Source of the DNA: Lepidodermella squamata
Lineage: Eukaryota > Animalia > Gastrotricha
Length of the DNA stretch: 64,000 nucleotides
Assembly (NCBI GenBank): GCA_047495785.1
Contig: JBLDXI010000002.1
Span: 1,054,001 to 1,118,000, forward strand
Reading direction: 5' to 3'
Positions within the stretch are counted from its first letter, which is position 1; every line of letters starts with the position of its first letter. The translations under genes were made by a program, and so were the position numbers. Shown in pieces: positions 1 through 64,000 of this stretch. The notes under the pieces were generated by a model. That model worked only from the letters and a program-made list of their open reading frames with translations. It was not told the origin of the DNA and did no database searches.

Positions 1-798
1 TACAAAAGGACGTGAATCGCCGTATAGCCTTGACGTTGTGCTCACCTTGATATTGTCATCATACGCAAAAACACGTAATAATGAGCAGCTTTTATGAAAA
101 CTTACTATGGTCACTATAAATATATCTAATATAATTCGTCATTAGTCATATTATATTATTAATCATATGCACGTTTTTTAGCCTCTTCATTCTTTGTTGT
201 AAATTCCCCCAGGCCTTGTGAAAAAGAGCAGCTAGAAGATCGGCGTCTTCTATGGAGAATAAAAATAAAGCGGAAAATTCAATGAAAACTGGTTCTCACA
301 ATATAATGAATCTTCGACAAAATTATTCCTGTTCTTCCTCTAAGTCGCCTCCAATATATCATAGATCTTAAAATCATAAATCTCAAATGTCTCGTTCATA
401 GAATTAGTAAGCCTTGGGCGAAAAAGGCGAATGCCATTTCTCCCGGTAAGGTTCAAAAGTCCTTCAAAAGTCAAAATGAAGCTGTGGTATTAATGAAAAA
501 GCAAGAAAAACATTTTTGGTAAGGTTTCCTTGAGGTGGTCATCAAATTCCCGAGCTTCGTCTGGCGTCGCTTCATTCGGGAAGTGGCCGAAAGTGCAAAT
601 CAAGTGAGCCCTGTCTCCAATTATTGTCCTTTGATTCAAACTGAGCGTATTGTTCGCAAGAGCTAGGAGCGTTTCATATTGTTTGAAACAGTTAGTACTT
701 CGTCATAATATTTAAGAATGCCACAATTCGAGCAAAATTTGTATAATTTCCAAAACTCTGCTCATCTAGGCAAGGATAGCACAAGGCTTTTAATTTCC
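1..798. repeat. Spacer of tandem unit 1 (dynamin upstream region)
   Basis: Position 1 aligns with 15210 and 26564 at near identity; alignment resumes at 4048 after the MULE insertion. Confidence 0.95.
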
Positions 799-3700
799 GA
801 TTTATGTCCGATTCCCCGAAATAACTTCCCCGAAAACTTGTTGCCCGAAAAGTGCGTCGCCGAAATAATTTTCCCGAAATAACTTCCCCGAAACGATTAG
901 TCGCTGTAGTAGCGACGAGAAAGACGCTTGTTAGGCTCAAGGAATTTCCCCGAAAACACACACATGCATAAACTGCAAGAAGATGAATAAACAAATATTA
1001 GTAGGTATCTAAAATTAATACACAGCTATACAGGTGGTTTCCCCGAAAACACGCGGACGCACACAACCACTTCCGCATGAGCTGTTGGCATAAACAAAGA
1101 GAATCGACATGCATTGACATAAAAAGACGCCCGTCCGAAGGAGGTTAATCCTCTTAGGTCTTAGGCTGGACGCACTGATTAAAACCGGAAAGAACACGGG
1201 TGCTATATGAAACATGTATTATCACAGCTGCATAGAAAACGCGCGTAAATCAACATCAATGATTGGAGTGCAATTTGACCAGCATTTGCTTTAATAAACT
1301 CTGGAACTTTCAAACTGTAATCAGTAAAATATGCTGACGGCTATAAGATTTCTCCCATTGCAGTCACTTTATATTTATATTTTTTTATTTATTCCAATGT
1401 AAGCTTGGTCCATGATCTGGCTGAACTTCATTTGCTGCTGTTTTCAATTAAATTTCAAATTTCAAATTCATTAAATATTGCGGAATTAAGATGTTAATGT
1501 TTGAATTAGATTCTGACCAGCTACAATAAAAGTCGCTTATGTTATGTCTAAAACAACAAGATCGAAGAGAGTGTCACCCCTGATCAGCCTAACTATGATT
1601 AAAAAGGGGCGCGGAAGACCGAGGAAGACTCAGCCTCAGCCTCAGCCGAATCCTGTCACGCCTCGCTTACCTGGTAATTTAAAAATTCTCGAACTCCTGA
1701 AATGCATTCATGAATTTGTTTGTGAAAGCGCCATCTCAAACCTCAACTCAGGTAAAGCCGCTGAAGGCTAAGAAGCGTGTCGCTCCGGTGACTGTTGACA
1801 GCCTAGTCTCTCTGATTTCGCCCATCGCAGTAGATACTCGACTCGACTCGCCGGACGTCTTGGACTCGCCCCCATCTCTCGAACCGCAATCGCCTCCTCG
1901 GTCGCCGTTGGCTGTCGAAAACAGCATGCCGTCAGGCTCCCCGGATTCACCCCCGCCGGAAAGACCGCCGCTGGGAGCCCCGGAAGCCGATTATCTCCGC
2001 TACGTCGAGGCATTCGAAGAGCACCACCGGCGCAAAGCGAACAAATTTCGTGATCGCAACGCTATTCAGCCTTTCGAGAAAAAAGCGATGCGCAGGTACA
2101 AAGCTGATCTCTCCGCAAATTCAGCTCAACGCGGCTGTACTTTTGAAGACGTTAGTCAACTTTCGATTCAAGCCGAGTCAGAAGCTGTTTTGCGGTACCG
2201 AAATGCACATGGTGGCTGTGTTGTCGTGTACAAGGGTCGTATTTACCTGGAAGATCGTCACGTGATCCGCGGCAAAGAATACATTTATTACCGATGTGCT
2301 AATCATCGTGAATGCAAATGTGCCGCCAAGCTACAACCGCAAGACGTTCCAGCGATGCCGTCGAATTACGAAGGCGGCGTGTGCAAATGGGATAATCGGC
2401 CGATGAAGGTCTATGGGCCTGTTGTCGAGGGTCATGAAGGCGATGATAGCGATGAGCGATTTCACGCGGCGGCTTGCATTTCAAATCACGAGCAAATCGA
2501 GGCTGACTTGGCGGAAGAAGTCCTGCGTAGAGTCAGGGAAATGCCTGATAAGGCACCAAATCAGCTCTATATTGAAGTTCGCAACGGTCTCTCGAGGGAG
2601 GTGCTGAAGCTATTCCGCTCATTCGAGTCGATGAAAAACCGGTTTTACTGCGCGAAGAAGGAGGAATATCCGCCCAACCCCGACGATCTAGATCATCTGC
2701 TGGAAATAGTGAAGTCTGCCGTGCAAAATGACCCTGATGCAATGGAAGCCAACAACTTGGATAGATTTTTGTACGACCACAAAGGGCGAAAATTCCTAAG
2801 AAAATTTTATCATGACGAATCTGGTAAGGCTTACATGATTTTTGCAACCGATGATGGACTGAAGAGAATGGCTCGAACGGCTCGGTGGTTCTTCGACGGC
2901 ACTTTCAAAATGGCTGCGAAGCACTTCATGCAAATGTTCACAATCCACACGATTGAACATGGCGTTTCGGTACCGGCGGCTTACGTGCTAATGACGAATA
3001 AAGATTCTAAGTTATACGAGTCTATGTTCGAAACGTTTTTTTCGATGATAGAAAAGCTTGGCGAGCCCCTTGCCCTAGAAGAGGTGACATGTGACTACGA
3101 GTCGGGTCTCTTACCGGTTCTGCGAGAATTGCGAGGAAAAAACGGCCAGCGACTCCGCATCATCGGCTGCCATTTCCATTTCAGGTAAATTCTTAAATTT
3201 AATTTCTAAATATTTTGAATTTCAAATTTTTTGTTGAAATTTCTAAATTTTATTTTAATAATTTTAATTTTCAAATTTTAGTCTTGAAAATTTTCAAATT
3301 TATCTTTTTCTTTAAAGCCAAGCCATAATTCGAAAACTGGGTGATTTGGGCCTCCTTAAATATTGTCGAAAGCCGAGTCGGGTGGCAACTAACGTGACGC
3401 GGAGTTACGTCCGCCGCTTTCTAGCTCTAGCCTTTCTACCCGTTGAAGATGTTGAAGATGTGCCGAGCGCCATTCATTATCTCATCGAAAAAGCTCCCGC
3501 AATTCAAGCTATGAAGCAATTCTGCACGTATTTCAATTCAACGTGGGGCGAGAAAGGGCTCTTTCCTCCATGTGAGTGGAACGTTCACGACGAAGAAATA
3601 CGAACAAACAATGTCGTGGAAGGTCAGCACTATTATTTCTCGTTTTTCGCTGTAACTTTCGGGCGGCCAAAAATTAAAAAGAACAATAAAAAAGTATAAA

Positions 3701-4039
3701 ACCATCGATACGGCAATACATTTGCTAGAACAGTGGTATCTGTCGGAGAATCGACGGACAAGGCCTGGCGCCATTAGAACGTTCAGCCCGTCGCATAACT
3801 GTTCTCATCGAGTTTTTAGAGAGCATTAGCCTGCATCTCTCGGACATCAGCGCCGGATTGTGATATGAATATTTTGCTCCTTGAATACAAACTTGTTGTG
3901 AATAAAGCTCGCGTTTTTGTACAATTTCGGGGAAGCTTGTTTTCGGGGAAATATACATCATGCGCGCAGCAATTTCGGGGAAAATCTTTCGAGCAACTAT
4001 GTTTTCGGGGAAACTATTTCGGGGATTCGGGAACACACC
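799..4039 (+). mobile_element. Mutator-like (MULE) DNA transposon, 3.24 kb
   Basis: TSD TAATTTCC at 791-798 and 4040-4047; empty site ttttaatttccaac near 27345; imperfect TIRs built from repeated CCCCGAAA/TTTCGGGG motifs. Confidence 0.92.
1544..3699 (+). CDS. MULE transposase (AT-hook, FLYWCH-like zinc finger, DDE); C-terminus probably frameshifted
   Basis: Exons 1544-1673, 1729-3184, 3318-3699 with frame-preserving GT-AG introns; GRGRPRK, YYRC..C..H, WFFDGTF, VTCDYE, GCHFHFSQAI, RTNNVVEG; a typical tail (KYKTID...EFLESIS) continues in other frames after about 3690. Confidence 0.85.
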
Positions 4040-4205
4040 TAATTTCCAACTTCATTGCGAAAAAAGTCTGTGAAACATCTGCCCTCGATTTTACTGAATT
4101 TACTAGCGAAACTGGAAGCTGAAAATTGTAGAGATGTGTTGACTAAATGTTACAGATATGGCAACAAGAATGCGAAGGAAATTTTCTTCGACTTTAACAT
4201 TGGCA

Positions 4206-4258
4206 AACAGACAACAGACAACAACACAACAACAGACAACAACAACAACAACAACAAT
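4206..4258. repeat. CAA/ACA-rich microsatellite
   Basis: acaacagacaacaacacaacaacagacaacaacaac...; shorter in the paralogous site near 27525. Confidence 0.8.
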
Positions 4259-4282
4259 TAATGGTCAAACAATACAGTTAAT

Positions 4283-4873
4283 AGTTACTTCTCGATAGAT
4301 GTTGCATCACCAAGGCAGATTTCGAGTTGGCAACCAGTTTTATCAGCGTCGTATTTCACAAGGTCGCTTCATTGCCTTTCTCCAACGCCAACTACATCGC
4401 AATTTTACCCTCGCCATTCGCATTATTAACGCCAGAATTGTCAGTTTCCAGCAGCTTCAACACACCGAATTCACGTCCAGCCAGCACAGCTCGATGCAGG
4501 GCATTTTCGCCGCGGCTGTTTGCCGTGTAGATCGTCGCATTCATCTCAGCCAGGTACATCGTAATCAGCTCACTGCCGCTGTCAACGGCGTACATCAAGG
4601 CAGTGTTGCCGTCTTTATCGGCCACGTTAATGTCAGCGCCAGCTTCGATCAACTTGATGGCTATCTCGATGTTGTTCGACGCAACGGCGGCGATTAGGGG
4701 AGTAAAACCAGTTGCGGCGTCTTTCTGGTTTAGATCAACTTTTTGATTGATGAAATTCACAACAGCTTCCACATCACCTTCCTTCGCCGCTTGAATGATT
4801 GATTTCTAGGGGGAAATTGTAATAAACTTTATCAATTATTAAGTTTGTAACCTGTGAACAGCTCATCACCAGG
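4283..4873 (-). pseudogene. 5'-truncated ankyrin gene copy (unit 1)
   Basis: Near identical to about 27570-28168 but cut by the TIR at 4874; stop at 4392 and a small frameshifting deletion near 4364. Confidence 0.9.
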
Positions 4874-6370
4874 GGACCACTTTCGTGCGGTCCAAGGTTA
4901 ATGCATAATATACATATTTTCCACCTGTCATTATGGTTGCTTATTTTGAGATAAAATTTTTGGCGATGTTGAATATCATGGAAACCAGTCTTAACCATGG
5001 ACCGCAGCTAAAAAACGCATATTGGACCGCAATTTTCACAAAAATGCCATTTTAATGAAATTTGCGGTCCATTCACGTGCGGTCCATCAATTCCAGGTCG
5101 ACTACAATTCGGGGTCAATTGGACTGGGGAGGTTAATCACCCTGAAGGAGTTTCGACATGCAGTCAAATTCGCGGTCAAGAGCGCGAAGAAATGGCGAGT
5201 CGATTGAGAATCCTATGTCGCAGTGACGGAACCAGTATTGGTGTTCCAGTCCTCGAGCTGGTCTCCGCCGATCAACACACCTCTTCCATTACATCATGGC
5301 TGTTGTCGTGGAAGACGGCGCTGATGAATCGCTCTCAGGCAGCCAGATTGCCTCGAGCTCAAGTTACTGACGCTTGTTTTGCAGAGTTACAGGCCGGTTC
5401 GATGGCTTTCAACCGCCTTGATTTGCATCGCTACCTCTGCGCCGTTTACAAATTCATTGTCAATGACAAGATCTTCATACCGCCAGGCTACACGATGCTG
5501 TTTATATGTTTTTCACACTTGATGAAGGATTACGGCATCGCGTTGAAGAAGGCAATCCATGGCATGAAAAAAGACAACAAAGAGCTGAGCCTTCGCCATC
5601 TTGGTGTTCTTCAAAGCCCGCGAATTTTCTCCGATGCTGTGATTATTTTCCGTCTGATCATCCGTGTCCGCTGCAGCCTCCGTCTGAACAAAGTTGCCGT
5701 CGAAGCGAAGAAAGAGCTGGAATCGCGTAAATCAAAACAGAGACTTGATTGCGGAGATTTCTGGCATCGTCGAGAAGACTAGTACCGAACCGGAAGCAAC
5801 TTCTGAGCAGGAAGCAACTTCTGTCGACGACGACGAAAACACGCCTGTCGAATCGGTTTCCTTACAGTCGCTCGACACCTTTCGGCCGGTTTTTCCGCAG
5901 AGTCCGAAATGAAGAACAGTGCTTGCTGGAACGAGTAGACAATTAATCGGGTTTGAAAGATAACCCTGATTACAACCCAGCTGATGTCAACGTTCTCAAC
6001 AACAACCCTATCTTCATGTCAATGTACTGTTGTTGGGGGGGGGGGGGGGCAAGCTACATTTTCGCTACACTGCCTGACAACGCGACGGGTCGTGTTTCCA
6101 ATGCGCCGGTCGAAAGTTGGATGCGAGTGTACAAAGCAGATCTCAACATGAAGAAAACTTTCAGCACACCACCTGCCGTCATCCGACGCGTTAAGCCGGC
6201 TATTTTCGGCCGCATTCGTAAAGATTCGATGCCCAGATTCGTATCCAAATTGCAATGGACACGCGGTAAAAACACGTACTGCAAACTTCCGGAGCTGGCA
6301 AGATCCCGATGGATGGATCGGAAGTCCAATCGCAAGCCTCCGAAGCCTATTTTACTGTCATTACTTAATA

Positions 6371-7777
6371 ATGGCACAACGCTTATCTCAAAACCCAAAC
6401 AACCCACCCCAAAACAAGCCGAAAAATGCCCGTTTTATTATTTATAACATCGAACAGGAATACAAAAAATGTGACTGGTTGGATATTATTCCTAAACTAA
6501 CGTCTGTTTTCACCGGTGTCACTTTCCGAAACGGTAAGCACACTTCTAACCGTGACATATATTTCGAGGTTAGCGATGTCAAGGGCATAAACGTTGTCAC
6601 CTCTATGATTGGCAAATTCCCTAACAATATTTTCGGCCCGAATGCCAAATTAAGGTTTTCAAATGAACCTATTTCCGAGGAAACTCGAATGCGCATTGCG
6701 TCAGGACTTAGAACAGTAGTGGTTAAAAAAGTATGCCGTAACATCTCCGCTGATCGGCTAAAAGAAACTTTGAATAGCAAGCTACACCTGGATTGCGAAG
6801 AAGTTACTTGGATCTCTAAACCCATTGTGACCATAGGAAAAGTGAAGATTGTGCTAAGGACTGCAGATGACGCTAAAAAACTTCTTGAAAATCACCTGAA
6901 ACTTGATAATCAATTTTTTTATTGCGAAAAATTCCGTGTCGAACAACTGCCAATGCAATGTATAAAGTGCTGGGGCTTTAACCATCGACACGACAATTGT
7001 GAGGCGAAAGACGCTCTTTGCAAGAAATGCGGCTCGGATGAACATACCCACCTTGACTGCGTTTTAAAAGACCGAAACAACCCGAATAGCTACTGCGTAA
7101 ATTGCCACAGATTTGGTCACCCAGCATCCTTTGCCGGCTGCCCAGTCTACCAAGATGTTCTCAAGGCATTAAATAACCCGCCCATTTTCAAACCAGCGCC
7201 ACCGCCGCAACGACAAGCTTGGCAATACCAACCGGCCTTTTTTCCGCCACTACTTCAGCCACCACCAGCGAAACAGCTACCGCCTCAAGTACCTCAACAA
7301 TTGCAGACCAATCCGCAGCAGCTGAACGAGGCCAGTAACCATCTTGTCAAGGAACTAGTCTCCAAGGCTGTTAACGATTTAATAAAAAATCTCAACTCTA
7401 AAAGCCTATCGTCACTCACGAGTAACGATTTGGCAAAAGTCATGGACGATCTTCGCGACGAAGCCGCTGCTAGGCCAGACCTTGGACTTGACGATAAGCT
7501 CATTACTGAAGTGAAAACAGTTGTCGTTACTCTCAAAACTCTCACCGAACGCCTAACCGAAGCTGCGAAGGAGGAAGATAAGAAAACGAAAGCATCCAAA
7601 GGAACGAATCCCCCAGCCTCAGCGTCAGCGGCAAACAAACGCGGCCGTCCCAACACGAGTGCCGAAGACAGTGCTGAAATGAAACCGCCAGCAAAACAAT
7701 CAACATCTTCCCAAAGTCAACCTCCCAGTCAAATGCTGGCATCGGCAAATGACTCCTTTGTGTACACAGATCAGTAA
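6371..7777 (+). CDS. LINE ORF1, gag-like nucleic-acid chaperone
   Basis: 468 aa; three CCHC knuckles CIKCWGFNHRHDNC, CKKCGSDEHTHLDC, CVNCHRFGHPASFAGC. Confidence 0.9.
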   Translation: MAQRLSQNPNNPPQNKPKNARFIIYNIEQEYKKCDWLDIIPKLTSVFTGVTFRNGKHTSNRDIYFEVSDVKGINVVTSMIGKFPNNIFGPNAKLRFSNEPISEETRMRIASGLRTVVVKKVCRNISADRLKETLNSKLHLDCEEVTWISKPIVTIGKVKIVLRTADDAKKLLENHLKLDNQFFYCEKFRVEQLPMQCIKCWGFNHRHDNCEAKDALCKKCGSDEHTHLDCVLKDRNNPNSYCVNCHRFGHPASFAGCPVYQDVLKALNNPPIFKPAPPPQRQAWQYQPAFFPPLLQPPPAKQLPPQVPQQLQTNPQQLNEASNHLVKELVSKAVNDLIKNLNSKSLSSLTSNDLAKVMDDLRDEAAARPDLGLDDKLITEVKTVVVTLKTLTERLTEAAKEEDKKTKASKGTNPPASASAANKRGRPNTSAEDSAEMKPPAKQSTSSQSQPPSQMLASANDSFVYTDQ

Positions 7778-7866
7778 AAAGTCAACTTAAAAAATTTGTT
7801 CTACTAAGCCCTAAACTTTCTACTTTCTACTTTTTTCTACTCTTCTATCGTACTTAATTATATATT

Positions 7867-10576
7867 ATGAGTATGATCACAGCAAAAATACTTTTGTGTA
7901 ATTTTAACAGTATAATGAAGCGCAAGAATGAGATCTCGTCGGTTATGAACCGCAGACAGGTAGATGTTGCGTGCTTCAACGAACTGAAAATTAAGAAGGG
8001 TGACACTTATTTCATCCCAAATTACAGAACTCTGGCTCTTGAGCGCACCAGCCACGGAGGAGGCGTCGGTGTAAACCCAGCAACGCATCTAACCGTCGAA
8101 AATTTCGGAAAAAATACTATAGATCGCGTAGAGATAGCTTTTGTCGATATCAGGCTCGGCGACCGTATAATTCGAATCGCGACTGCCTACTGCCCCGCGA
8201 CTGCTGTAAGAGTCGAAACTCTAATGGGACCAAACTGTTACCGCTGCTGCTAAACAATAATCTCGTTATGTTAAGTAAAGGTCAAGTTACTCATCGCTCC
8301 CCGATAGGAGAAGATGATCAGCTGGACGTATTCATATGTTCCAGGGAATTGAAAGACTATTTCTCGACGCCCTACGTCTTGCCGTCTGTTGGTACTGAAC
8401 ACTTACCAGTGGTTATAGAGTACTCAGCCTTATCTTTAACGGGAAAAAGACAGAATTTCTACCCAGAATATCGATATAACTATCGCAACGTAAACTGGAC
8501 GATATTCAAGAGCGGTATGGACGAGATGTGTGAACGCATTTTGTCAAACAAACCGATAAAATTTGAAGATCAGCCCTCCATGGATATGTTTTACAAAGGT
8601 ATCGAAGACATATTTTGTACAACAAGGGACAAGCACATAGCTAGAATACCCGCGGGAAAACTAAAAATTTGTCGAACGACCAAACCGATACTTATTGCCA
8701 CGAAAAATCGAAATAGGCTTCAGCGACTAGCTAAAAAGTATAATTCTCCGTCTCTGAAGAGGGCGTATTACAAATCCCGCGACCAAGTGACCGAAATGTG
8801 GACAAAAGAGACAAACCGGTGGGTATACAAAAAACAAATAAGCGCGCATGGTCACTTCGGAACGGCCCCGCAAATGTTCTGGAGAGCTATGAATTCGGCC
8901 ATGAAAAGAAATGCGTCTACAACTCCTCACGTCATGAAAGACCTGCTGGTCGACGGGCGCTCAATAACCTCTGATGCAGGAAAAGTTGAGGTGATGGGGG
9001 AATTCCTCGAAAATACATTTTCTGAGTGCAATAACTTACAACTAACCGCAGAAGACCGGCTATACCAGGCAGACGCAAAAGCCGCCGCCAGCTTACCTTG
9101 CTTCGAACCTGGAGTCATAAATGAAGAAGCTAGAAGTGTTTTAAATACGGATATGATAAGAAACCACATTCGAGACCTTAAAATGAAAGCCCCAGGCCAC
9201 GACAATGTTCATAACACTTTGCTTAAACAAGCCTCCGACAAAATGATTCAACTTTTGCTCTTTTTATACACAAGCATTTTGATATTCGGTTTTGTACCGT
9301 CAGCTTGGAAAATAGCTGTTGTTATTTTATTACCTAAGCCAGGCAAAGACCATCAATCACCGAAAGGCCACAGGCCCATTTCTCTCCTGCCAACTATAGG
9401 CAAACTATTCGACAAAATCTTGAACCGAATTTTAATGACAACTCTAGAAAAAAACTCCTGGTTTGCCAATTGGCAGTGCGGCTTCCGTTTTTTAAGGGGC
9501 TGCTCAGACCATTTATTCAGGTTAGCTCAAGCTGGAAAAGCAGCCATGCAGCAAGGGAAGGACGTAACCGCCTGTTTTTTAGACGTACAAGCTGCTTTCG
9601 ACAAGGTTCCGCACTTCATTTTACTACTTATAATATCTAATCTACCTATTCCAAATTATCTCAAACGTTACCTCGCCAGCAATCTCAAAGAGCGAAAATT
9701 CATGGTAAGAATTGGTTCTGCGCTAGGTAACGCAAGGCCTATCAGAGCTGGGGTCCCGCAAGGGGCGCCCAGTAGTCCATCTCTTTTTATTATTTTTACC
9801 AATAGTCTTTTTGATAATATTAACCAGCCACTTGTTGAACGCGGAGGGCTGGCTGACGACATTTTACTTTTTACAACGTCCGAACGATCCTCATTTGCTA
9901 AACGACAGGTAAAAGAGAGACTTGAATCCACACTTGACCTTGTGCTCAAATGGTATAACCGACATATGCTTAAACTGAATTCGGATAAAACGCAGGTGAT
10001 CCGCTTCTCTCTAGCGAAAGAGGATAACAGAACGAAACTCGTCTTTGATGGCAATACCCTTCCCTGGCTTACGGAAGTTACCTATCTCGGCGTTATCTTT
10101 GATAAAAAACTCAATTTTAACTCTCATGTCTTAAAGATACAGGACAAAGTCACCTCGCGAATTTCAAGCTTGCGTCGCCTGTGTGGTCCATCAGTTCGAA
10201 TGCCTCCAAACCAGCTCTAACTGTGTTCAAAGCCTACGTCCGCTCTGCCGTGGAGTCCGGCTGCGAAGCCTTTCTCTCAATGAAAGACGACAACATGATA
10301 ACCCTTCAAACCATTCAAAACACGGCCCTGAAGATTTGCCCCGGTAAACCGCGATGGTACGGCACGAAGCAGATTCATCTCGAAGCAGGTGTTCCAATGC
10401 TGAAAGACCAATTAGCTGCAAGAACAGCGAAAGCGATTGCCCGAGCTATAAGAGTTGGCACCGAATGTGGCTTAGAAACTGTCGAGGTCTTACAAAAACC
10501 TCCTGTTACACCCTCACGCCCATCTGTTAAAGCACCACTTGACGTAATTCGAGATTTCATTGTAGACATTGTTTGA
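7867..10576 (+). pseudogene. LINE ORF2 (APE endonuclease + reverse transcriptase), frameshifted
   Basis: ACFNE, GGGV, TEHLPV (APE); KAPGHD, RPISLL, FLDVQAAFDKV, GVPQG, LADD, YLGVIFD (RT); split across three ORFs with breaks near 8225 and 10210. Confidence 0.9.
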
Positions 10577-10819
10577 GAATGCGTGTATATGTTGTAAAAA
10601 GCTTATTGCAAATGATATACACTAAGATATATTTTGATTTTGATTACAACTAATCTATTTATTATTATTTGTCTTATGGCATCGTACGACTTGAAGTTGA
10701 ACCTGTGAACTGTTAAACTACATCGAATTTTATTTCCTACGAGTACGGAAATTTGAATTCTCCGATTTTTACTACTACCTCATATTACAACTGAAAAACC
10801 TGCGAAAAAAAAAATGAAA

Positions 10820-10979
10820 TTTTCTCTCTCGGACATGGCCCCCCGGAGCGTGAGCGCGGCTCTGATGGCCCGTAGAGGCTCTCGTTGTCAGCCGGTGGGC
10901 TAGCGCGAGCCTTGTTTTGTCGGGCCTCCTTAGCTATGCGCTCAGTTGTCTCCGGGGATCCCATTTCCCAGAGAGAAAA
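10820..10979 (+). other. Long imperfect RNA hairpin in LINE 3'UTR
   Basis: Nested complementary blocks TTTTCTCTCT/AGAGAGAAAA, ATGG/CCAT, CCCCGGAG/CTCCGGGG, TGAGCGC/GCGCTCA, GGCCCG/CGGGCC, AGGCTC/GAGCCT, AGCC-ggtg-GGCT. Confidence 0.85.
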
Positions 10980-11899
10980 GGAAAGAATAATGAGGTGAAA
11001 CGAATATCCTGTAAACTGACACATTTCAGTTCGTACTTCCGCATGCATTGACTATTCCTATCTTACTTGATCTTGGTTTTTTTTTACACTCTTCGCATAT
11101 AATAATATTTCACGATTTTACATTTTTGAAGAACTAACTGATACTATAATGACAGTTAATATATGCACTCAAAGTAATCAAAACACTAATACTAACCTAA
11201 AAACAATTAGCGGTTATAAGATTCTACGGTTTTACATAATCGCGGGGTTGAACCCAAATAAAACATGATATTTAAAAAAAAAAAAAAGCCTCCGAAATAT
11301 TGTCCAAGGCTATCACCTCGGACCAAATCTCGACTTGACGGTGAGAATTCCTCTTCGTTAATTTTTCCCCTTCTTAATGTTGAAATATCACTTCAGAGGC
11401 GAAGCGAAACGCTGAGGTGAACCTGTCGAGTCCGATTTGGCTAGTATTGATGCCATTTCCCCCTCCGCTCAGCTGAGAAATCAATCGCCTGATGATGAAC
11501 TTCCGTTATCTGACCTTATCAATAAGCCACGCAGAAGGCAGCAGTCAAAACGAGGTAAAGACATTTCTGTGGCAATATCTTTTCGCTCTGATGAAGGTTT
11601 CCTTTTCAAATGTAGTAGTGCAAAGTTCATCATCGGCAACGCCAACCACCGACTCATCTGTTTCCTTTCAATCGTCCAAACAGAGCAAGAAAAAGCGCCG
11701 GAAATCTAAGCCGAAGCCTCAAAGAGAAAACCGCGCAGAATCGAGAATGGGTTCGGCAACACCAGAACCGAGTTTGCCTGCCGTCATTCCCCTCGGTATG
11801 GTTCTTTTCCACCCGGTCAATCACGAGTGGCAGCTGTCAAGAGCCAAGATGTTGGGCGGGCAGGTTACGGTTCAAATCAAGCCTGAGCTAGCAGCGATC

Positions 11900-12414
11900 T
11901 GCATTATGTCGCCGAGAAGCAGTCCTCCGCTGCGAACTGTTTCCATGCTCGGCGATGGCGCCTGCTTCTTCAGGATGCTGTCTTACTGGGTTTATGGTAC
12001 TCAGGACCATCATTTGATGGTAAGGATTTTAATTTGATTACACTTACTTTGTAGTTTGAAATTGTATCTGATAGATAAGGAAGAAAATTTGCAAATTCAT
12101 TGAGGAGAATGGAGACCTCTTGCCTACCTGCGCAATACCACAACAACGGGAGCAACTACGTCAAGGCTACGCGTATGCGCTTCAAGTCTACATTCGCCGA
12201 ATTCGTCGAGATATATGCTGCAGCGCTATTCCTGAATACCACCATTTACGTATTCGGTAGGGAGCAAGAAAATTCGGTCGAATTCGAGTGGCGCCGGTTT
12301 GCTGCACAGGGCGGCATGGAGAGCCAGCCAATGAACAACAACGAGCGCGCCATCTACTGCGTCATCAACAATGCGCACTTCGACGTTGTACTCTCAATCC
12401 GTAACGTGGACTAG
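11900..12414 (+). pseudogene. OTU-like cysteine protease domain of transposon copy 1
   Basis: GDGACFFRMLS (Cys box), EIYAAALFLNTTIYVF, HFDVV (His box); probable intron near 12020-12074; frameshift shared with copy 2. Confidence 0.8.
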
Positions 12415-12798
12415 ACTTGGACTAGCAACTAACTATACTAAATGACTCAAAAAACACTTAAAACTAAAAACTAACCGCGGAAACCAATAAAGACAGCCTC
12501 TAGGTCGCCCTCGTAACATCGAAATCTCGTTATGCCATGATAATAGCCCGGAATTGATGGACCGCACGTGAATGGACCGCAAATTTCATTAAAATGGCAT
12601 TTTTGTGAAAATTGCGGTCCAATATGCGTTTTTTAGCTGCGGTCCATGGTTAAGACTGGTTTCCATGATATTCAACATCGCCAAAAATTTTATCTCAAAA
12701 TAAGCAACCATAATGACAGGTGGAAAATATGTATATTATGCATTAACCTTGGACCGCACGAAAGTGGTCCGCTAACTTCACGCGGGTTTAGGAAGTTT

Positions 12799-15094
12799 TT
12801 AATAATCTCCTTCTTCGGGATCAGCTCGTGGCTTAGAAGACTTCTTAGCAGGTTTTGATTTCATCACGGGCTCTTCCTCAGGCTGCTGAACCATTTCCAT
12901 CAGCTTCCGGCTAACTGTAGCTCGCGACACTGGCTTGAAGGATTGGTCATTCATTTTGAAAATCTTCTCGCGAGCCAGCGTGAATTTGGAGATGACGGAT
13001 TCGAGCTCGAGACGTCGAGCAATGCTTGCCTCATCCTCCATGAATAGACGGTCCCTTTCATCCGCGTCACACAGTTTGAGGAGGCGGGGCTTCAACGTGT
13101 CACAAACTGCTTCGATCATGTGCCGGGTTACAGATTTCACCATAGCTGAGACCATGGGATCACGAACTCGATCCATATACCGAACAGCAAGATTGCCTGG
13201 ATTGGAAATTTCGTAAGGTTGTTGGAAAATGTTTTCAAAAAAACTTACGGTATGATGCGACCATCGCTGGGGTAATACGGCTAATGCTGTCCTTCATCAA
13301 AGAATTCTCCTCGAAATCATCGCCAGCATCTTGAACAGTTTCGACCTCGTTTTCACTACTAGAGTCGTCAATATCACTTTTATCCTGGTCCTTGTCATCG
13401 CCTGCTTCACCAGCGACGGGTCGGGGTTTTGTCAACGCTGCAGGTCGTGCTGGCTTTAAAAATGGATCTAGAGCTCGGCTTGCAGATGGGGATATATCTG
13501 CTTTGTTATCGATGACATCGTCTTCCTTGCGCAATTCGTCAAGATTGATGTGCGCCTGTTGCACCTCTGCCAGTTCTTTCGTGGCCTTCAAAGCCTTGGC
13601 CTGCTCCTCGTCCAAAATATCCCGAGTCATTTTCATAATCTCGCCAGACAGAACCGGCAGACGGTGCATGTTTTGCTCCAGTTCCTCGTGAAGATCGATG
13701 CATTGGCTAACTTCGTTCAGCATAGACTGGTGAACAGCCCGAACACACTCACGGCCGACTAATACGAAATTTTCCAGCATGAGTTGGACAATCCGTTTGC
13801 AGGCTTCGTCATTGAACGTTGCTTCGCCTACAACACCACTAGCGTTGGCGATGATTGTTTGAATCTGTTCTTCAGTCAACTCGAGGGCAAGTTGTCGAAT
13901 CCTGGCTGGGAGGGCGAAATTGAAGAGCTCACGAATCGCCGTTGAAGCAGTGAATCTCTTCGCGACTTTCACTTGATTACCGCTAGTTCGAGCTGTTTTG
14001 CCTGTAATGGCGTATTGGTACGCCTCAGCGTAATCAAGGGTCACATCTACAGCTGAGTGAAGGTAGTCTGCAACATCACGAGTTTCGCCCAACTCTTCTC
14101 GCTCCTCTCGGTAGGAAGACAGGCGTATATTTATTTCTTGGATGGTTTTCGGGGTTGCCTTAGCGATTTCCGTGCGCAGAATCTTCACCAGAGTTTCAGC
14201 AAGGACCTTAGATCCGTGTTTCTTGGCCAAAGCTGGGTTGTGACCAAGAGCTTTTTTCAGCTTAGTTTCCTCAGCAGACCTTGCTTTGTCGAGTGGTACT
14301 GCTTCGTCCAAGTCTTCCTGCGATCGATTGATCACCCCGACAATGCCACGTTTCGCAACCAAATTCTTCTCCTGCAGCATCTTTTCCAGAGTTTTCGGGT
14401 CGACCTTATCCAGGTGAGTCAGAACCATGAGAGTCCTTTCGCCGGTGGGGTCGACACTTCGAGCGATTTGAATGGCTTTATTGGCCTTGTAGTCATCATG
14501 GGCCGCATGGACTAGCACGAGTATCGTCTCCGGGCTGCTGATATACTTCTTCCACATCTTTTCGACGAAGCTCGACACATCGCGATGAGAAGCGTCGTCG
14601 AAAATCAGACCGGGCAGATCGACGAAGGCTAGCGGCACTGTGTTTCTGATGTGAAGCTCCATTGAGATTGGATTATCGGACAAGCCTCCCTTCGTTGCTG
14701 GCGCTAATTGGGCTGATATTTCCATGAGCCTTTCAGCAGTTTCAACTGCTGGAACTTGCTCGGCCTGTTTAGAGGCGACCCCTCGCTTATCGACCACTGA
14801 ATACTCGATTTTCGCCCAGTCTTGATCGCTGAATGGGCCTTTTTGCTTGCCGCGTTCGAAGATTTTGATTTCCAACGGACTTTTCGTAGAGGTTTCTCTT
14901 CCCTTGGGCAGAATTTCGAGGCCGATGAGAGTTTCGACGGTTGAAGATTTGCCATGGCTCTGCAGACCAATGAAGACGAGTCGAGGTGTTTTGATGGCCT
15001 TGAAATCCTTCTGGAAATGGTCGTCGCCCAGCTCGTCCAATATGGCTTGGGCTTCTGTGAAGGCACTCAAACTTGCGCTACTAAGTTGAAGCAT
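12799..15094 (-). CDS. Dynamin-superfamily GTPase (DRP/Mx/Vps1-type, no PH domain), copy A, 747 aa
   Basis: Exons 15094-13249 and 13196-12799 (52-bp GT-AG intron); G1 GLQSHGKSS, G2 LPKG..T, G3 DLPG, G4 THLD, INRS; middle domain; GED-like SYRNLAVRYMD. Confidence 0.92.
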
Positions 15095-15164
15095 TGTGGT
15101 GAATTATGTTGATATTTCGGCAGACTGAGAACGTCGATGTTAAGCGAGGGTACATAGAACGGCC

Positions 15165-15171
15165 TTATATA
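15165..15171 (-). promoter_or_regulatory. TATA box of dynamin A (same motif near 26519-26525 for the second locus)
   Basis: Minus-strand TATATAA about 70 bp upstream of ATG 15094. Confidence 0.55.
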
Positions 15172-15855
15172 GGCGCATCCTTATCCGAAATCGTGGTGGT
15201 GAAACATCTTACAAAAGGACGTTAATCGCCGTATAGCCTTGACGTTGTGCTCACCTTGATATTGTCATCATACGCAAAAACACGTAATAATGAGCAGCTT
15301 TTATGAAAACTTACTATGGTCACTATAAATATATCTAATATAATTCGTCATTAGTCATATTATATTATTAATCATATGCACGTTTTTTAGCCTCTTCATT
15401 CTTTGTTGTAAATTCCCCCAGGCCTTGTGAAAAAAGAGCAGCTAGAAGATCGGCGTCTTCTATGGAGAATAAAAATAAAGCGGAAAATTCAATGAAAACT
15501 GGCTCTCACAATATAATGAATCTTCGACAAAATTATTCCTGTTCTTCCTCAAAGTCACCTCCAATATATCATAGAGCTTAAAATCATAAATCTCAAATGC
15601 CTCGTTCATAGAATTAGTAAGCCTTGGGCGAAAAAGGCGAATGGTAAGGTTCATAAGTCCTTCAAAAGTCAAAATGAAGCTGTGGTATTAATGAAAAAGC
15701 AAGAAAAACATTTTTGGTAAGGTTTCCTTGAGGTGGTCATCAAATTCCCGAGCTTCGTCGCTTCGTTCCGGAAGTGGCCGAAAGTGCAAATCAATTGAGC
15801 CCTGTCTCCAATTATTGTCCTTTGATTCAAACTTAGCGTATTGTTCGCAAGAGCT

Positions 15856-16526
15856 CGTTCACGTCGCGGAAGAACTCGCACTTCTGAAAAAGTCCGACAG
15901 TATGCTGTACCGAGTTGTACTGCAATATCTACCGTATAAAAAGCACGGTTTTGCCGACCGTACTCCTAATACGGCGGGCTAGCCGTATGATCTGGTACAG
16001 CGGAATATAACTGTAGTCTAAGTACTGTCGATAGCAGCTGTATATGAATGTACAGTATCCAGCCGTAGTTGATAGTACGGCTTGCAGTATTTGAAAGTAC
16101 AGCTTATTACTGTATATAGGGTACTGTCTGACTCATAGACAATAATACAATCGTATCAGATAATTCAAAAACAAATCCCGCTGAAGTCGCGTCCATTCAC
16201 CATCATCTATCAAACGAGCTCAAGCTCGAAATTTTTAAACATAATTTCGATTTTAGACGGGCGAATCGGAATTAGTTTCGAGTCATCTAAAACACTAGAA
16301 TAATCTCGACACTCTCTGCGCCAATTTCTATAATATTTATTATGAAAACAAACTCGAAGGACGTCGCTTTGGTCTTCAAAATACATTTGGATCAAACCTC
16401 AGATTCGAAGTAAATTTTGCGTCGAAAATAACGCGACATACGTTATCTTCAACTGCATTTATTTCCTTAACAATCACAGGGTTGTGATCGAAGGAAAAGT
16501 GCAAACGCAACGATGAACGACCCGAT
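15856..16526. mobile_element. 671-bp unclassified insertion
   Basis: Absent from the other units; flanked by AAGAGCT at 15849-15855 and 16527-16533; dense TACAG/CTGTA/TACGG motifs; adjacent ~0.6-kb deletion. Confidence 0.6.
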
Positions 16527-16537
16527 AAGAGCTAAAT

Positions 16538-16868
16538 TCTCAGCCAGGTACATCGTAATCAGCTCACTGCCGCTGTCAACGGCGTACATCAAGGCAGTGT
16601 TGCCGTCTTTATCGGCCACGTTAATGTCGGCGCCAGCTTCGATCAACTTGATGGCTATCTCGATGTTGTTCGACGCAACGGCGGCGATTAGGGGAGTAAA
16701 ACCAGTTGCGGCGTCTTTCTGGTTTAGATCAACTTTTTAATTGATGAAATTCACAACAGCTTCCACATCACCTTCTTTCGCCGCTTGAATGATTGATTTC
16801 TAGGGGGAAAATTGTAATAAACTTTATCAATTATTAAGTTTGTAACCTGTGAACAGCTCATCACCAGG
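16538..16868 (-). pseudogene. Internal fragment of ankyrin gene (unit 2)
   Basis: Matches about 27838-28168; premature stop near 16738; ends at the TIR. Confidence 0.88.
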
Positions 16869-18450
16869 GGACCACTTTCGCGCGGTCCAAGGTTAATGCA
16901 AAAGCATAATATACATATTTTCCACCTGTCATTATGGTTGCTTATTTTGAGATAAAAGTTTTGGCGATGTTGAATATCATGGAAACCAGTCTTAACCATG
17001 GACCGCAGCTAAAAAACGCATATTGGACCGCAATTTTCACAAAAATGCCATTTTTATGAAATTTGCGGTCCATTCACGTGCGGTCCATCAATTCCGGGCT
17101 ATCATCGTTAATAAACAACTCGAACCGTTGCCAAAAAGAGTCTTGTGCTTAGCACGAGCTCTCTGATGACGTGTCAAGAATACCGTATGACGTAACAGCG
17201 GTGTTTATCTGGAAAACACATTCGTCGCACGTGGAAACTCGCTTTCGCGTGTTTGATGCGAATGTTGATGCGAATGTTCGGTCGTCAACTTTTCATTCAG
17301 TTTAATTTGTTTTCATGAATTTCAACGAAAAATTGATAACTCAAGTTCTCGAGGGTCGTCTCATACCCCGGGGGCAGGGCTGGAGGCGCGTCAACAGCAT
17401 CTTCGGTCAGGCCATAACTCGAAGTTATGGAATGGATGCCAACACGGAGCGCGCTCAGCATGACCTGTATAACTGGGCCAACGCCAATGCTGCCCACTTG
17501 ATAGAGCAGCCTTTGTCAACGACTCCGAGTTCCACTGGCTCTGGCAAGCGAAGGCGACGTCGCAAGAAGAGCAAGAAGGCCCAGAGCAGCCTGACTTTCT
17601 TCCTGTTGAAGACGGAATTGGATCGCTTCGGACCACGCATGCGGGTAGCATATTTAACGTAGTAATTATTGTGCATATTTAAAACGATATCTCTAGGGGC
17701 AAGCTAGGAAACGCCTGAAGCTTGACCCTGGTTGGGTTAAGGTGGTACGTGATGCATTCCACACGGTGGATCACCGATGCAATTGGGCGAAAGTCTCACA
17801 TCAAATCAACACCACAGGAACCTTGTCCATCACCACGAACTGTCCATTCGACAACTGTCGCAAGTTTTCACTGACGTGAGTAATTCGACTTTTCAAGCTA
17901 CTAATTGTTTAGTAAAAATTGTTTCTCATAGGTGCGAGATGGCAAAGGTTGACAACCAAGGTCGACTACAATTCGGGGTCAATTGGACTGGGGAGGTTAA
18001 TCACCCTGAAGGAGTTTCGACATGCAGTCAAATTCGCGGTCAAGAGCGCGAAGAAATGGCGAGTCGATTGAGAATCCTATGTCGCAGTGACGGAACCAGT
18101 ATTGGTGTTCCAGTCCTCGAGCTGGTCTCCGCCGATCAACACACCTCTTCCATTACATCATGGCTGTTGTCGTGGAAGACGGCGCTGATGAATCGCTCTC
18201 AGACAGCCAGATTGCCTCGAGCTCAAGTTACCGACGCTTGTTTTGCAGAGTTACAGGCCGGTTCGATGGCTTTCAACCGCCTTGGTTTGCATCGCTACCT
18301 CTGCGCCGTTTACAAATTCATTGTCAATGACAAGATCTTCATACCGCCAGGCTACACGATGCTGTTTATATGTTTTTCACACTTGATGAAGGATTACGGC
18401 ATCGCGTTGAAGAAGGCAATCCATGGCATGAAAAAAGACGACAAAGAGCT

Positions 18451-19890
18451 TTAAATGATCGCCACGCTGTTCACGCGCGTCATAGGACAAACGCGGCTGA
18501 TAATCACGATCGCGCGACGGAGTACGGCGCATGCCGCGCTGATGATAGGGCGAGTGACTAGAACGGTAGTCATCGCGAGAACGACACTGATCGGCATAAT
18601 GACCAGGGCGGTGGCATTTATCGCAAACCGGGGTGCGAGGACGGCGATCGTCCCGCTGTTGTAGCAAATCGCGCATCTTGGAACGGCACTCGGCCTCGAC
18701 ATGGCCGGGCTTCGAGCAATAATAGCAGGACGGGCGCGAACTACCACGCGAGCGCGACCGGGGCCGGCGGCACATACAGAGGCGTACCTAACGAAGTCGC
18801 CGTCACGTGGGTGACCGGCGGCGGCGCGGCGCCAGGCAGGCCAATGGGAAAACCGGCATGGTTAAGGCCGAATGACGGCTGAGCATAAGGCTGGGGATAC
18901 GAGGGAGTGTAAGAGACATGGCCGAATCCGGCTGGAAGCAGGGCCTGGGCGCCGGCAGGGCCGACGCGGATCGAGGTATCCGCGACCTCGGCGAGGCGCA
19001 ATAACTCCTCGCACGTTTGAGGTACGCCAAGCATAGCCATACGCCCACGAATAGCAGGCAAAATGCCGAAATAGACCCGATTAACAAGGTCCTTGCTAGT
19101 GTTTTCGGGTTCGCCACGCCCGGAATCAATCCACAAACGGCGAATAACGTCATAATACTGGCGAACGGTCTCGCCAGGGTATTGAGGGCGAGAATAAAAC
19201 TGCATTGAGGCTAACACGGTGTCCGGCGCAAGGCCAGACGCGGCGAGAAGCGCCTTCCCAGACCAAAACCAAAACCAGAATAGTCAATAGTCGCCCACAC
19301 ACGCTCAAGTTTGTTCGACAGAAACAAGGGCAGCATGTGGAGGACATGTTGTAACGGGTGTAAGTGATTATCAGTGTCGCAAATGTAAGGCGCGACTTTA
19401 GCAAAACGACCCCAGGACGAAACGAACTCGTCGTAGGAATCGCCAGAAATCTGGCCGACACGCACGAGCGCCAGCTCGATGGGCATGGCGAAGGCGGCGG
19501 CCGCAGTAGTAGGCGCCGGCGGCGCGGGACGGCCAGGCGCAGCGCTCGTGGCCACGCCAAAACCGGGAACACCACCAGACAGAGCAGACCCAGCAGGGCC
19601 GGAGGAGCCGGATGCCATTAGACCGTAAAAAACGAGAAAATGAGTGTGATGTGGCGGTAAAAGCAACGAAAAACCACTTCTGACACCAAAATTAGTGTAA
19701 TATCCGGCACGGTACGGATACCACACGGGTTCGATATAAAGAGTAAATAACAGTCAGGCAGAAATGATCCAAAACTCCTCATTTTATTGTTATTGTGTTT
19801 CAGTATTTATACTGCGGCACGCAGGCCGCTTATTGGTTGGTATGCGGACCAATCGCGCTCGACTTGCGTGTCGCGCGTCCGCATAGCACA
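18451..19890 (-). mobile_element. Ty3/Gypsy LTR retrotransposon remnant (5' LTR, PBS, frameshifted gag; no pol)
   Basis: 195-bp LTR 19696-19890 (TGTG...TACA, with TATAAA and AATAAA); PBS TGGTGTCAGAAGTGG at 19674-19688 (tRNA-Leu-like); capsid-like QYPGETVRQYY; knuckles CYYCSKPGHVEAEC and CDKCHRPGHYADQC. Confidence 0.88.
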
Positions 19891-20018
19891 GAGCCTTCGC
19901 CATCTTGGTGTTCTTCAAAGCCCGCGAATTTTCTCCGATGCTGTGATTATTTTCCGTCTGATCATCCGTGTCCGCTGCAGCCTCCGTCTGAACAAAGTTG
20001 CCGTCGAAGCGAAGAAAG

Positions 20019-20801
20019 CTTGGGACTAATACTGTATGGACTCGACACTGCTAGCATCTCTCCATTAAAATCCTGCTGGACGCAAAAAATCGTCCGAAGA
20101 ATCGTGATCGTAAAGTCGTTCAAAAATCGCGAGAAAAAATCGCAAAATGACGTTTTATAAGAACCTTTTTTACGCATGCGCCCATTACGTTGGGAAGAAT
20201 CGGAGTCTCGTCCTGTTGGTACCGTATCACACCTTACCTTTATTTAGGATTGCATTTAATTTTACATACCCGAATTCTACATGAGAGGACCTTTGTAACG
20301 GTATAAATCATGACCTACTGGGTGCTGAATTTACTTAGCTAAATTGATGTTTCTAACGGAATGCGTAAAACTTTCTAAAAATAGAACCGAATTATTTGCG
20401 CTGATTTATTCAGAAAAAAATACGAGAGAATATTTATGACTCATTGAATAATTTTTTGCCATTTTTATATCCTAAAAAATGGCAATTTCTGTGTAAAATT
20501 CAAAGTAAAATCATAGCAAAGTCATAAAATTTTGAACTTGGCACTGTTGCAAAGATCGTGACTTGAGCTATCGATATTCATAAAAATTGAGTCTGTATCT
20601 ATCGGCATGGCTTGCCCATACGGTACTCTCGTGAAACTTGTCCTGCTTTTGGCTTTGTAACGGGCGGATGCGTAAAAATGGTGCCTTTAATGCGTAAAAA
20701 ACACATTTTTTCATGTGATTTTCTCGCATCGAAATTATTGATTTTTTTCCTGTCCAGCAGAAAAGTGGCTAGTGTCGAGTCCATACAGTATTAGTCCCAA
20801 G
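20019..20801. mobile_element. 783-bp non-autonomous TIR element (8-bp TSD; hAT/P-like)
   Basis: 31-bp perfect TIR CTTGGGACTAATACTGTATGGACTCGACACT; TSD GAAGAAAG at 20011-20018 and 20802-20809; empty site in copy 1 near 5707. Confidence 0.93.
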
Positions 20802-22981
20802 GAAGAAAGAGCTGGAATCGCGTTGGGATCGCGTAAATCAAAACAGAGACTTGATTGCGGAGATTTCTGGCATCGTCGAGAAGACTAGTACCGAACCGGA
20901 AGCAACTTCTGAGCAGGAAGCAACTTCTGTCGACGACGACGAAAACACGCCTGTCGAATCGGTTTCCTTACAGTCGCTCGACACCTTTCGGCCGGTTTTT
21001 CCGCAGAGTCCGAAATGAAGAACAGTGCTTGCTGGAACGAGTTGACAATTAATCGGGTTTGAAAGATAACCCTGATTACAACCCAGCTGTTGTCAACGTT
21101 CTCAACAACAACCCTATCTTCATGTCAATGTACTGTTGTTGGGGGGGGGGGGGAGGGGGGGGGGGGGGCAAGCTACATTTTCGCTACACTGCCTGACAAC
21201 GCGACGGGTCGTGTTTCCAATGCGCCGGTCGAAAGTTGGATGCGAGTGTACAAAGCAGATCTCAACATGAAGAAAACTTTCAGCACACCACCTGCCGTCA
21301 TCCGACGCGTTAAGCCGGCTATTTTCGGCCGCATTCGTAAAGATTCGATGCCCAGATTCGTATCCAAATTGCAATGGACACGCGGTAAAAACACGTACTG
21401 CAAACTTCCGGAGCTGGCAAGATCCCGATGGAAGGATCGGAAGTCCAATCGCAAGCCTCCGAAATATTGTCCAAGGCTATCACCTCGGACCAAATCTCGA
21501 CTTGACGGTGAGAATTCCTCTTCGTTAATTTTTCCCCTTCTTAATGTTGAAATATCACTTCAGAGGCGAAGCGAAACGCTGAGGTGAACCGCAAAACTGC
21601 AACACCTGTCGAGTCCGATTTGGCTAGCATTGATGCCATTTCCCCCTCCGCTCAGCTGAGAAATCAATCGCCTGATGATGAACTTCCGTTATCTGACCTT
21701 ATCAATAAGCCACGCAGAAGGCAGCAGTCAAAACGAGGTAAAGACATTTCTGTGGCAATATCTTTTCGCTCTGATGAAGGTTTCCTTTTCAAATGTAGTA
21801 GTGCAAAGTTCATCATCGGCAACGCCAACCACCGACTCATCTGTTTCCTTTCAATCGTCCAAACAGAGCAAGAAAAAGCGCCGGAAATCTAAGCCGAAGC
21901 CTCAAAGAGAAAACCGCGCAGAATCGAGAATGGGTTCGGCAACACCAGAACCGAGTTTGCCTGCCGTCATTCCCCTCGGTATGGTTCTTTTCCACCCGGT
22001 CAATCACGAGTGGCAGCTGTCAACAGCCAAGATGTTGGGCGGGCAGGTTACGGTTCAAATCAAGCCTGAGCTAGCAGCGATCTGCATTATGTCGCCGAGA
22101 AGCAGTCCTCCGCTGCGAACTGTTTCCATGCTCGGCGATGGCGCCTGCTTCTTCAGGATGCTGTCTTACTGGGTTTATGGTACTCAGGACCATCATTTGA
22201 TGGTAAGGATTTTAATTTGATTACACTTACTTTGTAATTTGAAATTGTATCTGATAGATAAGGAAGAAAATTTGCAAATTCATTGAGGAGAATGGAGACC
22301 TCTTGCCTACCTGCGCAATACCACAACAACGGGAGCAACTACGTCAAGGCTACGCGTATGCGCTTCAAGTCTACATTCGCCGAATTCGTCGAGATATATG
22401 CTGCAGCGCTATTCCTGAATACCACCATTTACGTATTCGGTAGGGAGCAAGAAAATTCGGTCGAATTCGAGTGGCGCCGGTTTGCTGCACAGGGCGGCAT
22501 GGAGAGCCAGCCAATGAACAACAACGAGCGCGCCATCTACTGCGTCATCAACAATGCGCACTTCGACGTTGTACTCTCAATCCGTAACGTGGACTAGACT
22601 TGGACTAGCAACTAACTATACTAAATGACTCAAAAAACACTTAAAACTAAAAACTAACCGCGGAAACCAATAAAGACAGCCTCTAGGTCGCCCTCGTAAC
22701 ATCGAAATCTCGTTATGCCATGATAATAGCCCGGAATTGATGGACCGCACGTGAATGGACCGCAAATTTCATTAAAATGGCATTTTTGTGAAAATTGCGG
22801 CCCAATATGCGTTTTTTAGCTGCGGTCCATGGTTAAGACTGGTTTCCATGATATTCAACATCGCCAAAAATTTTATCTCAAAATAAGCAACCATAATGAC
22901 AGGTGGAAAATATGTATATTATGCATTAACCTTGGACCGCACGAAAGTGGTCCGCTAACTTCACGCGGGTTTAGGAAGTTT

Positions 22982-25900
22982 TTAATAATCTCCTTCTTCG
23001 GGATCAGCTCGTGGCTTAGGAGACTTCTTCGCAGGTTTTGGTTTCACAACGGACTCTTCCTCAGGCTGTGGAACCATTTCCATCAGCTTCCGGCTAACTG
23101 TAGCTCGCGACACTGGCTTGAAGGATTGGTCATTCATTTTGAAAATCTTCTCGCGAGCCAGCGTGAATTTGGAGATGACGGATTCGAGCTCGAGACGTCG
23201 AGCAATGCTTGCCTCATCCTCCATGAATAGACGGTCCCTTTCATCCGCGTCACACAGTTTGAGGAGGCGGGGCTTCAACGTGTCACAAACTGCTTCGATC
23301 ATGTGCCGGGTTACAGATTTCACCATAGCTGAGACCATGGGATCACGAACTCGATCCATATACCGAACAGCAAGATTGCCTGGATTGGAAATTTCGTAAG
23401 GTTGTTGGAAAATGTTTTCAAAAAAACTTACGGTATGATGCGACCATCGCTGGGGTAATACGGCTAATGCTGTCCTTCATCAAAGAATTCTCCTCGAAAT
23501 CATCGCCAGCATCTTGAACAGTTTCGACCTCGTTTTCACTACTAGAGTCGTCAATATCACTTTTATCCTGGTCCTTGTCATCGCCTGCTTCACCAGCGAC
23601 GGGTCGGGGTTTTGTCAACGCTGCAGGTCGTGCTGGCTTTAAAAATGGATCTAGAGCTCGGCTTGCAGATGGGGATATATCTGCTTTGTTATCGATGACA
23701 TCGTCTTCCTTGCGCAATTCGTCAAGATTGATGTGCGCCTGTTGCACCTCTGCCAGTTCTTTCGTGGCCTTCAAAGCCTTGGCCTGCTCCTCGTCCAAAA
23801 TATCCCGAGTCATTTTCATAATCTCGCCAGACAGAACCGGCAGACGGTGCATGTTTTGCTCCAGTTCCTCGTGAAGATCGATGCATTGGCTAACTTCGTT
23901 CAGCATAGACTGGTGAACAGCCCGAACACACTCACGGCCGACTAATACGAAATTTTCCAGCATGAGTTGGACAATCCGTTTGCAGGCTTCGTCTTTGAAC
24001 GTTGCTTCGCCTACATCACCACTAGCGTTGGCGATGATTGTTTGAATCTGTTCTTCAGTCAACTCGAGGGCAAGTTGTCGAATCCTGGCTGGGAGGGCGA
24101 AATTGAAGAGCTCACGAATCGCCGTTGAAGCAGTGAATCTCTTCGCGACTTTCACTTGATTACCGCTAGTTCGAGCTGTTTTGCCTGTAATGGCGTATTG
24201 GTACGCCTCAGCGTAATCAAGGGTCACATCTACAGCTGAGTGAAGGTAGTCAGCAACATCACGAGTTTCGCCCAACTCTTCTCGCTCCGCGAAGGATTGG
24301 TCATTCATTTTGAAAATCTTCTCGCGAGCCAGCGTGAATTTGGAGATGACGGATTCGAGCTCGAGACGTCGAGCAATGCTTGCCTCATCCTCCATGAATA
24401 GACGGTCCCTTTTATCCGCGTCACACAGTTTGAGGAGGCGGGGCTTCAACGTGTCACAAACTGCTTCGATCATGTGCCGGGTTACAGATTTCACCATAGC
24501 TGAGACCATGGGATCACGAACTCGATCCATATACCGAACAGCAAGATTGCCTGGATTGGAAATTTCGTAAGGTTGTTGGAAAACGTTTTCAAAAAAACTT
24601 ACGGTATGATGCGACCATCGCTGGGGTAATACGGCTAATGCTGTCCTTCATCAAAGAATTCTCCTCGAAATCATCGCCAGCATCTTGAACAGTTTCGACC
24701 TCGTTTTCACTACTAGAGTCGTCAATATCACTTTTATCCTGGTCCTTGTCATCGCCTGCTTCACCAGCGACGGGTCGGGGTTTTGTCAACGCTGCAGGTC
24801 GTGTTGGCTTTAAAAATGGATTTAGAGCTCGGCTTGCAGATGGGGATATATCTGCTTTGTTATCGATGACATCGTCTTCCTTGCGCAATTCGTCAAGATT
24901 GATGTGCGCCTGTTGCACCTCTGCCAGTTCTTTCGTGGCCTTCAAAGCCTTGGCCTGCTCCTCGTCCAAAATATCCCGAGTCATTTTCATAATCTCGCCA
25001 GACAGAACCGGCAGACGGTGCATGTTTTGCTCCAGTTCCTCGTGAAGATCGATGCATTGGCTAACTTCGTTCAGCATAGACTGGTGAACAGCCCGAACAC
25101 ACTCACGGCCGACTAATACGAAATTTTCCAGCATGAGTTGGACAATCCGTTTGCAGGCTTCGTCTTTGAACGTTGCTTCGCCTACATCACCACTAGCGTT
25201 GGCGATGATTGTTTGAATCTGTTCTTCAGTCAACTCGAGGGCAAGTTGTCGAATCCTGGCTGGGAGGGCGTTATTGAAGAGCTCACGAATCGCCGTTGAA
25301 GCAGTGAATCTCTTCGCGACTTTCACTTGATTACCACTGGTTCGAGCTGTTTTGCCAGTTATCGCGTATTGGTAGGCCTCGGCGTAATCTAGGGTAACAT
25401 CTACAGCTGAGTGAAGGTAGTCTGCAACATCACGAGTTTCGCCCAACTCTTCTCGCTCCTCTCGGTAGGAAGACAGGCGTATATTTATTTCTTGGATGGT
25501 TTTCGGGGTTGCCTTAGCGATTTCCGTGCGCAGAATCTTCACCAGAGTTTCAGCAAGGACCTTAGATCCGTGTTTCTTGGCCAAAGCTGGGTTGTGACCA
25601 AGAGCTTTTTTCAGCTTAGTTTCCTCAGCAGACCTTGCTTTGTCGAGTGGTACTGCTTCGTCCAAGTCTTCCTGCGATCGATTGATCACCCCGACAATGC
25701 CACGTTTCGCAACCAAATTCTTCTCCTGCAGCATCTTTTCCAGAGTTTTCGGGTCGACCTTATCCAGGTGAGTCAGAACCATGAGAGTCCTTTCGCCGGT
25801 GGGGTCGACACTTCGAGCGATTTGAATGGCTTTATTGGCCTTGTAGTCATCATGGGCCGCATGGACTAGCACGATTATCGTCTCCGGGCTGCTGATATAC

Positions 25901-26448
25901 TTCTTCCACATCTTTTCGACGAAGCTCGACACATCGCGATGAGAAGCGTCGTCGAAAATCAGACCGGGCAGATCGACGAAGGCTAGCGGCACTGTGTTTC
26001 TGATGTGAAGCTCCATTGAGATTGGATTATCGGACAAGCCTCCCTTCGTTGCTGGCGCTAATTGGGCTGATATTTCCATGAGCCTTTCAGCAGTTTCAAC
26101 TGCTGGAACTTGCTCGGCCTGTTTAGAGGCGACCCCTCGCTTATCGACCACTGAATACTCGATTTTCGCCCAGTCTTGATCGCTGAATGGGCCTTTTTGC
26201 TTGCCGCGTTCGAAGATTTTGATTTCCAACGGACTTTTCGTAGAGGTTTCTCTTCCCTTGGGCAGAATTTCGAGGCCGATGAGAGTTTCGACGGTTGAAG
26301 ATTTGCCATGGCTCTGCAGACCAATGAAGACGAGTCGAGGTGTTTTGATTGCCTTGAAATCCTTCTGGAAATGGTCGTCGCCCAGCTCGTCCAATAGGGC
26401 TTGGGCTTCAGTGAAAGCACTCAAACTTGCGCTACTGAGTTGAAGCAT
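22982..26448 (-). CDS. Dynamin-superfamily GTPase with in-frame duplicated middle+GED region, 1120 aa
   Basis: Exons 26448-24603, 24550-23432, 23379-22982 total 3363 nt with no stop; 1171-bp internal duplication, junction KMNDQSF-A-EREELG near 24289. Confidence 0.85.
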
Positions 26449-27568
26449 TGTGGTGAATTATGTTGATATTTCGGCAGACTAAGAGCGTCGATGTTAAGCG
26501 ATGGTACATAGAACGGCCTTATATAGGCGCATCCTTATCCGAAATCGTGGTGGTGAAACATCTTACAAAAGGACGTTAATCGCCGTATAGCCTTGACGTT
26601 GTGCTCACCTTGATATTGTCATCATACGCAAAAACACGTAATAATGAGCAGCTTTTATGAAAACTTACTATGGTCACTATAAATATATCTAATATAATTC
26701 GTCATTAGTCATATTATATTATTAATCATATGCACGTTTTTTAGCCTCTTCATTCTTTGTTGTAAATTCCCCCAGGCCTTGTGAAAAAAGAGCAGCTGGA
26801 AGATCGGCGTCTTCTATGGAGAATGAAAATAAAGCGGAAAATTCAATGAAAACTGGCTCTCACAATATAATGAATCTTCGACAAAATTATTCCTGTTCTT
26901 CCTCAAAGTCACCTCCAATATATCATAGAGCTTAAAATCATAAATCTCAAATGTCTCGTTCACAGAATTAGTAAGCCTTGGGCGAAAAAGGCGAATGCCA
27001 ATTCTCCCGGTAAGGTTCATAAGTCCTTCAAAAGTCAAAATGAAGCTGTGGTATTAATGAAAAAGCAATAAAAGTTTTTTGGTAAGATTTCCTTGAGGTG
27101 GTCATCAAATTCCCGAGCTTCGTCGCTTCGTTCCGGAAGTGGCCGAAAGTGCAAATCAATTGAGCCCTGTCTCCAATTATTGTCCTTTGATTCAAACTTA
27201 GCGTATTGTTCGCAAGAGCTAGGAGCGTTTCATATTGTTTGATACAGTTAGTACTTCGTCATAATATTTAAGAATGCCACAATGCGAGCAAAATTTGTAT
27301 AATTTCCAAACCTCTGCTGATCTAGGCAAGGATAGCACAAGGCTTTTAATTTCCAACTTCATTGCGAAAAAAGTCTGTGAAACATCTGCCCTCGATTTTA
27401 CTGAATTTACTAGCGAAACTGGAAGCTGAAAATTGTAGAGAAGTGTGGACTAAATGTTACAGATATGGCAACAAGAATGCAAAGGAAATTTTCTTCGACT
27501 TTAATATTGGCAAATAGTTTGCAGACAACAATAACAAAAACAACAATTAATGGTCAAGCAATACAGTT

Positions 27569-28528
27569 TTACTTCTCGATAGATGTTGCTTCACCAAGGC
27601 AGATTTCGAGTTGGCAACCAGTTTTATCAGCGTCGTATTTCACAAGGTGGCCAATGATCGCTTCATTGCCTTTCTCCAACGCCAACTGCATCGCAGTTTT
27701 ACCATCGCCATTCGCATTATTAACGCCAGAATTGTCAGTTTCCAGCAGCTTCAACACACCGAATTCACGTCCAGCCAGCACAGCTCGATGCAGGGCATTT
27801 TCGCCGCGACTGTTGGCCGTGTAGATTGTCGCATTCATCTCGGCCAGGTACATCGTAATCAGCTCACTGCCGCTATCAACGGCGTACATCAAGGCAGTGT
27901 TGCCGTCTTTATCGGCCACGTTAATGTCGGCGCCAGCTTCGATCAACTTGATGGCTATCTCGATGTTGTTCGACGCAACGGCGGCGATTAGGGGAGTAAA
28001 ACCGTTTGCGGCGTCTTTCTGGTTTAGATCAACTTTTTGATTGATGAAATTCACAACAGCTTCCACATCACCTTCCTTCGCCGCTTGAATGATTGATTTC
28101 TACGAGGAAAATTGTAATAAACTTTATCAATTATTAAGTTTGTAACCTGTGAACAGCTCATCACCAGGGGAGGATCCCAAGATCCGTTGCTTCCGCAAAT
28201 GCTGACCGGGGATTTGTCGCCAAGCGATGGGCAGTAGATTTGCAGTGCGTAGCCTTCCGTCAGTGTTTTCATACGCGCTGGAATGAAAGGATCAGTTTTG
28301 GTTGATGTTCGCGATTTCAGCGTAAATTCGGCCGCTGGTGGCACTTGTGGGATTTTACACCGAACCGTAATTCTGTCGCTTTCGATCTTATCGGTAATAG
28401 TCTGATTGAATAATTCCGAGTTGAATTGATTGATACATGTTATAGGGAATTCTTACGTCTAGCAATTCGCTCTTCTTCGACTGGCACGAGGCTAAAGAGG
28501 CAAAAATGATGGCGAGCTTCAACAACAT
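27569..28528 (-). CDS. Secreted sushi/CCP-like + ankyrin-repeat protein (intact parent of the truncated copies; 3' end uncertain)
   Basis: Signal-like MLLKLAIIFASLASC; CKIP...IYC...ICGSNGSWDPPLVMSC; ankyrin repeats GFTPLIAA, GNTALMYA, GENALHRA, GKTAMQLA. Confidence 0.78.
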
Positions 28529-29397
28529 TTTACAATCAGTAGAAGAATGATATTCGTTTTTTGGTGAACGTAAGTTGGAGAGATTGACAACTTTTCAATT
28601 GGCGGTATACTCTAAAATGGCGAGATGGAATGATGTGACAGCTAAGATGTTATCTAATTTGCTAACAGGTGTAACAGACGGTGTGGCATGTGACACCCTG
28701 AACATCTGACATACTTTGCGTAACTTTGAGTAATTATTTATTCCGACCTACGCGAAATATCTAAATTTGATTTGAACAGGGAAATTAAATTTAAATTAAA
28801 TTAAAATCTCAATAACGACCACCATTTCCGATCTAATCACCTTGCTCGCATTTAATAAAACTTCAGAATTTATTAGCAGAATCTGGTTTTGAAAGTTTTG
28901 AATAATAGAAAGACGACATTCCTTTTGTGATATGTAATCATTAAAAACTCGGTAAACCTTTGCAAAATCTGTAAAGTATTTGAATGACAGTCTATAGATA
29001 TACTCTTATTCGCCTTAATAAATTCATCATTTCGCTCCTGTTCAATGTTTCTTGATTTTTCCAGGATTTTCATAATCGAGCTCTGAATCTCTGAATGAGT
29101 GATGATTCATACCCAACAGTGTTTTCAGCCTCACAGGTGTTAAATGGCCGCACGAGTCGGCTATTTTGCCGCGTCGTCATCAACAAGCAGAATCGTGAAG
29201 CATAAATAATACGTAGAGTTCATCGTAAAAGCAATATATATTCCACGCTCGCCCAACTCGCTGCTCATGTGCTCTTCATCGTCGCACTTATACGCGAGAA
29301 AAAAGGAAAAAATAAAGATGGGAATGATAAGTGATACTCCACTTAATAAAACTCGCTCATCATAATCAGCTTTAACAACAACGCTATAACTGGTAGA

Positions 29398-32300
29398 ATG
29401 TTATCACGGTGGCTGAATTGTCTTGTTTTGCTGCTGTTTTCGCAGCCGAATTTTGTAAGAGAATTTATTGAGCAGGATTCAATTCTTTAACAAAATAATC
29501 TTCGAAATAAGGGGCAGCGCGTAGCTCCAACAAGGCGAACAACATCGACAACGCGATCCCGGCAGTCGATAACGAAAATAACCACAACAGTCCCGACTAC
29601 AACAGAACCACCAGGTGTTAGTCTACTTTCATGCTGGAAATTCTCATTTTAAAAACAAATGTTCAGTGCCTAGTACCTTGGGAAAGAAATGGCTTTTACG
29701 GTATGAATTGGCGAGACGTAGTCGAGGGTGGGCAATTGGTGCCGGTCGGCAATCACATAACACTGTACTGCTACAGCAACTATGTTCGGCAGCCTCTAAA
29801 TAGCCAACTGAGTTACTGCACCGAACGAAATGGCTGGCAACCCTTTCCGAACGCGACTTGTGTTCTTAGAGGTAAATATATAGTTGGCTCATTTCCGAAT
29901 TTAATCATTGATTTTTTCGCAGGAACAACCCCAAGGCCTTCGGTATGTACCCGGGTGTTCAAGTTTGACATTTTGCCGCTTTTACCAAACCTTTCGTAGG
30001 TCGATGAGGCTAAACAGCGGGATTTTGGCGATGCTGCAGCTTTCGGAAACTTGGCTCAAGTCCAAGAAGTATACGACCGCTTGAAGCCGTCCATCAACTG
30101 GATCGATCTGCTAACCCTGCCCAGTACCGACCGATGCAATGCTGTGCGAAACCCGACCCCACTCATCCGAGCCGTAGCTTGCGGTCAGAATGAAAGCGTC
30201 ATCGGGTATCTGTTAGAAAAAGGCGCCCAGGTGTCGGTAACCGATGGAAATGGCTGGTCTGTACTCATGCATGCAGTCAATAGAACAAACTCGTCAGTTG
30301 TTCGATTGCTGCTGGAAAAAGGAGCAAATGCGGATTATTCAACAAACAGCGGAGAATCAGCTCTCTCCATAGCAACGCAATATGCTTCGGTCCGCAATAA
30401 CTCAGATATCGTTTTACTCCTTATTCTAGCCGGGGCTCGAAGGATAGGTTGCTCGCATCCTCTCTGCGATGAAAGTAAGGATCGCCAGTTGAAAAGTTCA
30501 ACCAATTCTGATGGAACCTTTTCAGGTGCATTTAGGGAAACTTTGAAAAACGCATGGCCAGCGCCAGGGGTAAAAAAGCTCTTAGTTTCACCTTATTCCA
30601 CAATTTGTCACCTCTTTTAGGTGATAACGCATCGTCAAAGAGATTTGGGAGATGCGATTGCGAGTGGCAATAAGGAGCAAATTTTGGCAATGTTAGACGA
30701 GGTTGGGAAGTTTGGCTTCCTTGACATTAACTGGATTGATCCTAACGCCACCTTTCCGAACAATCGAAACTGCCCTAGTTTAAGAAACGCGTCCTACCTA
30801 ATCCGCGCCGCGGCTTGCAATCAAAGCGCTGAAATAGTGAATCTACTGCTCGAGGATGGCGCGAACCCTTCTTTAGCTGATTCCGACAACTGGACCCCGT
30901 TAATGCATGCCAGTTATTTGGGCAATGAGGAGTTGGTTCGTCTCTTGATTAAATGGAATGTTGATCTGGAGACGAAAGCAACATCGGGCTGCTGCCCTGG
31001 TTTCACAGCTTTGAGACTAGCGGCTCAAACGAATAATGACGAGATTGTTTCCATGCTATTGGCCGATGGAGCTAACCCGGTGGATTGTGACCACCCACTC
31101 TGTATAGGAGCTGAACAGGAACTTAGCTCAACTGTCCCTACTTCAACACCAAGGTCTATGAGCACAATTTTATCCCAACAGAAGGTTACCTTGAACATTT
31201 TGATCAGCTTAAAATTGGACTGTTCTAAAGATTATAGAGGAGCTGCAGAAAAAGCTTGGTCAAGCTGCTGCCGATGGGGACGCAATGAAGTTGGGCTATC
31301 TCGTCAAAATGGCTGGTTACATCGATATCAATTGGGTCGATCCAGTAAAATATCGAGGCGGAGGGACTTGCTCCACCATCCAAAGCTCAACAGCCCTGCT
31401 GCGAGCTACAGCATGTAACCAAACTGTTAACATTGTCAAAATGCTTCTCGACGCCGGTGCGAAGACTTCAGCGGTGGATTCAGATAACTGGAGCCCGCTT
31501 ATGTACGCGAGTTACAAGGGCAATGCCGAGGTAGTTTCTCTGTTGTTGGAAAGAGGGGCTGATACAGAGGTTGAGGCACTTTCGGGTTGCTGCCCTGGCT
31601 CGACGGCTCTTACCCTGGCATCGGCTTTCCCGGCGAAAAGTTATGAAATCGTCAAACTACTACTCGCATTCGGGGCAAATCCTATCAAGTGCAGGCATTC
31701 ATTATGCGCTGAAGGTAATTTTCAAGTTTTTAAGGATAGGAACCTTCCAGTTATGCATTCTAGCTCGAAGATTGACAACCTTCACAATGGTTATGTCAAC
31801 TACCTCGGTAATGACGATGCCTACGTCTTCATTACCAGTTTCTGAGGCAATCCCGACCTCTACGGAATCGGTAACCCTTCCCTCGTATGAAACACCCTAT
31901 TCAAAGGACTCCGTAACAACGAGCCCTGAAGCCACTTTTTCGGTGTACTCTTCAACTGAAGAGTCAACAACCTCGTCCCTTACTACCGAAACACGCCCTC
32001 CAGCTTCAACGACTACAACATTTTCCACCACTGAGAGAATGGTATATTAAGGAGGGTTTTTTGAATTGTTGATCTCATTTGATTTTCAGACTACGTCAGC
32101 CGATAGACAAACAGCGTTAGGTGACGCAGTGTCACGTGACGACCTGGCTCAAGTTGAGCAGATTCTTCGTTACCCCGAAGTTAACGTTAACTATGCCAAA
32201 TACGGCCGAAAGTATTGCCGCATCGCCGAGTTGGACACAGCTTCTGCCCTTGTCATTGGCGCTGCTTGCAATGTGAACGTTCGCATAATTTTCGCTCTGC

Positions 32301-32811
32301 TTGATCGTCAGGCTGACGTAGCTTCCCGCGACGGATACGGATGGACGGCTATCATTTGGGCGGCGTACCGCGGCAATACCGAATCGGTTCGGTACCTTCT
32401 GGATCGCGGGTCGGATATCGACTCTATCGGCACGACTGATGGTTATTTGAGATTATGATTCCTTTCATACAGATCTAATGATTTGTTCCAGGTGTTACCC
32501 CTCTTATTGCTGCTGCAACGTTGGGTCGAAATGATGTTATCCGTCTCCTGATTGATCGCGGCGCTGATATTGAAGCTCGGAAACGCGATGGCTCGAATGC
32601 TTTAATGGCTGCTGCGAAAAACAACCTGGTGGAAACAGTTCGAATGCTTGTTTTAGTTGGTGGGGCTAATATAAATGCCAAAGATGCGACGAATGGCTAT
32701 ACTGCTTTGGTTTGGGCGGCGTCGAGGGCTAACACTGAAACTGTCCGGTATTTGCTAGCTCGAGGCGCCAACACAGCCGGTTGCACATTCACCATCTGCG
32801 AAGAGTATTGA
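29398..32811 (+). CDS. Multi-exon secreted protein: signal peptide, Thr-rich linkers, sushi-like domain, four Cys-containing ankyrin modules
   Basis: MLSRWLNCLVLLLFS; ITLYC...YCTERNGWQPFPNATC; repeated QRxLGDA...INW...C...GWTPLMHA...CCPG...CxHPLC modules; exon boundaries only partly resolved. Confidence 0.78.
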
Positions 32812-32924
32812 ATATTTGACAGCATTCCTTAATAGTTTCAGGCTTCGGCTTATTTCTAGTTTTGTCTATTATTTGAATAAAAGCCTGTATATGGTGAAGA
32901 CTTTTTCAGTGCCAAAGGAAAAAG

Positions 32925-33070
32925 TAGGTCAAACCGGGTAAAATACCGATAATTACCAAACCGGTTACCATCGGGTTTTTCCGGGTTTTCCTCGGTATTT
33001 TTCAAATTACCCCATTTAAATCGCGGATAAATATGGAAAATACCATTCGTTGGTTCAATTTTCGAAAAAT
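32925..33070. repeat. Dispersed repeat, copy 1 of 3
   Basis: ccgggtaaaatacc...gttaccatcggg shared with about 36150 and 43040 in the same orientation. Confidence 0.7.
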
Positions 33071-33471
33071 TGATTAATTTTTAGCTTTTGGTCCGTTTCG
33101 TTGACGACATATTTCCTGGATTCTGTGAAAAAATTACGCAATTTTGTTCACGGTCTCTCGGTTTATTATTCAAACAATTTCGCTACTAAAAGCGCAAAAC
33201 AAACGATGATAGAATTGTTCAATAATATGATGTTTTCACTTCTGTATAATCCAAAACGATAAGATGGGCAGTTATATAGTCTGAACAAGAAAGCAAGCAA
33301 AAAAATGAAAAAAAGCCACTGGTAATTTGCGTAAAATTATTTCAAGGTCAGCAGATGCTGTAGCTACTCTTCCTTTCCGAACCTATAGAAGCATTTCAAG
33401 GGAAATTATTCACATCAGCCCTGGTGATATTTTCCTTATGCTATCCTAACTATAACGGAAACGGTTGTTGT

Positions 33472-36400
33472 TCAAAATCTTCCGCTAATTCGTTGCCAGT
33501 ATGAGTCAACTGAGCCGCCAGGTGGCCGTGTGTTATCCGCCGTCATTGTAGTCGTGCTTGCAGATGATTCCTCGTAAAAATAGCCAGATTGCGACATTGA
33601 GCCGGGAGTTTCTTCGAGCATTTGGGCGTTCGGCAGGGGCAGCGATGGGATGGACTGTTGTTGCGACAAATAGGAAGACAGTTGCTGCGGCAGTTGCGGG
33701 TAAGGCGCTGCTTGTTGCAGGTAGGATGACGGCGGTTGCATGAACCTCGACTGCTGCGAGTTGGTCATAGCGCACATCTAAAAATTACAGGAAAAAATTA
33801 GAAATTAACTCGATAAAATTGGTAGATTTCAAGATGAGAATTTTTAAATTTTTCGAGAAATTTATAAAATAAGAAATAAACGCAGTTCCACGGATTTGTA
33901 GATTTTGTAAATTCAGAGCCAAATTTTTTTCTAATTTCTAATTTTTTATTTAAAATTTGAGACTCCAGCACTAGATTTTCCTTAAATGTGTTTTTTCGAG
34001 TTTCATGTCATCTCTGGAATCTCATCTTTTTTAGGATCATACCTAACCGATAGAGCTTCATATTACGCGTATTTTGCGCTATCAGCGGACAATTAATGAG
34101 TTATACTTCAGCCTGCAGAGCCGATATCGATTCCAAGTATCGATTTTACAAATCAGTGATTTTTCCGATATCAGCCGTCTTTGAACCCAACATCGATAAT
34201 TTTTCTACGTAGCTTAGGGCGCCAGGGTAGCTAAAACCAAAAATCCTAGGTTCAGGGAGGGCATCAGTATCGATCCAAATAACGAAAACACCGAAATCGC
34301 AAAGGATAAAAAAATTTAGTGCCAGGACGCTCAGCTTTAGTGCTGGAACCTGGAACCTCAGTTTTAGTGGTGCAAATATTTGGACCCATTTTTCAATATT
34401 CAAAAATTTTTAAATGTCTTCAGAACATTTTTTCGAGTTCATAAATAGCTTCCCTCGAGTAGTCGAAAACGCAAAAAAATCGGAAAGATTAAATGATTAG
34501 TTTGCTAAAATTTGATGCCAGAATTTCAATTTGAGTCGTTCAAATATTTTGACCTAAAAATTAAACGATCGAGTCTCAAATTTAGGACGTGTATTCGAAA
34601 ATTCGAAAATTCGAAATAGTTATAGGAAACCTATTTCGGAAATTATTGTGCGAAATTCATAGATTTTTTACGATCTCTAATTTTGAAAATTTTTTAAATT
34701 ATTCGAGAAAATAAATTGAGGTTACCTCGATTCTTGGATCGTAAGTTCGCGTTCCACAGCAGCGAAGTACGCCGTTGTAGTTCTGATAATACCGCCCGTC
34801 ACAGCACATCTGGCCCGGCGTGTAGTCCAACAACTGGCCACCGCAGCAGAAGTGCATCTTCGTGTTGTAAACCGTCGACATACAGCACGCTAAATCACCC
34901 GGCAACATGACATTCGGCGCCGTCGACAACAACTGACCATTCACGCAAACTGGCTGCGGCTGTTGGGACGAAATCGAATTCCGCCGATTCAACATTGCAA
35001 ATAATTCCGGCGCTAATTGCTGGGGTAGGCTTTGCGGTAGAATCGGGTCGAACTGGGGAAGCTGGGAAAATGGGCCCGGGTTCGGGTTGAGTTGGGGCAT
35101 AGCTCGGCCGGGTCTCAACCCGGCAAAACCCTGGCTCGGGTTGCATTGATCGAACCGCCTATCGTAGACGTGGTCGCCGCAGCATTCGATGAAAGGATTG
35201 CCATCGGTTACCTCCCATAACGAGCCTTCGCATGAGATGAATCGAGGCATAGCCTGGGTTGTAGTCGTTGTAGTCGGGACAATGGGCGGTGGGGTTGTAA
35301 GGGCCTCGACCTCGTTCATGCGGCAAGCGTAGCGGCGCGTGTCGTAGACCTGTTTGCCGCAGCACGTGTAGAAAACAGCTTCGTCTAGCCCGATCAGTTC
35401 ATACACCTGGTTGTTGCAATTTAACCGCATTCGGCCGTTCGAGCTCGAAAACACGGCCGGGCCTACTTTCGACTCGGTTGTAGTCGTCGTAGTCGGGGTG
35501 GTTGTTGTCGGTGAGGTTGTTGTTGTGGTTGTTGTAGTGCTGGTTGTAGTTGTAGTCGGGGGTGGGGTTGTGGTTGTTGTGGTTGGGGCTTCGGTGTTGG
35601 CCGCTGCGAACATCTGAGCGTGGCGGACCATGTCGGCGACAAGGGAGGCGAGCGGGCTGTTGCTGAAAAAACCGCCTCCATTCGATGACGAAACGTTGAC
35701 TGACGAAAGTAGAGGGCCGAGTTTGGGAAGCAACTACAACAAAATATTAAAATATTAAAACAAATCTGCACATTTCTGGAAAAATTGTAGTTTCCAAGCA
35801 AGATCATGTCTACAGTTCAGTGATATTGAGAAAAAATATCTATCAATTTTTCTAAATTTAAAAAAAAAATTGCGAGCTGGTTACGTTGAAATTTTAACAA
35901 TTTGAAAATTTAATGGCTCGATAAAAATAAGAATAACGGAAAATAGTTAAATAACTTTGGAAATCAAAATCCCAAATTGAAAAATCGAATAAATTCAATA
36001 AAATGCTATCTCGGCACTCGGCAAAGTTTTCTCGAATAGCATCGTTAATGCCTCAGCCTAAAATTAAAAAATTGAAAAAAATCGTAAAATCACGTGAAAA
36101 ATCAAGTATGTCACTTGTTAATGGGATTAAAAAAGTCCGGAGAAATTCTGTCCAACCGGGTAAAATACCAAAATTTACCAAACCAGTTACCATCGGGGTT
36201 TTCCGGGTTTTCTCCGGTAAATTTTTTCCGGAAATCGCGGCTAAAAGATGGAATATTCTCTCGGTAGGTTTAATTTTAAAAAAATTAGCTGAATATCCTA
36301 CAAAAAATTGCCAAATTTAAAAATAATTGCGCAATTCTGGGACACGCTGTAGTAAGGGTTAGAAATCGGCGTATACAATTTGGAAAAAATTGATTACCTT

Positions 36401-38237
36401 TCCAGATGAGCAAACGTAGACCGAGGAGTCATACGGGAGAGGTCCACAGCATTTCAGGCTAGGATTTTGCGCCAAGCGGCTATCAACAATCGTACCTTGG
36501 CATGTAAGCACCTTTCACCAAAAATCAAAGCTAATTATTAGGAAATTTTATCAAATTCCACGAACTAACCATTGTTGGTCGAACAAAGCCAGCATTGGCC
36601 GACCCTTCAACAGGCTCTTCGCTGTACTCATCCGAGCCCTGAAGCGCCGCAGTTCGGGCATCGGAGTGTTCCTGCAGGCCATTTGTCCGCCGTTGGTGCT
36701 CGCCCAGTTGATTGTTACGCAACGAGTTCGGCAGTTCATTTTCTGGGACACAAACGTGCGTATCGGGGTTGTAGCCGTTTTTGCCGCAACACTGCAAATT
36801 ATGCTCAGGATTTTCAACAATATTGCCCTCGCAGCATAATTGATTCGCAGAGGTATAACCGCGACTTCCGCATAAATTGTAACCTAATAATTTTGATAAA
36901 ATTTACGAAAAATATGCGAATTTTCAATTTTACCTGTCGCCGATTTGTGGTTTAAATTGTGGAAAAATAGTACCAAGACAAAGCCAACTGTCAGCATGAC
37001 CAAGAAGAACCTGTTGCGGGTTGGTAATAAATCAGTAGCCGGTGGTTGATGATGGAGATTAAAAAACGTTAATCGGGCCACTTTTTTCGCCGAGTCTCAA
37101 CGCGACATAAAATTCAAATCCGCCTTAATAAGCATAGTTCTGACTTGTTGTAAGTAGGTAGGTATATAGTAATGTTGTTGGTGTTCTAGTTATCGCAGAA
37201 ATTATTATTACCTGCGGGTTTTGCGGCGCCGTCGTGAGACTTCACCGGGGTTCACTCGCTAATAAAATAAGGTTAGCGCACACCGACTTAATTATTATTA
37301 CCCGCGTTCAACCGCGCGCATCGACCTCGGCGACAAGTGTTACGCCAGGCGCATCTATCTATCTAGCTTTGGCAACAGGTACAACTGCAACTAACGAGTT
37401 TATATGTTGCTTCAGCGCCGCAAAGTCACTTGTATACGGCGGCTACAACGCCTTATGCAATCGACCGAGTAAAATATGTATGCCGGGTATATTAAGTAGT
37501 AAAGAAACGCGCTGCTCATCTCGCAAAACATCAATTAACGCTATAATCAACGTGTTAAGGTAATCACATTTAAACGCATCTTGTTTCTTAATAGCGCACA
37601 ATATATATAAAAGAGCGCATAAAAATTCAGAAAATCATATCATTTTTTTATAATTCGAAAAATTGGTTGAATAGTTCATTATATCTGAATAAAAAATGCA
37701 AATAAAAAAATTAATTGAAATATATTAAAAAATTTGAAAAAAATTAGTCAAATCTTATTCAATAAAATACAAAATCTTATTCAATTTTCGGAAAAATTCC
37801 GTCGAAAAATTCCAAATTTTCACGATTTTTTTCGGGACAGAAAAATTCGGATAAAATTAAAAAAATTATATTTTTGAATTATATTTTGATTCCCAAAATA
37901 TTAAAATAATTATCACAAAATTGGCAATTTTTCTAAAATTAACTTACAAGAGAAGTAGAAGGAAGCACATCGCCCGAGTTCGGCGTTGTTGGACAACAAC
38001 TGTGGCGGCACCAGCCTTTTTGAATGAATAATGCGGTGCCGTCCAATTTTCGCCGGCAATCGAAACGAAAAACGGCAGAATCGCATCCTTGCCGTAGCCG
38101 GGTGGTGGGGATGGCGGCGGCTTGATGGCCGTTGTGTGAATAGCCAACTCTTCGTCGGCTTTTTCACACTTTTCAAGCTCAGTCTTCTTCGGCGCCCCGG
38201 CTCGATCGGTGCTCAACAGAGCGACCGGATGAACCAT
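33472..38237 (-). CDS. Galaxin-like di-cysteine repeat protein, predicted type II membrane protein with Thr-rich region
   Basis: Exon 38237-37948 splices in frame to 37010-36934 giving TM CFLLLLLFFLVMLTVGFVLVLFF; further exons from 36883, about 36500, 35733-34726 and 33777-33472; repeats CCGKNGYNP, CCGKQVYD, CCGDHVYD, CCMSTVYN, CCGTRTYDP. Confidence 0.75.
36148..36285. repeat. Dispersed repeat, copy 2 of 3 (intronic)
   Basis: Similar to 32925-33070. Confidence 0.7.
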
Positions 38238-39520
38238 TTTTATTCACAGTTTTAAAATCGTCTAAAAAAAATCAAAATTTTAAGCGTGTATTCTCAATAT
38301 TTTGCTAAAAAGAAATAATAAATTTTCCACGAGGCAAATATAATCCTTGTAAATAGCCGTGGTTTATAGCATGGCTCCGTCTATAACAAACATCACAACG
38401 GGCTGTTTTATTACATAATAATAGTAATAATAATACCTATATATGCGCGTAGTGCGTCGTCAGGTAACAAACTGAGTGTATGCGCATTTATTAAGAAACT
38501 TTGACCACCACAGCACACGGCATCGCGCAGCACGTTTTTGCCGTCTGTAGACCTTAAAATTGTTTGAAAACAAGAAAGAAAGAAAACTATAATCATCCTC
38601 ACACCAGAGGTGTTAAGGCGTATAATCACTCTGTAATAGCTTAATCCAACCGCCTGATGATGGAAAAAAATACTGATGACTCATCCTCCTTATAATTAAT
38701 AAAAAAACTATTTTGGCGCGAGATTGCGATCGCGCAATAAAATTTTTAGCAAGACGGTACTCTGTCCAGGTATAAGACGCTCATAAAATTTACTCTCGCG
38801 CGCTTCTTCTTCATTATCATCACGCGCACTTGAAAGTGCGCGCGAAACTTCCAGCGCGTATTATTATTATTAATATTATTTATATAATTATTATTATACC
38901 GTGAAATAACAACAAACTCGCGCGCATGGCAAAACAACAACGCGCTCTTAGATATATATTTGCGCACAAATTTTGCAAATTTTTCTACATTTGCGAGCTA
39001 ATAATCTGTCTGTGACATGCAAAGTGATACCAACTAATAGTTGTTGCCCTAAAAACAAGTGCCCTCACTTGAGATAAATGGCATATAATATCTCCTTATA
39101 CTGCTTACGGGATTGGTTTTGATTATCCTGGCGATAAAAAATCGCGCGAAAATCGAAAAAAATCAGCAATAAGCCTATTGAAGCGACTTTGGGCATTTAA
39201 GAAATAAATCTTATTAAAATTGGGCACTTGGATGTGATATATTTAAGCGCGTTTCTTCGCACCGGCCGGTAAATAAAATAAGCTTTTTTTTTACAACTCC
39301 GAATAAGCGTAAAATTAACATGAAAAAAATAACATCATTTTATTGTTATAGTGGCGAGTGAAAGAAAGATTATCTCGCCACATAGTTTCATCATCACAAG
39401 TTTTGATGAAATTACTATTATACGAAGCCGCTGTTCACTAATATTCGTAAAAGGCCACAGTTAACCCACTCATTGCAGCGCAAAAAGGTTCAGAGTTGAA
39501 TACTCGTTTTCTGAAAAAAA

Positions 39521-42500
39521 ATGGGCTGCAGGCGAGCTAAGAAAGAGGAACCTTGCCTCGAAGATTATGGTAATTTCAATTTTTTATAAAAACTTTCGTA
39601 ATTTCCTGTTACCTAATTCGCAGTTCCGTTCCACTGGACTCATCTGGTATTTGTGGTCACCCTGACACTTTTATTACAGTGCTTGATTCGGCTTCAAACC
39701 TTTTGGACACCCTCTGTACCTGATGCTATTGATTTAGGGATCCACCCGGGCGATTTAAATCGAACCATCTTAGACACGGACCGATTTGTCACAGCCCGAG
39801 CTAGGAAGCATCTCGAACATATCGACACATTCGGAATTCGGCCAAGTGGAACAAAATCGGATGAAAAAATGATTAATTACTTGTTCGAACAAATTCAGGA
39901 GTTGAAGAGCTTGATGGGAGCTGATTCGAAGTTCGAGTTCAAATTCGAAGCTAGCGTTAACAATAAGAGGATGCTGGAGCAAAGCAATTTTCAAAGTGCT
40001 TTGTTTTTCAATATTACGAATGTCTTAGTGAGGTTGGACCCGATTCAGGGTGACCAAAGAGGCGATGCGTTGCTGATCAATGGTCACTTTGACACGGCAG
40101 AAGGGGTAAATAATTTTAAATTTTTAACAAATAAATTAGGAATTTGAAAATTTATATTTTTTGAAAATTTCAAAAGATTTCAAATTTTTTTATAAATTTT
40201 AAAAAAATTTCAAAAATTTCAAAAAATTTCAGACAATTTTAAATTGGAATTTAAAAATTTAGAAATCTAAAGAACTTCTTAAGAAATATTTTTTTCAGAC
40301 TGCCGGCGCCAGTGATAATTCATTGAGGTGCGCTATCATGTTGGAAATGATTCGAGCAATAATTTCCTCGAAAAATCCACTCAAACAACCGATAATTTTT
40401 CTATTCAACGGCGCCGAAGAAGCCGGACATGGCGGGGTCAAGGTATTCGCCGGCCATGCATGGGCGAAAGACGTGAAATACTTTATTAACCTCGACTCAG
40501 CTGGGCCAGGTCGCGATTTGTTGTTCCAAGTCGAAAATTCGTTCCTACTAAAATCGTACGCATCGGCCGCGAAATATCCAATGGCTAGCGTTTTTATGCA
40601 AGAATTTTTTCAACATTTCCTAATGTTTTTCGGAACTGATTATTCGGTGCTAAGCAAGGAAACCAACGCAACAGGCATGGATTTTGTGGCCTTGGATAAT
40701 AGTTATATACTTCACACCCGCTACGATAAACCTGACCTCATTTTGGACGGCGATATTGAACGAATTGGTGTGAACAATTTGGAATTAATTCGCAAAATTT
40801 CCAATAATTCAGCCAATTTTACGGACGCTGAGCGACGCGAAAAAATGGTTTATTTCGATGTATTTTCACTTTTCGTAATTTTCTACCGGTTCAACTGGAT
40901 TGGCGTGGCGTTGAATTGCGTCGCGATTGGTGTCACCCTGCTACGCTTGATATGGCGCAGCGTCGCCGGCGGTTGCGAGTACGTCAAAATGCTAGTTGTC
41001 ACATTTTTTATGACAATTTTGGCGGTTATAATCGCGCTGGTTTTTCTCGCTGGAATTCTTTACCTCGTCACTCTACTGGAATTGGAATATTGCTGGTATT
41101 CTCGGCAATGGCTGTTAATTTTTATTTACGTTCTGCCAGCAATTTCAGCATTAATTTCAATTCATGCGATCAATTCACGGCTAATAATACCCCGATTAGC
41201 CTTGGTGGCGAATGATAATCGAAGTTCGAAACTCGGCTATGAAAGTTCGATAGATTCGGCCCTTCTAATAGCTTCAGCAATCCTGGGCGCGATGACCTAT
41301 TTCGAATTCGCTAGCTCTTACCTGGTTTTCACCTGGATTTTCTGGGTCGCGGTTTCAACTTCAATTTTGGACCTTGCCGCTCCGGTTTCGAATATTGAAA
41401 GTCCAGCTTGTTTGCTGATTCGGCACCTTTCAATCACCCTAGTGCCATCGATCTTCTATCTATATTGGATTAATATTATTTACGATAGCATTCATTTTAT
41501 CGCTGGCGAGGTGGCGATTGCATTTTTCATCATCGCAATTATCTTTGTTCTTTTCTTATTTCACGTGAGTCAATTTGAACGTTTTGAAATTGTAAGATTT
41601 TTAAGGAGGATTTTCTTGGAAAAATATTTTGATTATTTTCTAGGTGCGACACCCCAGAAAAAAAATTTCTGGGCAATTTCTAAAAAAAAATGCAAAAATA
41701 AAAAATTTGATCACTTTGATTTAAATTTAATTTTAATTTTAATTTTATAATTTTATATCCAAAAAGGATAATTGTCTTAATGAAAGAAATTCGTTTTCGC
41801 CAATGTCCATGCTGATTTGTCGTTTTGAAGGTTTTTCGTAGGGCGAAATTTGATTTTTAATTTTTTAGTTTTTTGCGTTATTTCTATTTAATTTTAATTA
41901 TTTAATATACTTATATAATTTTTTTATTACCAGGCTCCCGTCGTCTATCTTAGTGCTGGCGACGTCCTATTTCCGGTAATTATTTCATTCCTACTCGCAA
42001 TCACCGCCTTCGTCCTCGTAATATTCACACCAATCGGACAACCCTTCGCCGTCAACGCCGAATCAATCAAAGGCGTTCGACTCGGCATGTCGGACACGCA
42101 ATTAATCGCATATAGAACTGGTTCAAATTCGGCGAATATCAACGCAGAGATAAGCTTTCAACCTCGTTTCATGGGGCTGCACCTAAAAAGCTTTAACCTA
42201 CTGCAAGAATCCGCCTCAGATGGCCTGAATTCATACCTGAAAAGCGCAAGAAATTCTTGCAACGGAACGGCCATTTGCGAAATTATACCGCCAAACTTTT
42301 CTCGATGGATCGAATTGAACGACACGGCTGAATTAAAATCTTTAAATTGGCCAAAGATTTCTGTTAACAAATTAATGGAAAAGCATGAAGGCGAATATTT
42401 CCTTCAATTTAAAATCGCCTGCAATAATGCTTATCAATGCAGTTTTTTTATTATCCCACCGGTTTCCGTGGAAATTACACGCTGGCATTTCGGCTTCGAA

Positions 42501-42845
42501 ATCATCGAGCTGGAAACATTTCCGAAAAAGCAAATGATGCAGCCGAAGTTGATCGGTCATCGTCGTTACTACGAAATGCAGCTGAATAATCTTGGCAATC
42601 ACAAGGACATTTACGCGACAATTTTCGTCAAAAGCTATCGCATGGATGGCAGTATGTTGGATTTTGAAATAGCTGTCGCTAGCAAGTTGGTCGAAGATGG
42701 CGTCGAGATGAGTAATATGCCGGGCCAGTTGCGAGATTTTGTGGCCACCCTGCCGGATTGGCACCATACAGTGCCAAGTTTTGCCATGTACACTACCGAG
42801 CGGTTTACATATGAACCTAATTCAAATTCTGGAACTTTCAGTTGA
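39521..42845 (+). CDS. ERMP1: ER metallopeptidase 1-like (peptidase M28, polytopic membrane protein)
   Basis: INGHFDT, GASDN, FLFNGAEEAG, FINLDSAG, TDYSV, YILHTRYD, followed by many TM helices; about 4 exons. Confidence 0.85.
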
Positions 42846-43039
42846 AAAATTAAATACTCGTTTTTCAATTTTTTCATAGTTTCTGTTATTATTCTCAAAT
42901 AAATAATTCGTTATACATTTTTTATTTTCTTCAGAAATAAAAATTTGAGCTGTAAATTTTGACTTGAAAACTTCTGCATAAAATTAAAGTGTTCGTGATG
43001 GCCAGAAATGTCCAACAATTTTATAAAATCCGGATAAAT

Positions 43040-43185
43040 TCAGTCCAACCTGGAAAAATAACGAAAATTAGCGAAACAGTTACCATCGGGGTTTTATGGG
43101 GCTTTCCGGTAAATTGTCAACTTCTTCGGTAAAATCACGAATATGGAAGAATGGAAGATACTCCCAGTGGGTTAAATTCCAAAAA
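43040..43185. repeat. Dispersed repeat, copy 3 of 3 (degenerate)
   Basis: gttaccatcgggg core shared with the other copies. Confidence 0.6.
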
Positions 43186-43315
43186 ATTTTGTACATTTAA
43201 TAAAAAAGTTGGAAAAATTTAGAAATGGCTGCGGAACTGTCCACCGGTATAACGGTCCACCGGTTGTCACCTGAGCGACATGTTCAATTTTTTTATTTTA
43301 TTATTGCTATAATTA

Positions 43316-45041
43316 CTAAGAAGCAGAAATTAACAGAAAAATTATTACAATAAAATTGTCACCACTCGATTGATATGCATGTGACAAGTAGCCAGATTCC
43401 ATTCGAAACGACGTCATTTCGTAGTTCGAAAACACGCATCTATCCGTGATGTTGTGAAGAAACCGCCGAATAACCGCTCGGCTGCCTTTCCGCTTTGACG
43501 CGTGACCAGCATGCATTAAGGCGGCTGTTTCGCCAAAGGAAGACCGGCTAATCAGCAAGTGATCGATCTCCGGAGACGCTAAAATCGACCAATCTACAAA
43601 AGTCCGTAACGTAGTCTTAGTGTCAAATCCGGTTGGTGCTTTGAATGACCGATCGATATGCGTGATTGGCGCAATCGAATCAGCAGTTCGAATTGTCAAT
43701 GAAATCGATTTCTCCTTCGCGTAATTTTCCAATGAGCTTGCGAAGCTTTTCATCGAATCTTCCAAGTCAGTTGTTATGAAGACTACAATTTTTCGATATT
43801 TATTTTTCCGGCAAATTTCGTCCAGCTCTTCGACGAAACAATCAATTTGACCCGGGTGAACTCGCGACCAATATTCACCCCATTTCCATTGGCCAGCCGA
43901 TCGAATTTGAACGGCAAATCTTGCGTCGAAATTTGAAGTTCGAAATTCGTTTTCGAAGGGCGCGACTGAATTTTCGAGCAAAGCAGTCCGCCTTGATAGT
44001 AGAATTTTCAAGGCGATAATGGTTAGTTGGGATGGCGTAAGCCCGAACAGGTTATAGTATTCCGCCATGGGTTTGTAATAAGGATTTTTCAGGAAAATTT
44101 CCAAGGGAATCAAAGAGTTGATTTCGAGGGACAGGTGATCGTGTTCAGAATAAATTTCTCTTGTATGTTTGCTCGAATTGAACAAGTCGATAATGACTGA
44201 AAATATTCGAAATTAAAATTTTAAATTTTAAATTAAACAAATTGAAAATGATTTAAATTAAATTTTTAAATTAAACTAAATTTATAAATAAAAAATGTAA
44301 ATTTCAGAATTTAATTTAAGAAATCAAAAATCCTTACGATCTTCCATGTCGACAAAGCGAAAATTGCACGTCGCTGGTTTTGGCGGCGCAATTTCGGAAA
44401 ATATCATTTTTCTCGAAAAAAATTGCGCATCGAAATAATGTTCCAATTTAGACGGATACGCCCAGTCGACTGAAAACACGCCATTTGTCAGTAAGGCGAT
44501 GTAGAAAACAGCCGCCAGTCCACGCAGCCGATCGCCCAAACCACCGCATTGATAACCGCTATTTCCGGCGCAGCGGTATTCCAAAATTATTGGCTCGCAT
44601 TTCAACCCGTATTTCGTATGTTTTTTCGCGCCTAATGTTGCCTCTAATAATTTATCATATTTCGCTTTAATAGAAGCGACAATGAAGTCTAAATCATCAT
44701 TTTTCGATTGAGGTGATGATTTGAGGTCCTTCGGAGGTAACGGCGATCCATCTAAGCAAAATGATTCGACTTGCAGCCGCTTTTCTCGATCGACATTGTC
44801 TTTTGGCAGATCGTCGGTGAAAACACGTCTCTCAGGCCTTTTTTCGCATATTTGCGGCTCCGAATGGCTAAAACCACTCCAGCGCTGTTCGATTGCGTAA
44901 AATGCATAAATACCCACCTTAAATAATAAGAATATATAAAGCGTATCAATTTATTTTAATTATTCGACTCACCGCAGTAAGGAGAATTCGAAATAAATAT
45001 TTCAAGCGAAAATATTTCACTGCTAATTCATGCAGGTACAT
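43316..45041 (-). CDS. Fucosyltransferase-like glycosyltransferase A (GT11/GT23/GT37 fold family); 5' exon uncertain
   Basis: CGGLGDRLRG, FAVQIR, VFITTD, DWSIL, SRSSFGETAA; hydrophobic C-terminus. Confidence 0.7.
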
Positions 45042-45380
45042 GAGTTTGAAATGGTTGGGTGCGGCTTTTAAATTATTATACAGCTATTTTAAAACCATGT
45101 GCGTGGATTAGGGGTTGAATAATTCGATTGCGCCGTGACCTAGATGTGAATAGTGGGTGACCTAGTTGTGCAATGACGAGCCTTTTCACGTTTTAAGCCG
45201 CACGACAGGGTAATAATTTGAAACAAAAGAAAAAACTCGCCAGAAAGAAAATTATTATGCCTAGTCCAATTGATAAAATAAATTGAAAATCCAAGAAAAA
45301 TCGTGATTTATTCATCACCATACGAACCAACATCGATAGTTCAAAGAAAGCAGTAATAATAAAAACGAAAAACAAATAGG

Positions 45381-46914
45381 TTAATTAGTCCAACAAAATT
45401 GATCATTTCGTTTTATATTGATCGCTCCACGGCTTTGTTTCAAGTGATAGCCAATCGCGCTGCTTTGATGCATGAAACACGTGTGGCCTTCATTAGCGAT
45501 TGATTTCGCGTAGAATTTAGCCGCAACATTATGGCTGCAACTCGCGAAGTTAGATAACAGTGATCCTTCTCGAACTTCTCCGTCTTGCTCCTCCTCATCT
45601 TCTGCGTTCTCCTCCTCCTCCTCGTTCTGGCTTCGAAACGGGTTACAGCCGGGTTGAAGACTGCCGATGTCGTTGATGAAGATATCCGCATGGCCGATTT
45701 TCTCGCCATGCCCGATGCATTTTGTCGAGTGGTAGACGTCGACAAGTTCAGCGTCACTTTCGTCAAGGCGCCGATCGATAGGCCGGCCGCGAAACAGGGG
45801 CCCGGCAGGGTCGAGGCCGCTGATTCTGTCGCACCGGATGCGATGCTTGTTAAGCAGATTTTGGCATAAAAACGCGCAGACTTGAGCGCCAAGTGAAAAG
45901 CCGATGCAATGTAGCTGGATGCTACCGCTAAATCCGGCCAATTTCGACAGCTCTTGGATGAAATCAGCCGCTGCCGCTCCAACAACCTGGACATTTCTAG
46001 CAGGACGGCCGTAATAGAACGCTGAGGCTGTTTTCATGGTGGCTCCATTTTGCCAATCCAGGAAAAGCACATTTTTCTAAAAAACAAAATAAAAAACTCC
46101 ACCTTAATAAATTATAGTTTACTTACCTGTTTATTTATCAAATTAGTGATTATAGGGGTGCTCCATGACGCTGTATTGCATAAAGATCCTTTCCAGCCAT
46201 GCGTGACGATAGTAATGGCCCTGGAGAGGAAAACTTGCCGAGCGAACATGTGCTTTTCTCGTTCATTTGTTGATGTTACTTTCAAGCTGCGTGATTTCAA
46301 AAATGAAGTCGCACCTATATTGAATAACCATTGAAACCTTTAAAAACTCGACAGAATGAGACTTACATTGGTCTGAGGTGCTATTGCTTGGGATATTTTG
46401 GCCACCCGCGAAGAAAAACATCGTTGGATCGATCGATTTTAGAGGATCGGCTTTATCAGTTGAAGGCACAATGTCAAAAGCACAGAAACTTTTCCGAGGT
46501 ATAACTCCTTCATTCTCCTCATCTTCATCGTGGGCTGTAGGCCTTGAAAAATTCAAAAAATTCAAACAAATATTAACAAATTATCGATCATTTACTCATT
46601 GTCCGCTTCGTCGTTGTTGGAAATTTCATCAGCGGGACCAGTTTCTTCGTTATGGTTATCATTGTCTTTTACGGCGTAATCCGTAGTTTCGGTTCGAGCA
46701 TCGAGAACTTCTACGGGTCTTCAGATATTACAATTATAACAATGAAAAAATAAAATGAGAGTGCTCTTAACCCATGGTCCGCTTGATCGGCTTCGTCGGT
46801 GGGACCAGCTTCGCTCTGGCCATCATTCTCCTCAGCGGCGTAATCCTTAGTTTCAGCTCGAGCATACAGAACAACTACGCCGATCAAGACGGTAAGCGAG
46901 ATCGTCAACTTCAT
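45381..46914 (-). CDS. Pancreatic-lipase/PLA1-like secreted lipase 1 (acidic pro-region and acidic lid)
   Basis: Signal MKLTISLTVLIGVVVL; HGW, HCIGFSLGAQ, LDPAGP, CSH; no PLAT domain. Confidence 0.85.
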
Positions 46915-47028
46915 TTCAGCTTCAAAAAGTGTGCTAGTGATTCTCTTACACCCAGCTAGCCTGTAACACACGTTTCCCATCTGACACCTCCCAGGTGTTG
47001 AAAAATGTTAGCTTTATTGACAACAATA

Positions 47029-48240
47029 TCAAGGGGTTTCCTTGTACCAACATTCTTCGCCAATGTCAATATTGATTACACCCAATTTCGCCGTCAAACC
47101 ATAACCAATTGGTTCGTTATCCCAACGGTAGCATTCGGCCAATTCCTGCCCACGAATAATCGACTTGGCGTAGAACCTAACTGCAACTTGATGGCTACAG
47201 GACTCTGCCTCACTTATAAACAAATTCCTCGCTTCCCTCTCGTTCATATTCCGAGATCTTCGAATCATCTTCATGGCTCTCCTTGCGGCTGAGTAGCAAC
47301 CGGGTTGAATTGAAAGAATGTCGTTGATGAAGACGTCAGTATGGCCGAGAGGTTCTCGTTGCCCCATGCAGGTTGTAGTATGATAGACATCAACCAGATT
47401 CGCGTCGCTTTTGTCAACATTTTGCTGGTATCCATTTTTCCGAAACATCGGACCAGCCGGGTCGATTGCGGACAATCGCGCGCATGTCACGCCAACATGT
47501 TTGCGAAGAGTCTCACACATCTGCGAGCAGACTTGGGCGCCTAGGGAGAATCCTATGCAGTGGATGCGGTTGTCTAAGAGTGATTGGGAAAGCAAAGCCA
47601 TTTGAACTAGGCTTCCAGCCATTGCTGTGCCGAGGAATTTAGAGTTCACAGCTGCCTGAGGGTACTCGTCAAAGCCTTGTTTCTTCGCACCCTCTCTCCA
47701 GTCCACAAAGAGAACATCTCTCTGGGTTCAAAATCACAAATTTCGAATCCAATGAACTAAAACAATAGGCTATCGTACATTTTGTTGTAAAATACCGAGA
47801 ACCATTGGGTTGATCCATTTTTTCGCGATGCAAATCCCACTGTTGAAGCCATGCGTGGCTACGGTAATCAATCCGTCGCCTTCAAAAACACGGCTAGCTA
47901 TTCTTAATGCTTCATCTTCATCGAAAAATTTGACAGCCTGGTGGTTTACGATCTCTGTTATACCTGCAAATCAAGGAATCGTAGTTTGTTGGATTTCTTT
48001 AATTTCTTGGATCTTACATTTCGAGGTGTCTATCTTTAGGTCAGGTTCCTGCTCATTCGCTTTGAAATAGTGCCATGTGGGATCGATTTTTTCTAGGCTA
48101 AGCGGCTTTCGAAAGAAACCTGAAATTTCAGCAAGATCTACTGGACAGACTTTGCTTATCTGCAACTCTGACAGAGATCTGCTGGGTAATATCAGAATGA
48201 AAAAGAGGCTGCAAAAAGGAATACTTGGTTTCATAGTCAT
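47029..48240 (-). CDS. Lipase 2
   Basis: Signal peptide; HGF, GFSLGAQ, IDPAGP, CSH. Confidence 0.85.
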
Positions 48241-48727
48241 ATACGTAAAAATAGACAAGGTTTCTCTTAGCAGACAGATAAAATCTGAATAGCGAACGCT
48301 GTAGAGGCATCTGTTGCTGAATTTTAAATTCTCTAATTGAAAAACAAATAAATTCCCGCCAGTGTAGTTGGTGCAGCTCTGAGAAAAGTAGGAATGACAA
48401 CTTGGGAATTATTTTCGTTTCTATGGAACGATTGGTCACAAAACCTGTGGCACTCAGGTACTTTTGCCAAAGTTCACTTGCACCAATAGTTCCTAGCCAA
48501 TGGGTATTCCATGGACCATAAAAAGAGAAAAATTCCGGTATCAAGATCCATAGATCTTGCTAAGAATTCCTCTGGCGGAATTTCCTCGCTTCCAATCTTG
48601 GAAAATACTGCTCGCGGATGATTAGTCACGCGCTAATAATTCAAGTTTATTCCTACCAGACGAGACATGGGTTTTGCCGAGCTTATACGTTCTTTATTTC
48701 GTGTCAAATGACTAACAAAATCGCAAA

Positions 48728-49935
48728 TTAGTAGATGACTTCAGGGCTTGTAATCCAGCAATTTAAGCCGATATTCAACTGAACTGTTCCGGTTACGTCG
48801 TTGGACAGAAAGTAGCCAACATTTCGCTCATGATCCACAGAGAAGCATTCAGCAGAGTTTCTACCCCGACTTATGGATGTGACGAAAAATCTGACCGCTA
48901 CTTCGTGGCTACAACCGAAATTCACAGTTCCGCCGACAGACCTTTCAGACGATAAATCGGCTTCAGTTATTAGACAGCCTGGTTGCCGCTGGTAGAGATT
49001 ATTAATGTAAACATCAACATGCCCCAGTCGCTCCACCTGACCGATGCAGTAAGTTGAATGGTAGACATCGACAACCTTTGCGTCACTCGGGTCAACATTG
49101 TCAGAAGGCCCTGTTTGCCGGAACAATGGACCCGCTGGGTCGAGGGCTGAGAACCTCCCGCAGGTGATACCGTAAAGGTCCCTGAGGGTTTTACACATGT
49201 TCGAGCAAGCGTGTGCGCCCAATGAGAAACCTATGCAGTGAATTGCTCGAAGTCTTGTTCTTGGGACATTCGCTAGGTCAGCCATGTTCACCAAATGAAT
49301 GGCCATAGCTTTGCCAACAATTCTGGAATTTTTAGCTGGCTTTGGATAATCGACAATGCCGCTAGCTTTTGCTCCATTACTCCAGTCCAAAAATAGGACA
49401 TTTTCCTGGGAAATTAACGGTTTTTAAGGTTGATCAAGGACAAAATAAAACCTTCTCGCGCAACAAATCTCTGATAAGAGGAGTGCTCCATTCTTTCGTA
49501 TCGCAGATGCCGCCCATGAATCCATGGGTCGAAATTATGATTCGACCTCTCCCCAACAAAATCTGAGATCCAAACCTAGCACTTTCAACCAGATCAAACA
49601 TGCCTGCAGTGCGGTAGTTTGCAACATCCGTCACGCCTAGAAGGAAAGGAGGAAGATTCGATTTAAAGACTCGATAAATCAATGGGCCTGCATTTTTCAG
49701 TTGATTGGAGTTGGCGAAAAAGGCGACTTCTTTGGTCTCTTGCCTTGAATAAATACCAAGTTGGGTTTATATCTTCGATGATGTCTGGTTTATAGAGGCC
49801 TGCGGTTTTCTCGATTCCATCGAGAAGGCAAGTTGATGCTTCGATATCATTGATACTTGTATCGAACCGAAATCTACGCCGTTGGCAAGAAACAAGGGGT
49901 GTAATGCCTAAAAGAAGCAAAACTTTCCACAGCAT
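48728..49935 (-). CDS. Lipase 3
   Basis: MLWKVLLLLG; HGF, GFSLGAH, LDPAGP, CSH. Confidence 0.85.
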
Positions 49936-50042
49936 TGCTCAGATTATCTATCCTAGACTTTTCGAGCATTTTGAAGGGCGGAGAAAATAAAACATCTGCG
50001 AAAAATATTTTCCTGTAATTTATTCAATAAGTGTATTCCTTT

Positions 50043-51249
50043 TCAGTACCAACAGTTGCTATCAGTGTTGACAGTGATACTCCCCAGCTTGGCTTTCAGA
50101 TGATAACCGATTTTCTCGTTATTATGCGAGAAGCAATGCGGCATTTGATCGCTCCAAGCCACTGATTTAGCGAAGAATTTGATGCCAGCCTCGTGGCTGC
50201 AGGACAAGAAGCTGGAAAGGTCTTCCGCCGACCGTTTTACACGCTGCCTCGGGAAACGCGCTACTTCAAGCCCACCCGAGGAACGCCTCACCGCACAGCC
50301 AGGTTGTGAAACATAGAGGCTGTTCAAGAAAATATCAGTATGTCCTAATGCCTCAGTCTGACTAAGACACATTGTAGTATGGTAGACATCGACGAGGTTG
50401 GCATCACTCTTATCTATATTACCCCTGACTCCGTTATTTCGGAACAAAGGCCCGGCTGGTTCTATAGCCGACAGCCTCGCACAAATCACGTTGTGTCTTT
50501 CCCGGATGATCTTACACATTGCCGAGCAGACTTGAGCGCCCAGCGAAAATCCAATGCAATGAATTTGTCCGTTTAAATTCTGCTTTTCCACCCTGGCTCG
50601 TTCAGCATTTTGGACGAGAAAGTCGGCCATCGCAGTTCCGACAACCTTCGTGTTTTTCGCTGGCTTGATGTAGCTGTTCCAGCTGAACTGCGAACCTCTA
50701 CCCCAGTCCAGAAACATCACATTTTTCTAGACAGAAAACTTTGGATAAAGCTCTGGATCTAGGAGCTTTCTCCAACCTTCTGCTGGAGAATGTTGAGAAT
50801 TAGGGGAGTACTCCAAGCTTTTGTATTGCAGAGGTCCCCTTGAAACCCGTGAGTAGAAACCACGAATCCATCAGGAGCCGTGAAAATTGGCCTGAACGCC
50901 GATAACAACGTTTCGTGCTGGTAAGCTCCTGTAAATTCGAATGACGTGTAATTCGCCATTTCCTTAGCACCTGTGGAAAACTTAAGGTGATTCTAGACAT
51001 GATTTTCAAGGCTTTACACAAAACTGCCCCGGCAGTGAAGTTGAGCGATGATTCTTTTTGCCCTGCGGCATTGAAGATGTACCAAGTAGGGTTGATTTCT
51101 AGGATGTTATCTAAGCTAATGGGAATCAGATGCAAAATACCATCGGATATTTCACACAGCTCAGACGCCTGCCGTTTTGCTCGATGTAACGGCCTGCATG
51201 AAGCATGAAGAGCTGCGATAACCAAGAAAATTAAAGCCAATAAATGCAT
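50043..51249 (-). CDS. Lipase 4
   Basis: MHLLALIFLV..RAKR; HGF, GFSLGAQ, IEPAGP, CSH. Confidence 0.85.
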
Positions 51250-51365
51250 AGTTGAATTTGATGAGCTAGATTCGAGTTCTGAGAGAAAGAGATTAAATTT
51301 CAGTCGAACATCTGCTCGAAACATTATTGCATCAATTTTATTCATAGCGAATAAGCTCGAAGTGG

Positions 51366-52659
51366 TTAAAACCAACATTCCGAGCCTATTTTCAGGTCGA
51401 ATCTTCCTCTTTTGTACTGGTCACTGTGATAACCGAAGTATACCGTAGTATACGGGAGTTTGCTTGAAAAGCACTCCGGTAATATTTGCGTTGACATTAA
51501 AGACTTGGTGTAGTACCGCATCGCTGCTTCATGGCTGCACCCGAGGAAACTAATCACAGCCTCGTTTGCATTCTTTCTTTTCTCCAACTCGTGTTCGTCC
51601 ATAGGAGGAGGATTAGGTGGCATTATCTCGTCCATTTCCAAGCCCCGCTTTGTCATAGGGATGCAACCGGGTTGATGCTTGAAGACGTTGTTTATGAAAA
51701 CATCGAGATGACCAATCGGTTCCTCTTGGCCCAAGCAACTAGTCGAGTGGTAAACATCGACAAAGGTAGCATCACTTTTGTCCACGTTTCCCTCAGCGCC
51801 TTTGTTTCGGAACAATGGACCTCCAGGTTCAACGGCAGACAGCCTTGCGCAAGTTACTCCATGCTTCGATTTCATCTGTTTGCAAAGAGCCGAGCAAACC
51901 TGAGCCCCCAATGAGAAGCCAATGCAGTGAATTCTGTTATCAAGTAAGCGATTCTTTGCTTTGAAGCGCTTTGCAAACTTGACCAAAGCATCAGCAGTTT
52001 CAGTTCCGACAACCTTCGTATTTTTCGACGGCTTTATGTAAACGTTCCAACTGGCGAAAGATCCGCCACCCCAATCAAGAAACATCACGTTTTTCTATAC
52101 CGCATTGGGAGAAAATCGATTAGTTAGTTTCTAATGAAATCAAAATGTCTTGCCTGCATCATGAGGAAACTGCCGATAAGAGGCGTGCTCCATTTAGTTG
52201 TGCTGCACAGAGCAGTTTGGAATCCGTGAACAACAATGTGCAAAGGTCCACCGGAAATTTGCGAAGTGCGTGCGAAGTAACGCTGAAATACCCCGTTTAA
52301 TTTTCCTAAAGGTTTGCCATTAAATGGCTGGATAGCTTGGTTTCTGAAGACGACCTTTGCACCTGTGAGATAATTTGCTTGAACGTGTTTTCGATTCAGC
52401 AAATAGTAAACTTGCATTTTTGATCCTTCCTTAGGTCGACTAATATCGGCTTTCTTATTTGATCTCTGTGCAAGAAGAAGTAAAAGGTTGGGTTTATCTC
52501 AGCTATAGTAGCAGCTCCGCCGGGGACTAATCGCAGCAAGCCTTCGCCAATTCCGCACATGAAATCGTCCCCTCGCTTAACGGAAGATGAAGCTGCTTCA
52601 ACAGTCCTTGCAGCATCTCCAACAGCTAAAGAAGAAAGTAGCGCGTAAATTAGCAGCAT
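51366..52659 (-). CDS. Lipase 5
   Basis: MLLIYALLS..VKR; HGF, GFSLGAQ, VEPGGP, CSH. Confidence 0.85.
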
Positions 52660-52869
52660 TTATAATTGCTAAGTTCGGAACTGAGAAATACGGATTCCAA
52701 GCTAACATCTGTATCTAGTATTCATAGGATCAGACCATGGCTCAATTCCCGTCTTTAACGACCACCTTAATTCAGGGTTAATGTGAGTCTCGAAAAGCTG
52801 TTACTTATGCTGTAAGTTGATTTGCTCCTCTGAATTATAACTCGGGGTGGATAATAGGCTGTGAACAAT

Positions 52870-53150
52870 AACTGACCAATCATGAGAAACCAGATTCGGC
52901 AAGCCCTTAGCAATCTTTATTAAAACCAGAAATACTGGCCATTTTAAGCTCAACTTTTCCCAGTGCCTTCTTTGCCATGAAGTTCAGCATATTTTGAACG
53001 AGAAAGTCGGTCATTGCAGTTCCGACAACCTTTTCGCTGGCTTGACGTATCTATTCCAGCTGAATTTTGAATCTAGGATGTCTCCAACCTCCTGATGGAG
53101 GAAGTTGAGAATTAGGGGAGTACTTCAAACTTTCGAATTACAGAGGTTCA
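52870..53150 (-). pseudogene. Heavily deleted lipase relic
   Basis: Pieces match the lipase 6 3' end/UTR (53199-53290) and the lipase 4 body (50600-50840). Confidence 0.75.
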
Positions 53151-53235
53151 AGGCGGAGAGTATATTCGGAGTATATAATAGACTATGATAAATGAGACCT
53201 GACCAGTCATGAGAAACCAGATTCAGCAATTTTTA

Positions 53236-54416
53236 TTAAAACCAGCAATTCTGGCCAATTGAAAGCTCAACTTTTCCCAACGCCTTCTTGTTGTGAAAGC
53301 CTACATATCGCCTTCGTCTCTGAAGCCTCCTGCTGTGTTCAGAGTAGCACTTAGGCTGCAAACGAGTAAACAACAGCGATTTCGTGTAATATCGAATAGC
53401 AGCTTCATGGCTGCATGCTAGGAAGCTCCCAAAAGGTTCAATACTCAGCCGTTTCTCGACGCCATCCTCCACCCGCTTCGTAAGAGGTGCACAACCAGGT
53501 TGCCGCTTGTAAATATCGTTGATGAAAACATCAGTATGCCCGATAGATTCAACCTGGCCGTGACAACTAGTCGTATGGTAAACATCCACATATTTCGCAT
53601 CGCTTCTGTCCACATTGCCAGAGGGCCCTTGCTTTCGAAACAGCGGCCCGGCAGGGTCGACTGCCGACAATCGACCACAAGTTATTCCATACTTTGATTT
53701 CAGCCGTTTGCAGAGGGCAGAGCAAACTTGAGCTCCCAGTGAGAATCCAATACAGTGGATTCTGCTTTCGAGATATCGTCGTGTCGCGAGTCGAACCAAA
53801 ATATCAGCTGTTTCAGTTCCGAGGACTTTTGTATTCCTCGCCGGCTTGGCGTAAACGTTCAAGCTAGCGAAGGATCCGCCGCCCCAATCGAGAAACATCA
53901 CATTTTTCTGGAACAGAGAAGTAGCTTCTATAACTGTGAAGGCAATTGTATTACCTTCAAAAGTAGGAAACTTCCGATTAAAGGCGTACTCCATTTCGTG
54001 GTGCTACACATTGCAGTTTGGAAGCCGTGAACAACAATGTAAAGCGGACCGGGTGAACTGAAGAAAGGGTTTTTACCGTCGGCCTTAAAACGACCGTTCC
54101 ACGGCTGAAGGGGCCGGTTTTTGAAAACTTCCTTAGCACCTGAAAAATCGAGCTCAAACTGTCTTCCGACGCGGATGATTTTGGATAACTTGCATTTTTG
54201 GTTGCTTCTGAAGTCAATGTTGAATGGTTTCTGCTCTCTATGCAGGAAGAAGTAGAAGGTCGGATTGATTTCTGTGATGCTATTTGCCCCACCAGGCATC
54301 GATTTCCATACCCAATCTCCGAGTTTACACATAATTTCATCACTTCTTTTGGATAGAGATACGTTCTGGCCATGAATTGCAACAAAAATACAAGCTCCCA
54401 ACAATGGGAATAGCAT
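53236..54416 (-). CDS. Lipase 6
   Basis: MLFPLLGAC..SKR; HGF, GFSLGAQ, VDPAGP, CSH. Confidence 0.85.
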
Positions 54417-54499
54417 TTTCTTGAAATAGGATGATCAAAAAGTAGGCCGTAAGCGCCATTACAACATATGCTATGGATCAAGGATTAAATAATAGACTT

Positions 54500-55708
54500 T
54501 TATTGAAACCAACAGTTATTTCTCGTTTTCACGTAAACCGAGCCAACTTTATCTTTAAGGTGATAGCCAATTGTTACATTTCGAGTAGATTTGAAGCATT
54601 CCGGCAGTTCGTCTCTCCATGCAATAGACTTCGCGTAAAATTTCGCCGCAGCTTCGTGGCTACAACCAAGAAAGTTCGTTATCGCCTCGGTCGAGCGCTT
54701 CGATCTTGTTCTGCGACCTTTACCCGATCCGGTCATAGGTGAACAACCAGGTTGAGCCGACTTCAAATCATTGATGTAAACATCCGTATGGCCAAGAGCT
54801 GCTGATTGGCTCGTGCAATACGTTGTATGGTAGACATCGACCAAGTTCGCGTCGCTTTTGTCAACATTCCCTCTCGGTCCTTTGTCGCGAAATAACGGCC
54901 CGGCTGGTTCGATGGCGGATAGCCTCGAGCAAACAACACCGTACCGTTCTTTGATGATTTTACACATCACTGAACAGATGTGAGCGCCTAGGGAGAAGCC
55001 GATGCAGTGAATTCGATTGTTGAGATTCGATTTTTCAACCCCAACTCTTGCAGCCATTTGAACGATAGATTCGGCCATAGCAGTTCCGACTACTCTAGTA
55101 TTTCTGGCTGGTTTGACGTAACCATTCCAGTTAAAATGAGACCCGCCACTCCAGTCCAAAAACATAACGTTTGTCTGGAAAAAAAATCGCAGTATAAAAT
55201 GATTCGAAATTAAGGAGGATTTTTTCAAACCTTTTCCTTTAGCAAACTAAGGATAAGGAGAGGACTCCAAACTCGAGTGGTGCAAAGGGCTGTTTGAAAT
55301 CCATGAGTTATGAGGGCAATCTTACTGTTTCCAGCGAAAATTGGCTTGAGAGTTGCGGCGAGTTTATCTTTTTCGTAATCTCCAGAAAATTGGAAAGACG
55401 CGTATTTCACCAATTCTGTTGCACCTGAATTATAAAAATTAGTTGAACATTTTTATAGATTTTTAAGATTTTGTACAAGGAGGTTTTGGCGGTATTTTGA
55501 GTGAAATTGGGCCTTGATCTTGAGCGTTGAATATGTACCAAATTGGATTGATGGACAAAATGCTGTCGACCCCGCCGGGTAGCAAATTTATCAGCGTTTC
55601 GCCAAAATCGCAAGCGTCAAAGCCTCGCTTTCCCCGTCGCAATAATTCAGCATGAAGGAAATTGGAAAAAAATAACAAGATAAAGATAACCAAGGTTTTA
55701 GCAACCAT
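54500..55708 (-). CDS. Lipase 7
   Basis: MVAKTLVIFILLFF..RGKR; HGF, GFSLGAH, IEPAGP, CSH. Confidence 0.85.
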
Positions 55709-56040
55709 TTTTACGAGCGCAATAAATTATGATAAAAATTCCGAAAATTATTCCAGCCAAACATCACCAGAAGAATAAATTAAGCTACAAAACTTTAGAT
55801 TACGAGATAGACATCTGTCATCGTTTAATAGACTTAAACCAAAAAGGTGACCTGGGTTCAGTCTATAAATGCTTATTTTCGCTAATCCTTTTTGCCCACT
55901 CGATAAGCCGGACGGTTAAACTATTAAAAATATTTAGCTTCGAACCTTAAAAATGACATAAAAAAGATTAAATTCGAGCTTTATAAAACGACGTCTTATC
56001 AAAAAGTCACACCATTTTTCTTTCAAAAATTGAGATTTTA

Positions 56041-57789
56041 TTAAAAATTCGTAATTAAAATTGATACAACAGCGAGAAGAATTGGGATGAAAATATTTTT
56101 TTGATCAAAAATTGGCGCAGATCCGCTTTCCATGCGAAACGATTTAACGTCGTAGTCTTCGAACTGGCAGTGATCAGAAACGCTGTGTTGAAGCCGACGA
56201 GCCGGGAATAGCCGCGACGGCTGATGAACAGCTGCAGCTGTTTCGCCAAAAGACGATCGGCTGATAATTAGGTGATCGATTTCCGGCGCGGATAGCACCA
56301 CCCAATCGACAAATGTTCGCAATGCTGCGACTTTCTGATCCAGGCCAGCATGCGCAGTTTTTGCAAAATCTGTTCGGTCTATATGAGTTATTTCAGCCAC
56401 ACCATCAGCCGTAACAATTTCAATTTTGATTGATTGGCTCTCGGAAATTTTCGCTAGTGATTTACGAAGATCGAGTAAAGCTTCGTTTGAATCGGCTGTG
56501 ATGAAAACTAGAATTTTCTTGTAATTTTTCGACTTGGCAATCCTAGCCAACTCTTCGCTAAAACATGAAATTTGCGAATAGCCGACTCGATTGAACTCGC
56601 CCCATTTTGAGGAGCCAAGTCGAACCTGCAGGCCGAAACGAGCGTCGTAATCTTTTTGCTGCAATAGCCCTAGAAATGGATCCACTGCACTTTTCAAGAA
56701 TTCGGTTGGGTTTGAAAGCATGATTTTGAAAGCAGTTGCCAGTAATTGCGTTCGAGACAGCTTTTCCAGGCCGTAGTATTGAACCATTGGCTGGTAGAGG
56801 GGATTTTCGAGGAAAATGTCGATGGCCACTAATGAGTTGAGCTCGAAGGAAATTAGGTCATTCCAGGCCAATGTCTCCCTCATTACAGACGTTGTGTTAA
56901 ACATGCTAATGATGCCTGCAAAAGGTCAAAAAAGTAGGTCAACACGCACTTGTCGAGACCAGCGAAATAAAACTATTGATTAGCTATTTAAATAAATTGA
57001 AATATTTAAAAAAATATTTAAATCCTTTTGAATTTGTTGAATTCTAATTTATTTATTAATTTATTTACTTATTTATTAATAATTAATTATGATTAGCTTA
57101 CGGCTTTCTGAATCAATGAATCGGTAGGTTGACTCGGCAAAATTAGGCCTGGTGAATTTTTTGATAATTTCTTCTCTCGAGTAGAACGGCGGCTCGAAAA
57201 ATTCATCCAACCGCGTAGGATAGGCCCAGTTAAACGAGACGACACTATTCGTCAATAAAGCCATGTAAAACACAGCGGCTAGCCCTCGAAATCGGTCGCC
57301 TAAACCGCCGCATCGAAAACCTCGCTTCTCCGCGCATTTATATTCGAGAATCAAAGGTTGGCACGATGGCGATTTTTCGGCGGCCATTGTTGATTCCAGC
57401 AATTTTTCGTATTTACCCCTGATTGATTCGGCGATTAAATCGATATTGGTCGTTTCAGGTAGTGGCGAGAAGTTTTTCGGAGGTAGAGGTGAGCCGTCGA
57501 GGCAAAATTGTTCTGCTTCCAGTCGCTTTTCCTGCTCTTCTCGGGCTAATTCGTCGGTGAATGATCGAGGCATGGCTCGATAATCGCCGATTAGCTTGAA
57601 GCCGGAGGTAGGAGATAAAAGATCTTTCCGAGAAAATAGGGTCGAGTAAAGAAAAATTGTGATAGCGATCTAAATAAACTCATCATTAATTGGCTGCTGA
57701 ACTTTTAAGAAGAGCCGTAAACTTACACAAACTGCCAAGTAGCAATAAAATTTTCGGTTACGCAGATCAAATAATTTGACAATCAGCAT
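56041..57789 (-). CDS. Fucosyltransferase-like glycosyltransferase B
   Basis: N-terminal TM (YCYLAVC/IAITIFLY), CGGLGDRFRG, FGLQVR, VFITAD, SRSSFGETAA; hydrophobic C-terminus; paralog of 43316-45041. Confidence 0.72.
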
Positions 57790-58451
57790 TTTGAGATGAA
57801 AATTGAAAGAAAATAAATAGTTACCTATTAGGAGAAAAATTGCTCTTCCAATAATTTAAAAATAAATAATACTTAATTAATTGTTAATATTCGGATAATT
57901 AATTAAAAAATTTGGGGGAAAATGTTCATAGAAATCGCTTTATTTAGGAAAATTCGATAAGGAAAGACGTGAAAGCTCCGAAACAGGGTAAACATGCAGG
58001 GCTTTCCACAAATTTAGTTCTCAATTTGATGAGAAAATTCAAACAAAGATGGAGCACGTGCTGCTTATGCGCCATATCGCTTCAAAACAATTTGTTTCAA
58101 ATCTGCACTGGGTCCTAAAAATACCAACTTTTGTCCGTCGGCTCGATTGCTCGATTTTTTTCAATTTTTATTGATAATTCCGGTTTTATTGGTCGTAACA
58201 AGTTCGCAATTTTGGGCTCAAGCCAAGGGACATTAATAATGAAATGAATAATTGAGATCGCCCTCATCGTGGGTTTCCTATCAATAGCTACTGCTGCTAT
58301 CAATGGCCTGAGTCACCATTATCTCCCAATTTTTTCGACGATAAGAAAAGAAACTGCAAATGGTTGATTATAAAACAGCTGAAACATTGCTGCCTATGGA
58401 GAACAGATAGAATCTTATACTGGACAATAAAACAATAGCCGGAAACAAAAA

Positions 58452-59772
58452 ATGTCCTCAAATTTTCAGAGAATTATCGGTGAAATTTCCACCAATATTC
58501 AAACATTCTCGTTCAACAGTAAGTCGACTCAATAGCTTGATTCAGTTTTTATATTAAATTTTATAGCTCAGAAAATAAATTCACATGCCACGAAAATTGG
58601 TACACCTCAGGAGACAGACCAGATTTTGGCCGAGGTCAGTCGCCTGACGCAAGTCACTGAGGAATTGGCACTTCGAATCGGTGATCAGTTCAAATCGCTG
58701 AACCAAGCCACAACGGCTTTGCCACCCTCCGAACAACGGGAACGGCGCATTCAGGCCAATCGTCTGCGAGATCAATTCATGGCTGTTTTGTCGCAATTTC
58801 AAAAGCAGCAGCGTGAAGTTGTCGAGAGGCAGAAGCACTCTATTCAAAAAGCTAGGCTCAGCTCGACCTCAAGCGCCATAGCCCCGCCTCCCTCGTACAA
58901 ATCGGGCGGTGCTGGGTATAACGATGACGAGGGTCGGATTGATTTTTATCAAAGTGAGGATAATAACAATCAAGCCAGCAAGTATGAAACGGCGATTGGT
59001 TATGCGGCAATTCAGGACCGTGAAAGGGAGTTGAAGCGACTCGAGGGCGATATTGTCAACGTTAATCAAGTCTTCAAAGATATGGCCGCACTGGTTTATG
59101 AGCAAAATACTAAAATAGGTTGGAACTAAATTTCAAAAATTTAAATTAAAAATTAATTTAAAAATTATTTTAATTTTATTTCAGATTTTTTTGGTTGTAC
59201 GACATTTGCGCAAAAGAAACTGAGCAAACCGACAACTGAGCACGACAATTGATCAAACGACAACTGAGCAAATTTTAAATTAAATAATTATATATTTATT
59301 TTCAAAATTAAAAACGACATTTGACATTTGATCAAATCAAGTGTTATTAAATAATTTTTTTTGAATTTTTTCTCAGTTTTCGTTTGATCAAATGTCGTTT
59401 TTAATTTTGAAAATAAATATCTAATTATTTAATTTAAAATTCGCTCAGTTGTCGTTTGATCAATTGTCGTTTGCGCAAATGTCGGCATACGATTTTTTTT
59501 ATTTTTTTTCAAATTCAATTCATTTTTTATTTTCAAATATTTTTCAAATATTTAATCTGAATTAAATTGTGAATTTTGAACCTATAGATATTATCGAGGA
59601 TCAAATCGTGAAAGCTGATAATTACGTTGAAGACGGGCGAGCGCAGTTGCTTCACGCCGAGAAGCTGAAAAATTCATCGCGCAAGAAAAAACTATGCTGC
59701 TGTATCATCTTACTAGTAATTTTGATCATAATCGGCCTCATCTTAGGCCTCTACTTTGGTCTCAAGTCTTGA
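58452..59772 (+). CDS. STX7/STX12: Endosomal syntaxin (STX7/STX12-like)
   Basis: Habc region IGTPQET; SNARE motif IQDRERELKRLEGDIVNVNQVFKDMAALVYEQ..IDIIE; CCC followed by C-terminal TM. Confidence 0.88.
59193..59490. mobile_element. Foldback MITE in syntaxin intron (9-bp TSD, MULE-like)
   Basis: Near-palindromic arms with CGACATTTG/CGACAACTGAGC motifs; GATTTTTTT on both sides. Confidence 0.8.
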
Positions 59773-59991
59773 ACGAGCGTTGCTATCGTAATTATTCATG
59801 CTCGAACTATTGAAAATGAGTGGAATAAATTACTCTGAAAACACCTTCCGGTCATGTTTTTGTTCACAGGGCAAAAGTTTAATGGCGAAATATCCGAGTT
59901 CGACCATGCTTCAAATTACAGGTGCATTTTCAGTTCATTTGTAGAACCTTTTGATTTTTGAGAATTTTGAGAGAATTTCATTGTTTGCAAA

Positions 59992-61355
59992 ATGAAGCAA
60001 ATAATTATTCTCCTAACCCTATTTTCATTCTCAAATGAATGCAGCCCAGCTAGAAGGGCTGATCCTGATATAGAATCAGCTCGTAAAGCTCTCAAATTCA
60101 TCTACGTATCAAACCGAATTAGAGTGGATTCAAGGCGGAAGTTATCAGACTCTGCCGTTGCATTTCTCGATTCCTGCGGCCAGCCACCTGTAACAATCGG
60201 CGGATCTGTTTGCGAGCTACAGCAAAAAATCTTCCAAAATGGGACAAAAATCGTGACGGCCCTGTATTGCTGCGAAGCGGCTGATGGCGGTCGGGAGGAT
60301 TTTGAATCTAGAACTTGTATCGATTCAAAATGGCCGGAACCTCCTGTATGTCCTAGAAAGGACAATTCAACCAGCCCATGCCCGGCTGAAGTTCGGGAGG
60401 ACATCGGCCCATTTAGCAAAACTTTCGGCTTGGATTACTGCGGAAAATCTCGCGATGAAAGTCGCATGATGTGCGGGGAAAATTCGCAAAAATTAGTCAG
60501 AATTCTGCCTGTCCCTATCGATGCGGTTTTACAGCTTCACAATTGCTGGCGGAAAAACGTGAAGCCAGCAGCGAGAATTGAATTAATTGACCTAGTTTGG
60601 GACAACGAACTAGCCGCACTTGCCGAGCGAAGAGCCGTCCAATGTTTGGATTTTAAGGAGGATGATATTGCTGAAAATCACACGCCGAGGCAATTACGGG
60701 TCATTCCAGGCCGCAATTGGCGTTCGATCGGGGAAAATTTGTGTTGGAGCGGCTATGACACAACTCTGACCCCACGAACCTGGTCTGATTGCATCAACGC
60801 ATGGGCTTGGGAGTGGAATTATTGGGAATATGGGATCGGTGCTAAACCTGCGGGTTCGATGATTGGTCACTACACTCAAATGGTGTGGCAAAATACAACA
60901 AATATTGGGTAAATTATGTAATTAAAATGATTGATTATTATCCTGCATCTCATAAAAAAATGAGATTATTATTATAGGTAGCCAAAACTCATTATAAGTA
61001 CTGCTGCACACACACACTCCATTATTGCCCTGAAAAAACAATGAAGTCATGTTTATCTTACCTATTGTCAAGACCCGCGATAGCTCAGCTGGTAGAGCGG
61101 AGGACTGTAGATGAAAAGCAGCAATCCTTAGGTCGGTGGTTCAAGTCCGCCTCGCGGGAATATCTTTTTATCCTTTTTTTATTTTTTTAATTGTCCTCAA
61201 ATTTTTAATTACTATTTTTTCTCAGATGCGCAATGTCCCAATGCCGAGATTCGAACATGGATTTCACAATGGTTTGCCTTTATGGACCTGGAGGTAACAT
61301 CGGCTTGTCGGAAAAAGAAGCTTTCAGTAGACCTTACGAAGCTGTTGATCCTTGA
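59992..61355 (+). CDS. Secreted CAP/SCP (CRISP/antigen 5-like) protein with Cys-rich N-terminal extension
   Basis: Signal peptide; LQLHNCWR, LVWDNELA, IGENL, GHYTQMVW; intron 60909-61225 then GCAMSQC...VCLYGPGGN. Confidence 0.88.
61074..61159 (+). tRNA. tRNA-Tyr: tRNA-Tyr(GUA) with 13-nt intron
   Basis: Acceptor stem CCCGCGA/TCGCGGG, A box TAGCTCAGCTGG, anticodon GTA at 61107-61109, intron 61111-61123, B box GGTTCAAGTCC, T-run terminator downstream. Confidence 0.95.
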
Positions 61356-61746
61356 AGACGTTTAATTTATCTTTTATTTTTCTATAATATTTTTGGAGCT
61401 GGAAAGTAAAAATCTTGGCATGCTGTCGTTACTCGAGTTCGTTAAGGTCATCACAGCAATTTTTTCTTTTTACTTTCGAGGCGTGAGGCAGCTAGGTCCA
61501 GCGCGGTTCAAGCACCTGTCGACACGTTAGCTGTCGACAGAAGCTGATGAAAAAATCGACATATGGTGTTAGTAAATTGCTGCGGCAATAACGTTGAATT
61601 TTATTAGAACCTGCGTAAATTGGTCGAAGCAAAAATATGCGGCTGGAAGCCTTCATTCTCTTCATCACAACGATAACTTCGATATTTGCTGATGTAAAAT
61701 TTTTTATTTTTCCAAATAAAATGTGATAATAATTGACCTATTTCAG

Positions 61747-63442
61747 GGTAATAGCGACGAAGAATTATCGAGAGACAAGCGAGGCGTGTTTTCCAGGGCT
61801 AGGAAATGGCAATTTCCAATCAGATACGCATTCGATGACAATCTTTTCAGTAATCCTCCTTAAAAATTCGAGCGCTTTAACATATTTTTTTAATTCGAAG
61901 CTTCCGCTGAAAAATCTGTTATCAGAGAAGGACTACGGTGGTGGGAACAGTCTACTTGTGCAAGCTTCATAAACTCTCCAAAATCGAGAATTTCAAATAT
62001 ACCAAGTATTCTCTTCACGAAATCTGGCTACGGGTATGGGCACTTTTTTTAAGCTTCAATATTTTATTAATTTTCTATAAAGGTGTAGCTCTGATGTTGG
62101 ACTGAACGGCACAGCTCAAACCATAATTCTGAACACAGGGTGCTTAACAGTAAATTTGCGAATATTGTTTTGAAAAATTAACTTTGGCGGCTATTTTAAA
62201 GTCTGGAATCGCCGCTCACGAAGTCGGGCATGCTTTAGGACTGGTAAATCTAGTTATTTTTTTCAGATTTTTTTAATTCATGATCCATCCTCAAGATTCA
62301 TGAGCATCAACGCAGCGATCGCGATCAATTTATCAAAATAAATTGGGCCAATGTTCCGAGGTAAGGGAACGGCAGACCGTTATAACAGCAAATACCCAAA
62401 ACAGCAAACGCGACAAAACAGAAACTTTATCAATTTGTGACATAACAGCAGAAACACGATGCATCTTTTACATAGCAAAATTTTGCTGTTTTGTCGCGAA
62501 ATGAAAATATTGCTGTTTTGTCGCATTCGCTGTTCTGCGCAGTTGCTGTTTTGTCGCCTTTTTTCTTATATTTTCAATGCCTTTAATCATTTAAGCCAAC
62601 TGTACTCCGAATTCCAAGCAATGCCAAGTGGTTATGATATAAATTACGGATCAACCTACGACTACGACTCAATCATGCATTACGACGCTTACATGTACGC
62701 TATTGACAGATCAAAGCCGACGATGGAACGAAAAGATGGTGGCGATCAAACGGTTTTAGGCCAAAGGTCCAAGCTCTCGTTTCACGACATTCGCCGAATC
62801 AACGTTCACTACGACTGTTCTTGTAAGCGAATTCGCCCTCATCTTTCAAAGCCATTAAAAATTAATTTTCTAGTCATTTCATGCGGAACCGAAATGAGAT
62901 CAGTGATGTGTATGAATGGCGGCTACGTCAATCCGAAAAATTGTTCGAGTTGCCACTGCCCGCCGGGTTTCACCGGACCTCGATGCCAACCAACTCCGCC
63001 AGTGATAACTCTTATTCAACAGGTGGGTGAATCCACTGTTTTGCCCGAAGATTGATCTGTTAACTTGGCCTCAAGTGTTCCAATCCTTCTCAATTCAAGT
63101 GCCGCAATGGAAAGTGTATTTCGAAAACAAAGCGATGCGACGAATTCAATGATTGCGGTATAGCTTTTGACTAAATTTAAGAAAAACATGTGGCAATTTA
63201 ATTTGTTTAGGTGACTGGAGTGACGAGATAGCCTGCGCATCACCTCTTGAAACATTTTTGATAGGAAGAGGCCGCGGATGCTTCTCCGACCAGTTTCAGT
63301 GCCGCAATCGCGTTTGCATCAACGGAGATTATCAATGCGATGGAGTTATCGATTGCAGTAGGTTTCATTCCTAATTTCTATAACATCTTCACTCCGATTG
63401 TTTCCAGGCGATGCAAGTGACGAAGCTAACTGTGATGCTTGA
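61747..63442 (+). CDS. Astacin (M12A) metalloprotease with EGF-like and LDLa domains; start exon unresolved
   Basis: [24 protein letters not shown] Met-turn, [47 protein letters not shown] across short exons. Confidence 0.8.
62365..62560. repeat. Intronic inverted-motif repeat (MITE-like)
   Basis: GCGACAAAACAG on the left arm; TGCTGTTTTGTCGC three times on the right arm. Confidence 0.55.
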
Positions 63443-63544
63443 ACATTATATATTATCCTGGAACTTTTTCGGCTTGATGTGATATACAAAAAATTGGCAC
63501 TGCCCGCTAATAAAACCGCAGCTTTGTTTGTTTTTATATAAATG

Positions 63545-64000
63545 TTAGAGAGTTTCGTATGGCCTGGCGTAGTTGTAGTTCCCGGCCGGTCCGTAGCTGC
63601 ACACTAGCACGAAATCAAAATTTACGTTACCACACTGCGCTACAGCACATCTGTAAAGCGTGAAAAATACATTATTTAATACTTTCCATGAAGTGATAAT
63701 TGAAACTCATATATACCCAACATGCGTCGTGTTCTCCCAGACAATTTGGGTGTAGTGGCCAACCATGGAACCAGCTGGTTTGGGACCGATACCATACTCC
63801 CAGTAGTTCCACTCCCAACCCCATGAATTAATGCAATTTGACAAGGAAAGTTGTAGATTCGCATCCCCGCCACTCCAACACAGATTTTCCCCAATTGCCG
63901 GCCATCCTTTATCTTGCATTGTCAGCCAATCTTGCGGCGAATGATTCCCCGATACACTATTTTTGTTCAAACTTCGGCATTGAACGGCCCACCTCTCAGC
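63545..64000 (-). CDS. Second CAP/SCP gene, 3' part (runs off the window)
   Basis: IGENLCWSG, WEWNYWEYGIG, GHYTQIVW, intron, then CAVAQC...VCSYGPAGN. Confidence 0.85.

Follow-up and report, generated by a model that had tools for sequence, protein, structure and literature searches.

Hybrid element insertion of P elements, work attributed to Gray and colleagues and to Preston and colleagues in 1996 and cited by both PMC3744419 and PMC3439972, reportedly generates flanking duplications. A single element is said to give rise to a flank-element-flank arrangement, with the element in the centre and intact copies of the breakpoints outside, and both of its ends should reportedly be complete transposase joints. 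In maize, reversed-ends transposition of Ac/fAc elements also produces tandem direct duplications (Zhang et al, 2013; PMC3744419); this model needs two elements, and it places an element at the start of each repeat and target-site duplications around the first (PMC3744419). In Drosophila simulans, Hosim1 (hAT) elements are found at the joint of the Paris sex-ratio duplication, which is 37 kb long and very young, and whose joint contains amplified element-plus-repeat modules (PMC3276153). The explanation given for this duplication is duplication-dependent strand annealing between repeats, and its authors considered that the break may have been caused by the element (PMC3276153).

Here, we analysed a window of 64,000 nucleotides from the gastrotrich Lepidodermella squamata (G000:C2:1054001-1118000), which contains a tandem segmental duplication arranged as seg0-TE1-seg1-TE2-seg2 (Table 1). 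Each segment is a unit of about 4 kb. It carries a dynamin-like gene that has two exons and is encoded on the minus strand, together with the spacer upstream of this gene and the 3' part of an ankyrin gene, whereas TE1 and TE2 are directly oriented copies of a low-copy DNA transposon. As in maize Ac/fAc, a cut-and-paste transposon lies precisely where the copies of a tandem direct duplication meet, and the duplication boundary is a complete transposon terminus; unlike in maize, the array has neither an outer element nor a target-site duplication, and a tip appears to be truncated. The arrangement also resembles P-element hybrid insertion, since the element occurs only in the middle of the duplication and the intact breakpoints lie outside. 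It differs in the left tip, which appears 15-17 nt short, in the transposon family, which is probably Mutator-like, and in that an old event in a non-model invertebrate was followed by further expansion. With the Paris duplication it shares a natural animal origin and truncated genes that flank a class II element joint, but here there is a single element per joint and no repeat pair to anneal.

Table 1. Coordinates of the annotated features, in window positions unless a contig is given.
Feature	Position	Strand	Remarks
Dynamin copy 0, left of the window	ATG -115, lowest base of stop -2416; G000:C2:1051585-1053886		Reading frame found upstream
Spacer copy 0, upstream region of dynamin copy 0	1..798	.	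Identity to spacers 1 and 2
Mutator-like element, later unrelated insertion	799..4039	+	MULE + FLYWCH frame 1710-3188 (Pfam PF10551, PF04500)
Ankyrin fragment copy 0, decayed 3' piece	4040..4873	-	Compared with intact exon
TE1	4874..12787	+	Left end without 15-17 nt of tip; right tip complete, 12785-12787
LINE-like reverse-transcriptase element nested in TE1	6345-11285
Dynamin-like gene copy 1	12799..15094	-	Two exons, domain matches
Dynamin copy 1 exon 2	12799-13196	-	GED + tail
Dynamin copy 1 intron, 52 nt	13197-13248	-	GTAAGT..AG
Dynamin copy 1 exon 1	13249-15094	-	GTPase + middle domain
Spacer copy 1	15210..15855	.	Identity to spacers 0 and 2
Replacement in unit 1: MITE-like repeat (many genomic copies) + other sequence	15856..16537	.
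Ankyrin fragment copy 1, remnant	16538..16868	-	Ends at joint identical to that of copy 0
TE2	16869..22970	+	Apparently truncated left joint identical to that of TE1; right tip complete, 22968-22970
DDE-like reading frame in TE2	17777-18454		225 aa
Repeat fragment nested in TE2	18451-19890
MITE nested in TE2	20019-20801
Dynamin-like gene copy 2	22982..26448	-	Internal 1171-bp tandem duplication
Spacer copy 2	26564..27354	.	Identity to spacers 0 and 1
Uninterrupted ankyrin gene, 3' end	27569..28344	-	Terminal ankyrin exon + short intron + cysteine-rich exon

The repeats were far beyond chance and agreed with the layout of the original prediction, a tandem array with a transposon at every internal joint. 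The spacer was again found three times, from positions 1, 15210 and 26564, with copy 0 being 95.5-96.2% identical to the other two and the first 225 nt being 100% identical in 3/3 copies. Longer matches extended between positions 11286-14105 and 21453-24288 (98.9% identity), and between 12937-15855 and 24291-27220 (98.4%). The further dynamin start codon expected about 115 bp before position 1 lies exactly at -115, and seg0 spans -2427..4873. Nested insertions differ from unit to unit and each set has its own target duplications, so the units are physically distinct. For instance, the Mutator-like insertion in seg0 is bounded by an 8-bp target-site duplication (TAATTTCC), and positions 27347-27354 of seg2 represent its empty site, the 8 nt of which are duplicated at both ends of the insertion.

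While an element is present at each internal joint, both breakpoints were also found uninterrupted at the outer edges of the array. We did not find an outer copy of the joint element in the 40 kb to the left of the array, where the outermost element had been expected together with a duplicate of the flank, nor to the right of 28171, where seg2 ends. Instead, the 3' flank of seg0 continues into sequence common to paralogues at C2:542.7 kb and C2:547.8 kb, and the match runs through the very position that the element occupies in seg1 and seg2. The left outer edge thus reads as an empty site, as confirmed by these two distant paralogues as outgroups, and a search for an excision footprint at this edge revealed none. 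The right breakpoint (28169-28171) falls within the cysteine-rich exon of the ankyrin gene, which is sushi/CCP-like by motif only; the terminal ankyrin exon occupies 27569-28066. Judging from the single-copy sequence to the right of 28171 and from the exon frame, which is open across the site, this edge is an empty site as well. Close paralogues of the breakpoint exon, sought as an outgroup, were not found in the genome.

Regarding the joints themselves, the same terminal-inverted-repeat element was again seen twice with identical chimeric flanks. The left flanks of TE1 and TE2 are identical and end in CATCACCAGG, a sequence that is uninterrupted at 28159-28168; the right flank is also common to both, and no target-site duplication was detected at either element, as these chimeric flanks contain no duplicated bases. 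The element ends had been placed at 4874-12770 and 16869-22953, that is, 28 nt before the dynamin stop. However, the sequence beginning with GCTAACTTC belongs to the transposon, being common to five other genomic copies, and GCTAACTT(C), which had been taken for flank, is the transposon's own tip. The true tip therefore lies 15-17 nt beyond the earlier placement, at 11-13 nt from the stop. Overall, the inverted ends measure about 240 nt, consisting of 224 nt that are 99% complementary plus the 15-17 nt of tip. In the five other copies, about 15 nt more lie beyond the 224-nt inverted repeat, and these extra nucleotides are present at the right ends in the window and absent at the left ends. At the left joint, the intact ankyrin site and the element share a 3-bp microhomology, GGA. 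Across 2973 aligned bases, TE1 and TE2 show 0.5% divergence, and 863 bp of TE2 are deleted from TE1. No complete second copy of the element was found in the genome; one-ended or internal fragments are located on C48, C36, C7, C23, C3, C54 and C11. All element copies elsewhere are one-ended, with the right end kept wherever this could be determined, so the left tip in its native form might be without these 15 nt; the left joint would then be the ordinary product of a transposase and not a scar of end joining.

The joint element is probably Mutator-like. It has terminal inverted repeats of at least 100 nt, as in Mutator-like elements (MULEs), and by protein-language features its 225-aa frame adjoins MULE clusters (score 0.93). 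An all-against-all protein search yielded 23 weak or remote relatives of this frame with conserved D...D...C..H positions. Ten of these relatives were scanned, without a match to any transposase family; one contained a Ulp1 protease along with a weaker hit to a PHD finger, and another a PHD finger only. Eight reading frames of the joint elements gave no Pfam match, and for a MULE-type DDE transposase there was no hit even at E = 10; a profile comparison with the MULE inserted in seg0 was not significant. The predicted fold (pLDDT 63) gave weak RNase-H-like matches only (Z up to 4.3), and no solved structure matched significantly by Foldseek or VIA-align. We found no two-ended insertion of this family elsewhere in the genome that would reveal the 8-11 bp target-site duplication characteristic of MULEs. 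On C23, two adjacent units of an old array of ankyrin genes contain related end fragments, and so does the near-copy of this array on C54; the six or more other units lack them, so recurrence at joints cannot be claimed.

The dynamin-like genes encode GTPase, middle and GED domains in the order of classical dynamin-related proteins. Exons were searched and compared separately: exon 1 matched Dynamin_N (E 5e-25) and Dynamin_M (E 9e-32), and exon 2 matched GED with 27.7 bits, above the cut-off. The best solved relative is DRP1/DNM1L (E 9e-39). All copies have G1 (GLQSHGKS) and G3 (DLPG), and the G4 motif, usually TKLD in dynamins, reads THLD. Stop codons are found at 12799-12801 in copy 1 and at 22982-22984 in copy 2. 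In the latter, the internal duplication (23120-24288 = 24291-25459) preserves both the reading frame and the splice phase. The dynamin family of this genome consists of four genes and fragments, the fourth paralogue being located 510 kb from the array.

As anticipated, the ankyrin fragments and the transposases have decayed and the dynamin reading frames have stayed open. Compared with the intact exon, ankyrin copy 0 shows 26 substitutions, a single nonsense codon and a frameshift caused by a 10-bp deletion, and in unit 1 the replacement sequence stands in for about 514-617 bp of the fragment. Dynamin copies contain no stop codons or frameshifts in any copy, and dN/dS of exon 1, calculated exon by exon, was 0.08, 0.07 and 0.18 for the three pairs, in agreement with that expectation. 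These values indicate that the dynamin copies are under purifying selection; naming dosage as the reason exceeds the data, since dosage is one possible cause beside a divergence of roles and gene conversion from copies under selection, and the low dN/dS could itself have been partly imported by such conversion. In this regard, synonymous differences between copies are clustered in dense tracts, and one tract of dynamin copy 0 differs from the distant paralogue at 3/150 nt, compared with about 15/150 elsewhere. Although seg0 shows about 4% divergence from seg1 and seg2, gene conversion means that divergence values cannot be read as ages. Seg1 matched seg2 at 66 of the 68 informative sites in 12918-14708, and seg0 at 7/7 sites in 14996-15148, with a mosaic further to the right. 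Seg1 therefore reads as a hybrid middle copy, which suggests that unequal crossing-over added a copy and makes the predicted later expansion by unequal exchange plausible.

The array had been attributed to recombination between two insertions or to alternative transposition. Unequal homologous recombination (NAHR) between one insertion on the dynamin side and one on the ankyrin side is the textbook mechanism, of the same class as the maize reversed-ends events, and the direct orientation and near identity of the joint elements are in line with it. However, both of these routes leave an element at one or more outer edges and target-site duplications around the first (PMC3744419), whereas here the two outer edges are empty and lack a footprint, and the left joint appears truncated. 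As neither outer edge has an element, we exclude both routes, and consider an origin of this class highly improbable. The uninterrupted breakpoints kept beside the joints point instead to a single transposon-end event. One such event is hybrid-element or sister-chromatid aberrant transposition of an element that was first in the ankyrin gene: the left end from one chromatid and the right end from the other would be inserted behind the dynamin gene of the homologue, producing seg-TE-seg directly with both joints made by the transposase. This predicts the topology observed, with one joint element, empty outer sites and no shared target-site duplication, and the right tip is complete. The left tip, though, is 15-17 nt short relative to all other copies and would need a later deletion unless the native tip is shorter, and the GGA microhomology resembles end joining, so we regard this variant as unlikely. 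From the earlier idea of alternative transposition, the reversed-end version falls and the single-element topology holds, with a left joint that is probably not an ordinary one.

An alternative of a different nature is that the true locus has two copies (seg-TE-seg) and that the third is an assembly artefact, in which two haplotypes were chained through the near-identical GTPase and spacer region. Seg1 is the exact chimera expected, resembling seg2 on the left and seg0 on the right, and haplotype switching by the assembler at a two-copy locus would give an equal mosaic pattern. A separate haplotig of the locus is also absent from the assembly, and the collinear arrays on C23 and C54, 94-98.5% identical, are possibly uncollapsed haplotypes. 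Nevertheless, unequal crossover yields the identical chimera, and several large nested insertions set the units apart, as do 8 amino-acid changes in exon 1; we regard an artefact as improbable. The core finding, a transposon at the duplication joint with both outer sites empty, is independent of the third copy.

The explanation we favour, as somewhat more probable than not, is that one transposon-end break or aberrant transposition was unequally joined and was followed by unequal crossing-over. How the events followed one another, and what the first joint was like, we infer from a single end product. Initially, a single element would have been located 11-13 nt behind the dynamin stop, and probably only one of the homologues carried it. 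Its left end may have been broken with the loss of 15-17 nt of the tip, after which the GGA microhomology could have served to join this end to a chromatid or homologue that was itself broken within the ankyrin gene. A hybrid-element-type aberrant transposition would give the same product, with the left tip nibbled later. Either way, the product would be seg-TE-seg: the outer edges would be free of the transposon, and the element fixed at the joint would be immobile and one-ended. As the mosaic sequence suggests, the two segments would then have crossed over unequally to generate seg-TE-seg-TE-seg, with subsequent gene conversion among the copies and with the fourth paralogue. Finally, different elements inserted independently in each unit, the ankyrin fragments and transposase decayed, and the dynamin copies remained open.

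Tandem duplications are a main source of new genes, and the origin of old ones is rarely traceable. As a natural case, this array cleanly illustrates a known gene-duplication route and not a new mechanism; what is known of duplication mechanisms is unchanged by it. The locus can serve as a worked example and help to annotate the dynamin family of this genome, and it contains an internal control for selection, as the ankyrin fragment decays and the dynamin gene is conserved within one duplicated unit. A further reading, possible if doubtful, is that a single aberrant transposition or end-break of a Mutator-like element in an animal germ line made a new gene copy in one step, that the disabled element left at the joint now supplies the new dynamin genes with their 3' end, and that selection then kept the copies, for example as a fast-evolving, Mx-like defence family homogenised by gene conversion. 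If true, this one-step reading would provide a fully reconstructible natural case in an animal, with both empty sites preserved in cis.

Self-comparison of the window (C2:1054001-1118000 of a 121-Mb animal assembly) and the 40 kb upstream of it gave three copies of a duplicated segment (seg0, seg1 and seg2) with a copy of an inverted-repeat element (TE1 and TE2) at each joint, flanked by the unique sequences X and Y, in the order X, seg0, TE1, seg1, TE2, seg2, Y. With later insertions subtracted, the segment is ~4.05 kb long and contains, on the minus strand, the 3' part of an ankyrin gene (the last 14 nt of a cysteine-rich exon, a short intron and the terminal ankyrin-repeat exon), a spacer of ~760 bp and a complete dynamin-like gene. 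The observation behind the original prediction was confirmed and extended, and its interpretation proved right in part. The comparison bore out the element in two copies with identical chimeric flanks, the left-flank sequence uninterrupted at 28159-28168, the threefold spacer and the lack of a target-site duplication. A dynamin start expected ~115 bp before position 1 was matched exactly: copy 0 spans -115 to -2416, shares the intron and has an open frame. Also predicted was an outermost element with a left flank repeating GCTAACTT(C), but the 40 kb to the left hold no further copy.

Features of the array, in window coordinates (negative values lie left of the window)
Feature	Position	Remark
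seg0	-2427..4873	
TE1	4874..12787	
seg1	12788..16868	
TE2	16869..22970	
seg2	22971..28171	
MULE/FLYWCH element		in seg0; 8-bp target duplication
Reverse-transcriptase element		in TE1
Two repeats		in TE2

The dynamin-like gene consists of two exons with a 52-nt phase 1 intron (GTAAGT...AG) between them. When the exons were searched separately, exon 1 matched the Dynamin_N and Dynamin_M domains and exon 2 the GED domain. DRP1 is the closest solved relative. Among the GTP-binding motifs, G1 and G3 are preserved and G4 has the sequence THLD. Copy 2 (22982-26448, minus strand) contains an internal tandem duplication of 1171 bp (23120-24288 = 24291-25459) that spans the intron and preserves reading frame and splice phase, giving a predicted middle-GED-middle-GED protein; its halves differ in one tract, with one half similar to copy 0 there and the other to copy 1. 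No stop codon or frameshift was found in any copy, and dN/dS in exon 1 was 0.08 for copies 0-1 (dS 0.113, dN 0.0085), 0.07 for copies 0-2 (0.099, 0.0071) and 0.18 for copies 1-2 (0.032, 0.0056), with values of 0.28-0.49 over the few sites of exon 2. Open frames and dN/dS support selection on the dynamin coding sequence, whereas dosage as the selected property, as originally proposed, goes beyond the evidence.

The same contig holds a fourth dynamin paralogue 510 kb upstream (C2:542700-545100), with a 400-bp fragment of its 3' part 5 kb from it (C2:547813-548215). The paralogue is 91% identical in exon-1 protein and 88.7% in DNA, and its homology to the array reaches no further than ~23 bp ahead of the ATG and ~50-75 bp past the stop. 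Synonymous differences among the copies are unevenly spread, being densely clustered at codons 241-293 and 351-382. In one tract copy 0, along with part of copy 2, hardly differs from this distant paralogue, which suggests long-range gene conversion. The three spacer copies, moreover, are 100% identical over their first 225 nt. Gene conversion is therefore active, and divergence is unusable as a clock.

In seg0, the co-duplicated ankyrin fragment carries a nonsense codon and a 10-bp deletion; in seg1, 514 bp of it have given way to a MITE-containing replacement. The coding capacity of the joint element is fragmentary, and each unit carries its own insertions. The MITE-like repeat (15856-16136, ~280-300 bp) has ends of ~47 nt with matches in either orientation at dozens of sites in the genome. 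Beyond the array, ankyrin-repeat reading frames that share a pattern form a run (29631-32811, plus strand) head-to-head with the minus-strand breakpoint ankyrin gene, followed by a threonine-rich galaxin-like reading frame (34699-35733) and by about seven lipase-family genes in tandem (45381-55708, minus strand; 1.25-1.83 kb apart, 62-74% identical, with a Pfam Lipase match for 53236-53994).

Long inverted ends, a reading frame conserving D...D...C..H among 23 remote relatives and protein-language features that set this frame beside MULE clusters point to a Mutator-like DDE transposon as the joint element; alignment-based and fold-based tests of its class gave nothing significant. A whole-genome search with the 224-nt repeat returned a handful of other copies, all one-ended or internal fragments. 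Five of them extend outward past the originally placed end (GGACCAC...) by the same ~15 nt, GCGCGTGAAGTTAGC, probably with two further shared nucleotides, before unrelated flanks begin, so these bases are part of the element. The right end in the window has them too. The 28 nt originally placed between element and dynamin stop were correct as counted, but with the added tip the true end falls at 12785-12787, 11-13 nt after the stop. At the left end this tip is absent, and the element meets the ankyrin exon at a GGA common to both. Every other copy whose side can be told is a right end, so the left tip might be natively shorter; this seems unlikely given arms that are 99% identical. End fragments of a relative also occur in two neighbouring units of an old tandem ankyrin-repeat gene array on another contig (C23:986000-1037000; at least eight units, 6-11 kb apart, 75-95% identical). 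A stretch of a further contig (C54:101800-125700) is collinear with it at 94-98.5% identity, which may reflect haplotypes left uncollapsed or a large duplication of recent origin.

Where seg0 and seg2 differ, seg1 agrees with seg2 at 66/68 sites in 12918-14708, then with seg0 at 7/7 sites in 14996-15148, and is a mosaic further right. TE1 and TE2 differ by only 0.5% over 2973 aligned bases; in the 3' half of the gene, the divergence of seg0 from both seg1 and seg2 is ~4%. In a seg-TE-seg ancestor, an unequal crossover within the GTPase-coding region would yield this hybrid seg1 and these divergences, and with them the third copy. The same picture would arise if the assembly of a locus with two copies had switched between haplotypes, so the third copy is provisional. 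The core finding is independent of it.

How the first duplication arose is constrained by the outer edges. On the left, the fourth paralogue and its 3' fragment share ~50 bp of 3' flank with seg0, running unbroken across the point occupied by the element in seg1 and seg2, and the comparison revealed no footprint there. At the right edge the exon continues in open frame across 28171, past which all sequence is single-copy. Both outer edges are empty sites. Hybrid element insertion of P elements, an aberrant transposition of a single element, leaves one element at the joint and both breakpoints intact outside, as is the case here. An outer-edge element with target-site duplications remains after either recombination between two insertions or the reversed-ends transposition known from maize (PMC3744419, which also mentions hybrid element insertion); neither fits empty edges. 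The topology suggests a single-element event of the hybrid-insertion type. It also arises when a heterozygous insertion breaks at one end and this end is joined to a second break, in the homologue. An end-joining step at the left joint is favoured because the tip is missing and there is a 3-bp microhomology; both variants are candidates. The Paris sex-ratio duplication of D. simulans, with a class II element at its joint, is a natural animal precedent (PMC3276153), and the Lepidodermella squamata locus offers a well-preserved case of an event whose kind is known.

Follow-up and report, generated by a model that had tools for sequence, protein, structure and literature searches.

One gene of a tandem dynamin array in the gastrotrich Lepidodermella squamata, here called copy B, has an unusual layout: its spliced frame would encode a single GTPase head followed by two consecutive stalk modules. 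The gene looks like a real and young structural variant, while any functional role of the second stalk is conjectural. The reading that we favor, with moderate confidence and on the evidence of the DNA sequence, is that copy B is a genuine recent variant of a lineage-specific Drp1/Vps1-type gene and is tolerated through redundancy. Positions refer to the window, the whole stretch of 64,000 nucleotides that was analyzed, and the features are collected in Table 1.

Table 1. Coordinates of copy B, its parts and the neighboring features (window positions unless marked otherwise)
Feature	Position	Strand	Description
Copy B, dynamin-like gene	22982-26448	-	ATG at 26448, stop at 22982-22984; spliced model of 1120 aa, ~125 kDa
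Exon 1	24603-26448	-	GTPase, BSE helix 2, first stalk (helices 1-3), disordered acidic insert (predicted); last codon split in phase 1
Intron 1	24551-24602	-	52 nt, GTAAGT...CAG (GT..AG); in-frame TGA if retained
Exon 2	23432-24550	-	1119 nt = 373 codons; first GED, junction, second stalk, second insert (predicted)
Intron 2	23380-23431	-	Identical to intron 1 but for 1 substitution (23413)
Exon 3	22982-23379	-	Second GED, 44-45-aa Pro/Lys-rich tail, stop
Upstream repeat unit	24291-25459	-	Residues 331-702; C/D-like (ancestral) states at nine sites in 25336-25396 and at 25271-25272
Junction filler GC	24289-24290		No microhomology between breakpoints; junction codon GCG = Ala703
Downstream repeat unit	23120-24288	-	Residues 704-1075; copy-A-like states at the equivalent sites in 24165-24225 and at 24100-24101
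Copy A	12802-15094	-	Single-stalk paralogue, 747 aa; reference for the unduplicated state
Copy C	Contig 1051722-1053885, just left of the window		Single-stalk paralogue
224-bp dispersed repeat	22730-22953	-	Just downstream of the copy B stop; other contigs and the surroundings of A and C also have copies

Comparing the region 21000-28500 with itself, we found a direct repeat in copy B with a start-to-start period of 1171 nt. In a base-by-base comparison, the two units matched over 1169 nt with 16 mismatches (98.6% identity), and chance cannot produce a repeat of such length and identity. The homology ends sharply on both sides, and the two nucleotides at the junction match neither of the breakpoint flanks. 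An earlier note on this DNA had claimed that a 1171-bp duplication including the 52-nt intron adds exactly 373 codons, and the arithmetic agrees: subtracting 52 from 1171 leaves 1119 nt, or 373 codons. The part given there to the GC filler in keeping the frame was likewise borne out, as a unit without these 2 nt would have 1117 coding nt and be out of frame. Taken by itself, a join that keeps the frame has a prior of 1/3. A non-homologous junction with a 2-nt filler is the mark of end joining or template switching, unlike unequal homologous crossover. As the junction lacks homology, we could rule out both an unequal homologous crossover and a haplotype bubble laid in tandem.

Because the unit brings an intron of its own and comes to 373 codons once spliced, the gene stays open: the spliced frame of copy B has 3363 nt and 1120 codons, with a single terminal stop and no internal one. 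Exon 2 owes its existence to the repeat and forms a cassette that can be skipped with the frame kept. At the protein level, residues 331-703 and 704-1076 differ at four positions (N393F, N543D, T549A and K662E) in addition to the junction alanine. The intron is real, as its position is shared by a 62%-identical relative from another species (L006, Logan run ERR10802333): this gene, whose single-stalk product has 768 residues, is interrupted at the same codon and in the same phase by a GT..AG intron of 63 nt. Database searches and structure folds were run on single exons, and the joined spliced models were used for frame counts and local comparisons.

The Pfam profiles matched Dynamin_N (9.3e-26) and Dynamin_M (3e-32) in exon 1. 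Exon 2 gave GED (4e-05, 24.1 bits) and, after it, positions 83-273 of Dynamin_M (1.6e-12), and exon 3 again gave GED (3e-06, 27.7 bits); both GED scores exceed the Pfam cut-off of 21.4 bits. This order across the three exons, combined with the open 1120-codon spliced frame, upheld the proposed layout of GTPase-middle-GED-middle-GED. Along the protein, the head and BSE are followed by the units 331-703 and 704-1076 and by the 44-45-residue tail. Dynamin_N was matched once, in exon 1 only, which sets the gene apart from the two-headed type with two GTPase domains. With the exons searched singly, Pfam gave no match to a PH domain, and the NCBIfam profiles gave nothing useful.

The AlphaFold model of exon 1 (mean pLDDT 82.7, 107 aligned sequences) predicted a GTPase domain and a long BSE helix (295-335), followed by a loop (336-340) and the stalk helices (341 to ~514), with a disordered acidic segment at 526-576 (pLDDT <50) in place of a PH domain. 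In a Foldseek search, its best match was the nucleotide-free Drp1 structure 4BEJ (E 1e-23, TM 0.64/0.71). The AF2 model of exon 2 had a mean pLDDT of 52.8 from a shallow alignment of 11 rows, and we used its secondary structure alone and disregarded the packing.

Placed on these models, the repeat unit starts at residue 331. In the exon 1 model, BSE helix 2 runs on from there for five residues before it gives way to the hinge loop 336-340. The unit ends at F702, ~4 residues past the last GED helix in the low-confidence exon 2 model. Pfam follows the GED up to position 89 of its 92-position profile, about 5-8 residues ahead of F702. As modeled, the unit is composed of the end of BSE helix 2, the hinge, stalk helices 1-3, the disordered insert, stalk helix 4 and BSE helix 3. 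The breakpoints had been described as falling at domain edges, and the models indeed place both near the edges of a module, but the second "middle" region is the stalk part only, corresponding to the Dynamin_M match of exon 2. By our estimate, made after the fact, well under 1% of random events would keep the frame and also have their two breakpoints coincide with the boundaries of one complete module. As the junction was picked out of a very large scan, its keeping of the frame and respect for the edges give a weak hint of tolerance or selection.

On its sequence and modeled fold, copy B is a divergent Drp1/Vps1-type dynamin without a PH domain. The solved structures closest to it by sequence were Drp1 chains (E 1.5e-39), ahead of Vps1, dynamin-1 and Mx; the Mx1 and Mx2 chains reached E 1e-17 to 1e-21 against 1e-39 for Drp1, and the gene is thus not closer to Mx. 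A PDB sequence search with exon 2 had no match. With exon 1, a word-based protein search returned four relatives, the best at 62% identity and none from L. squamata, while an exhaustive HMMER search gave 3699 relatives at E <= 1e-3, all of 24-40% identity except for the 62% relative.

The combination of a head and a doubled stalk was seen in 0 of the best 150 relatives among 1.84 billion representatives, a count that covers the nearest relatives rather than the whole superfamily. Within that scope, the statement that no natural dynamin with such a layout is known held. The only protein of more than 1000 residues among these 150 (P0005, 1418 aa) has two Dynamin_N, four Dynamin_M and two GED stretches and so consists of two whole dynamin units, with no doubled stalk. 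The literature on duplicated-stalk dynamins was searched and yielded nothing relevant. A 200-aa piece that spans the junction had no match in a word-based protein search, a result that is uninformative as the database may omit L. squamata records.

Among known systems, Drp1/DNM1L, Dnm1 and Vps1 resemble copy B in the order of GTPase, BSE, four-helix stalk, disordered insert replacing the PH domain and GED. Copy B differs from them in its identity of ~25-29% and in having the Pro/Lys-rich tail (44-45 aa) and the second module of stalk, insert and GED. The Mx proteins, named beside dynamin in the earlier note, are alike in their lack of a PH domain, stalk-driven assembly and frequent tandem paralogues, but the sequence match is weaker than that to Drp1 (E ~1e-21); no link of the copy B family to immunity is in evidence here. 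The nearest known precedent is DynA of Bacillus subtilis, a two-headed bacterial dynamin in which the entire unit is doubled. In DynA and in the 1418-aa protein, dynamin modules are likewise duplicated within one polypeptide; there the duplication covers the whole unit including the GTPase domain, whereas copy B doubles the stalk/GED module alone, behind a single head. The gene also resembles in-frame partial tandem or exon duplications in its non-homologous junction, the duplicated intron-bearing segment and the kept frame. These form a class of mutations and no protein family, and copy B is distinct among them only by adding a complete oligomerization module.

The dynamin array is transposon-rich and recently amplified. 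In the assembly of 121.2 Mb and 151 contigs, copy B is one of the three units of the tandem array (A, B and C); a further copy, D, lies 0.5 Mb away with 88% DNA identity and a single stalk, and two distant paralogues show 28-47% protein identity over the matched stretches. Among the four close paralogues and the two distant ones, the doubled stalk is confined to B, and the 62% relative is also single-stalked. Copies A and B are 98.5% identical in the exon 1 part, and their 5' (promoter-side) flanks show ~98% identity over ~770 bp, from which we infer that B is probably transcribed if A is. Pairwise dN/dS was 0.10-0.15 in the older pairs (D against each of A, B and C, as well as C against either A or B), which indicates that the single-stalk genes are functional and under purifying selection. 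Elsewhere in the window, we observed a MULE/FLYWCH transposase ORF (1710-3188) and a reverse-transcriptase ORF (8268-10220).

The differences between the units of copy B are unevenly placed. Nine of the 16 fall within a 61-bp stretch (25336-25396 in one unit and 24165-24225 in the other), all of them synonymous changes at third codon positions. At 11 of the 16 differences (these nine sites and 25271-25272), the upstream unit agrees with C or D, and the downstream one with A. When the assembly was searched for a donor, the derived 61-bp stretch was found only in A and in the downstream unit. Nevertheless, the downstream unit is not copy A because it has the B-specific base at 24016, shared by both units (25187 in the upstream one), and continues into a B-specific tail with eight positions different from A. 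Both units also lack an A-specific base (23994 in the downstream unit), and a chimera of copies A and B is ruled out by these two bases and the tail.

Judged from these patterns, the units are mosaics of paralogue variants, with at least one gene-conversion or recombination event between them, and the arrangement is hence not brand new. Since the units carry different paralogue haplotypes, a deletion fusing two neighboring copies of the array fits equally well as an origin; either such a fusion or an intragenic tandem duplication could have produced the gene. The description of the event as a duplication in the earlier note is thus right about the repeat, whose 1171-nt period is real, but the duplication need not have been intragenic.

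We propose that the second module came to lie behind the first by a single non-homologous joining that left a 2-nt filler and involved no microhomology. This would have been either a 1171-bp intragenic tandem duplication or a ~9-kb deletion that fused two adjacent paralogues of the array. The resulting gene keeps its open frame and would give rise to a 125-kDa protein in which a single GTPase head is followed by two stalk modules. The variant would be present in the DNA of the animal and would be tolerated because the normal function is covered by A, C and D, three near-identical paralogues that are intact. If the product is translated, its extra stalk may co-assemble with the stalks of the paralogues, with one head per two stalks, and would be expected to perturb the paralogue polymers rather than to bring a selected new activity.

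The junction could instead be an in vitro product, for instance of phi29 switching templates between molecules of the two alleles at an early stage of multiple displacement amplification (MDA). The chimera would then have been carried into the hifiasm primary contig, and the animal's own copy B would be a normal single-stalk gene. We consider this unlikely, although several properties of the data speak for it. The published L. squamata assembly (122 Mb, 157 contigs) was made with hifiasm from HiFi reads of MDA-amplified DNA (PMC11660948); it is the probable source of the sequence studied here, and a chimera is therefore a genuine risk. Its authors suspected 3.1% of the reads to be chimeras and retained them, screening for inter-contig chimeras only, and the reported heterozygosity of 2.99% (PMC11660948) could explain the 1.4% difference between the units. 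On the other side, a lone chimeric read should be out-voted at the coverage of 83x, reported for the 147-Mb assembly before decontamination (PMC11660948). In a survey of MDA chimeras, 85% were inverted, while direct joins less than 10 kb apart numbered 11 of 475, ~91% of those having at least 2 bp of complementarity (PMC1855051). The copy B junction is direct, spans 1.17 kb and has no microhomology, and short-range direct joins are the rarest class of such chimeras. The presence of the B-specific base 25187/24016 in both units, by which the downstream unit is not copy A, further counts against an artefact. So does the finding of no palindromes and no other two-copy tandem duplications in 264 kb (200 kb sampled from the contig and the window), a sample too small to yield a rate. 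Copy B may have come from a chimera formed during amplification, but its junction is atypical for one.

It is quite unlikely, in our view, that a genuine copy B mostly skips exon 2, joining the donor at 24602 to the acceptor at 23380 and yielding an ordinary dynamin of 747 aa. Introns 1 and 2 are nearly identical, and either acceptor should thus suit the first donor; the join of exon 1 to exon 3 gives an open frame of 747 codons (~83 kDa), the exon 1 part of which is the one so similar to copy A. Splice sites of introns of ~50 nt are, however, usually paired across the intron. With the 52-nt introns of copy B, such pairing should lead to the use of the nearest acceptor and hence to the inclusion of exon 2.

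Dynamins, Drp1 and Mx rely on the stalk to assemble into dimers, filaments and rings. We give little credence to the idea that the tandem-stalk protein is expressed and kept by selection, be it as a one-headed, single-chain pseudo-dimer or as a regulatory subunit with a capping, branching or inhibitory action that would tune the geometry or stability of the polymers of A, C and D. The preserved frame and the respect of both breakpoints for the module edges would fit such a function, as would the similarity of the promoter-side flank to that of copy A, the passing of at least one conversion event since the units formed and the absence of the layout from the best 150 relatives. Yet the units differ by only four residues, too few to show constraint, and the layout is seen in one of four copies in one species. 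Furthermore, as the units are young, an intact frame is the default expectation and says little on function. The altered ring geometry, cross-linking of filaments or dominant-negative action that had been suggested for the doubled stalk are purely conjectural.

If the protein were real, a natural dynamin with one head and two stalks would offer a ready way to test how the geometry of the polymer depends on stalk valency, and the gene would have been caught as one non-homologous event added a whole oligomerization module. Should copy B be merely a tolerated variant or an artefact, its value would be smaller: a clean module duplication in a fast-amplifying array and also a caution on MDA-based assemblies.

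The GTPase motifs of the single head include G1 as GLQSHGKS at residue 43 and G3 as DLPG at 159. The G4 motif, TKxD in Drp1, Dnm1 and Vps1, reads THLD in each of the four close L. squamata copies, with a change from Lys to His, whereas TKxD was found in 105 of the 105 aligned sequences from other genomes, the 62%-identical relative included.

Within the doubled stalk module of copy B, we found nine changes concentrated in a 61-bp stretch, all nine of them at third codon positions. In copy B only the downstream unit has the nine-change state, as does copy A; the upstream unit of copy B and the single-stalk copies C and D lack it. The stretch looks like a gene-conversion tract whose donor was diverged, functional and absent from the assembly. 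Copy B also differs from copy A in clusters elsewhere, with seven differences in approximately 150 bp at the 5' end (26350-26502) and eight in 50 bp of the C-terminal tail (23020-23070). At several of these clustered sites copy B shares the state of copy D, which again points to mosaic conversion within the family.

Features of the dynamin array, its surroundings and the distant paralogues (window coordinates unless prefixed by G000, the source assembly)
Feature	Position	Strand	Detail
61-bp stretch, upstream unit of B	25336-25396
61-bp stretch, downstream unit of B	24165-24225
61-bp stretch, copy A	~13982-14042
G4 nucleotide-specificity motif, copy B	25771-25782		residues 226-229
ORF	1710-3188	+	MULE transposase and FLYWCH zinc-finger domains
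ORF	8268-10220	+	reverse-transcriptase domain
Dispersed repeat, 224 bp	4874-5097	+
Dispersed repeat, 224 bp	12547-12770	-
Dispersed repeat, 224 bp	16869-17095	+
Dispersed repeat, 224 bp	22730-22953	-
Distant paralogue L027	G000:C7:1942501-1948500
Distant paralogue L028	G000:C32:399501-405000

In the GTPase domain, all four close copies (A–D) carry THLD as the G4 motif at the equivalent site; the motif is TKxD in every one of the 105 sequences aligned from other genomes, among them the 62%-identical relative. The THLD motif may alter nucleotide binding in this paralogue group.

The two distant paralogues show 28–47% protein identity over the matched stretches. In L027, one continuous frame spans the stalk, insert and GED, and the intron common to the A–D group and the 62%-identical relative (locus L006) is absent. 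Among the best 150 relatives from the representative protein search, P0005, a protein of 1,418 aa from another genome, contains two Dynamin_N, four Dynamin_M and two GED stretches, a tandem of two complete dynamin units. P0005 could be a genuine two-headed dynamin of eukaryote type, or the tandem could stem from a fused gene call.

Array units C and A are separated by the MULE/FLYWCH and reverse-transcriptase ORFs. The dynamin copies are flanked, as inverted pairs, by the 224-bp repeat, which contains GGACCGC-type palindromes. The repeat is also carried by at least six other contigs and therefore looks like a MITE.

Follow-up and report, generated by a model that had tools for sequence, protein, structure and literature searches.

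Can the lid of a lipase be removed after the protein has been made? In the pancreatic lipase family, the lid is understood either to open through a reversible rearrangement or to have been shortened in the gene, as in phospholipases A1 (PLA1). The question is raised by seven tandem lipase genes of the gastrotrich Lepidodermella squamata, all on the minus strand and lying within positions 45381-55708 of the DNA analysed here (the window, 64,000 nucleotides), for which a first-pass annotation had proposed that convertases cut out the lid like an insulin C-peptide. Our reading, to which we give a probability of roughly one half, is that the lids of L2 and L4-L7 are cut by furin/PC-type convertases, yielding a disulfide-held, two-chain, opener and probably PLA1-like enzyme. 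The features concerned, all on the minus strand, are as follows.

45381-46914, minus: L1 lipase, 441 aa in five exons (PF00151 match and spliced frame)
45894-45896, 45810-45812 and 45531-45533, minus: L1 catalytic Ser, Asp and His codons
45540-45644, minus: L1 lid, 35 aa, acidic, with a single Arg near either end
47029-48234, minus: L2 lipase, 364 aa in three exons; intron 2 is a skip in run X2
47200-47295, minus: L2 lid, 32 aa, with ARR, IRRSR and REAR
48728-49935, minus: L3 lipase, 368 aa, N-terminal RRRFR, putative GC-AG intron 1
48914-48973, minus: L3 lid, 20 aa, single Arg only
50043-51249, minus: L4 lipase, 369 aa, N-terminal RAKR at 51172-51183
50202-50294, minus: L4 lid, 31 aa, with VRR (50283-50288), RFPR and RVKR↓S (50232-50243)
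51366-52659, minus: L5 lipase, 393 aa, N-terminal KR, two introns, both putatively GC-AG
51540-51662, minus: L5 lid, 41 aa, with TKR (51645-51650), an acidic, proline-containing spacer and EKRK (51573-51581)
52842-53150, minus: degenerate partial lipase copy (blastn/tblastn), with stops and frameshifts
53236-54416, minus: L6 lipase, 359 aa, N-terminal KR
53416-53490, minus: L6 lid, 25 aa, with TKR (53473-53478), VEDGVE and KR (53449-53454)
54500-55708, minus: L7 lipase, 366 aa, N-terminal RRGKR
54665-54742, minus: L7 lid, 26 aa
54695-54715, minus: polybasic site RRTRSKR↓S in the L7 lid (haplotype comparison)

Judged by sequence, the array consists of seven intact, secreted-type, PLAT-less enzymes of the pancreatic lipase family (PF00151). 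The last exons of all seven genes match the PF00151 profile (76.7-108.2 bits against a cut-off of 27) and the spliced models, of 359-441 aa, are open throughout. In run X2, presumed to be RNA, spliced contigs were found for L1 and L2, with thin cover over L3 and L5; introns 2 and 3 of L1, and roughly intron 4, are skips in these contigs, intron 1 being putative. L4, L6 and L7 have no cover of their own in X2, which is neutral as to their expression, and run X3 contained nothing for the array. The Ser (G-x-S-x-G) and His (CxH) of the triad are present in all seven proteins, the nucleophile motif being GFSLG, with no GDSL motif. The catalytic acid (DPA motif) is Asp in L1, L2, L3 and L6 and Glu in L4, L5 and L7, a substitution that the first-pass annotation had overlooked. 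An AlphaFold model of the last exon of L4 (exon 3 only) has a pLDDT of 89.9, and the matches listed at E<0.001 in a fold search with it were LPL, PL, PLRP or hornet PLA1. A hydrophobic N-terminal stretch (best 9-mer hydropathy 2.4-3.7) is found in all seven proteins, and no membrane segment was found after it. L4-L7 form a clade (support 96.7/99, core identity 56-70%), and L1 carries a long acidic pro-region.

The lid is bounded by two Cys that are invariant across 125 aligned sequences and homologous to Cys243-Cys266 of LPL. The proteins stop 52-61 aa past the second of these, confirming the reported absence of PLAT; colipase-dependent pancreatic lipase traits (PLAT, long β9) are lacking. The β9 loop is indeed short (10 residues in 7/7, as in hornet PLA1, versus 17 in rat PLRP2), but its proposed status as a special trait is rejected, since loops of 11 residues or fewer occur in 108 of 212 measured homologue domains from an invertebrate-rich set; its motif ends in TxCxG as described, except in L4 and L7, which have TxCxS. 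A venom role for the array was unsupported and is likewise rejected. Short lid and short β9 together are given as the mark of PLA1s in the accessible part of one source (PMC9031518). The encoded lids, at 35, 32, 20, 31, 41, 25 and 26 aa for L1-L7 (QPGC to CSH), bear out the hypervariability claimed for them and are longer than in the PLA1 subgroup, whose lids have about 12 residues or fewer; it would take cutting to bring them down to about 12-20 aa.

All the lid motifs noted at first in L2 and L4-L7 are present, with an additional REAR in L2 and RFPR in L4, and R-x-K-R occurs in the lids of L4 and L7, dibasic sites in those of L2, L5 and L6 and neither in those of L1 and L3. The 210 lid residues contain 10 [KR]R pairs and the remaining 2159 residues of the mature proteins contain 11 (binomial p 4e-6), and two separated dibasic sites are found in 5/7 lids versus 0.69 expected (within-lid shuffles, 0/20000 of which reached 5), although these p values are overstated because the seven paralogues share ancestry and are not independent. 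The distal KR is kept by all of L4-L7, and spacers in L5 and L6 are acidic. The N-terminal KR reported for L4-L7 was also found, L3 having RRRFR besides, and these convertase-type motifs in L3-L7 suggest, on their sequence, that the proteins pass through a convertase compartment. There are features that fit less well: the residue after the putative cut is Val and Leu at the lid sites of L6 and Lys at the distal site of L5, all of which are disfavoured in this position by convertase rules, and L6 carries seven dibasic sites elsewhere than in the lid, one of them RRRR↓Y in what would become the light chain, as well as an additional basic run in a C-terminal loop.

Basic residues may also serve without being cut, as a cationic patch binding anionic membranes or glycans, which we regard as quite unlikely. 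Such a patch would be in keeping with the 23-25% Lys+Arg in the lids of L2, L4 and L7 and with the strongly basic character of L5-L7 (net +14 to +26). However, it would not be expected in the acidic L5 and L6 spacers or the acidic L1 lid, nor would it explain why the same type of motif also follows the putative signal peptide or why basic pairs end in Arg in 10/11 cases in lids versus 11/22 elsewhere (Fisher p 0.027, subject to the same shared ancestry), KK never being found among the lid pairs.

Information on selection comes from a second haplotype of L7, in which all four Arg codons of RRTRSKR differ, every one silently, while the two spacer residues of the motif are changed. Among the 10 differences listed for this lid, the four Arg codons account for five and four non-basic codons for the other five, all the latter being residue-changing. 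The chance that all four codons stay Arg is 0.003 (Fisher 4/0 versus 0/4, p 0.029), figures that concern one gene, are drawn from 40 listed of 74 differences and come from a contig that could be a close paralogue. Silent-only change in Arg beside residue-changing neighbours points to selection on the L7 motif. Selection on Arg in a cationic patch would have the same result, but in a non-lid basic loop of L6, used as a control, the two differing Arg codons became Lys and Gly, showing Arg free to change there. The finding also counts against the notion that the lids are hypervariable, Arg-rich loops evolving neutrally, with motifs that the array acquired by a single inheritance and that have no meaning. 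In accord with neutrality, the lids are barely alignable among the paralogues, vary from 20 to 41 aa and differ strongly between haplotypes, the motif is missing in 2/7 genes and the paralogues form one clade. Nevertheless, L5 and L6 retain both KR, the spacer between them measuring 21 aa in L5 and 6 aa in L6, and lid motifs are enriched in separate lineages (see below), so that neutrality seems improbable.

No orthologues of the array proteins were found by word-index searches and a HMMER scan of 1.84 billion representatives, the single close relative found being P0001, whose lid of 10 aa has no dibasic site; a metagenome scan gave six distant loci, none in the array clade. Among distant homologues, R-x-K/R-R is present in 11 of 339 unique lids, where shuffles expect 1.7, as compared with eight occurrences in 77,663 residues outside these lids, and in 3/96 lids of a later batch from outside the seed clade (p 0.002). 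Its carriers, at about 30-40% identity and scattered over the tree, are the annelid Owenia (P0106, P0343), the rotifers Adineta (P0163) and Rotaria (P0172), and P0007, P0102, P0104, P0224, P0230, P0406 and P0431. FastTree joins the array to the P0102/P0104/P0224/P0230 clade (0.887), a grouping for which IQ-TREE gave no firm support. Most of these motifs are single sites instead of pairs, and they often lie close to the first Cys. Plain KR/RR is not enriched in distant lids (25 versus 21 in shuffles, of 243) and the Arg-last bias is absent in these homologues (p 0.44). In Owenia P0106, a full-length protein, the layout of site and helix is the same as in the L4 model. Judging from these sequences, the putative lid cutting seems to have counterparts in invertebrate lipases far from the array.

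The first interpretation is partly supported: that the basic sites are selected sites of convertase type is supported, at the level of sequence, by their enrichment, Arg-last order, silent change in L7, predicted disorder of the loop and distant recurrence. The proposal that they are paired in five lids stands for L4, L5 and L6, less strongly for L2, and is rejected for L7, in which there is one polybasic cluster and therefore a nick rather than an excision. C-peptide-like excision is plausible for L4, L5 and L6, with L2 as a further possible case, but is out of keeping with L7, with L1 and L3 and with most distant homologues, and since two separated sites were found in only 2/243 distant lids, the nick rather than excision would be the general form.

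How might such processing work? In the L4 model, pLDDT is 46-54 at residues 151-170 and a helix begins at 167, just after RVKR↓S, so that the L4 sites are predicted to lie in a disordered loop ending at the start of the helix that bears the catalytic His; the last 9-12 lid residues are predicted to form a helix continuous with it. A convertase would remove a short N-terminal pro-peptide (RAKR, RGKR or KR) and, within one secretory compartment, would also cut the lid, a single cut nicking the lid in L7 and two cuts freeing a spacer in L4, L5, L6 and perhaps L2. The chain of about 28-30 kDa with the Ser and Asp/Glu would stay bound to one of about 7-8 kDa bearing the catalytic His, held by the presumed lid disulfide and the fold. 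The leftover lid arms (about 12-20 aa) would cease to cap the active site, so that the enzyme would need less interfacial activation and prefer phospholipid; the uncut lid may damp activity while the enzyme is made. L1 and L3, with only single Arg residues at the same position, may be substrates of a different protease or may stay uncut; lacking dibasic lid sites, they indicate that not every member of the array needs processing.

Unlikely, in our view, is a lid cut, by convertases or gut proteases, that inactivates the enzyme or only retunes its substrate range, and so acts as a timer or specificity switch instead of a zymogen switch. Every sign of selected cleavage sites serves this equally, and the cut point is only 11-14 residues ahead of the catalytic His. 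The closest relatives in point are vertebrate endothelial lipase (EL) and LPL, which share family and fold with the array (best Foldseek and phmmer matches) and are cleaved by furin-type convertases at RNKR/RAKR; as far as the accessible text of one paper goes, the EL site is outside the lid, its cleavage inactivates and LPL has an analogous site (PMC9656567). In LPL this is Arg297 of the mature protein (324 of the precursor), outside the Cys243-Cys266 lid, whereas the array sites are inside their lids, and EL and LPL have the C-terminal domain that the array proteins lack. The lid has been called essential for substrate specificity, in the part available of a further paper (PMC8287333). However, a convertase cut during secretion would ruin the enzyme before it could act, and the hydrophobic helix ahead of the second lid Cys is retained, with predicted order. 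Moreover, family members whose lids are short by nature are active PLA1s, and P0001 simply has a short lid.

Convertase cutting into a more open enzyme, our preferred reading, has partial parallels. Hornet venom PLA1 (PDB 4qnn) is, like the array proteins, a PF00151 member that has G-x-S-L-G, a pair of lid Cys ahead of the His and a 10-residue β9 and lacks a C-terminal domain, but its encoded lid is very short, unlike the array lids of 20-41 aa with their basic cleavage-type sites. In Legionella PlaA/PlaC, according to the available portion of a preprint (bioRxiv 2023.03.24.534060), a disulfide-closed loop adjoining the catalytic His covers the site and cleavage within it raises activity, so that lid-loop cleavage is already known in another lipase family; yet these are GDSL enzymes, cut at E/L by a secreted bacterial metalloprotease and not at basic sites, so that the likeness is in working only. 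The distant invertebrate lipases discussed above share the lid R-x-K/R-R with the array, mostly as a single site. Proteolysed horse PLRP2 is reportedly cut in the lid and still active, and we know of no encoded convertase motif in it. This family member (PDB 1w52), isolated in proteolysed form according to the part of its description available, differs from the array proteins in having PLAT.

If the preferred reading is true, encoded convertase sites in the lid would add to the two known ways of setting activity and specificity a third one that is irreversible, and encoded lid length would mislead prediction of lipase versus phospholipase for these proteins. In the literature, as judged by titles and abstract openings and including few subscription papers, no convertase cleavage of a PF00151 lid was found. 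More tentatively, and at somewhat less than even odds, convertase lid cutting might be an unrecognised, repeatedly evolved maturation switch in invertebrate pancreatic-family lipases, with about 3% of sampled lids concerned, the His carried by a small second chain, and the furthest step, excision of a C-peptide-like spacer, taken by L4-L6. The lineages might then include, with the same reserve, this array, rotifers, an annelid and further ones.

Finally, pieces of the degenerate copy at 52842-53150 resemble exons 2-3 of L4 and the 3' end of L6, loose ends of X2 contigs suggest further lipase copies elsewhere, and the array is neighboured by a syntaxin exon.

The seven tandem minus-strand lipase genes (L1-L7) belong to the pancreatic lipase family, the last exons of all seven passing Pfam Lipase (PF00151), and their KR/RR pairs cluster in the lid, the loop between the cysteines of QPGC and CSH next to the catalytic His. 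The lids measure 35, 32, 20, 31, 41, 25 and 26 aa from L1 to L7, and every lid motif named in the first-pass annotation was found in the spliced protein models. KR/RR pairs number 10 per 210 lid residues versus 11 per 2159 other mature residues (p 4e-6), and two separated dibasic sites occur in five of seven lids versus 0.69 expected from within-lid shuffles (0/20000 reached five), these p values being optimistic because the paralogues form one clade (support 92.5/98). The distal KR is common to L4-L7 at 56-70% core identity, and L5 and L6 retain both KR around 21- and 6-residue spacers; the L1 lid is acidic with single Arg residues and that of L3 has one Arg. An Arg is found 9-12 residues ahead of the second lid Cys in 7/7. 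Arg stands second in 10/11 basic pairs within lids versus 11/22 outside them, for which an uncut cationic patch, a reading that we regard as unlikely, accounts less readily.

A sign of selection on the motif comes from sequencing run X1, from which the window itself may derive and in which a second version of the L7 lid is present, its depth being 42 against 60 for the first. The two depths sum to near that of undivided stretches, which fits a second haplotype of L7, although the second contig could be a close paralogue. Five of the 10 listed differences in this lid fall in four Arg codons of RRTRSKR and are all silent, while the other five, in four non-basic codons that include both spacer positions of this run, all change the residue. 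The probability of all four differing Arg codons staying Arg is 0.003 under a uniform-change model, for a comparison that covers one gene (L7) and 40 of 74 differences. L6 has a basic loop that lies outside its lid, where the two Arg codons that differ become Lys and Gly, and none of the listed differences touches the distal lid KR. That the lids are neutral loops, to which the sparse Arg of L1 and L3 might point and which the silent L7 changes speak against, is the least probable reading. The L6 second haplotype differs at 36/333 bases (window 53231-53560), residue-changing and silent codon differences being about equal among those listed, an unusually fast change.

Homologue searches found one close relative, P0001, which is sister to the array and has a 10-aa lid without a dibasic site. 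Among 339 unique distant lids (from 420 proteins, with 16 near-identical cluster members left out and a domain counted if both its lid and G-x-S-x-G could be recognised), R-x-K/R-R occurs in 11, where shuffling predicts 1.7; outside the lids there are 8 occurrences in 77,663 residues. Eight of these were in the first 243 lids and three in 96 lids added later, from outside the seed clade (p 0.002), in a search seeded with motif-bearing proteins. The carriers, including P0106 and P0343 of Owenia, P0163 of Adineta and P0172 of Rotaria, are scattered across lid-free trees with weak deep nodes; P0340 and P0279 are further carriers spotted by eye, outside the count. Plain KR/RR was not enriched in distant lids (25 vs 21 in shuffles, 243 lids), nor was any order bias of basic pairs seen there, and two separated sites occur in only 2/243. 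Judged from sequence, a single cut would be the general pattern and paired sites special to the array. The basic lid sites of the first-pass annotation are confirmed, while their interpretation, excision of the lid like an insulin C-peptide, is partly supported: the array does have its special paired sites, but distant homologues mostly have one, and both sites noted in L7 are a single run, RRTRSKR, so that L7 would be nicked and paired-site excision is rejected for it. In the 67-aa lids of the bdelloid rotifer proteins P0163 and P0172, RVKR or RIKR comes after a run of acidic residues, an arrangement kept between Adineta and Rotaria that offers a good independent test case.

In the AlphaFold model of the L4 last exon (125-row alignment; mean pLDDT 89.9), pLDDT drops to 46 in residues 151-160 and 54 in 161-170, and a helix (167-191) bearing the second lid Cys and the His begins directly past RVKR↓S; the predicted structure of Owenia P0106 has an equal layout around RAKR↓Q. 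Foldseek matches of the L4 model are LPL, pancreatic lipases, PLRPs and hornet PLA1. A lid cut would yield chains of ~28-30 kDa and 7-8 kDa, three Cys and the catalytic His falling, from the sequence, in the small one; the disulfide pairings of the lids are predicted by analogy with Cys243-Cys266 as reported for LPL (PMC11764694).

We propose that a furin/PC-type protease would take off the N-terminal pro-peptide and nick or trim the lid, whose polar part would be lost while the hydrophobic helix ahead of the second lid Cys remains, and that the resulting two-chain enzyme would have an open active site and probably be PLA1-like. Cleavage of the L4 and L7 lids is likely, and lid cleavage with activation has about an even chance (roughly 0.5). 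Convertases disfavour bulky or basic residues just after the cut site, and clean processing of L5 and L6 is disfavoured because such residues follow their sites, that of L6 also because of an extra basic run in its light chain. Trypsin reportedly nicks the LPL lid, and the proteolysed form of horse PLRP2 was reportedly cut in the lid.

Proteolysed horse PLRP2 is on record (PDB 1w52), and a closed lid is described as accompanying interfacial activation (PMC8287333). In Legionella PlaA and PlaC, cleavage within a disulfide-loop lid is reported to raise activity, although these belong to the GDSL group and the protease that cuts them is a metalloprotease (bioRxiv 2023.03.24.534060); by analogy, L1-L7 may work like such loop-cleavage-activated phospholipases. 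Lid cleavage might instead inactivate or retune the enzyme, as a convertase cut is reported to inactivate endothelial lipase, also of the PF00151 family, LPL being cut at the analogous site, which lies outside the lid (PMC9656567, PMC11764694, PMC10160976); we consider this improbable, if the strongest of the alternatives. No report of a PF00151 lid with a convertase site encoded in it was found in the titles and abstract openings of a mostly open-access literature. As to the PLA1-like character of an activated enzyme, PLA1s are described as marked by a short lid and a short beta9 loop (PMC9031518). The short beta9 claimed for the array holds, its 10 residues equalling hornet PLA1, but is not distinctive, as 108/212 homologue domains measured have <=11.

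The spliced models of L1-L7 are open throughout and encode proteins of 359-441 aa, each with a hydrophobic N-terminus, 12 conserved cysteines and no membrane segment beyond the N-terminus. The stop codon lies 52-61 residues past the lid, and the proteins are therefore without a PLAT domain. The GFSLG nucleophile and catalytic His are intact in 7/7; the catalytic acid is Asp in L1, L2, L3 and L6 and Glu, found in only 2/243 surveyed homologue domains, in L4, L5 and L7.

Glu catalytic-acid codons
50460-50462, minus strand, L4
51828-51830, minus strand, L5
54908-54910, minus strand, L7

The 16 modelled introns are short, at 46-60 nt, and four have GC donors (window 49691, 52415, 52153 and 54193), a high share derived from reading frames. 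Contigs of a second run, X2, taken on a guess to be RNA, skip introns 2 and 3 of L1, its intron 4 roughly, and intron 2 of L2, the remaining junctions being inferred; spliced X2 contigs cover much of L1. Besides its acidic lid, L1 has an acidic pro-region of ~85 aa, made of two similar exons and ending in PRK (window 46490-46860). A partial, degenerate lipase copy sits between L5 and L6.

On either side of the array lies a two-exon gene (window 43316-44950 and 56041-57669); the two resemble each other, and their only family signal is a weak match to a fucosyltransferase profile (PF03254, E 0.005, short of the cut-off). Other genes lie nearby.

Neighbouring genes
34699-35733, galaxin-repeat mucin-like protein
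39617-42845, ERMP1-type M28 peptidase
58536-59772, syntaxin-like gene
59971-60912, CAP-domain protein

Dynamin-family GTPase genes are duplicated (window 12799-15103 and 22982-26457) and sit in repeated, transposon-rich blocks, with MULE and reverse transcriptase sequences close by.
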